From contig QMRC01000016.1 of the NCBI GenBank assembly GCA_003649205.1, forward strand, positions 1 to 36,109: DNA of 36,109 nucleotides, written 5' to 3'. This stretch comes from Thermoprotei archaeon (GTDB taxonomy: Archaea > Thermoproteota > Thermoprotei > Thermoproteales > B15-G16). The position numbers and the translations under genes are program-made. Below are positions 1-36,109 of the stretch, piece after piece. Numbering within the stretch: position 1 is the first letter of the stretch; each line of letters opens with the position of its first letter. Under the pieces are notes generated by a model that worked only from the letters and a program-made list of their open reading frames with translations, had not been told where the DNA came from and made no database searches.

Positions 1-305
1 CCCCCTCACTCTCCCACATCCTGTATTGCGTAAGTATACGGTTTAGTTTCGGGAGTAGTGGGGTGGGGACGGGTTCATCGGATACTGATGCTGCTAGTAC
101 ATCCATACAGTACTGATTGCTGATGTGCTCTACACAGCAAAAGTAAGCGATGTGGACCCTTGATTTACATCCCCAACCCCTCCCCCTGCCCGCTCCCTCT
201 CATCCCCTCATTGCATTACGCTCAGGATCGAGGTAGAGCGGGCGGTGCCCCTCATCGCTTACGCTCAGGGCTCACCCCACGAGGCTAAACCTCGTGGGGG
301 TCATC
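1..305 (-). ncRNA. Candidate structured ncRNA (left copy) with multiple kink-turn motifs; probably runs off the window edge
   Basis: Minus strand reads GAUGA-C-CCCCACGAGG-uuuag-CCUCGUGGGG-UGA, then GCCCU-GA-GC-GUAA-GC-GAU-GA-GGGGC, then GCCCGCUC..CCUC-GA-UCCU-GA-GC-GUAAU-GC-AAU-GA-GGGG-AU-GA-GAGG-GAGCGGGC (188-305). Further GC-rich stems at 60-71/168-180, 71-80/148-159 and 7-15/51-60. No ORF; homologous to 35977-36109 in inverted orientation. Confidence 0.65.
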
Positions 306-327
306 TACCATATGTACTCAGAGGTAT

Positions 328-335
328 AATTTAAG
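328..335 (-). promoter_or_regulatory. Putative TATA box (CTTAAATT on minus) for the left structured RNA
   Basis: Lies about 23-30 nt upstream of the start of the conserved structure (305), mirroring the spacing at the right end. Confidence 0.45.
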
Positions 336-387
336 AATTAGTTGTTACATGATTATGTATCGAGATATCTAATGTTGAGGTGAGTAC

Positions 388-2472
388 TTAGCTAAGACCT
401 CGTTTCTTAAGCTCCTCGATTAAGTACTCAACATCAAGACTTGATAGCTTGCCATATGCAACAAGTAGCTTGAGAATTGGTTTTGCAACAATACTACCGC
501 TCTTAGCCTTAATGCTGAAGAACTGCTTGTAATTCCTCATAATGAACTCAATGAGTTCATCTCTACTCATTGTAAGACAACGACGAACGAGATCTACCTT
601 AGACTCAGGAATACTAAACAACTTACACAACTTCTCAACATTGAGGATGCGATTAGTACTCAGAGAGGACTTACCTTCACCTAATTGAGGTAGAGAAGGT
701 AGAGGTGGTGTGATGTTGGAGGTGTGAGGTACATTCCTCTCCAGTACTGGAACTTCCCTCTCCTCAACAAGGGAAATCCTGTAGATATCGTACATACCAT
801 CAATTGCGTAAATAGCTTCACCAACACAAAGTCGAGCCAGTATAGCCTTAAGCTCATCTCTAATAGGATTTAGCTCATCATGAAAGCTCATCTTAGGTAG
901 AATATCGTAAACAACAGCTTCCCTATCATCATCACTATCAAGTCTAAATACAAGCTTTGTTGAATTAGCACGAACAACAGCATCAACTCTCGTATAGTGC
1001 TGAGAAGCAACTACAAAGAATAGATTGAAGTTCCTAGCAATTCTAAGAACTTGACCAAGAAAACTAGGAGCAACAGAGCGATACTCAAGTTCAGGAGCAA
1101 TTAGAGAAACCTCATCGATGATTATGTAGGTCTTTGTCCTGAAGAATTCATGATATTGAGGATAACGAATGAGGACAGATAGAAAAGCCATCATGAAAAC
1201 TGCCTTACTAAAATCGGATAACCTAGATAGGTCAAGAATGTACGTAGTACCAGGCTCAAAACTAACAACAGACTGCTTAGGTTCAAAGTAAGGTATTAGA
1301 AGTTCGAGTCTACGCTTAACAGCTTCACTAGCTTTCACAATATCATCGACATAGACCTGGAGGTTAAATAGCTTAGTAACATCCTCCTCCTCAAGAACCC
1401 TATACACTCCCCTTAATGTTGGATCCACCTTACGCTCAAGTAGAAGCTGATACACACGCCTAAAGACCTGCTGCTGAATCGCTGTCAATGTATCACGTTC
1501 AGGACATGTATACTGAATACCTGTATTTATTATCTCAACTGTTTGTGCAAAAGCCTCATATGGACTTAACAACCTTGTAAGCTCATACAGTGGATCAAAA
1601 CTAAAGTCATGGGGAACACGAACAATAGCTACTCTAGATAGGTCCATAGACTTAGCACGAAGCACCTTAGATACGATACTCCCAAGCACATCAAACACAA
1701 TAACTCTATACCCTAGCTCAGGAAGCTTGAGAGAGAGCAGAGTTAGGAAGTTCGTCTTACCAGTTCCAGTTGTACCAGAGACAAACATGTGTCGATCAAG
1801 AACAATAAAAGCAGGTTGCTGTGGATTGAGGTACCTACATCCAACCTCAAGTACGAGCTTAGATGAGGGAATGATGTGTAGAGTTCTTGCTAAGACCCTA
1901 GCTATGAACTTATCAACACGTTCACATGTTTCAGGAATAAATCCCTTCAACTTACGTAGAGAAAACTGCTTACCACCATCGTCGAATACGTATAGACCAA
2001 CTTTAACTGGATGAAGTTGCTCAACCTCTTCATCAAAATGTGTTACAGGAACAAGATCTCTATAAATGGAGAAAGGCCTCGTAACAAACTTCCTAAATCT
2101 CTTCCTGTACTTAACGAGCTCCTTAACAGAACAACGTTCAACAACAAAAACAAAGTGATTACCAGGTATATCAAGTGAACTAACATCAAAGGACTTAACA
2201 GGTCTAAACCTAGTATAGCTTAGTACTCGATCAACAGTACTGAGATCAACAACCTTAATCAATGAGTCATCAGTAGCTCTTCTAGCTAGTAGTACGTGCT
2301 TAATTGATGAATAAACAACATCACAGTACTTCTCACCAACAATAGCAACAATGAAGTTATGTCCATGGTCATGAACTAGGAGAAACTTCTCAATACCAAT
2401 CGTGTACATAATATCGTGTACAGACAAAGTACATGGGTACTTTACAACAGCAAATACAGCAACCCTACGCAC
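388..2472 (-). CDS. HerA/FtsK-superfamily ATPase (VirD4/TraG coupling-protein-like or CedB-like)
   Basis: RHMFVSGTTGTGKTN Walker A, VIVFD, YIIIDEV Walker B and ARNFNLFFVVASQ (R-finger/SQ motif) typical of HerA/VirB4/VirD4. Translationally coupled to the upstream ATPase. Confidence 0.8.
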   Translation of the reverse strand: MRRVAVFAVVKYPCTLSVHDIMYTIGIEKFLLVHDHGHNFIVAIVGEKYCDVVYSSIKHVLLARRATDDSLIKVVDLSTVDRVLSYTRFRPVKSFDVSSLDIPGNHFVFVVERCSVKELVKYRKRFRKFVTRPFSIYRDLVPVTHFDEEVEQLHPVKVGLYVFDDGGKQFSLRKLKGFIPETCERVDKFIARVLARTLHIIPSSKLVLEVGCRYLNPQQPAFIVLDRHMFVSGTTGTGKTNFLTLLSLKLPELGYRVIVFDVLGSIVSKVLRAKSMDLSRVAIVRVPHDFSFDPLYELTRLLSPYEAFAQTVEIINTGIQYTCPERDTLTAIQQQVFRRVYQLLLERKVDPTLRGVYRVLEEEDVTKLFNLQVYVDDIVKASEAVKRRLELLIPYFEPKQSVVSFEPGTTYILDLSRLSDFSKAVFMMAFLSVLIRYPQYHEFFRTKTYIIIDEVSLIAPELEYRSVAPSFLGQVLRIARNFNLFFVVASQHYTRVDAVVRANSTKLVFRLDSDDDREAVVYDILPKMSFHDELNPIRDELKAILARLCVGEAIYAIDGMYDIYRISLVEEREVPVLERNVPHTSNITPPLPSLPQLGEGKSSLSTNRILNVEKLCKLFSIPESKVDLVRRCLTMSRDELIEFIMRNYKQFFSIKAKSGSIVAKPILKLLVAYGKLSSLDVEYLIEELKKRGLS

Positions 2473-3551
2473 TAGGTAAGAACCTCCTCATGAACTTTAA
2501 CCCTAAATCTCACAGATCCAACACCTTGCCTAATGTATATGCCGTAACCACGGTCATGAGATAGTAGGAGCTCTTCATCCTCATCACTAAGCCTGAAGTA
2601 AGCCTTCAATGAATCTACATACTTACGAGGACCAGGGAGGAGAATAGCATTAGCAGTAAGTGAGTAAGTCTCTCTATCAAGTGAGTGAGGATCCTGTGAG
2701 ATTAACCAGAGACCAAAACCATGCTTCCTAACTGTTCGAAGAGCCCAAACTAGAAACTGAGAAGCACCTCTAGTAAGTCTATGAGCTTCATCAATGAAAA
2801 CAAACGTATGTGGTGTATCAGTTATGAACTTCATGTACTTAGCAAACAACTGAGCTAGAAATAGGTAGATGATGAACCTATGAACTTCTGTATCACCACC
2901 AACAGGTAGCTGAAGAAGAATATGCTTATTGAGAAGATCCAGGTCAATAATTTGCTTACCACGCATAAAGAACTCAAGCTCCTTCAACAAAACACGAAGC
3001 CCACCATATCTAGGACAATACGAGATAACATCATTAAATGACACAGCACCATTACGTTCAAAGACCTTAGAACAAACATCATAGAGAGTAAGAACATCTT
3101 CTCTACTCAAATTGAATAAGCTAGTACCGATCAAGAAGTTGTGTATAACCTCAAGCTCATCACTAGACCTAATGCAAAAGGGATCAAAAACAACCTTATC
3201 AAGCTCAATAATATCGAAGCCAAACCTACGACAGAACTCAATCCAGTGCCACTCACAATCAATAGCAATAATACGGAATCCAGATCTAATCAAATCAACA
3301 ACAATACTCTTAGCGAGAGTTGTCTTCCCCACACCTGTTGATCCTAAGATAACACCATGTGCATTAGGTGTAAAAGCAATACTAACATCCTTACCAAATA
3401 GATCTTTACCAATGATAACCGCTCCACTAACAGGAACAGAAACAACATAGGGAGAGAACATAGAGAAGTCATAACTAAGTGCTAAATGATAGTTAAACAA
3501 AAACTTGAGGAACTTTAGCAACAGCATACACGTCAACCCATAGCTCTGCAC
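2472..3551 (-). CDS. VirB4/HerA-like ATPase domain protein
   Basis: IIGKD..G..V....NAHGVILGSTGVGKT, IIAIDCE, VFIDEAH and RTVRKHGFGLWLISQ motifs. The true start may be downstream of 3551. Confidence 0.82.
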   Translation of the reverse strand: MQSYGLTCMLLLKFLKFLFNYHLALSYDFSMFSPYVVSVPVSGAVIIGKDLFGKDVSIAFTPNAHGVILGSTGVGKTTLAKSIVVDLIRSGFRIIAIDCEWHWIEFCRRFGFDIIELDKVVFDPFCIRSSDELEVIHNFLIGTSLFNLSREDVLTLYDVCSKVFERNGAVSFNDVISYCPRYGGLRVLLKELEFFMRGKQIIDLDLLNKHILLQLPVGGDTEVHRFIIYLFLAQLFAKYMKFITDTPHTFVFIDEAHRLTRGASQFLVWALRTVRKHGFGLWLISQDPHSLDRETYSLTANAILLPGPRKYVDSLKAYFRLSDEDEELLLSHDRGYGIYIRQGVGSVRFRVKVHEEVLT

Positions 3552-3557
3552 ATGAGA

Positions 3558-3920
3558 TTATGGCTTTGGCAGGAAGGGGAATATAGTTGTTAAGTAGCTG
3601 TAACCCTGCTTGAACACATACACTATAGTTGCTGCTACAGCTCTAATGAGAAACATCACATCCGCTCCAGCAAAATACGATGCAACAGCAAATGCTACAA
3701 CAAATGAAGCTGCTATCATGAGCGCTCTCCACAAGTACTCCATTATCCCGAATGGCGAAAATATTCTCCTTACAAGTCCAAGGAGTAGCAAGATACCCAC
3801 AGTAATCACTCCAAACCCAATACCAATAGCTCCTGCTTGCTTAAGCCACTCAGAAACCGGTGATAAAACCTGCTCCACCAGTGATTCCTGCATTAACGGC
3901 GTAATCACACAGATCACCAC
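3558..3920 (-). CDS. Small membrane protein, VirB2/CedA1/TedC-like conjugative pilin candidate
   Basis: 120 aa with 2-3 Gly/Ala-rich hydrophobic helices separated by a short RR loop, directly upstream of the VirB4-like ATPases. Confidence 0.5.
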   Translation of the reverse strand: MVICVITPLMQESLVEQVLSPVSEWLKQAGAIGIGFGVITVGILLLLGLVRRIFSPFGIMEYLWRALMIAASFVVAFAVASYFAGADVMFLIRAVAATIVYVFKQGYSYLTTIFPFLPKP

Positions 3921-4333
3921 AACTTATACAGATATCGTATCTAAAAAGTTTTCAGATATCACACAATTTAACACGATATATCTAGATACAATAATTAGAA
4001 AGCTTCAGACAAAAAGCACTAACGTGCCAACCTATGAGAAGATAGTGAAAGACCCTAGTAGAATCATCATTTAGTGGCCATTGAAGTTACATTGTGATTA
4101 ACTTAAAAGGAGAAAAACCATTATTGTCCTGGTAAGATATTGAAGACAAATAGATCGATAGTGCTCGATTAATGGGGAAGAGTGAGTTTAGCTACGTTCT
4201 AGCACTGTTACCACTTGAGCAATTCATGCATCAGAGAGGAGTTTGAAGCGAATAGATGTTTGATAGGTGTACCTCCTTGTTATTGCTACATGACTTTCTA
4301 TGTCTTAAATTTGCTAGAGATCTTCCAGATGCA

Positions 4334-5455
4334 TCAAGGCAATAGTAGTGGTAACACTTCAATAGGATTACATGGTCTATATGTAAATCCATGACTAAAG
4401 GCTGCTATGAGGCTATTCATGGTCTCTCGATCTTTGGTTAGGATTATAGATGATATGCGGAACATGACTTCGCGATTTCTTCTCATTCTATCGAGAGCTT
4501 CTGCAAGAGCAGAGGCTCTTCTAAACATACCGACTTTCCACAGAATGAATCCCCATTCCATCTTTCGTGTAACAGAAGCTTCAAGAACGGCAATTTCTTC
4601 CTGTGGAACTCGATCAATTCTAATGAGTACAATGAAGTTGCTGCTACTGGTAAAGATAGATCTAATTAACTTAGCATCATCGAGTAGCTCTCTTGCAGAA
4701 GGGAATCTAAACAGGTTCCTATTGAATACTAGGTTAGCACAGAACCAGTTAGTTCTGGATGCAGAACCAAAAACAAGGTGAGTGTAGGTACAGATCGCTA
4801 AAACGATACTGAGAGCTCCAAATAGTACGGCAAAGCCTGGGGTGGATAAGGAGGCTAAGTACATTAAAGCAATAGCTAGGGATATGGCAGTTAAGATCCT
4901 TAGAGTGCGAAGTCTTATTGGCTTAAATGCGTCACATAAGACTCTGTAGAGGTCAGTATCTTGAAGTGGAACGACATTAACACGAAGACGACAGTGTCTA
5001 AGTAGCCTAGAAATAGTTGAGAATAGTGAGGTAGGATCAGTATCAAAGTGACCGGAGATAAACCTAGTAATTGGAATTACGTAGCATTTCACGATATTAG
5101 AGCACTTCACAAAAGCGATGAGACATGACCTTGGTAAAGTGGTGGTAAACATCTTGAGGGTACTGAAGAACTCAATATCAGTAAAGTACTCAAGATCCTT
5201 AAGGGGAGTAACCTCAAAGACAATACCATGAAGATAGCAGTGTCTAGAGAGTCTATACATGAAGCTGAATCTCGAGAATACGAAGTTACTTGGAGAGAAG
5301 GGTATGGAGAAGAATAGCGTGTATATGGAGCGAAAGAGTTCAGGTAGTGAAAGCACGATAGCTATTAGAAAGAGGAATGCAGATAGTAATGGGAATGAAG
5401 CAAAAACAAATCCTAGGAATAGGGTGGTATAGGTAATAACCTTCCTTACGGACAT
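4334..5455 (-). CDS. Membrane protein, possible detached N-terminal half of VirB4
   Basis: N-terminal and central TM pairs. Segments FEVTPLKDLEYFTDIEFF and LDRMRRNREVMFRISSIIL resemble VirB4 N-terminal patterns. No Walker motifs. Confidence 0.4.
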   Translation of the reverse strand: MSVRKVITYTTLFLGFVFASFPLLSAFLFLIAIVLSLPELFRSIYTLFFSIPFSPSNFVFSRFSFMYRLSRHCYLHGIVFEVTPLKDLEYFTDIEFFSTLKMFTTTLPRSCLIAFVKCSNIVKCYVIPITRFISGHFDTDPTSLFSTISRLLRHCRLRVNVVPLQDTDLYRVLCDAFKPIRLRTLRILTAISLAIALMYLASLSTPGFAVLFGALSIVLAICTYTHLVFGSASRTNWFCANLVFNRNLFRFPSARELLDDAKLIRSIFTSSSNFIVLIRIDRVPQEEIAVLEASVTRKMEWGFILWKVGMFRRASALAEALDRMRRNREVMFRISSIILTKDRETMNSLIAAFSHGFTYRPCNPIEVLPLLLP

Positions 5456-6711
5456 TAAGTCACCTCATGGAGCTTGTTAATAGAGGTCTCAAGATCGTGT
5501 CTAAGAGCTACTAAGTTCTCCTCAATGTAGTCTAGCTCAGACTTAACCTCCTCACAATTACTAGCAAGCATCTTGAGATTCCTAACAATATCGAGAGCAC
5601 GATCAACCTTGGAACGAGCAGACTCAAGTAACATAAGCTTATCAATAGGTGAAGGTATGTCCTTAGCAGATTCAATAAATCTCTCAATCTCATCAACAAT
5701 ATTCTTCACAAATTCAAACTCGTGAGAGTACACGAGCTTGAAGAGGATACTCCTATCAATTTCAGCAATACGACCAGAGAGTAGCTCACGGAGAAAGTTC
5801 TCAAACTCATGAATAACATCTAGAAAGGTAGGGAGGTCACTAGGCTTAACACCAATAGTATTGAAGAAAGCTCTGTACTCAATTCTGAAGATCTTAGCAT
5901 CCTTTCTATTGAAATCAGGAATAACATTCCTGTATCGATAGAGGAGAGTATTGTAGTGGTATATAGAGGCTACAGCAAGTCTAATACCTTCATCAAGATC
6001 ATCTACAGACCTGACACTACATAGCTGAAAAATCGTCTCACAAACCCTCCTACCTAACTCCTGAATTTCATGCTCAAATCTCTGAGTATAGGAACGAAGA
6101 ACTGTTTCAAGAAGCTCAACTCTAGTCATCAAATCGACATTGCTACTAAGTACTTCTCCAGGAATACGAATACTTAGACTCCTCTTAATTTCACCAGCAA
6201 TTGTACGGAGATAGCGATTAAGTATCTGTACTGTATGGAGTTCATAGTTTGGTCTACAAAGTTTGATCCTACACTTCAGGTAATGTAGTGTAATCAACCT
6301 CTTAAGTAGTTCAGAGGGTATAATTGATGAGAGTATCTTTCCAAATACAGATATTGCTGGATCAGGTTCAAGTATGACATCACCACGAGAACCAATACCA
6401 ACAACACGAACAAGACCGCTCTGAAGTAAAGCAGCAATGGAAATCCATACCTCAGGGAAGAGACCAAGAACCTGTACGCTATGTGATAGAGAAAGTAGGT
6501 ACAGAGGACCAATGGCACAAGCAATAGGGTCACGAACCTTATCATGAATGAACTTTTCAACTTCATTAAGTGAAGTAAAGCTACTTACCTTAGGAGGAAT
6601 ATACCTGAAATCAAGCTCTAGAAAAACATCATTGTAAGATAGAACTCGTTGTACCCAGAGGATAGGGTACATAGCAGTACAAGCCAAAATGGACTCAACA
6701 TCGAGACTCAT
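5455..6711 (-). CDS. Hypothetical protein, alpha-helical/coiled-coil C-terminus
   Basis: 418-aa ORF with an upstream AGGTG RBS; its stop overlaps the next start codon. Confidence 0.75.
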   Translation of the reverse strand: MSLDVESILACTAMYPILWVQRVLSYNDVFLELDFRYIPPKVSSFTSLNEVEKFIHDKVRDPIACAIGPLYLLSLSHSVQVLGLFPEVWISIAALLQSGLVRVVGIGSRGDVILEPDPAISVFGKILSSIIPSELLKRLITLHYLKCRIKLCRPNYELHTVQILNRYLRTIAGEIKRSLSIRIPGEVLSSNVDLMTRVELLETVLRSYTQRFEHEIQELGRRVCETIFQLCSVRSVDDLDEGIRLAVASIYHYNTLLYRYRNVIPDFNRKDAKIFRIEYRAFFNTIGVKPSDLPTFLDVIHEFENFLRELLSGRIAEIDRSILFKLVYSHEFEFVKNIVDEIERFIESAKDIPSPIDKLMLLESARSKVDRALDIVRNLKMLASNCEEVKSELDYIEENLVALRHDLETSINKLHEVT

Positions 6712-6831
6712 GACGATACAACACCTATGATACAGTAATGTGTGAGAGATACTTAAAGGAATTCAATGATGTATCAGAAGGTACAAAGAGATATTAAGTG
6801 AAAATCACTAGTTCAGACTGAGGTACACAGT

Positions 6832-7830
6832 ATGAGAATAATTTACGTGGATGAGTTACCGGAGATTAATGACGGTACCTACTTAACTTATTCAGCAGAG
6901 ACTCAACCATACCTAAAGGTACCTCTAGGTATGGTCTTCATTTTAGCAAAAGCACTAGCAGCTGACAACGTCATTCAGTGGAATGAGCGTTCAATTATTC
7001 AGCAGATTGCGGCAAGAGCAGCAAAATATGGGATAGTAGAGATCACACCTAATGTACTTGAACTATTTGCACCGGAAACCACCATATACGAGAGAATGAA
7101 GCTAATAAGAGCAATATTCACAGACTACATGAACGATAAGTCAAATAAACTAAAGCTAGTACCAGGACTGGAAAACACCTCACTACTACAACTCCTACTC
7201 GTTAATTCTGAGAACGTAGCAGTAGAAGGTGGTGATGCAATAATTGAAGAAGTACTACTACCAATAGTGGCGGGTAAGTTCAGGAACATCTACGTACAGG
7301 TAAAGTCTCAGAACGTATTCAAGTACTATCTAGATCCGGAATTAGCAACTATACATTCTCGAAGATTACGAGTACCTCCTAAGTACCTACACCTAAATGC
7401 GAAGCCCTATGTTACAGATTCAACAAAGCTAAATCGTATCTTCCAAGGGATTCAGGAACTAGATTATGTCACAGAGATTACACACCTAGTGTATACGAGG
7501 ATTATTCATGAAAATCCAGAGCTAGGAGGTGTGCTTGAGAAAGAACATGTGAAGAAAGCTATTGAAATGGTTGTCCTGACATATATTGAGGAGAGCGAGA
7601 TTAGAACAGCACCACTATCAAGCTTCCTTACGTCATTAATGCAAGTACTCAACATCAATGAAGAGTTGAGATATAGTGTTGCAATGTACATTTTAGAAGC
7701 ATTGGAGGATACAGCTCTAATTAAGCGAATAGAGCATGCAGCAAACATATTCGTGCTGCCTTCCAGAAAGCTGCTGACAATAGTGAGAAGAGAAGCAATA
7801 GCAAGAGCAATGAAGGAGGTGAAGAAATGA
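6832..7830 (+). CDS. Hypothetical protein heading the radA operon; possible C-terminal winged helix
   Basis: 332 aa, GAGGT RBS, overlaps the radA start (ATGA). The C-terminal ILEALEDTALIKRIEHAANIFVLP resembles a wHTH recognition helix plus wing. Confidence 0.7.
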   Translation: MRIIYVDELPEINDGTYLTYSAETQPYLKVPLGMVFILAKALAADNVIQWNERSIIQQIAARAAKYGIVEITPNVLELFAPETTIYERMKLIRAIFTDYMNDKSNKLKLVPGLENTSLLQLLLVNSENVAVEGGDAIIEEVLLPIVAGKFRNIYVQVKSQNVFKYYLDPELATIHSRRLRVPPKYLHLNAKPYVTDSTKLNRIFQGIQELDYVTEITHLVYTRIIHENPELGGVLEKEHVKKAIEMVVLTYIEESEIRTAPLSSFLTSLMQVLNINEELRYSVAMYILEALEDTALIKRIEHAANIFVLPSRKLLTIVRREAIARAMKEVKK

Positions 7831-8990
7831 CAAAGAGGAAGAAAGATATGGAGGAACCCTTCACAATCAAGGAGGTAAAGGAAGATGAAATAATCATAGA
7901 GATTAAAGGCTATGGGGAATTCAAAGTACGGTCGGATCTAGAGAGACTATCAGGAATTGGTCCAGTAACGAAGAAGAAATTAATCAATCTAGGGATCTAC
8001 ACTGTAAGGCAGTTAGCACTCTTCAACGATACAGAGTTACTAGAACTTATAACGAGAAGCAATGTATGCATCTCAGAGGAGACAATACTAAAGGCATTAG
8101 ATCAAGCAACATCACAGTATAGTAATATCGTTCTAACAGCAAAAGAACTCAAGAGATATAGAGAGGTAAAGCACCGTATCTACGCTCATGACAAAATTAT
8201 TGACGATGTACTGCAATTTGCAACGGAGAGAACATACTGTTTTACAGGTGAGTACGGTTCAGGAAAAACAGAGCTATGTGTTCACATGGCTGTCTCAAGT
8301 CAGTTCAAGCCAAAGGATGGTAGTCAGAAGCTAGAGTTCACGGATACTAAGGTAATTTACTTAGATACTGAAGGTGCTTTAGGACCGAAGCACCTAGATA
8401 AGATGCAAGCTATAGCTGCTAGATTACTTGAAGTAACAGAGCTACCACAAGGAACATCAAAAGAAGAGATCTTGGATAAGGTGCTAAGCAACATTCTAGT
8501 GATTAAGTGTAGACAAGCATATGCATTCAAACAGAGTCTAAAAAGGTACATACCACCAATAATTGAAGCTGCAAATGTGAAGCTCATTATTGTGGATAGT
8601 ATAATAAGACTCTTCAGAGCACAGTACCCAGGTCGTCGTGAGCTCAGTACTAGACAACAGGAGTTAGGGTACTGTATTGACCTATTGGGTAGGATAGCAG
8701 CCACATATCAGACATGTGTCTTAATGACAAATCAGATCTATACAAGACCAGTCACAGCACCCTACAGTACGGTATCAGAGGGATCACAGAAAGACATGAC
8801 AGGTGGATCACCTGTAAAGCATTATGTGACTGAGCATTGGGTTATTGAAAAACCACACTCAAAGAATGAGGAACTTGAAGGTTATAGATACCTGATAGCA
8901 CTAGATGTACCTGGAGAAAGGAAGGGACTTGCGGTAAAGTTCAGGATAACAGACTCAGGTATTGTAGGTATCAGGGTTGAGAGGAAATGA
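7827..8990 (+). CDS. radA: RadA/Rad51-family recombinase
   Basis: N-terminal HhH (LERLSGIGPVTKKKL..LGIYTVRQLA), Walker A GEYGSGKT, YLDTEG, LIIVDS..LFRAQYPGR.ELSTRQQ.L, TNQ and GG motifs, and a C-terminal FRITDSGI. GGAGGTG RBS. Confidence 0.9.
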   Translation: MTKRKKDMEEPFTIKEVKEDEIIIEIKGYGEFKVRSDLERLSGIGPVTKKKLINLGIYTVRQLALFNDTELLELITRSNVCISEETILKALDQATSQYSNIVLTAKELKRYREVKHRIYAHDKIIDDVLQFATERTYCFTGEYGSGKTELCVHMAVSSQFKPKDGSQKLEFTDTKVIYLDTEGALGPKHLDKMQAIAARLLEVTELPQGTSKEEILDKVLSNILVIKCRQAYAFKQSLKRYIPPIIEAANVKLIIVDSIIRLFRAQYPGRRELSTRQQELGYCIDLLGRIAATYQTCVLMTNQIYTRPVTAPYSTVSEGSQKDMTGGSPVKHYVTEHWVIEKPHSKNEELEGYRYLIALDVPGERKGLAVKFRITDSGIVGIRVERK

Positions 8991-9319
8991 CAAAGGAGCT
9001 GAGAATAACGCTAGCTATAGTAGGACCATCTGCTATCCTACTCATAATAAGGGGGCCATACATAAAGATAAAGGAGCACGAAAAGAAAGTCTTCTACAAA
9101 TTAATGATTGCAGAACTACCAAAGAGAAGTCGAGGACAAGTTAAGGAAATACTCTCAATAGTGCTAAAACCAACAGCTCTTAAAGAACTCAAGGACAAGA
9201 TAGAAGAACTACTTTCGGAAGTAGAAATAGAGCCAGAAGAATTAGCAGTTTATTATGTAAAGCAAGCTTATGAATACCTAAGAAATGCAGTAAGATTACT
9301 TCAGCAAAAAGATATGTAA
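8987..9319 (+). CDS. Hypothetical protein, third gene of the radA operon (possible ssDNA-binding protein)
   Basis: ATGA overlap with the radA stop; basic beta-rich N-terminus followed by helices. Function is inference only. Confidence 0.65.
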   Translation: MTKELRITLAIVGPSAILLIIRGPYIKIKEHEKKVFYKLMIAELPKRSRGQVKEILSIVLKPTALKELKDKIEELLSEVEIEPEELAVYYVKQAYEYLRNAVRLLQQKDM

Positions 9320-9326
9320 GCATGAT

Positions 9327-9710
9327 CTAGCAAGTACACTTCTCCTCAATAAGTTTGTGGACCAACTTACAATACTCCTCATCACCATCTATGTAGCATT
9401 GGAGAGCAATGAAGAACAGTTTATCCATGAGTTCACACTGAATATCAGGCGGAGCACTTACCTTACTTGAGTGTTTGCAGTCTTCGTAAATATGCTGCAC
9501 ACAAGCAAGAAATGCCTCTAACCTTTCCTCCAATGATTTATACTCTTGAGCAATCTCAATACAAGCCTCAAGATCATGTCTATGCTTTCGATGATTACAG
9601 CCAGGTTTCTGCTTAACAGGTTCATCAATCCATTTGTTAACCTCTTTACAGATCTCCCTTTTGATACCAAGCTCAATACACTTACGAACATGTTCTCGTC
9701 CTATTGGCAT
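9327..9710 (-). CDS. Cys/His-rich small protein, putative metal-binding or hydrolase-like
   Basis: Pattern H..W.D.P..HR.HRHD..QHIYED plus many Cys. Confidence 0.65.
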   Translation of the reverse strand: MPIGREHVRKCIELGIKREICKEVNKWIDEPVKQKPGCNHRKHRHDLEACIEIAQEYKSLEERLEAFLACVQHIYEDCKHSSKVSAPPDIQCELMDKLFFIALQCYIDGDEEYCKLVHKLIEEKCTC

Positions 9711-9754
9711 ACCAACTAGCCCCTAGTAAGCATGTCATCTAAGGGAGAAAAACT

Positions 9755-10213
9755 TCAACATGGTAATTGTACTGACTTCCTCACTAATTCACACCATTTA
9801 AAGAACCTATTAGCTATGTCAACATCCTGAATGACACGTCTGTAAATAGCAACAGCACCAATGTGAGTACAAATCCTACGAACATAACCATACAATCTAA
9901 GTTGACACTCACATCTATATCTACGTTCACGAGGGAAATAGAATACGTGATATGTTGGGTAGTGATCACCGAATTCCCTCAAACCTCTAACGATGTAATG
10001 GCCTTCAGAAATCTCATCAACAAAGAAACAACGAACAACAGAACGAACATAAAATGAAAGAGATCGATCAGGAAATACCGTGTAAGCAATTGAATATAGC
10101 TCACGAATAAGCTTACCCAAAGAAGAGTAGGAAACCGGACGGTAAGGATGCCGAATACAGTGCTCAACAAATCTAATGAACTCACGAATAGAGGAAAAAG
10201 GAAGAGAAGACAT
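9755..10213 (-). CDS. SWIM zinc-finger protein
   Basis: Y.V......YRCECQ...RICTHIGAV matches the CxC-xn-CxH SWIM signature. Confidence 0.8.
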   Translation of the reverse strand: MSSLPFSSIREFIRFVEHCIRHPYRPVSYSSLGKLIRELYSIAYTVFPDRSLSFYVRSVVRCFFVDEISEGHYIVRGLREFGDHYPTYHVFYFPRERRYRCECQLRLYGYVRRICTHIGAVAIYRRVIQDVDIANRFFKWCELVRKSVQLPC

Positions 10214-10231
10214 AGGTATTGAGAAGGTAAA

Positions 10232-10675
10232 CTAGCTAACTTCAACATAGCCACTAAAAGCCTTGATAGTTGATTCTGGTGTTGTATTAAAGTGAACAAC
10301 AATCTCCAAGTAGACAGCAGATCCTCTAGTAACGTCAATTCCCAATGTTGTTGTAACATACTTTGATCCACCTGGTGGCACACTTACTGTTACACTTGCA
10401 GCTGATGATCCATCAATGTAGATTTCTACCTCTGAAATACTATACTTTGAGTGATTCTTCAGATTAAACGATATTATGTCTGTACCTCTAGCTCCCCTAT
10501 CAATGATAGATACATCCTCAGCTTTAGCACTAAGACTCATGCTTCTTAACGCAGTTGGCATCCAGCCACCTAACCAACCCCAGATTAAAGCAATGGCAAT
10601 TGCTGTTACTACAGTAGTTAGTACGACTGCTATTACGTATGATACTGCAGCTCTTCTTCTCCTCACTAAACTCAC
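10232..10675 (-). CDS. Archaeal type IV pilin (probable major pilin)
   Basis: Class III signal peptide RRRRAA/VSYVIAVVLTTVV followed by a hydrophobic helix and a beta-rich Ig-like domain (FNLKNHS..ISEVEIYIDG, VPPGGS). GAGGTG RBS and its own promoter-sized gap upstream. Confidence 0.8.
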   Translation of the reverse strand: MSLVRRRRAAVSYVIAVVLTTVVTAIAIALIWGWLGGWMPTALRSMSLSAKAEDVSIIDRGARGTDIISFNLKNHSKYSISEVEIYIDGSSAASVTVSVPPGGSKYVTTTLGIDVTRGSAVYLEIVVHFNTTPESTIKAFSGYVEVS

Positions 10676-10786
10676 CTCAATCTGAGATACATATGTCAGA
10701 TTTATAGGTGTATCTGTATACAGATAGATATTGCGAGATATCGCGTGATAGAAGGTAAAGGGTAAGAGGTATTGTAGTACCTCAAG

Positions 10787-11200
10787 CTACTGATTTGAGC
10801 TTTCACCCTCTACGAGCCTTGTAATTTCGGTAACTTCGTCACGAAGCTTCTTGATCGATTCAATGCTCTTAATCATCTTCTCAATTACTGATACCTGCTT
10901 CATCAAAGCATCCCGTAATTGCTGCAATTCCTTCTCTTTCTCAAGAATACTATCGAGACGTTCTCTTATGGAATAGAGCTCAGTTCTAATACTATCACTA
11001 ACCCTTTGAGCAAACATCACTAATCTACTTACCTCCCTAACTACTTCATCTAGTGATGTAATTTCTGCTGTAACTTCCTTGAACTCACTTTCACTTGTTG
11101 TCTGTTCCCTCTTCGCATTTTTGAGATATCTCGAGATATCAATTTCAGTCATGGTATCACCATGAGATACAATATAGTACCGGGGGAAATAAGTTACCAC
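10787..11200 (-). CDS. Coiled-coil protein (likely start near 11152)
   Basis: Heptad-rich E/K/R/L helix along most of its length. Confidence 0.65.
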   Translation of the reverse strand: MVTYFPRYYIVSHGDTMTEIDISRYLKNAKREQTTSESEFKEVTAEITSLDEVVREVSRLVMFAQRVSDSIRTELYSIRERLDSILEKEKELQQLRDALMKQVSVIEKMIKSIESIKKLRDEVTEITRLVEGESSNQ

Positions 11201-11205
11201 ATTAC

Positions 11206-11595
11206 TTAAGGTAGAACAACAACTCTAGCAACATGTCCCTTAGATAGCTCATTTGAATAAGCAATAATTGCAATTGTGACAGAAGAACCTGGTTTAAGTT
11301 CAATTGAGTGCGGTATAACGACTTTCTTAAGTTCACCACGAGCAATATGAACATCAGCACACCCAATAACTGTATTGTCAACTCTAACCTCGACCTTATC
11401 TATCACTACAGTTCCAGTATTTGAAATAACGACAACAGTTCTTGAGCTATAGACTTTCAGATCAAATACCTCGAAATCAAGTCTTGTGACTAAGGTACGT
11501 GAAAACCAGAGGAAGTAACTTATCGTAATTGAGCAGAGAAGAATAGTAAGAGCAATGAGGAGAACAGTTGAAACAACTTCACGCATAGACTTCAC
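11206..11595 (-). CDS. Type IV pilin-like protein
   Basis: MKS/MREVVSTVLLIALTILL N-terminus, then ISNTGTVVIDKV and LKPGSS motifs typical of archaeal pilins. Confidence 0.75.
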   Translation of the reverse strand: MKSMREVVSTVLLIALTILLCSITISYFLWFSRTLVTRLDFEVFDLKVYSSRTVVVISNTGTVVIDKVEVRVDNTVIGCADVHIARGELKKVVIPHSIELKPGSSVTIAIIAYSNELSKGHVARVVVLP

Positions 11596-12194
11596 CTCAA
11601 TCTAACTAGGTACTTCTCAATAACTTCAAGAACCATAGTACGTGAGGTAAAGGAATCAACTAATCTACCATCGACATATACCCTGTAGTTCACAGGACTT
11701 GAAAAAGCTCTTGAATACACGAATTTTCTAGCTCTAAAACCATAGATACCAGGTTCAATACGTGGTGGTAACTTCACAATGGTAATAGCGATACTACTAC
11801 CTTTCCTCCTATAGACTATACAAGGTTCAACAATGAGAGGTCCAGGTTTTGATGCTGAGTTGTAGTAAGCATATACACCGTAGCTAGTGCTAATGTAGTC
11901 ACTACCAAGAACTACACCAGATCCAATTAATTCACTAGCAATCACTACAGATCTGTTACATACATGAACAACAATTGGGCTATTACCTACCTTCACAGTA
12001 ATAACAACTTGCTTATCAATAACATTGTAGCTTTTAGTAGCTACGTACTTAGTACCCTCCCTACATGCAGTAACTAATCTCCCCAAGTCCTCAATAATAG
12101 CTTCATGTTTGTGATCACCTATGTAGTGAAGTACAGTAATAGCAATCAAGGTAGTAGCAAGAAGTAATAGAACATACTCAACACATCTCCTCAC
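11592..12194 (-). CDS. Minor pilin-like protein
   Basis: MRRCVEYVLLLLA N-terminal hydrophobic helix with a beta-rich body; coupled stop/start in the pilin operon. Confidence 0.6.
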   Translation of the reverse strand: MRRCVEYVLLLLATTLIAITVLHYIGDHKHEAIIEDLGRLVTACREGTKYVATKSYNVIDKQVVITVKVGNSPIVVHVCNRSVVIASELIGSGVVLGSDYISTSYGVYAYYNSASKPGPLIVEPCIVYRRKGSSIAITIVKLPPRIEPGIYGFRARKFVYSRAFSSPVNYRVYVDGRLVDSFTSRTMVLEVIEKYLVRLR

Positions 12195-12535
12195 TTAATC
12201 ACCTCAAGAACAATAGTACCATTTTGAAGTACTCTAATAGCTATGATTGACGCATAGAGCACACAGTCCCTACATGATCTAGATAGTTTGACACTGCAGG
12301 AAGCTCCATTGAATGCTACGTGAAGTACACCATTACTTACATTGATGTAGGTCCTAAATGGAAGTACAATGACAGCATCCTGATTAGTAAGGTCAATCAA
12401 TTGTCTAAGCTTAAGAGCACAGTAACTACAGTATAGTTGGCTAAAATTGGGAATATAGTGAAGTAGAGATAGTGTCATTATGAGGACTATACCCGATAAG
12501 GTGATGAACATAATTGTGTATCTCATTGTAGTCAC
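12191..12535 (-). CDS. Minor pilin-like protein
   Basis: N-terminal hydrophobic helix, Cys pairs, coupled operon position. Confidence 0.55.
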   Translation of the reverse strand: MTTMRYTIMFITLSGIVLIMTLSLLHYIPNFSQLYCSYCALKLRQLIDLTNQDAVIVLPFRTYINVSNGVLHVAFNGASCSVKLSRSCRDCVLYASIIAIRVLQNGTIVLEVIK

Positions 12536-12536
12536 C

Positions 12537-13073
12537 TCATGTAAGCACTACACGTATGTGTATACCTTGACACCAGATTTCAAATGATGTGATCAAGCCT
12601 TTGAAAATGAGAATGTACCTATCATGATACCTTATTAGAGCTGGTTTAGGAACTATTGAAAATTCGTCAAATGTGTTAATCTTAGCTTCGACAATGGACA
12701 TATTAGCTACGTAGAGGTAGTTGAGCACCACACAGCTGAGGTAGAGATGAACTTCATAGCGATACTTCATACCATAATCAGGTTCAACAAATCTATACGC
12801 TACAGTAACATTAACAACTCTCTCACTAATTGTATCGTTGATGATGCTGTACTCAACATCGAGATTCAAATAGCTTAAGGTGGTAGGTAGTACATCAATT
12901 AACTTAGAGTCGCTATACTGACAATACTTCACAGCTTCAATAGTAGCTCTAAACAATTCAGCTTCATAGATGTATGTTGGTATTAACTCAACTTTCGTAG
13001 TTGCTGCACAGTACAGAAATAGAATACTCACTGTGACCAGAATTACCACGGGTATAGCTAGAAGAACCTTCAT
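12537..13073 (-). CDS. Minor pilin-like / secreted protein
   Basis: N-terminal hydrophobic helix, operon position. Confidence 0.55.
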   Translation of the reverse strand: MKVLLAIPVVILVTVSILFLYCAATTKVELIPTYIYEAELFRATIEAVKYCQYSDSKLIDVLPTTLSYLNLDVEYSIINDTISERVVNVTVAYRFVEPDYGMKYRYEVHLYLSCVVLNYLYVANMSIVEAKINTFDEFSIVPKPALIRYHDRYILIFKGLITSFEIWCQGIHIRVVLT

Positions 13074-13483
13074 AGACCAACCACCAGCGCAATTTCAATT
13101 TTATGCATTGTACCAGATTCAGGATCAAAGTAGGGGATTGTGATGTAAGCTCTATCGACTATATGATTAATTTCCTGACCAACTGTGTATCTCAATACAT
13201 CATCAATGTATATGAGCATGTGGTACCTGAAACCCAACTTACAAATACTCTTCATGAACTTTTCAAGAACCTCAATATCACCATGGTAAGCTGCTTCAAC
13301 AAACTTAGCATCTGTAACTAATCTAGCTAAGTAACTACCTGCATTAACCACTGGAGTTGTGTAGATATGAGGCTGTATGTGGTGAAGGTATATGAGGAAG
13401 GTAGCTAGGAGTACAGCTACAATTGCTGTAAGAAGTATTAGCTGAATAGTGAATATCTGTCCTCTAATAACCATCACCTCCAA
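13070..13483 (-). CDS. Minor pilin with class III signal peptide
   Basis: IRG/QIFTIQLILLTAIV matches the (K/R)G-Q cleavage motif. Confidence 0.7.
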   Translation of the reverse strand: MEVMVIRGQIFTIQLILLTAIVAVLLATFLIYLHHIQPHIYTTPVVNAGSYLARLVTDAKFVEAAYHGDIEVLEKFMKSICKLGFRYHMLIYIDDVLRYTVGQEINHIVDRAYITIPYFDPESGTMHKIEIALVVGL

Positions 13484-14040
13484 CTTCTGTAAAGTTCACA
13501 TATCATTAGCACAGAATTGACGTATGTGTAGTAGCGGCTAATGAGGTGAAACTTCGTAATTAATTCAGGATCGAGAGGTTTTACTGAGCCATTAATGATC
13601 ATTATCTCTCGTGGTTCTGTCCAGTACCTAGAACCACTGATGTAGATTAGAGGTTTGAGTTCTCTGGAAAATATCCTACCTAAGCGGTCAATAACCACTA
13701 CATGGCTGACAGGTGCACCTGGTAATACCTTGAGACAGCTACAGTCTCTAGACCAGATAATAATCCAATGTGTAGTTTGGGCAGTTAGAGTCTTAGGTCC
13801 AGAAACCTCGTAGAGTACTGTAGTTTCCGTACTTGGATCGAAATCAATTACATAATACAGCCCTGGGTCTTCGATCCTAACTAAATTACCGAATCTAGAT
13901 GCATTAACTTCAGCAAAACGATAGACAACAACATCATACTCGGGAGTGAGGAATTTAGATAACTGAGTCTCAACAAAGAGAATAGCTGAGAAGACTAGTA
14001 AGATAGCGAGAGTAGTTGTTATGATGAATTCAATCTGCAT
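13474..14040 (-). CDS. Minor pilin-like protein
   Basis: Begins MQIEFIITTTLAILLV (Q..EF pilin-type N-terminus) with no basic leader. Confidence 0.6.
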   Translation of the reverse strand: MQIEFIITTTLAILLVFSAILFVETQLSKFLTPEYDVVVYRFAEVNASRFGNLVRIEDPGLYYVIDFDPSTETTVLYEVSGPKTLTAQTTHWIIIWSRDCSCLKVLPGAPVSHVVVIDRLGRIFSRELKPLIYISGSRYWTEPREIMIINGSVKPLDPELITKFHLISRYYTYVNSVLMICELYRSWR

Positions 14041-14050
14041 ACTTCAACAC

Positions 14051-17000
14051 CTACTCCCTAACCTCAAGTAGGGTAGCACCATAATCAGACGTGTTCACGA
14101 ATACTACGAAGTCAGCTACAGAACCCCAAGCAATTACGTAGACAGCATACCTTCTTGGTAACTCTAGCTCGCTCTTGTACACAACTACATACCCACTACT
14201 ATCAGTTGCATAAGTGTAGGATCTAGTTTCAGAAGTATCGAGGTCAATTACGAGAATTGTAATGTTACCACGTACAGGTACTAGTACGCTTCCATTGAAT
14301 GTACATAGCTGGAGTACATACCTATCATCGTAAATGCCCTTAACAACAACTGCAAGTTGCTGAATCCTAATGACAGCACCAAAATGTGCACTGGCATTCG
14401 CGTAAGGTCTTAATACAGCATACTCAACTCTATACAGATCATGGTACTTAGACGTCTGAACACAGGTATAAACATTCGATATCAGTATAGTCCTGTTTAC
14501 TTCATCAATGGTTACTCTAATTGGTAGTGAATACTTGAGGTACGTGTATGGTATGTCTCTGTACCAGTGTACGTAGGTATTATCATAACACCACTTGAGC
14601 ATGATCATTAGTCTATACCTAGATGTATCGAGCCACTCCTGATACACATGTGCAATGTATACCTTCGATATCACTATCTGTGTTGTACCATTCTTCACCA
14701 ACTCACCATCAACATACAACCACCAACTAAATGAGACTATGGTCCAGTTCCTATCACCTAACTCAATGTAGTAATCAATGCTGTACTTCTTCCTGAAGTA
14801 CTCTGCTAATGAACTCTCCCTAGCATTTACTAGAAATAGCATATCTTTCTGCTCTGGAACTCTGATACAGTGCTTACTACATCCCTCAATGAATTTGCAT
14901 ATCCTCAACTTTAAGCACTTACAGCACTTAATGTACTTAAGCTCCTTATTACTCGTGACATTACTTAGGACAAGTATCCACTTAGGTACATCCATTACGA
15001 AGGTAACGTTGTGCTTACCTACCGCAGTAATGTTGAAATGTAGCTGAACAACGAAGAAGTCACCAGGCCAAAGAATGTTAGACTCAACTGGATTTACACT
15101 ATTTGTGTACAGTGGATCAAATTGCTTAACAACAACTTCCATTGAATTAATCTCGAACTGAATCTGCACATACACAGCAACAGCCGTTAATTCAGAGCTA
15201 TCAGGAACCTGAATAGTGACCTCAGTAGAGCTATACTCCACACCACCAACAACCCACCTAACAAAGACGTACTTACTTCCCTCAATAATGACCTCACTAG
15301 GTGCAGTTAATGTTACTTTAAATGTTGAGGATTCACCGACTTTCTCTACTTTGAGAGTAAAGGGAGTAACACCACTACCACTCCCTATAGTTGGGTTATC
15401 AGATTGATAATCAATCACTACACTTAGTTCCTTACCTTCACTCGTCATAGCATGTACATTGAGCAGTGAGGTGTGGATAGCCTCCTTGTACACTGCTGTT
15501 ATGCTCTTGACATCACGAAGTGAAGCTATTACTTCAGTCTCGTGTACTGTAGTCTTAGTACCGTTTAGGAACTCAACTACGTAGTGGTCAAGTACGTACA
15601 CTCCATACTCCTTCTGTGCTTGAACGGAAACCTCTGTAACTGGTACGTGAATTCTAAGCACCTCATCCCTAAGTATTGCAGTTACCTCAATGGGTATGTA
15701 CCTCAGGTCTAGGTTTTGGTCTACGAATACGTACCCGTGCTTAACGAGTTCAAGGAGGTACTCCTGAGTACCAACTACCTTAACGACCCAATCCCTCAAT
15801 ATAGCGAAGTTATCAACGTAGAGAGTACCCTTGCAGCAACCCCACCTACCGAAGGATATTACAAACCTACTACCTCCTCCAGAGCTGTACTTCTCGATAT
15901 TGCTTATAGTCCAGATATCGCTCCACCACTCATATGATAGGAATTTACCGTCGCCTCTCCACCACAGAGATACGTAGGTACCGTAGTCTCCTGTATCACA
16001 GTAGCGAAGTGGATGTAGTGTCCCCCAAGTACCACCACCGTAGTACGCTGAAACCCTTAGATCTCTACCGTAGTCCCACGTCCTAAGTGCTGGGGCTACA
16101 CCACCTACCTTCGCATCCCTCCAGCTAAGGTGCCACTTGAGGTCGGAACCATAACTTGGGTTGGTCTGAAGCCTATACCTAATCCACATTAAGACGATTC
16201 CTGTCTTCGGTACTGATATCTTCGGGTAGAGACTGTACCAGTTATCTGAGTCAATAGTGATAGCCAGCACCTTACCTGCGTCACTAAGTGTAACTACCTT
16301 GACTTTACCCACATCTATCCCACTACCTCCCCACCTCTTGGAGAGCTCGCTAGTATCGCTATACTGCTCGAAGTTGTCGAAGAACACGAGCCCAGCAACG
16401 ATTCTCACCACACGGCCTCCCTCAATCGTGTACACATCCCCTCCACACACATCACCTCTGTACTCAGCGAAGACACTTAGCGACATATTCACATCTACTA
16501 CACCGCTACTACCAGTAGTAGTCTCTATGGTTACTACTGGAACGTACGTGATAGGTCTAGGCGTTACATTGAACTGAACACCCTCTATAGGACTACCCTC
16601 TACCGTGATTGCCCTCAGTGTGAAAACCCTTGCTCCGAGAACTACGTCGAGTCTAACTCTCTTCACGTCAATTCCATAGAGCTTTAGGTTCGGTAGCTTG
16701 AAGATGAATGTATCGAACACCTTATTTGAGGAGCGGTAGACCGTACGCGGACCTCCCACCGCTACCTCTGCTCCATGCTCTCTCGTAATCACCTTCTTAC
16801 AGTAGTGAAGATCTAGCTGACCGATTACGTTCCTCAGATAGAGCCAGTTATCACCGATCTCAACTCGGTAGGTTAAGTACATCTCCCTCTTATCAGGGTC
16901 GTAACCTAAATGCACCCTCACTTGAGAACCAGGACTCAATTTAATCCACTTCTTACCTGCGTAGTCCCAGACATAGACCTTAACCTCATCAGAGAAGTAG

Positions 17001-17728
17001 CTCGGAAACACATGATCAAACCTAACAGAAAGCTCCCAAGTACTAGGAGCACTAGGTGAAGACTGACCACCACCTTCAGTTTCTTCATAAGCTGAGGCTG
17101 CTGTACCTGCCCAAGCTCTTAGATCGACATACACATTATAACTACCCCAAACAGCCATTACAATACCCCATACCTTAGCAAACGCTGCATTAGGTTCACC
17201 ATATAACTTAGCTCTAGTACATGACTCTACTTTACCCTGTGGATTAGTGACTTTTATTCTACAGACCTTCCATACACGACCTGCCCCCTTCTCCTTCGTT
17301 TCAGATATAGTGCCCTCAACTATTGCATGGTAGGTTCTCTCCTCAGTATCTAACCTAGAGGTATTACCATAGTAGAGCCAACCATAGGTATAGCCATGTT
17401 CATATGCTTCACACCTAGTTTTAATGGTTACACCATTAGGATCAGCACAAACATACGTACCATGCTCAAACTGAATATAGTAGACAGCTTCCTTAGCTTT
17501 CCAAGTACGATACTTATAACCAGTATCCTTCTCACCCCTCTCCTCTAGTGGACCATATTCCTCTCCTGGACGAGGTTTTGAATCGTATATGTGTACGTAG
17601 TGATCTACGTCAGCACGATTCCACTCATAACCAGTACAGAAGACCGTTAATATGCTGTATGCTGAGAAAAATGATAGTAGTATTACGGCTAATATTATGA
17701 GGAATAAGTGATTTCTTCTACTTCTCAT
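14051..17728 (-). CDS. Large secreted/surface adhesin-like protein (1225 aa) with beta-sandwich repeats and a lectin/LamG-like domain
   Basis: Basic N-terminus plus TM/signal; V/T/Y-rich. FFDNFE....W and TLYVDNFAI bracket a ConA-like segment; L.V.A.T.EG..TAVY repeats; many N-x-S/T sequons. Confidence 0.75.
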   Translation of the reverse strand: MRSRRNHLFLIILAVILLSFFSAYSILTVFCTGYEWNRADVDHYVHIYDSKPRPGEEYGPLEERGEKDTGYKYRTWKAKEAVYYIQFEHGTYVCADPNGVTIKTRCEAYEHGYTYGWLYYGNTSRLDTEERTYHAIVEGTISETKEKGAGRVWKVCRIKVTNPQGKVESCTRAKLYGEPNAAFAKVWGIVMAVWGSYNVYVDLRAWAGTAASAYEETEGGGQSSPSAPSTWELSVRFDHVFPSYFSDEVKVYVWDYAGKKWIKLSPGSQVRVHLGYDPDKREMYLTYRVEIGDNWLYLRNVIGQLDLHYCKKVITREHGAEVAVGGPRTVYRSSNKVFDTFIFKLPNLKLYGIDVKRVRLDVVLGARVFTLRAITVEGSPIEGVQFNVTPRPITYVPVVTIETTTGSSGVVDVNMSLSVFAEYRGDVCGGDVYTIEGGRVVRIVAGLVFFDNFEQYSDTSELSKRWGGSGIDVGKVKVVTLSDAGKVLAITIDSDNWYSLYPKISVPKTGIVLMWIRYRLQTNPSYGSDLKWHLSWRDAKVGGVAPALRTWDYGRDLRVSAYYGGGTWGTLHPLRYCDTGDYGTYVSLWWRGDGKFLSYEWWSDIWTISNIEKYSSGGGSRFVISFGRWGCCKGTLYVDNFAILRDWVVKVVGTQEYLLELVKHGYVFVDQNLDLRYIPIEVTAILRDEVLRIHVPVTEVSVQAQKEYGVYVLDHYVVEFLNGTKTTVHETEVIASLRDVKSITAVYKEAIHTSLLNVHAMTSEGKELSVVIDYQSDNPTIGSGSGVTPFTLKVEKVGESSTFKVTLTAPSEVIIEGSKYVFVRWVVGGVEYSSTEVTIQVPDSSELTAVAVYVQIQFEINSMEVVVKQFDPLYTNSVNPVESNILWPGDFFVVQLHFNITAVGKHNVTFVMDVPKWILVLSNVTSNKELKYIKCCKCLKLRICKFIEGCSKHCIRVPEQKDMLFLVNARESSLAEYFRKKYSIDYYIELGDRNWTIVSFSWWLYVDGELVKNGTTQIVISKVYIAHVYQEWLDTSRYRLMIMLKWCYDNTYVHWYRDIPYTYLKYSLPIRVTIDEVNRTILISNVYTCVQTSKYHDLYRVEYAVLRPYANASAHFGAVIRIQQLAVVVKGIYDDRYVLQLCTFNGSVLVPVRGNITILVIDLDTSETRSYTYATDSSGYVVVYKSELELPRRYAVYVIAWGSVADFVVFVNTSDYGATLLEVRE

Positions 17729-17730
17729 GG

Positions 17731-19209
17731 TTATGAACCCTCTTCAATGCTAACTATCTCTAGGACTAAGTAATCAGGTATCACTGGTGGGTACCCTCCA
17801 AACCACTCAATCTCCACTTCAAGGTACTGTACGTATGGGTATAGAATTGTCAGTGGATTACCTCTTGGTCGTTCTCTATAATCTCCACCGAGAACCTTTG
17901 CATACCTATGTGTATACAGGTCATGAACTATAATGTACTCAGTATTTGGATAGAGACCTGCTCCTGCTGGATAACCACCAATAGGTACACCAGTCTTTGG
18001 ATCTATACCATAGAGGAAACAAAGGTAAAAGCCATATATGTATTCTCTAGGATTCTCGAGCTTCTTAGAAACAACAAATGTTACTTTAATCGTTATCCTT
18101 GGTTTATATAGCGGTCTACTGAAGTTAAAGCATATAGATGAACCTTTTGCACCTGGTTTTGGATATATTATGATTTTACGACCTTTACACTCTATCTTAG
18201 CAGTATCATCCCACTTAACTACCCATGCCTCATGAATAACTACATCATCTATCTTTACATCAGGAATATCAATTCTTCTATAACTTGTCTCTAGGTCTTT
18301 TATCATGCTCTTTCTTGCTTGTTCTAGGTATTTCTTCGGTGGTGTTGCAAATACTTCGATTATGGAGAAGGCTCTTGCACTTACATTACCAGTACCTACA
18401 GCAGTAATCACTATCTTGTGCCTACCAAATTCACTTAAGTCAGGTAAACACTTTAGAAGCACTTCCTCGCTTTCACTTAACACTAAGTTAACTACCTTAC
18501 CTAATGTCTTAAGCTCAATAGTTAGGAAGAAACCACTGTTAGTTCTAACCGTTACATTACCACGGTAACCACCTACAGACCTAACAGTAACAAGTAGCTC
18601 AGGACTCGATACAGACGTAGTATTGAGGTAGCTAGGGAAAATCTCTAGATAAACACCCCAAAGCTTCTCAACATACTTCAACTCTATGTCTGTGTCCTGT
18701 ACTATGGTTAGCTTGATGTCTGTTCCATTGTACACGTACTTGAGCCTATAGATAGCTCCACCGTGCTTATACGTCACGTTGATGTACCTATCAGTGAGAA
18801 GTTGCTTAATTGGTACTACGACTATGGTTGTGTTTTCAGATAGCTTAAGCTCTATAGGAGTCTCGTAAGTCTTGACTGTGCCATTCAGGAAATCAACATC
18901 AACAGGAACCTCAATACCCAGAGACGAATTAACATCAATAGCCCTAATCCTCAGTGTATGTAGTACTGGTTGTTTACTAGCTTTGACTATTGCTTTTGTT
19001 CTCGATACTTCATATGTCTGCTCCGTACCTGAAGCTGTAGGTGGTTTCTTGGTTACTGGTGTAGCTTTCGGTACTGTGCCTGGTGTACCTAGTCCATGGT
19101 ACCAAAACCAGAGTAATGATGCTAGAAGAAATGTTGCTACAACTATTGCTATTATTACTCGACGATATAGTACCCAATACAACTTCATCTTAACGCGTCT
19201 AGTACTCAC
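17731..19209 (-). CDS. Membrane-anchored surface protein, first gene of the adhesin/pilin operon
   Basis: N-terminal TM, P/T/K linker, and a beta repeat (HTLRIRAID..VDFLNGT..TPIEL) like those in the 1225-aa protein. Confidence 0.75.
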   Translation of the reverse strand: MSTRRVKMKLYWVLYRRVIIAIVVATFLLASLLWFWYHGLGTPGTVPKATPVTKKPPTASGTEQTYEVSRTKAIVKASKQPVLHTLRIRAIDVNSSLGIEVPVDVDFLNGTVKTYETPIELKLSENTTIVVVPIKQLLTDRYINVTYKHGGAIYRLKYVYNGTDIKLTIVQDTDIELKYVEKLWGVYLEIFPSYLNTTSVSSPELLVTVRSVGGYRGNVTVRTNSGFFLTIELKTLGKVVNLVLSESEEVLLKCLPDLSEFGRHKIVITAVGTGNVSARAFSIIEVFATPPKKYLEQARKSMIKDLETSYRRIDIPDVKIDDVVIHEAWVVKWDDTAKIECKGRKIIIYPKPGAKGSSICFNFSRPLYKPRITIKVTFVVSKKLENPREYIYGFYLCFLYGIDPKTGVPIGGYPAGAGLYPNTEYIIVHDLYTHRYAKVLGGDYRERPRGNPLTILYPYVQYLEVEIEWFGGYPPVIPDYLVLEIVSIEEGS

Positions 19210-19424
19210 TTTCGGTAACCCCTCTCCCTATCTTGATCATGATTGTTGACTTATAGGAGGTGTATAAATACATTTAGTTATTTTATGTAGTTATCTCAGA
19301 TATTGATGGTTATGTACAGAGATGTAATATGTACATTTAAATTCTCAAACACGGTATGGGGGTGCTATCGTTCTCAGTATAGTAACGTGAGGATGTATGT
19401 AGTACATTTCTAAGCTCTCTCCTT

Positions 19425-19970
19425 CTATGTTGTTGCCTTGAGTTGTGTTAGTGCATCGTTTAGAATGTGTATTGCTTTAATGATTTTGTCTTCTTGCTGT
19501 AAACTCTTTACTGTGTGTATAAGCTGTGTTAGTAATGTGTGTAATTGCGTTAATTGTTCTTGTACTTGAACTTGATCTATACGTATCTTGTTTTCCCTTA
19601 ATTGCTGTAGAATTTTAGCTACCTTAATCTTTCGTTCTCCTCTCTGCTTCCTACAGCTATTGTAGATTTGTTCTATAGCTTCAATAACTTCTTCCTGTGT
19701 TATCCTCGTTATTTTCCTTGAGAATAGTGTCAGTGATGTTACTGACATATTGTCGAAGACGATAAATACCCTGCCACCGTATTCAGGATCTATGTAGATG
19801 CTGAGTACTACGTCTTCTTCGGCGTAGAGTATCTTAGATCTGGAAAACTGTTCAATGAGTGTTGTTATGTAATTAGCAATTCGATCAACTAGTTTCCTCC
19901 TAGGTGCTTTCAGCTTTAAACCATGTACGTAGATGTACCTACCTAGAACTCCAGTTGACAGCGTGGACAT
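19425..19970 (-). CDS. Hypothetical protein, paralog of 33753..34412
   Basis: Shares RVFIVFDNMSVT..LFSRKI with RLYVLFDQMTVT..YFSRKV; C-terminal coiled coil. Confidence 0.7.
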   Translation of the reverse strand: MSTLSTGVLGRYIYVHGLKLKAPRRKLVDRIANYITTLIEQFSRSKILYAEEDVVLSIYIDPEYGGRVFIVFDNMSVTSLTLFSRKITRITQEEVIEAIEQIYNSCRKQRGERKIKVAKILQQLRENKIRIDQVQVQEQLTQLHTLLTQLIHTVKSLQQEDKIIKAIHILNDALTQLKATT

Positions 19971-21571
19971 ACCTTAACTCCTCGATGCTTATCCTGTCGA
20001 AGTGGTGCTCCACAGTACGGACAGAATTTCAATTGATCATATCTGATCTGCAACTCACGATATACGGGGATCCGTAGCTCACTCTTTAGCTCGCATACTA
20101 GCTTTGAACTACCTAACTCTCTGTAGAATTGAGCTAGTATACCTGGCCAAACTCTTTCAAATAATCTGTAGTTACTCATTTGCTCTCTAAATGCTGGATC
20201 TTCATTGTATCTATCGACTAGGTTCTGTAGGAAGAGCTTAACCTGGTCATAATAGAGCTTAGCTATCTCAATATCGATTTTCAGTCTCTCAGCAACTTCC
20301 CTCAGTATAGCATCATGGACATTGCTAGCAAGCTTAAGACCTCCCTCATGGAAGTAAATTTTGCTAACAAACCTGTACTTCCTACCATTTTCAATTCTCA
20401 ATCCCATCTCAACTAGAACCTTCAATGTATTAAGCCTAGTTCTTGGTATCTTAAAGCCGTAGATTATTCTGTTGAATAGATCATCGACAGAAGCAGCATG
20501 TACTGCAAATATTGCAATTTGCTTAGCTTCTGCAGCAGATAGGACTAACTTCATTTGTTGTGAATTAAGTACTTCATTCACTAGAATAGCATCAGTTCGC
20601 GTTAATGCTGCTTCAAACTCATGCGTTAACTGATCTAGGTTATCCGCAATTACGTAATTTACCTTAGTACCTCGTGGTAGGTGAATTTCTTTGTACATGC
20701 CTATTACATTTATACGAATTTCAGGTGGGATAAAGAACGCAAGTTGATTTACAAATGTTGTTTTTCCTGTATTTTGTTCGCCGTAAATGCATATTGGTAT
20801 TCTAGCAAGTACGCAGAGTATGAGATCTGCTAAGTCATCAATGAGTATTGATCTGTATCGAGCTATATACTCAACAGGTGTAATCACCTTATTGAAGCAG
20901 CGTATCCTACACTCACTGTATTCAGCTGGTGAATACGGTGCATATGTTAGGCTAACTCTATGACTGTAACCATTTAGATCCTGTATTGAGAAGATTATGG
21001 TTGGTGTTACATATGAGAGCTGTTTACCACCGTAGAGAGCTAATCTATTGAACAGGTAGTCGACATCAACTGTTACATTCATTGTTGCTTCTTCACTTAA
21101 TTCACGATCTCTAACAGCAATTGTGTTCGACAGGATGTTTATCTCCTCTATGTTCTCATCGTAAAGTACGGGCGTTAGCTCAAGTAGGTGAAGTCGTTTA
21201 AATGCATAGTACTTCTGTGCCTCATCTAAGTAATTGAGTAGGTTAAGGAGTCTATCTAGATCCCTATACGACTTGACTAAGAATAATCCGTGTTTCAGTG
21301 TAATGTCATCGAGAAACTTTTCAACTTCTCTTCTCTCTTCATCCCTTAAGGTAGCATCCGGCTCAATAACTCTATATACGAGTTTTCCATCTACTTCAGA
21401 TCTAACTACCTGGGCTCTAATCTCAAAAGGACCAATACGAAATCTCGTATCTCTTAGGAGTTCTACTCCATAGTCTTCTCGATGTGGTGTAGATATAGTA
21501 TCGAAAACCTTCAGTATCTGCAAGAGTCCAGAGTCTCTCCTCTTCCTCCAAATCATCACCTCAGATATCAC
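19943..21571 (-). CDS. Type II/IV secretion ATPase (VirB11/FlaI/TadA family) with C-terminal Zn ribbon
   Basis: YRVIEP, PVLYDENIEEI, Walker A GEQNTGKTT, AALTRTDAILVNEV and His box FAVHAAS; ends in CPYC..CPRC. Confidence 0.85.
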   Translation of the reverse strand: MISEVMIWRKRRDSGLLQILKVFDTISTPHREDYGVELLRDTRFRIGPFEIRAQVVRSEVDGKLVYRVIEPDATLRDEERREVEKFLDDITLKHGLFLVKSYRDLDRLLNLLNYLDEAQKYYAFKRLHLLELTPVLYDENIEEINILSNTIAVRDRELSEEATMNVTVDVDYLFNRLALYGGKQLSYVTPTIIFSIQDLNGYSHRVSLTYAPYSPAEYSECRIRCFNKVITPVEYIARYRSILIDDLADLILCVLARIPICIYGEQNTGKTTFVNQLAFFIPPEIRINVIGMYKEIHLPRGTKVNYVIADNLDQLTHEFEAALTRTDAILVNEVLNSQQMKLVLSAAEAKQIAIFAVHAASVDDLFNRIIYGFKIPRTRLNTLKVLVEMGLRIENGRKYRFVSKIYFHEGGLKLASNVHDAILREVAERLKIDIEIAKLYYDQVKLFLQNLVDRYNEDPAFREQMSNYRLFERVWPGILAQFYRELGSSKLVCELKSELRIPVYRELQIRYDQLKFCPYCGAPLRQDKHRGVKVCPRCQLEF

Positions 21572-21616
21572 ATTATACCTAATAAACTTTAATTAACTAC
21601 CTCGTGATACCTCATT

Positions 21617-23368
21617 ATGATGGTACTGCACATATTCTCAGAATTGCGTAGCAGAATTGATCATAAACTTCGAGAAGTGTATAGGTTTACGTTCATTGAT
21701 GAGAGGATTAGCTTTGAGGAGTTTAGATCTAGATTCTATAAACACCTTATGTATCTACTAGTTACAGTGGTAATTTTCCTTGCTATGAACCTCATACTAC
21801 CTCACCTACTTTACGATTTAAGATTATTGCTCCTCTCCAATGCTATATTACTTATCCCAATGACTTATCTCCTCTACCTAGTCACTAAACCATTCATTAA
21901 CTTAACTCTATTCTTCAGGAGAGTTGAGGCTGAAGCTCTATATGCTGCATTACATGCATCAATATACATGAGAGTTGTTACTGATCATGAAGCTAGAATG
22001 ATCTTGAATAAAGTGATTGAGCTTCTTGCTTCTAAAGATATTGTTCTTAGGTATGCCGCTAAATTCTTTAAACGAATTCTAAGAGATGGCGGAGTTGAAG
22101 CTCTTGATAAGTATATTGCTCTATGTAGACAGAAATCAATGCCCATTACTGAAGTTATACTGTCGACATTTATTGATGTTCTTCGGACCGGTCAGTACGT
22201 ACTCTATGCTGATAGACTTAGGGATAGAGCTTATGCTGAATTTAGAGCAAAGTTACAATCACTGATCCGTACTCATGAAATTATATCGATGTCTATCGTT
22301 TCAGTCGCTATCACAATTCCAGTTATCAGCTGTATTCTCTCTATCTTACTATTTAGCAAAATTCTCAATATTGCAGTATTCACTACATTGCTAATTCACG
22401 TGATTACAGTATTCATGCTTCTCATGTATCTTGACTCTACATGCCTTATCAAGATATTTGACTTTACACCATACCTACTACGCGCGGGTACTACTACAGC
22501 TATTATTGCTATCCCTCTTATTACTACTTCACTCGTGGTATCTAGATACCTCGACTACAGAGAGATCTGCATTACTATATACTTATGCTCGTGCTTGATA
22601 TCCCTCACCTTTGATTTTGTGTATAGCAGATACGATAGTCGTGCAATGTACATCTTCACGCAGTATTCATCATTTCTAAATAGGGTTGCTCAATTACTTG
22701 AAAGTAAATCATGTTCTCTTGTTTCTGCTATCCTTCAGATAGCTTCTGAAGATAGGTCATCTATCATGAGTAAGTTGCTACGTATTATTGCATCTAGACT
22801 CGTACTTAGTAAGGATTTGAATTACTTAATTTCCTTTATCATGAAGGTTAGAGGGTCATTTGCTGAATTCCTACGAACTGTAACCTCACTTCTCATAGAT
22901 GCTATGTACATCTCATTCTCACCTCACTATGTTCGTGATCTTGCTAGGATGTACGATGAGTATGTTGGAGCATACGAGCTGTATCTCAATTCAATGAAGT
23001 CTGCTAAGTATGTACTATTCATCGTTGCAGGCGTGATATCCTTTATCATGTACCTCGTTATTAAGTGCGTTCTTGCTGTTTTCGCCGAAATCACAATTAC
23101 TCCTTCAGCTAGTGAGTTAGGTGTTGTTCTACCCATATCATTACCAAGTAAGGCCGATATTGCTCATGTAACTATCCTCTCAACCACTATGATCAATATC
23201 ATTTTGTTCACTTCAGCTATGGTTGTTGCTAAGCTCGCTACTGGTCGAATCGGCATTTTTGGCAGGTATGCACTAATCTCCCTACTCATTGCATTCCTCA
23301 TATTTATCCTCATATACTACTTCATACCACCTCTTGGAGGTATCAGTGTATGGAGCTTAGGGAGTTGA
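21617..23368 (+). CDS. Type IV pilus membrane platform protein (TadC/FlaJ/GspF-like)
   Basis: 583 aa with two cytoplasmic helical domains each followed by TM clusters; divergent from the secretion ATPase. Confidence 0.72.
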   Translation: MMVLHIFSELRSRIDHKLREVYRFTFIDERISFEEFRSRFYKHLMYLLVTVVIFLAMNLILPHLLYDLRLLLLSNAILLIPMTYLLYLVTKPFINLTLFFRRVEAEALYAALHASIYMRVVTDHEARMILNKVIELLASKDIVLRYAAKFFKRILRDGGVEALDKYIALCRQKSMPITEVILSTFIDVLRTGQYVLYADRLRDRAYAEFRAKLQSLIRTHEIISMSIVSVAITIPVISCILSILLFSKILNIAVFTTLLIHVITVFMLLMYLDSTCLIKIFDFTPYLLRAGTTTAIIAIPLITTSLVVSRYLDYREICITIYLCSCLISLTFDFVYSRYDSRAMYIFTQYSSFLNRVAQLLESKSCSLVSAILQIASEDRSSIMSKLLRIIASRLVLSKDLNYLISFIMKVRGSFAEFLRTVTSLLIDAMYISFSPHYVRDLARMYDEYVGAYELYLNSMKSAKYVLFIVAGVISFIMYLVIKCVLAVFAEITITPSASELGVVLPISLPSKADIAHVTILSTTMINIILFTSAMVVAKLATGRIGIFGRYALISLLIAFLIFILIYYFIPPLGGISVWSLGS

Positions 23369-23868
23369 AGAAGTGGATTAGAGAACAGGAAAGTAATATA
23401 AGGACTGTGCTTAAGTCTGGTGATTTCGACAGCGAGTACATTCAGAGACAGCTAGATTTCATGAAGGAACTTTCAAGACAGCAATCACTGCTCAAGAAGT
23501 TTAATCAGAAGGACTTTGTACTTAGCTTCGATATTGTTAAGCAATTATCTAATCTAACTAACTACTCAGAAGCTGAGCACATACCTCAAATTCAGGTTCA
23601 GAAAGCTAATGCTAAATCTAATGTCGAAGAGGTTGTAGAGGAAGTGAAGGAGAAGAAAGAGGTGAAGAAGGAAGGGAAGAAATTCAGTATTAACTTACCT
23701 AGACTCACATTGAAGAAAATTGGTAAGGAGAGGAGAAGGGAGAGGAAAAATACCGAAAAGGAGCAGAAGGTAGAGGAAAAGAAGAGAGGGGAGAAGAAAA
23801 GAGGCAGAGATATTGCTGACATATTGAGAGAGCTCGATTCAAAGTACTATGAGATACTTCTCGAATAA
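23350..23868 (+). CDS. Highly charged hypothetical protein
   Basis: GGAGGT RBS, overlaps the platform gene, E/K/R-rich low-complexity centre. Confidence 0.7.
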   Translation: MELRELKKWIREQESNIRTVLKSGDFDSEYIQRQLDFMKELSRQQSLLKKFNQKDFVLSFDIVKQLSNLTNYSEAEHIPQIQVQKANAKSNVEEVVEEVKEKKEVKKEGKKFSINLPRLTLKKIGKERRRERKNTEKEQKVEEKKRGEKKRGRDIADILRELDSKYYEILLE

Positions 23869-23879
23869 GAGGTAACAGT

Positions 23880-23993
23880 ATGGAGTTCCTGGATCTGTTA
23901 CTACTTACGTGGATCGCTCCTGTAATCTTCTTCATTCTTCAGAGAAGGAGAAGGAGGAAAAGGAAATGCCTTCTTGATCTAATTACTGAGTAA
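23880..23993 (+). CDS. Small membrane peptide (37 aa), not in ORF track
   Basis: GAGGT RBS then MEFLDLLLLTWIAPVIFFILQRRRRRKRKCLLDLITE: a hydrophobic helix followed by a polybasic stretch. Confidence 0.5.
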   Translation: MEFLDLLLLTWIAPVIFFILQRRRRRKRKCLLDLITE

Positions 23994-24076
23994 TTCTTTC
24001 TGTAAAGTTTATCTCTGTGTATAACATGATATACAATGTTGTATCTTAGGTATATACATACTCAGAGGTTAGGATT

Positions 24077-24982
24077 ATGGATATTCTCAATTTGCTCACG
24101 ACGGAGATAAAGATTGGTGAGTTCACGGTGATGCCTGTTTTTGCTGCTTTGACATTAGCTGGTGCTGTTATTTATGCTCTTGTCTGTTATGCAGCTGGTA
24201 TCTACTATAGGTTTTTAAGCGGTATTGAGTACGTCATAAACACTGGCCTACATCTAGCTCTCCTATTTGTTATAGATCATACTGTTTCCTCTTGTGTTAA
24301 TTACTATATCGACTACATTCGACAGGAATTTGGTGTTAGTGCACCAATCTCGATAACTTCACTACGACCATTTGCATTTGCACGAGATCTAATGCTTGAT
24401 GCTGTGGCAAAAATTAATTCCCTCTTAAATTCATATGAATCGCAGATCACTCTCTCCAAGTACTCACTCATCTTCAGTTACCTTGCTGAGGGAGCACATA
24501 ATTCTGTGTCCTCTCTAGAACAGGTTATTTCTGCTGCTCGTGCTCCATTTCTTTCACTAGCTTCATTCTATGGCTTTCTCTACGATACTAAGGTAACTAC
24601 AGTAATGATCCTCATTGGTGCATCATTGCTACTTTCTCCAGCTCTATCACGTCTTGGTGGTTTCCTATGCTTCACCGCTATAGGATTTCACTTCGCAGCA
24701 CCTATCTCAGCTGCTCTCGCTTACTACTACTTCATGAAGTATAAGTTCCCTACATCTATAAACATCGCTCTTCTACCATTTACTAATGTGAATACAACTA
24801 TTCCACTTGCTCAGTACTCTCAACCTGTCAATCTATATGGTAATTTACTAAACTTTTTCACAAATGCTGCCTTTGCTGCATCCTCCGCTGAAGTAGCTGC
24901 TCTCTTCGTATTTTCACTATGTTCTGGTATTGCAGGTGCTATTGGTGCTGTTGTCGGTAATCCTATAGCTAGATTGAGGTAA
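24077..24982 (+). CDS. Polytopic membrane protein, CedA/TedA/VirB6-like
   Basis: About 5-6 TM helices. LLLSPALSRLGGFL motif and a C-terminal GIAGAIG helix parallel the next gene. Confidence 0.55.
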   Translation: MDILNLLTTEIKIGEFTVMPVFAALTLAGAVIYALVCYAAGIYYRFLSGIEYVINTGLHLALLFVIDHTVSSCVNYYIDYIRQEFGVSAPISITSLRPFAFARDLMLDAVAKINSLLNSYESQITLSKYSLIFSYLAEGAHNSVSSLEQVISAARAPFLSLASFYGFLYDTKVTTVMILIGASLLLSPALSRLGGFLCFTAIGFHFAAPISAALAYYYFMKYKFPTSINIALLPFTNVNTTIPLAQYSQPVNLYGNLLNFFTNAAFAASSAEVAALFVFSLCSGIAGAIGAVVGNPIARLR

Positions 24983-24987
24983 ATTTC

Positions 24988-27900
24988 GTGACTTCACCTG
25001 ACTTCCTTAAGTACTTAATTGAGTTAGCTGAATATGATCCAAAGTACCTCATCATTATCGTTTCCTCTGTTGTGTCATCAATGCTATTGATCTATGGTCT
25101 TACTGCATATGCAGTTCTCAGGAGATCATTACTACCGTACATATCCTCAATCGTCTTCTCCAGTGTATTTTGTTATCTCGCTCTTATCGTTGCTGATCAG
25201 AGCTATGTCGCGCATGTAGTAGCCTCTACTCTTCACATTCCTGAACACTACCTTGATTTAGAGAAGTGTATCTCCCTCATTAAGAAACACATAGCTTCTA
25301 TTCAAAGTATCATCTCTACTCTCGGCTATGTTCATACTTTTGCTGTTACTACTCTACTCATTATAGTTTGTCTTTTAGGATTCAAGGTTGGTCTTGCTGC
25401 TGTCCTCATGCTTTTACTATCTAAGTTCATGACTGGTGTATTTACAGCACTTACAGCTGTCCTATCCGTACTCATTAGCCTATCGAGGATCTATACTGGT
25501 TTAGTTGTTCTCCATGCTATTCTCGACTTCCTTCACTTCGTACTCCCATTTATGACATTAGCTGGTGCTGTCTTTCTTGCTTGTGCTCCACTTCGTAGAC
25601 TTGGTATTACCTTGATCGTGTTCTCTTATGTCTTTGCTTTTGGTTTTCCCTTCATTATCTCATATAGTCTTGAGAAGGGGGAATTTGGTATTGATGTTTC
25701 TCATCTCTACTATGAAACTATAGTTCTCGGTAGTGGTAACTTTACCGTTATTGATGCTTCTGGTTACCCCATTCCATACGCTCTCCTAGTTCTTCATGAT
25801 GTTAGTAATACATCAAGATTCTACGCCTTTCAGGTTCTCGATAATGGCTTTAAGTCTACTGTCTTACCGTGTGGTACCTATGATTTGGATGTTATTACTC
25901 TCTGGTGCTCACTAAGTAGTAATTGTTCGAGAGTTGTAATTGAGCCCAATCTTTCGTTCAAGCTCTGTAACCTATCTGTTCTTACTGCTAATGTTCTTGC
26001 TGCTAATGCCTCTGTACAATTCCTCGACTTTAGTAATGCTTCTAGGTTCTGTATTCAGGTTCCCTACATTGTTATTGCTCGTAGAGGTGGTGTTTCTGGT
26101 ATTGTCTTTTATAGCGATGTAAATGTTACTGCTAGAGGTGATAATGTTGTTTCCCTTGTTAAGGTCCTTCCTGTAAATTCATCATTTTCCTTCACCTGTA
26201 TAGCATCTAATGTCATAGTATCGTATCAATGCTCAAATCCAAATATGACCGTTACCTACTCAATCTCTCACGTTTCAAATCCTGCTCTCAATGTCATACC
26301 TGAGGCGTTCTTTAGGAATCTATACAGCAATTATTGTGTCTGGTACAACTTCGTCATCGCTCCTATTATTACTTGGATTGAAGAGACTGGTCCATTAGGT
26401 GGTTATGAAATTCCTTACTACGAGTTTCTCTGTAGGTTAAAGCCTGATCCATTCTTCTACTACGATCCCTCTCCTCATGTCCTTAGAGTTAGTATTGAGG
26501 TTGTTGCTGTTAATGAGACAAGACCCAATGATTATGCTATAGTCCAGATTGATGTCTATGGTGTTGACGTTACCTGGTCTAAGTGGAATTGGTTAGTCTA
26601 TACGCCATACATGGAGTACGGTAGGTATCTGGTTAAGGAGATGTCTAAGTTGTGGTTTCCACTTAGAGAGTATGCTGCATTGTGGTACAATGTATTTTCA
26701 TGGCTTATTCCACTTGTACTATCTGCCGATGTTTTGTCTGGGCTTTTCGGTGGTTACTCAATTAGCTTTAGATTGCTTGGTCTCATAACACCGCTATTCA
26801 GGGGATCGGCGGCTCGTGTATACGGTGTTGCTCTGTCTACGACTATGCATGTTGCTATGGTGTTAATGCGGAGAATGTACTTAATGGCTCATCAATACAT
26901 TGCCAGATATACCCCAGTTATGCTGCTTCGTAGACTTATTGCTCCTACTCCATTCATTAAGTTGAGGGAGTTGCCGGTATTCACTAGGTTTAGAGTATAT
27001 GTTGAGGCTGTTAGATCTGTTCTTGAGACTAGGATTCCTAGGAAATTCGCTTCTGTTATTGCGCATACAGCTACTGCTCTCGGCATATCTACATCGGCTA
27101 TCTTCAGAGCAATTATTCATCGTCATCCACTCACTCTTGGTCTTCAATTCATTGCATCACTCTATAAGCATTATCTTGCCACAAGACGTGGCTATTTTGC
27201 TGTGGATGAGTCAAAGTTCCTACGCTTTGTTGAGATTGCTTCTAGACTTGCTGCAGCTCAGAGATCACTATTCCATACATTACTAGTTCTTGCTTCGATT
27301 AGTGAGAAAATTGCAATGTTTGTAAGCAGAGTTAGTACTTCAAAAGCTGCTGCAGTTAGAGTTCTTGGTGAACTTCTATCGATACGTCATGTATCTGAAC
27401 TTGTTGAGAAGTACTTACCTCCTCCTGATGTAAGAACTTTCCGAGATATTGTTTCTGCCGTCAGGTCGCTTCATCATGAAGTTGAGAGGTATGTTAGGGG
27501 TCTAGATGAGATTCGTAGGCCTATTACCAGTGAAGACTTGAAGTACATTATAGCTGGTTTCTATACGAGATTTCTCGGGTATGGTTTCTACGGTATTGAA
27601 CTTGCTAAGAAATTACAATCATTGGTTACTACAGTTTACAAATTATCTCGTATTGCACCCCCTACCTCGCTTCAAGATTTGAGTGTACTTAGGTCAAAGA
27701 TTGAGTTGCTTCGTAGAGGGGATTTCTCGCAGTTGATCTCTCTTGCACATTACTTTAGGAATTTAAAGGTTGTTGTTCCTCCAATGCCTTCACTTCCAGC
27801 TATTAAAGTAGTTCATGGCTGGATCCACCTATTAGTACCAGGTACCCCTAGGTTAGCTACCATTAGTGAGGTTGCTGAGTATGTATCTGAACTTCACACA

Positions 27901-28893
27901 ACACTTCAATATGTGAGGTCACTATCTGAGCAGTATATTGTTGATCCAGAGCGGGTTAAGTATGTATTCGACACTATTCAGCGACATGTCGCAGATGTAG
28001 TACAGGGTGTTTGTGATAAGCTTGTTACCAGGTTGAGACTACTCGATATTCATGACTTAGCACGTGAGGTAGTACTAGCTTTAGCAAGGATATCCCCTGA
28101 CAGTGTGCATCAAGTACATGCACTCATTAGGGAATTTGAGGATAGAGTTAGGTCAGCTATCAGCACTGCTATCATTATGCGTGATTATAGCGTTTTAGAG
28201 GAATTCGCTAATGTAGTTCCTGAACTTGGTCTTCCTACTAAGATCACTGTTACTGTGTCCCCTGAAAGAGCTCACGAGTATGGTCTTGATATTAAGCAAT
28301 CAATTACCCTAGAACTTAACCTACGTGATTTACCGAGATTTCTTGCTGAATTAGATTCTCTATGCTTTACTTGCTCAAGTGAACGAGCCAGAGCTTTTGC
28401 AGCTGCTATTGCGGATCTCTTTGCTAGTTCAATTGCCGAAGCAATTAATGAACAGATACTGAGTAAGCTCGAACTTGAAACCTGGTTCTTGATAAACGTA
28501 CTTACTCTTCGTGAAGGTAAGTTCATTGATGTGAGTACGCTATCAGCTAATGACATTGCTACACTCATGAAGTATGTTCCTGAGTACGATTACCTCGTTG
28601 TTGATGTACTTAAGAGAGCTGATGAGAGGGGAAAGCTTAGAGAAGCCTTACTTGAAGCTCTACTCCTGAATCTTGGTGTACCACCTAGTGAAGTGTATGA
28701 GCTTAAGCACATGAACACGAATGAGCTTAGTAAGTACGTACTTGAGAAGTATGTGGTTGATGAGAGGTTACGGGATGTGGTCGATAAGCACCTTAAGGCA
28801 CTTGATAAAGTACATGTGAGGACTTGTGAAGAACTCTACATGTTATTGCATGAGTACCCATTGTATATCTATACATATCGTGAAATTAGCTAA
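24988..28893 (+). CDS. Large membrane protein (1301 aa): CedA/VirB6-like TM core, extracellular beta domain, long cytoplasmic helical tail
   Basis: TM-rich first ~230 aa (FLACAPLRRLGITL), a sequon-rich beta region (FTVIDASGYPIPYA), a TM ending LSGLFGG, then about 700 aa helical. Confidence 0.65.
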   Translation: MTSPDFLKYLIELAEYDPKYLIIIVSSVVSSMLLIYGLTAYAVLRRSLLPYISSIVFSSVFCYLALIVADQSYVAHVVASTLHIPEHYLDLEKCISLIKKHIASIQSIISTLGYVHTFAVTTLLIIVCLLGFKVGLAAVLMLLLSKFMTGVFTALTAVLSVLISLSRIYTGLVVLHAILDFLHFVLPFMTLAGAVFLACAPLRRLGITLIVFSYVFAFGFPFIISYSLEKGEFGIDVSHLYYETIVLGSGNFTVIDASGYPIPYALLVLHDVSNTSRFYAFQVLDNGFKSTVLPCGTYDLDVITLWCSLSSNCSRVVIEPNLSFKLCNLSVLTANVLAANASVQFLDFSNASRFCIQVPYIVIARRGGVSGIVFYSDVNVTARGDNVVSLVKVLPVNSSFSFTCIASNVIVSYQCSNPNMTVTYSISHVSNPALNVIPEAFFRNLYSNYCVWYNFVIAPIITWIEETGPLGGYEIPYYEFLCRLKPDPFFYYDPSPHVLRVSIEVVAVNETRPNDYAIVQIDVYGVDVTWSKWNWLVYTPYMEYGRYLVKEMSKLWFPLREYAALWYNVFSWLIPLVLSADVLSGLFGGYSISFRLLGLITPLFRGSAARVYGVALSTTMHVAMVLMRRMYLMAHQYIARYTPVMLLRRLIAPTPFIKLRELPVFTRFRVYVEAVRSVLETRIPRKFASVIAHTATALGISTSAIFRAIIHRHPLTLGLQFIASLYKHYLATRRGYFAVDESKFLRFVEIASRLAAAQRSLFHTLLVLASISEKIAMFVSRVSTSKAAAVRVLGELLSIRHVSELVEKYLPPPDVRTFRDIVSAVRSLHHEVERYVRGLDEIRRPITSEDLKYIIAGFYTRFLGYGFYGIELAKKLQSLVTTVYKLSRIAPPTSLQDLSVLRSKIELLRRGDFSQLISLAHYFRNLKVVVPPMPSLPAIKVVHGWIHLLVPGTPRLATISEVAEYVSELHTTLQYVRSLSEQYIVDPERVKYVFDTIQRHVADVVQGVCDKLVTRLRLLDIHDLAREVVLALARISPDSVHQVHALIREFEDRVRSAISTAIIMRDYSVLEEFANVVPELGLPTKITVTVSPERAHEYGLDIKQSITLELNLRDLPRFLAELDSLCFTCSSERARAFAAAIADLFASSIAEAINEQILSKLELETWFLINVLTLREGKFIDVSTLSANDIATLMKYVPEYDYLVVDVLKRADERGKLREALLEALLLNLGVPPSEVYELKHMNTNELSKYVLEKYVVDERLRDVVDKHLKALDKVHVRTCEELYMLLHEYPLYIYTYREIS

Positions 28894-28962
28894 AGATATT
28901 GATATATCGCATTGTATAACTGAAAACTTATTTACATCTTCAATGTACTTCAACTAGGAAAG

Positions 28963-29292
28963 GTGCATAGTATGGTGAGGTGGAAATTGATTGAGTACGC
29001 ATTGACGGATGATGGAATTATAATTTCTCTCCCTGTGTGGCGGTGGAAGAAGACTTGGAAGAGAGGAAAGGGTAGAGGAGAGGTTGTTCGCTATGCTATC
29101 ATGTTACTTCCAGAGGTCATTGAGTTGATTAGACAGCATTTAGATGTTGTTAGGTCTGTTCTCGATGAGGGTAGTGAGGAGAAGAGGATTGTTGTGAAGA
29201 TTTACAATGTTAGGACGGTGCAAGAAGCACTTGAGGTGGAGCGAGAGAAGGAACGTGCTTCTGCTGAGTCACTGATTAAGGACTATAGGTAG
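28963..29292 (+). CDS. Small basic hypothetical protein
   Basis: W/K/R-rich beta hairpin followed by helices; immediately upstream of the MinD/ParA gene. Confidence 0.65.
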   Translation: MHSMVRWKLIEYALTDDGIIISLPVWRWKKTWKRGKGRGEVVRYAIMLLPEVIELIRQHLDVVRSVLDEGSEEKRIVVKIYNVRTVQEALEVEREKERASAESLIKDYR

Positions 29293-29300
29293 GTGATTCC

Positions 29301-30041
29301 ATGGTAGTTGTTTCATTCTTTTCAGGATCAAAAGGTGGTGTAGGGAAGTCAACTCTATCAGCTCTCGTATCCTTAATCACTAGTTTGAAGTACAGGACAC
29401 TAGTACTCGATATCAGTGGTAGAGGTGCATCAGCACTATTGCTTCCTCACAAGCTAGATTCAGCTCAGTGCATAGATGATATCTTTAGAGGTATCTACAC
29501 AAAGTTGAAGATTTACAACATCTCTCGTGATGTCAAAATTAGAACTGGTGGTCTATTTAGGAGAGCTGTAGACGTTATGAAGGTAAGTGTAGACGTTATT
29601 CCATCAAGAGAACCTATTCCCCCTGATCCACATGCACTTAGTCTACTTGTGAATGTAGTTAAGTATGAGCTTGCTAGACGTTACGATGTTGTTATTCTCG
29701 ATATGCCAACTCTACCGCTATCGAGTTTTAGTAAGGTTGAAGCTAACTTCATGAACTTACTTCTTGCATCAGATAGAGTGTTTATCGTTGCTGAGTATGG
29801 TAAACACGATGTATTCGATCAATTTACGGACATACCAGTACTAACATTTAGGGTCCTGAATAAGGTTATTTCACAACAAGATATCAAAACAGTTAAAGCT
29901 GATGTTTTGGTTCCCTTTATTGCTCCACTTTGTCAAAGTATTGAGTTCTTCATTGATGTTGCATTACGATCAATTGATGTATTTCCTCAACTTCGTGATG
30001 CAGTTATCAAACTTGTTAAACTCATCTTCTACCCCTCCTAA
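29301..30041 (+). CDS. MinD/ParA-family ATPase (partition or TadZ/CpaE-like)
   Basis: Deviant Walker A SGSKGGVGKST, LVLD, YDVVILDMP, SDRVFIV and VLNK motifs; AGGTGA RBS. Confidence 0.85.
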   Translation: MVVVSFFSGSKGGVGKSTLSALVSLITSLKYRTLVLDISGRGASALLLPHKLDSAQCIDDIFRGIYTKLKIYNISRDVKIRTGGLFRRAVDVMKVSVDVIPSREPIPPDPHALSLLVNVVKYELARRYDVVILDMPTLPLSSFSKVEANFMNLLLASDRVFIVAEYGKHDVFDQFTDIPVLTFRVLNKVISQQDIKTVKADVLVPFIAPLCQSIEFFIDVALRSIDVFPQLRDAVIKLVKLIFYPS

Positions 30042-30044
30042 CCC

Positions 30045-30827
30045 TTAACCTGAAGCAATCTCTACTCTCACAGCACTATTCTCGTAAACTAGCTTCAAAT
30101 GAACTTCATGCACTAATTCAAGAAGAACTTGCTCTGTCGTAATCTTTGTCTCAACTTCAACCACTCCATGAGGTTTCACTGTTGCTACATCTGTACCTTC
30201 ATAACTTACCGTTATAGTGTAGTCACCTCTATTCCATAACTTGAGCTTTGCTATACCCACGCTCTCATTCACCTTCTCAAGCTCTATGACTAGATCATAG
30301 TTCCAATCTACCTCTTGTCCAAGTTCTTCTGTCTCAACCTCTACTGCTATTCCTTGCTCCAGTACCGTCACGTACTTTCCAGGTTCGTACTTGACCACTG
30401 CTGAATTACATACTGCATGATCATAGTACTTCCAGGTACCTAACTCATGTATGTACATCACTACTCTCATTGGATCAAAGTACGTTACTGTCCTTTGCTG
30501 TGGTATTGATGTTGTAAGATTAACACCTGGATTTAGTACTGTATAGGTCTTTAGATAGCAACTACTTGGTAACTCTACTCCAGGATAGATTAGTACTCTC
30601 GTTTGCGTTAAGACTATTGTATACGTCTTCGGTATATGTAGTGTAATGTAGGTGTACGTCTTTGTCCTGTAAGTGATCTCTATTGCTTTGAGTAAGGTTC
30701 TCAATTCCTGCTGTAAACTCTGTACACCTACACTCTTCTCAAGTTCAAGAACTGGAATGAGTAATAGTGCTAGTGTAGCTACTACTGCTGTTAAGAGTAA
30801 TAGCATTTCAAGTACTTCCACTAACAC
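30045..30827 (-). CDS. Orphan pilin-like / secreted protein
   Basis: GGAGGTG RBS; MLVEVLEMLLLLTAVVATLALL hydrophobic N-terminus, an amphipathic helix, then a beta-rich domain (LWNRGDY..VKPHG). Confidence 0.6.
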   Translation of the reverse strand: MLVEVLEMLLLLTAVVATLALLLIPVLELEKSVGVQSLQQELRTLLKAIEITYRTKTYTYITLHIPKTYTIVLTQTRVLIYPGVELPSSCYLKTYTVLNPGVNLTTSIPQQRTVTYFDPMRVVMYIHELGTWKYYDHAVCNSAVVKYEPGKYVTVLEQGIAVEVETEELGQEVDWNYDLVIELEKVNESVGIAKLKLWNRGDYTITVSYEGTDVATVKPHGVVEVETKITTEQVLLELVHEVHLKLVYENSAVRVEIASG

Positions 30828-31225
30828 ACCTCCATTACAAATAATATCTCAAGATACCTAAATGTTTCTATTTTACCTAATATTTTGGTAAGTGATTTTT
30901 GTTGAAGCTTGAGAGGGAGCTAGATTGCCCTGATACTCTTGACCCTGATGAAGCTAGATTATGGCATCCTAATACCTTACTTCATCATTTATTGATCAAA
31001 GAAAACCTGATTGAAATTTCAAGACTATGCTTTTGCTTGCATTACTTAGCATAAATTATTTTGAAGAAGCCATTAGTAATCTCTCATTACTGGGGCCTAG
31101 GTTAAGCTAACGGTATCTCGTGATCTTAGTTGAAATGCAGAGGATACCTATTTTAGACCTTGAGAAATGTTATTGACCTGGATTACTAGTACTGGGATCT
31201 GAGCTAATGATCATGGGGATCAAGT

Positions 31226-31518
31226 ATGGGGTGGGAGACCTATATCAAAGCGGCATACGATACTATGGTCAAGAACTACAGATTTATACAGGAGAAGATA
31301 CCTGAACTCCTAACTGAGATCACTGAGTTACTTAACTATGTACTCGAATCTCTGTATGGTTACGTACTTGAATTGCCTAGGGATAAAGCTGTAGAGTACT
31401 TACTTACACCAGTTGCTATGCATATATGCTTTCCCAGGGAAGTATGCTCCTTTACACTACTTTGCTAGGTAATGTACCTGCTACAGCATGGTGCCTTCGC
31501 TGTATCCTTGATCCTTGA
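31226..31518 (+). pseudogene. Frameshifted, truncated fragment of a helical protein
   Basis: The 80-aa ORF continues after a frameshift near 31437 as GSMLLYTTLLGNVPATAWCLRCILD, then stops. Confidence 0.45.
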
Positions 31519-31843
31519 GGAGGAAGCACCAGAAGAGAATTTTAACGTCTGTTCTCACCTACTCACCTACTCTTCTACTATGTTGATGGGTTAGTTTTTG
31601 TAGGAAAGACTTCTACGAGAGGATATATGAGGAGGACTTTATCCCGAAGATGGCTAGGGAACTCTTCGATGATGTAATCCATTATTGGAGCGTGGAGTGA
31701 ATTGCTTGCAGTCCAGTATGCATAGACTTCTACGTAGTTTTTTTTTTTAAAAAGAAGAACAGAAGTCAAAAGTGTCTAACTTAATGAACGTATAGAATGT
31801 ATTTGAAAGGGAAGGGGTATTTGAGGAGAGCAACTTACTCTCG

Positions 31844-32584
31844 TTATTTTGTCAATTCTATTGTTACTTCATATCCTCCAATCACTCCAACTTTGAAGTA
31901 CAGCTTGGCAGGCTCCTCACTAACAGGTATCTGGAACAATAGATATCCCTCTATAATCGTATTCGGTGCTACTGATGCAGTTGTATCTAGCTCCTCAAAG
32001 ACTATTGCCTTCGACTTTATTTCGTCTGTTACGTCCCATATATACTCTAGCTCGTAGGTGTAAGCTTTCTCATAGCTCTTATTAGCATTTGAAACTAGCA
32101 TGAAGTTCCAAATATCTGATGCTGTCTTAGCTTCCTTACCTATGTTCTTTATTCTTAACTTCACTAAGACTAGCTTCTTCCCCTCTTTGGCTTTGTAGTA
32201 AGAGTCATCCTTCTTTATGTACTCTGCTTCATCAATCTTCAAAACTGTTATCTCCCAATTTCCAGCTCTTATGGGTTCACCAATACGAGCTGTAATACTT
32301 TTTGTCTCGGTAGCTTCTTCAACAGCTTTTTTAACAGCCCATAAGCCCATATGAATAGCGGCTGTTCCTAGTAGGGCGGGCACAGCAACTATTAATAAGA
32401 TAATGCCTAAGACGAGAGGTAGTGTTCTCCCTTCCCGCTTCGCTATTAGATACGCTCCTATAATGATGGACACAATTGCGAACACATATCCTAGTCCAGC
32501 AGATACGCTCCAAGCTGTAGGAAACACCAAAAGTGCTAGGACTAAGCCCAAGATGAAGAGGACTATCGCCTTTCCAGTCTTCAT
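31844..32584 (-). CDS. Membrane-anchored DUF4352-like Ig-fold protein
   Basis: Three N-terminal TM helices, then IGEPI..WEITVL, LVLVKLRIKNIGKE, FMLV and PN..EGYLLFQIP, which fit the DUF4352 pattern. AGGTG RBS. Confidence 0.72.
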   Translation of the reverse strand: MKTGKAIVLFILGLVLALLVFPTAWSVSAGLGYVFAIVSIIIGAYLIAKREGRTLPLVLGIILLIVAVPALLGTAAIHMGLWAVKKAVEEATETKSITARIGEPIRAGNWEITVLKIDEAEYIKKDDSYYKAKEGKKLVLVKLRIKNIGKEAKTASDIWNFMLVSNANKSYEKAYTYELEYIWDVTDEIKSKAIVFEELDTTASVAPNTIIEGYLLFQIPVSEEPAKLYFKVGVIGGYEVTIELTK

Positions 32585-32649
32585 TTAAACACCTAAGAAC
32601 ATGAAGTGCTGAAGAGGTATTTAAGAATACTCAAAATACAAAGAGAGTA

Positions 32650-33330
32650 GCTACATTTCTTCCATTAGTGCTAGTGCTGTTCTAGTTGTGTCTTTCGGGT
32701 TTACAATCAATACTTTATCACATAAGAGACTAGAAGGTGAGAATATCGATTATTGTTAGGTTTTTACTGGTTTTAAGAGCTATTACATCATCTGGTGCTC
32801 ATCCACAATCCTCGAAATTCCCAATAGGAAGTACTATGCTGTCTGGCTTTACTGTCCTTATCGCTAATTCTAGAGCCTTTGCGTATGAAGCCTCTCACTA
32901 GCTCTGAGCCTGAGCACATTCAAAACGGCCTTATCGACATCGGTATTGTTCGGATCTACTATTAGTGCTGGGTTTGATGTGAATACGAGTAATCCAAGGT
33001 TAAGACCAGTATCTTTATACTTTTGGGCAAAAGCATAGGTTGTTAGTATCGCTAGAAACATTCTGTACCCACTCATACTACCAGAAGCATCGACTACAAG
33101 CATGCCCTCTTTTAACCCCTCTGTACTTCCTAATCTTTCTGACAATTGTTTTGTCATCGATAACCCTACCCTTCTCGAAAGCCCTAACTATCGTCCTTAC
33201 TGTGTTTATCGGGAACTTGTAATCGATACCGCTTGCTTAATTGCTAAAGTAGCCAATATTCTCTCTTCTCCATCCTCGCTCTCTTCAAGGAGCTTACTAG
33301 CAAAGTAGGATGAGAGTATAACTAAGAATA
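32650..33330 (-). pseudogene. Degraded von Willebrand factor A (vWA/CoxE-like) gene
   Basis: Successive frames give INTVRTIVRA..IVRKIRK / MLVVDASGSMSG (MIDAS DxSxS) / SYAKALELAI..DSIVLPIGNFED / KVLIVNPKD, separated by frameshifts and stops. Confidence 0.7.
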
Positions 33331-33752
33331 GTACTGCTTTCACCTCCTTGGCAGATATCGTAGGCCTACACTCAATCCTATCGCAAACTTTTATACATTT
33401 TGTTAGCTTCTCTATTGTTACTCGTATGTTTATCTTCCTAACCTTCTCGTAGGATTCGAGAGCCCGGTCTGGGAACGTGGTTAGCTGTATCCTAGCGATT
33501 CCAAGTGTTGGAGAGTCGGAATTCCTTTAGCTAATCTCTTATCTCCTTAAGCTACCTCAGTCTGTGTCATTACTTTTGATACTATTTAGGCGATAAAGCT
33601 ACTGAATAAGTTATGCATATTTTGAATTTAGAAAGTACATCGTGCGCGTGTTAAAGCACATACAAAATATTCCGTACATCATGTATATACCTACGTCTCG
33701 TTATTAGTAAGGTTTATTTTCTGTGATATAGGTAGGTATAATTGACATAGTT

Positions 33753-34412
33753 ATGGCTCAGAATGAAGTAATCTTATTGGTTGAGATTATTGAACCGGGA
33801 TCGGAAGGTCCTCGTTTTGAGAGTAGGGTTCGTATTCCTAGAGATGTTGCAGGAGCTGTATACTCTGCTTTAACAGATGTTATTTCGTATCTCACTGGAT
33901 CTATGGTGGGTGGGAATTCGGAGAAGTTGAGGGATGAGATTAGGAGGAGGATTGAGGAGTTGAGGAGTTTTATTGAGAGTAGTAGGTATCCTAGAGTGGA
34001 TGAGTTTGGTGCTCTTGTTGAGGAGTTGAGGGATTATGTTGTGAGTAAGACTGATGAATTTATTACTTTGAAGGTTGGTGATGTGACGCTATACATTGAT
34101 AGAGCTAGGACTGATATTGAGACGTTGAGGGGGCTTGTTAGGTTGTTGAAGCGTGGTAAGGTTGTTGTTAAGGTTCCTCATGCTATTGCTGTGTACTCCT
34201 CTGAGGAAAGTAGGTTGTATGTGCTTTTTGATCAGATGACGGTAACTAGGTCTATTAGGTACTTCTCGAGGAAGGTGAAGTTTGAGCTTGAAGATATTGT
34301 AAGGGCTTTGAAGGCACTTGCTAATGTTTCTTCAGTGAGGGGGTCAAGGATTAGGTATGAAGCTGTTGAGGCTATGATTAAGATCTTGGAGGAGAGAGGT
34401 CTCTCTGAGTAA
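33753..34412 (+). CDS. Hypothetical protein, paralog of 19425..19970
   Basis: 219-aa ORF whose C-terminal half is homologous to the N-terminal part of 19425..19970. Confidence 0.75.
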   Translation: MAQNEVILLVEIIEPGSEGPRFESRVRIPRDVAGAVYSALTDVISYLTGSMVGGNSEKLRDEIRRRIEELRSFIESSRYPRVDEFGALVEELRDYVVSKTDEFITLKVGDVTLYIDRARTDIETLRGLVRLLKRGKVVVKVPHAIAVYSSEESRLYVLFDQMTVTRSIRYFSRKVKFELEDIVRALKALANVSSVRGSRIRYEAVEAMIKILEERGLSE

Positions 34413-34419
34413 TACCTTG

Positions 34420-35166
34420 CTACCTAATGTATATTTGCTGCTTTACTACTTTCTTAGCTACTTCTATACCTGCTTTGAGTAGTTGATGTAGGAGGTTGTA
34501 GTCGTTCTCAAGTATTTCTCTTAACTTCCTGTCTGCTATTTGCTGTGTAAGCTCTATGTAGATCTCTATTCGATTTGTTAGTTTCTCAATGAGTTCGATG
34601 TACTTTGTTGCTAATTCCATTAATATTTGTGAGTTCTTGAGTTGTGCTTCAAGTACTAGGTTGAGTACTGTTATCGTTAGTACTCTTACTTTTTCACGAT
34701 AGATTCTGTACACTAGTTCTAGTGCTCTCTCCTCTATTGTCTTGCTTAGTGTAGTACCTTGAAGATGTATTAGTGGTAGACAGTTTCTACAAAGTACCTC
34801 TACGTAGTCTTCACCTTCTGAGTACTCTAGTTGAGAGCTACAGAGTGGACAGGGTATTTGTGTTGTGTACATTTCCTTTAATCTCGCTGGTGGTGTAATT
34901 ACCTGTACGAAGTATTCATATAGTTCCTTCACTACATCTCTCTTCAATTTCCTTGGGTTTACTGGTATGTTATCCTCGATGAGGCATTTATTGCACCATA
35001 TTACTAGTTCAAATCTCGTTTTCTTTCTGAGTAGTGGGTATAGCCATACGTATACAGTTCCTCCACATCTACACTCTCCTATAGGTTTTGGTTGTGTGTA
35101 CTTTGTTGCTTCGTACATTGCTTTTCTCACTCTCGGAAGTCCTTTCCATTGAGTACTTTTAACCAA
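34420..35166 (-). CDS. Double zinc-ribbon protein with C-terminal coiled coil
   Basis: CRCGG..CNKC and CPLC..CRNC pairs. Confidence 0.75.
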   Translation of the reverse strand: MVKSTQWKGLPRVRKAMYEATKYTQPKPIGECRCGGTVYVWLYPLLRKKTRFELVIWCNKCLIEDNIPVNPRKLKRDVVKELYEYFVQVITPPARLKEMYTTQIPCPLCSSQLEYSEGEDYVEVLCRNCLPLIHLQGTTLSKTIEERALELVYRIYREKVRVLTITVLNLVLEAQLKNSQILMELATKYIELIEKLTNRIEIYIELTQQIADRKLREILENDYNLLHQLLKAGIEVAKKVVKQQIYIR

Positions 35167-35215
35167 ATTCTTATGGTATGATTACATGTCATTGTAGTGT
35201 CTTTACCGTACTCTG

Positions 35216-35635
35216 TTACGTTACTACTCTCTGCTCTTTTACTTCGGTGATTTTTCTCCTGCTCAGTATCTCTATCCAAGGGTTATCTAAGACCCACCTT
35301 ATACTCTCTTCACCTGTCTGTACTGGCCTTGGTATTGTTGAGGTTACTACTGCTGGTTGCTGTAGTTGCTGTGCTAGTGCTGTTACTACGCTACTTAATT
35401 CCTCTAGCTTCTTCACTATGTCCATGATCTGTCTCTTCACATCCATTATTGCTAACTGTACTTCTCTCAACTCCTTCTGCTCTCCTAAAGTCACTACATT
35501 TACTAGCTTTTGCTGTAGAGCTTGCCTTATTAGCTCCCGTATTAGAGCTGGAATTGAAATCCTACGTACTCTCGCTAGGTTTTCAAGTAGCTTGTACATG
35601 TCATCACTGAGCTTTACATTTACTTGCTTCGTCAT
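35216..35635 (-). CDS. Ribbon-helix-helix (CopG-like) DNA-binding protein with coiled coil
   Basis: KQVNVKLSDDMYKLLENLAR.RRISIPALIRELIRQAL is a canonical RHH pattern. Confidence 0.85.
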   Translation of the reverse strand: MTKQVNVKLSDDMYKLLENLARVRRISIPALIRELIRQALQQKLVNVVTLGEQKELREVQLAIMDVKRQIMDIVKKLEELSSVVTALAQQLQQPAVVTSTIPRPVQTGEESIRWVLDNPWIEILSRRKITEVKEQRVVT

Positions 35636-35638
35636 CGT

Positions 35639-35701
35639 GGTACCATAGGTTGGTACCTAATTTTATACCTTTTGTATCTTGTGGTACCTATTGTAGGTAC
35701 C
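35639..35701. promoter_or_regulatory. Operator-like array: two GGTACC-N7-GGTACC pairs flanking the RHH gene TATA box
   Basis: GGTACC at 35639, 35652, 35683 and 35696; TATAAAA on the minus strand at 35661-35667 lies between the pairs. Confidence 0.6.
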
Positions 35702-35781
35702 TTACTACCTATGTTCGTTAATATACATCATAAGTTATCTTTACAAATTCTCACCTGTAATCTCTACTTGGTGAATCTTGT

Positions 35782-35889
35782 ATGAGATGTAAGGAGAAGG
35801 AGAAGCTTGATACCATTAACTGCATGTTCATTACTTTCGAGATCACTAATGATGGTCGCCACCGAATTATGTACATCAACATTGCCTAA
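35782..35889 (+). CDS. Possible 35-aa peptide
   Basis: GGTGA RBS-like sequence upstream of MRCKEKEKLDTINCMFITFEITNDGRHRIMYINIA; no other support. Confidence 0.25.
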   Translation: MRCKEKEKLDTINCMFITFEITNDGRHRIMYINIA

Positions 35890-35895
35890 TGTATC

Positions 35896-35929
35896 TGGTG
35901 TACCAATTGGTGTACCACATGGTACACCA
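35896..35929. repeat. Three 10-bp near-palindromes at 12-bp period
   Basis: TGGTGTACCA (35896), TGGTGTACCA (35908) and TGGTACACCA (35920, reverse complement of the first two). Confidence 0.8.
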
Positions 35930-35939
35930 ATTTATCATT

Positions 35940-35953
35940 GAAAAATTTATTTT
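35940..35953 (+). promoter_or_regulatory. Putative BRE-TATA for the right structured RNA
   Basis: GAAAAA-TTTATTTT about 24-31 nt upstream of the conserved structure start (~35977). Confidence 0.5.
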
Positions 35954-35976
35954 GTGGATCACCTACTCTACACCTT

Positions 35977-36109
35977 GAATGACCCCCGTGAGGGTTATCC
36001 TCACGGGGTGATTTCCCTGAGCGTAAGGCGATGAGGGGGTTCTACTCTCAGGGGGGACTCTGAGCGTAATGCTGTGAGGAGGATGATCCTCTGAGAGTAG
36101 GAGAAGAGA
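35977..36109 (+). ncRNA. Candidate structured ncRNA (right copy) with multiple kink-turn motifs; likely truncated by the window edge
   Basis: AUGA-C-CCCCGUGAGG-guuau-CCUCACGGGG-UGA; UCCCU-GA-GC-GUAAG-GC-GAU-GA-GGGGG; CUACUCUCAG-GGGG-GA-CUCU-GA-GC-GUAAU-GC-UGU-GA-GGAG-GAU-GA-UCCU-CUGAGAGUAG. Inverted homolog of 188-305. Confidence 0.65.

Follow-up and report, generated by a model that had tools for sequence, protein, structure and literature searches.

Does a ~36-kb contig that brings together secretion-type ATPases, pilus genes and a recombinase represent a mobile element, or is it part of the chromosome of the heat-loving archaeon in which it is found? The window analyzed here is the entire contig (C16, ~36 kb, of unusual base composition) from a 2.07-Mb archaeal genome in 31 contigs, whose host we infer to be a Thermoproteales-like crenarchaeon. 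Our best explanation, with a probability of roughly 0.55, is that C16 represents a ~36-kb genomic island, accessory to the genome and acquired laterally, comprising a much-diverged Ted-type system, a type IV pilus module and a RadA paralog. Its features are listed in Table 1.

Table 1. Features of contig C16, with the basis of each assignment.
Feature	Position	Strand	Basis
Left terminal inverted repeat	1..305	.	Alignment with right end and with end of contig C9
g01, HerA-clade hexameric-type ATPase, CedD/HerA-like, 694 aa	388..2472	-	Pfam, NCBIfam, Foldseek
g02, predicted C-terminal ATPase domain of split TedB (VirB4-like)	2472..3551	-	Profile searches, hhalign
g03, 120-aa protein, three hydrophobic segments	3558..3920	-	Hydropathy
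g04, predicted membrane-anchored N-terminal domain of split TedB (VirB4-like)	4334..5455	-	Structure neighbors, hhalign, hmmsearch
g05, unknown soluble protein	5455..6711	-	No family at E≤0.01
g06, unknown soluble protein	6832..7830	+	No family at E≤0.01
g07, full-length RadA paralog (helix-hairpin-helix N-terminus and RecA core)	7827..8990	+	Pfam, PDB, NCBIfam
g10, SWIM-type zinc-finger protein	9755..10213	-	CxC...CxH motif, homology
g11-g18, eight small genes in a run	10232..14040	-	Hydropathy
g19 (1225 aa) and g20 (492 aa), large N-terminally anchored surface proteins	14051..19209	-	Shared modules
g22, FlaI/GspE-type secretion ATPase, C-terminal zinc ribbon	19943..21571	-	PDB, NCBIfam, Pfam
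g23, polytopic membrane protein, 9 predicted segments, two cytoplasmic loops	21617..23368	+	Topology
g25, 301-aa multi-pass membrane protein	24077..24982	+	Language-model lead
g26, 1301-aa protein, six N-terminal membrane segments and large helical remainder	24988..28893	+	Architecture
g28, ParA/MinD/FleN-type ATPase	29301..30041	+	Pfam AAA_31 3.5e-7
g29, further pilin-like protein, N-terminal hydrophobic helix	30045..30827	-	Hydropathy
g35, ribbon-helix-helix regulator	35216..35700	-	Pfam RHH_1 3.6e-9
Right terminal inverted repeat, inner part	35976..36109	.	Alignments

The initial annotation placed HerA/VirB4-type ATPases in this window, and Pfam, PDB and NCBIfam searches confirm that g01 and g02 are P-loop ATPases of the HerA/VirB4 clade. 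g01 matches Pfam DUF87 (1.3e-6) and TrwB_AAD_bind (4.2e-6), as well as NCBIfam CedD (1.7e-8). Its AlphaFold model has a confident core (residues 184–547), and its N-terminal 200 residues are of no recognized fold. The best Foldseek match of the core is HerA (4d2i, 2.1e-17), with a further match to VirB4 (4ag5, TMt 0.69). In a search of 1.84 billion representatives, just 26 proteins matched g01 at E≤1e-3, every one of them with DUF87. g01 is the counterpart of the HerA-like gene in Ted loci. g02 matches Pfam P-loop_TraG over the cut-off (4.4e-8) and VirB4 in the PDB (4ag5, 2e-5), with its NCBIfam matches (CedD, TraC, VirB4 and CedB) all under cut-off.

The VirB4-like ATPase TedB appears, from profile matches, to be split into two genes in C16, g04 and g02, a feature new in the present analysis. 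An alignment (A3) and a profile built from ~700-residue TedB-like proteins of same-order genomes are matched by g04 and then g02, in order. g02 covers template columns 356–673 (hhalign 99.9%, E 4.9e-33) and profile positions 338–654 (hmmsearch E 2.3e-39), while g04 (residues 73–335) covers template columns 85–325 (hhalign 69%, E 4.4e-5) and profile positions 21–314 (hmmsearch E 6.3e-9). The gene of g03 and a 413-nt spacer lie between the two halves. The assignment is backed by the VirB4, CedB and CedD family matches of g02 and of the relatives' TedB-like proteins. When every ORF of 50 or more residues in the genome was compared with the profile, g04 was the sole significant match in its region, and its predicted membrane segments occupy the same positions as those of the relatives' TedB. 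Seven of its ten structure neighbors in the ESM Atlas are named as VirB4/TraC/TraG-type proteins (TM 0.56–0.63), and two more fall in clusters with Pfam families of that type; AlphaFold modeling of g04 alone gave no confident structure (pLDDT 44.5). The Pfam model of the VirB4 N-terminal domain (PF03135) matches neither the host genome nor any of 62 genomes of the order, and g04 is therefore connected to the bacterial VirB4 proteins by one predicted-structure search and the literature. An assignment of g04 as a plain membrane protein has been replaced by that of a probable N-terminal domain of a split TedB/VirB4. No second TedB was found in the host genome or in the sister genome G001. Thus, the proposed relationship to Ced, Ted and type IV secretion systems is real for the ATPases.

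Of 62 genomes of the order, 39 encode a TedB-like protein, closed chromosomes among them. Sixteen of the relatives' loci were sampled: nine contain a ParA-like gene, six a HerA-like gene together with a match to the A3 family, and in one (L037) a FlaI-like ATPase, a multi-pass membrane protein and pilin-like genes adjoin ParA and TedB. The C16 cluster is no chance grouping, since the same kinds of genes co-occur in these loci. By sequence, g28 is a homolog of the relatives' ParA-like gene (phmmer E-values of 6.3e-7 to 7.2e-4 across 9 loci; E 1.2e-11 against family profile f1). The Sulfolobales systems against which the initial annotation set the window are the wrong yardstick. The relatives' genes for ~700-residue TedB-like proteins, linked to ParA and HerA, fit the Ted loci described for Thermoproteales. 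These are reported to contain TedA, TedB and TedC along with ParA/MinD and HerA, and two genera have Rad50 as well (Beltran et al. 2023, PMC9905601). An undescribed class of element, as initially claimed, was thus an overstatement, given these published loci and the pilus genes of L037. C16 resembles the Ted loci, as described in that source, in having VirB4-like, ParA/MinD-like and HerA-like ATPases and a recombination gene in one locus. It differs in its two-gene TedB, interrupted by a small membrane-protein gene and spacer, in a full RadA paralog instead of Rad50, and in TedA and TedC counterparts that are undetectable by sequence; C16 is also a compositional outlier with flanking inverted repeats.

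These comparisons bear on an alternative that we consider rather unlikely, in which C16 is an ordinary, vertically inherited and non-mobile chromosomal locus, a "domesticated" Ted-plus-pilus system that is fast-evolving and AT-rich like many surface-protein loci. The frequency of TedB in the order and the gene content common to the relatives' loci agree with it, as does the fact that the TedB of C16 is the only one in its genome. Additionally, g02 is 24–30% identical to its relatives, and two other families of the order are 18–20% identical to each other in A3. g02 is no farther from its relatives than these families are from one another, so its divergence alone is no argument for a mobile origin. 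A conserved chromosomal locus, the outcome that the initial annotation held to contradict its proposal, is what we find for this type of system; for the C16 copy itself we do not find it.

Two CedA/VirB6-like membrane proteins had been proposed as components of the conduit. The top match of g25 in an ESM Atlas feature search is a cluster of 293-residue "CedA1 domain-containing" proteins (0.91; 202 of 256 features), in which the Pfam CedA1 family is found on 23% of members. g25 has no sequence relatives in our searches, and a fold search gave nothing over TM 0.34; this one language-model lead makes it a candidate CedA/TedA (VirB6-like) protein. g26 shares its architecture with membrane proteins of 913–1788 residues that occur in 4 of the 16 sampled loci, no more than 2.2 kb from TedB; no sequence similarity to them was detected. 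The VirB2-like pilin of the initial annotation, g03, does have three hydrophobic segments, but has no detectable similarity to anything in the PDB, Pfam or the relatives' small-protein family, and is a candidate conduit pilin or VirB3-like adaptor. Neither sequence nor fold searches supported the proposed roles of g25, g26, g03 and g23.

The pilus module, initially described as Tad-like, is best defined by its ATPase, g22, which matches FlaI in the PDB (4ii7, E 6.5e-13 over residues 44–398). Its NCBIfam matches to FlaI (1.1e-11) and VirB11 (6.9e-9) are both well under the curated cut-offs, and Pfam identifies zinc ribbons only. The divergently oriented g23 has no family match, even at E≤10; the likeness to TadC is read from topology and position, which make it a candidate TadC/FlaJ-like platform. 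Seven of the eight products of g11–g18 have one N-terminal hydrophobic helix and are candidate major and minor pilins, and the remaining one, g12, is a coiled-coil protein. g11 has a sub-threshold match to Pfam Pilin_N (E 0.0017) and is weakly similar to g13 (E 0.006). The proposed pilin set holds as a group of pilin-like genes, but a canonical class III signal motif could be read by eye in two (g11 and g17) of ~10 such proteins. g19 and g20 are candidate tip adhesins. Residues 752–867 of g19 are 49% identical to an ORF product on another contig of the genome (C2:139-2340), and residues 8–166 of g20 are 52% identical to an ORF at the end of contig C23 (76% over 83 residues; DNA 81% identical over 253 nt). 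The adhesin assigned initially, g19 (14051-17728), is thus a large anchored protein with shared modules, but no domain was recognized in it by our search, and its adhesive role is a suggestion. By description, the module resembles the clade 4G pilus loci of Thermoproteales, in which both the ATPase and TadC are diverged and are accompanied by numerous minor pilins that evolve fast, a pair of large secreted proteins, additional membrane proteins and a FleN/MinD ATPase (Makarova, Koonin and Albers 2016, PMC4858521). In contrast to C16, the available text of that source includes no VirB4-like partner, with "VirB4" and "conjugat" both at 0 occurrences.

g07 is confirmed as a full-length RadA, with matches to Pfam Rad51 (4.4e-25), RadA in the PDB (2bke, 2.7e-23) and NCBIfam RadA (2.3e-45) and with both Walker A and Walker B motifs. 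The genome has two other RadA-like genes. g07 is 34–36% identical to the host RadA (contig C7) and to that of relatives, which are 52–54% identical to each other, and 30% identical to the paralog on C2. No closer relative was found among 401 genomes of the phylum. The assignment of g10 as a SWIM protein is likewise upheld by its motif and by 38% identity (E 4e-12) to the protein encoded directly 3′ of the host radA, and a SWIM protein recognized by Pfam shows weak similarity to it (E 9e-4); g10 gave no match to the Pfam SWIM model. A SWIM gene was not seen beside RadA in the loci of 5 relatives. The neighboring genes g05 and g06 are divergently transcribed.

The GC content of C16 (0.399) is lower than in any of 236 windows taken from the remaining genome (0.411–0.45; z -4.7), and its tetranucleotide distance (z 2.75) is exceeded in 7 of them. 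None of the 36 kb is matched in the sister genome (71% complete), despite 93–95% identity between chromosomal stretches. C16 is bounded by imperfect inverted repeats of ~300 nt, further copies of which occur at two other places (contigs C13 and C15). The left repeat, within which C16 starts, contains two CCTCAT..TTACGCTCAG boxes and a hairpin (CACCCC..GAGG / CCTC..GGGG), and its mean column identity to the end of C9 is 66%, with long identical blocks. The final 123 nt of C16 match this C9 end exactly in reverse complement, an overlap of the same length as 8 others in the assembly, and the repeat runs ~220 nt further on C9. The TGGTACC motif occurs at 8 sites in the window, 4 of them clustered at 35638-35688 in the upstream region of g35. 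These data support C16 as an accessory, compositionally foreign segment. The composition, the absence from the sister genome, the recurring repeats and a third, long-branch RadA in place of the host RadA all argue against the domesticated locus. In its favor, the assembly graph joins the right end of C16 to C9, a chromosomal contig, and word depth on pieces of C16 (20.9–22.1) is near that of a neighboring chromosomal, C13-type repeat copy (25.2). No integrase or replication gene was recognized in the window, and none of 51 host CRISPR spacers matches it, as would also be expected of such a locus. Nor was a membrane-anchored coupling protein, relaxase or prepilin peptidase recognized there.

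Near-identical short contigs (0–4 differences) across C16 were found in two other vent metagenomes from separate studies. Together with the C9 overlap, the shared adhesin modules and the depth, they establish C16 as a genuine element of the host genome. Misbinning from another organism, for which a bin contamination of 4.2% could be cited, or an origin as a virus or provirus with FtsK/HerA-type packaging ATPases is very improbable. Linear viruses of crenarchaea commonly have inverted terminal repeats, and g01 and g02 match PHROG "terminase large subunit" (4.4e-8 and 1.4e-9). However, these matches span just the P-loop region common to the superfamily, a scan of 20 proteins against PHROG left 14 with no match, and no capsid or virion gene was recognized. 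The overlap with C9, the modules on C2 and C23 and the repeats on C13 and C15 tie C16 to this genome.

C16 might instead be self-transmissible, either an ICE or a plasmid, linear or circular, exporting its own DNA through a non-domesticated relative of Ted, a reading we regard as improbable. It would account for the foreign composition and accessory status, for terminal repeats whose homology starts exactly at the left end of C16, for the ParA-like and ribbon-helix-helix genes, and for the presence of the same element, at ≥99% identity, in three metagenomes. A tyrosine recombinase is also located on C9, 3.7–5 kb past the right end, but beyond chromosomal-looking redoxin and ferredoxin-type genes. 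The ends of C16 have neither direct repeats nor a tRNA, and searches of phage, plasmid and viral-contig collections gave no close relative. Genes of the same kind as the ParA-like gene belong to the relatives' Ted and pilus loci, so it need not be a partition gene, and Ced was found to import DNA (PMC9905601). The thaumarchaeal ICEs provide a precedent, as they are described as combining VirB4, VirD4, VirB6 and VirB3 with TadC, FlaI, PilT, prepilin peptidase and pilins (Krupovic et al. 2019, PMC6563490); the statement that archaeal conjugative elements have no type IV pili therefore fails as a generalization. The same source describes a median size of 64 kb, with integrases, VirD4/TraG, TFIIB-ParB pairs and replication modules, none of which was recognized in C16, and in its available text reports no full-length RadA of the g07 kind. 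The mobile element initially proposed is thus not borne out by the window, with its lack of integrase, replication gene and direct repeats and its graph link to a chromosomal contig, nor by the spacers suggested as a check of targeting. For the island that we favor, mobility is plausible, and the island is either integrated beside C9 or present at about one copy per chromosome.

The Ced and Ups systems of Sulfolobales similarly join pilus contact, a conduit derived from type IV secretion and homologous recombination (PMC9905601; PMC11868833), whereas C16 has every part in one 36-kb block. CedB and CedD reportedly share out the VirB4 N-terminal domain between two proteins (PMC9905601; PMC11868833). 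However, these are two full ATPases, while the split in C16 would separate the N-terminal domain from the ATPase, and the NCBIfam CedB and CedD scores in C16 are far under their cut-offs. By description, the pNOB8-type plasmids of Sulfolobus are alike in a pair of FtsK/HerA-superfamily ATPases beside membrane proteins (PMC6563490; PMC9905601); our search of a plasmid collection gave no match to C16.

The system is known here from its genes, which are putatively expressed, and a working scheme can be proposed. The FlaI-type ATPase g22 would work with the platform g23 to assemble the pilin-like g11–g18 and g29 and to present g19 and g20, and the pilus may make cell-to-cell contact. The modules that g19 and g20 have in common with the host's own chromosomal pilus-locus genes fit recognition of its own kind. 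The Ted-type conduit would include a two-gene VirB4-like ATPase, with g04 as membrane-anchored N-terminal domain and g02 as ATPase domain, and its pore may consist of the VirB6/CedA-like candidates g25 and g26, perhaps with g03. The MinD/ParA-like g28 may position the machine, and the HerA-clade g01 may process or translocate DNA. Incoming single-stranded DNA would be recombined by RadA (g07) and the SWIM protein (g10).

The window, which is contig C16 in full (36,109 bp), can best be seen as an accessory island of foreign appearance that carries a package of Ted genes, a pilus module and RadA (see table). Ted is the DNA-exchange system of the Thermoproteales (TedA, TedB and TedC) and Ced is its equivalent in the Sulfolobales, both being of VirB4 type. 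The contig holds about 35 genes (g01–g35) and belongs to an assembly of 31 contigs and 2.07 Mb, with a completeness of 93.8% and a contamination of 4.2%. The gene content reported in the initial annotation is largely present. The transfer machinery may export the island itself or, like that of Ced, import DNA.

Features of C16, and related features on other contigs of the genome and in relatives
Feature	Contig	Position	Strand	Description
g01	C16	388–2472	−	HerA-clade ATPase
g02	C16	2472–3551	−	ATPase half of split TedB; P-loop_TraG above Pfam cut-off, VirB4-like ATPase domain
g03	C16			120-aa membrane protein, between the TedB halves
g04	C16	4334–5455	−	N-terminal half of split TedB; initially read as a plain membrane protein
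g07	C16	7827–8990	+	Full-length RadA with Walker A and Walker B
g10	C16	9755–10213	−	Protein with CxC...CxH signature
g11–g18, g29	C16			Small proteins, each with one hydrophobic helix at the N-terminus; g12 is a coiled-coil protein instead
g19	C16			Large N-terminally anchored protein, 1225 aa
g20	C16			Large N-terminally anchored protein, 492 aa
g22	C16	19943–21571	−	FlaI/GspE-type secretion ATPase
g23	C16			Nine predicted membrane segments, adjoins ATPase gene; candidate platform
g25	C16	24077–24982		Multi-pass membrane protein, CedA/TedA candidate
g26	C16	24988–28893		Six membrane segments at the N-terminus, followed by a very large region
g28	C16	29301–30041	+	ParA/MinD-type ATPase
95-aa ORF	C16	32870–33157		Sub-threshold von Willebrand A match
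g35	C16	35216–35700	−	Ribbon-helix-helix protein
TGGTACC repeats	C16	35638–35688		Clustered repeats
GGTGTACCA repeats	C16	35900–35945		Clustered repeats
Box and hairpin	C16	259–305		Conserved box followed by hairpin
Box and hairpin	C16	35976–36026		Conserved box followed by hairpin
Box and hairpin	C13	73–120		Conserved box followed by hairpin
Box and hairpin	C15	near 41829		Conserved box followed by hairpin
nurA-herA-mre11-rad50 block	C7	44434–55556		Host block
Pilus-type locus	C23	4693–5193		One part of divided chromosomal locus
Pilus-type locus	C2	139–10598		Other part of divided chromosomal locus
CRISPR arrays	C1	269.7–282.7 kb		Repeat present 53 times, apparently two arrays
LAGLIDADG-like gene	C9	70071–71225		~350–400-aa family
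LAGLIDADG-like gene	C15	42099–43289		~350–400-aa family
LAGLIDADG-like gene	C6	87926–88969		~350–400-aa family
LAGLIDADG-like gene	C2	247773–248807		~350–400-aa family
LAGLIDADG-like gene	L067 (metagenome locus)	440–1648		Same family
L037	G004:C1	127000–146999		Locus of a relative with the plan of C16

The VirB4-like TedB is encoded by two genes on C16. The product of g02 matches a Thermoanaerobacter VirB4 in the PDB and CedD, TraC, VirB4 and CedB in NCBIfam, and in a search of the same order it aligned with the last ~300 residues of ORFs that are ~650–755 aa long and occur in 39 of 62 genomes. From these ORFs, the proteins of 16 loci were drawn and aligned (alignment A3). All 16 match CedD in NCBIfam, 14 match a VirB4 family and 11 match CedB, in every case under the cut-offs; these family matches, together with the make-up of the loci, suggest that the relatives' proteins correspond to the published TedB. 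When compared to A3 with hhalign, g02 covers columns 356–673 with a probability of 99.9% and g04 covers columns 85–325 with a probability of 69%. A search with the A3 profile (hmmsearch) retrieved g02 with an E-value of 2.3e-39 (positions 338–654) and g04 with an E-value of 6.3e-9 (positions 21–314), the latter being the one significant match to the N-terminal half of the profile among all genomic ORFs of 50 aa or more. Seven of the ten structural neighbors of g04 in the ESM Atlas are named as VirB4/TraC/TraG-type proteins, and two more have Pfam families of this type in their cluster (TM 0.56–0.63). The predicted membrane segments of g04 (approximately residues 6–44 and 182–221) agree in position with those of the relatives' TedB-like proteins. 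Together, the structural neighbors, both profile comparisons and the membrane-segment positions show that TedB is divided over two genes, with g04 and g02 jointly supplying this component. The two halves are separated by g03 and a 413-nt spacer with no ORF of note on the same strand. An AlphaFold model of g04 calculated without an alignment had a pLDDT of 44.5 and was left out of the fold search, and the Pfam model of the VirB4 N-terminal domain (PF03135) has no matches in this genome or in the 62 genomes of the order. No further TedB was found in this genome or in G001, a sister genome of the same genus. Several relatives (G004, G008, G010 and G014) have two TedB-like genes each.

The accessory genes of a Ted locus are represented by the ParA/MinD-like g28 and the HerA-like g01. 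The core of g01, modeled with 25 distant relatives, was predicted confidently, with HerA as its best match in the PDB and the VirB4 ATPase domain also near. At an E-value of 1e-3, g01 has just 26 relatives among 1.84 billion representative proteins, every one of them with DUF87, and it weakly matches the HerA-like neighbors of the relatives' TedB. The g28 protein matches the relatives' ParA-like family with an E-value of 1.2e-11. Within the ~9 kb sampled on either side of TedB, a ParA-like gene homologous to g28 is present at 9 of the 16 loci and a HerA-like ATPase gene with a match to the A3 family at 6. One of the 16, L037, from a closed genome, has the same plan as C16. Its pilin-like genes come first, then a membrane protein with five segments, an ATPase resembling FlaI and a ParA-like gene; after small proteins and TedB, the block closes with a membrane protein of 1444 aa and an ATPase of HerA-like type.

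We infer that the system also includes a membrane pore and a conduit pilin. TedA is a multi-pass membrane protein of the VirB6/CedA kind. For g25, a single language-model lead points to a cluster whose members, 293 aa in length, are named 'CedA1 domain-containing' (score 0.91). A fold search of g25 in the ESM Atlas gave no match, sequence methods yielded no relative, and hhalign found no match between g25 and the giant membrane proteins of the relatives. The build of g26 is common to proteins of 913–1788 aa located within 2.2 kb of TedB at 4 of the 16 loci, a similarity of architecture only. No match to g03 was found in the PDB, in Pfam or in the relatives' small-protein family. TedC is a VirB2-like pilin whose signal peptide is cleaved. 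The PDB is expected to include the published TedC and CedA1 pili; the relatives' small-protein family was considered as a possible TedC, and a PDB search with it returned no pilin. Comparison of 19 window proteins with 10 families from the relatives' loci (hhalign) gave no pair with a probability of at least 30%, and spot checks with the N-terminus of g26, g25 and g03 gave probabilities of ~0.1%.

Next to these genes lies a pilus module. The PDB matches of g22 are FlaI (6.5e-13 over 355 residues, with the Walker A motif in the alignment) and the GspE-type 2oap (1.2e-11), and its NCBIfam matches are FlaI (1.1e-11) and VirB11 (6.9e-9); g22 is a secretion ATPase of the FlaI/PilB/GspE family, a component of archaeal type IV pilus systems. 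Pfam recognizes its C-terminal zinc ribbon alone, because the protein has strongly diverged. The adjoining g23, which matched no family even at E≤10, is a candidate for the pilus platform (TadC/FlaJ-type). The initial annotation had linked the locus to type IV secretion and Ced; for the ATPases, a link to DNA transfer of the Ted type (VirB4 family) is supported at the sequence-profile level, and the membrane pore, the pilin of the conduit and the platform of the pilus are assigned as candidates. Among the small proteins, g11 matches archaeal Pilin_N under the cut-off (E 0.0017), and on visual inspection only g11 and g17 have a class III signal motif. No prepilin peptidase was recognized within the window, and g19 and g20 have no recognizable domain. 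A chromosomal pilus-type locus, divided over the ends of contigs C23 and C2, contains genes homologous to g20 and g19, others that are pilin-like, one for a 420-aa ATPase with weak resemblance to FlaI and one that is ParA-like. Its likeness to C16 is confined to the adhesin modules (49–76% locally).

The g07 protein consists of an N-terminal helix-hairpin-helix region and a RecA core with both Walker motifs, as in RadA/Rad51. It is a diverged paralog, since it scores 155 bits against the NCBIfam RadA model, under the equivalog cut-off of 259. The genome contains three full-length RadA-like genes, on contigs C7, C2 and C16. The C7 gene lies ~2.5 kb downstream of herA-mre11-rad50, and its product is 52–54% identical to RadA of the relatives, compared to 43–45% for the C2 protein. 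The identity of g07 is 34–36% to the C7 and the relatives' RadA and 30% to the C2 paralog. Its best matches in 401 genomes of the phylum are RadA proteins of its own order, at 38–40% by the search tool's figure. The neighboring g10 is 38% identical to the gene directly after the host radA on C7, and the cysteine/histidine signature is kept in both; it is weakly similar to a Pfam-positive SWIM protein, and the Pfam SWIM model itself has no match to g10. No SWIM gene was found beside RadA at the loci of 5 relatives. The radA–SWIM pairs on C7 and C16 may be paralogs that arose long ago in this lineage. The host nurA-herA-mre11-rad50 block on C7 was identified from N-terminal sequences, and radA and the SWIM-type gene follow within ~2.5 kb. 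The 45–74 kb region of C7 was considered as a second copy of the element and rejected, as it is the host's own herA-mre11-rad50-nurA region, radA included.

Much of this arrangement has precedents. In the account of Makarova et al. (PMC4858521), pilus loci of clade 4G in Thermoproteales encode a diverged ATPase and TadC; minor pilins are numerous, and the loci further include two large proteins, additional membrane proteins and an ATPase of the FleN/MinD type, a gene content that fits C16. The passages of Beltran et al. (PMC9905601) describe Ted loci that contain ParA, HerA and Rad50, taken there as a coupling of import and recombination; the ParA- and HerA-linked ~700-aa genes with similarity to CedB, CedD and VirB4 in 39 of the 62 order genomes resemble this system. 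This resemblance, the host nurA-herA-mre11-rad50 block and the fact that none of these ATPases attains the CedB or CedD cut-offs suggest that the host is a crenarchaeon of the order Thermoproteales. In the corresponding text of Krupovic et al. (PMC6563490), thaumarchaeal integrative and conjugative elements (ICEs) carry VirB4, VirD4, VirB6 and VirB3 alongside TadC, FlaI, PilT, a prepilin peptidase and pilins. Since L037, clade 4G, the Ted loci and these ICEs precede it, the gene combination as such is not new, contrary to the undescribed class of mobile element proposed in the initial annotation. Compared to these text descriptions, C16 is new in its split TedB, in the full RadA paralog with a SWIM partner instead of Rad50, and in its foreign-looking, repeat-bounded setting. 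As the pilus genes adjoin TedB in C16 and in one relative, the clade 4G and Ted loci may, in Thermoproteales, specify a single machine, an idea for which the passages of the cited papers contain no statement.

The composition of C16 differs from that of its host. Its GC content (0.399) is lower than that of all 236 windows of equal size in the remaining genome (minimum 0.411; z −4.7), and its tetranucleotide distance (z 2.75) is surpassed by 7 windows, all from one region of C2. Neither half of C16 has a match in G001, and chromosomal stretches of C9 and C13 match G001 at 93–95%. The absence is suggestive only, as G001 is 71% complete, and no empty site was visible in G001, whose assembly is broken at that place. 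No tRNA (ARAGORN) or RNA family (Rfam) was found in the window. Two scans of viral contigs revealed no close relatives, a plasmid collection contained no match for g01, and a phage collection gave a single match, to g22, with 23% identity. Word-indexed protein searches with g01 and g25 returned nothing besides each query, and a genome-contig scan with an overly generic pattern from the TedB alignment returned just two bacterial P-loop matches. A g21–g33 resemblance seen by eye was not supported by BLASTP (E<0.05).

The ends of C16 are imperfect inverted repeats of roughly 300–350 nt with conserved boxes and a hairpin. One further copy of the repeat core is located at the beginning of C13, with 93% identity to 35758–36098 of C16, and another at 41.8 kb of C15. 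In each copy, a conserved box (CCCCTCATCGC(C)TTACGCTCAGGG) precedes the hairpin, whose stem in the C15 copy is altered in sequence with its pairing retained; box and hairpin match no Rfam family. The clusters of TGGTACC and GGTGTACCA repeats, in the interval from g35 to the terminal repeat on the right, could act as operators, partition sites or an origin. The 95-aa ORF (VWA_2, E 3.1e-5) is possibly a gene fragment.

Over its final 123 nt, C16 is identical to the reverse-complemented end of C9. As 8 other pairs of contig ends overlap by the same length, C16 and C9 are neighbors in the assembly graph. C9 is chromosomal; Pfam identifies an Lrp-type regulator and a tyrosine recombinase on it, along with a SWIM protein, a redoxin and a protein of ferredoxin type, and we read an 813-aa ORF on it as a tRNA synthetase. 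The C13 copy of the repeat turns identical to C16 precisely at the start of the C9 overlap. Either C16 and C13 each adjoin C9 in different cells, or a chromosomal site and a separate replicon share the repeat. Word depth in the source run was 20.9–22.1 for pieces of C16 and 25.2 for the C13-type copy, and C16 is therefore present at about one copy per chromosome. An assembly chimera can be dismissed because near-identical short contigs (0–4 differences) are spread across the element in two other vent metagenomes, from other studies. In both C3 and the 22.6-kb C17, the two ends are reverse-complement copies of each other, and at least the outer 24 kb of C3 is mirrored gene for gene; this could reflect folding back during assembly or a large inverted duplication that truly exists.

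An ICE or conjugative plasmid would have its own integrase or replication module, defined ends and movement. No integrase, replication gene or direct repeat was recognized in the window, and the ends of C16 are inverted, not direct, repeats; on these features C16 does not qualify as such an element. The nearest recombinase is on C9, 3.7–5 kb beyond the end of C16. CRISPR spacers had been suggested as a means of identifying C16 as a target of its host, and none of the 51 spacers of the host arrays matches it. Three of these spacers match contigs of the same bin, C8 at 82.3 kb (93%), C17 at 4.9 kb (96% over 50 nt) and C27 at 1.05 kb (100%), sequences that probably belong to viruses or plasmids of the host. 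On C9, on C15 and at the metagenome locus L067, a gene of a family with two LAGLIDADG-like motifs, seen by eye, starts beside a C16-type repeat and hairpin and points away from the repeat. The ~390-aa proteins encoded beside the repeats have no matches in Pfam (E≤0.001) or the PDB (E≤10). A homing-type role, in which they move or delimit the island, is conceivable. We give a probability of about one in four to the proposal that C16 is a Ted system that is still mobile, an element-borne and non-domesticated relative of chromosomal Ted and Ced. As a mobile unit, it would be delimited by the inverted repeats that recur beside LAGLIDADG-like genes, and its recipient would gain a whole set of competence functions, from a pilus for contact through a conduit for DNA to a recombinase.

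To our knowledge, Ted and Ced are the sole archaeal DNA-exchange machines linked to bacterial conjugation, and they are regarded as domesticated and chromosomal. If C16 is still mobile, it would represent the state from which the chromosomal DNA-exchange systems of archaea were captured. If it is an accessory, foreign-looking copy, the Ted system itself would be traded between genomes, which bears on domestication. The split VirB4-like ATPase, with its membrane N-terminal domain and ATPase domain on separate chains, offers biochemistry a natural two-piece version of a protein whose full-length forms are reportedly difficult to express, according to a passage of PMC11868833. Finally, a third, long-branch RadA beside the machine provides an opening to ask whether imported DNA has a dedicated recombinase.
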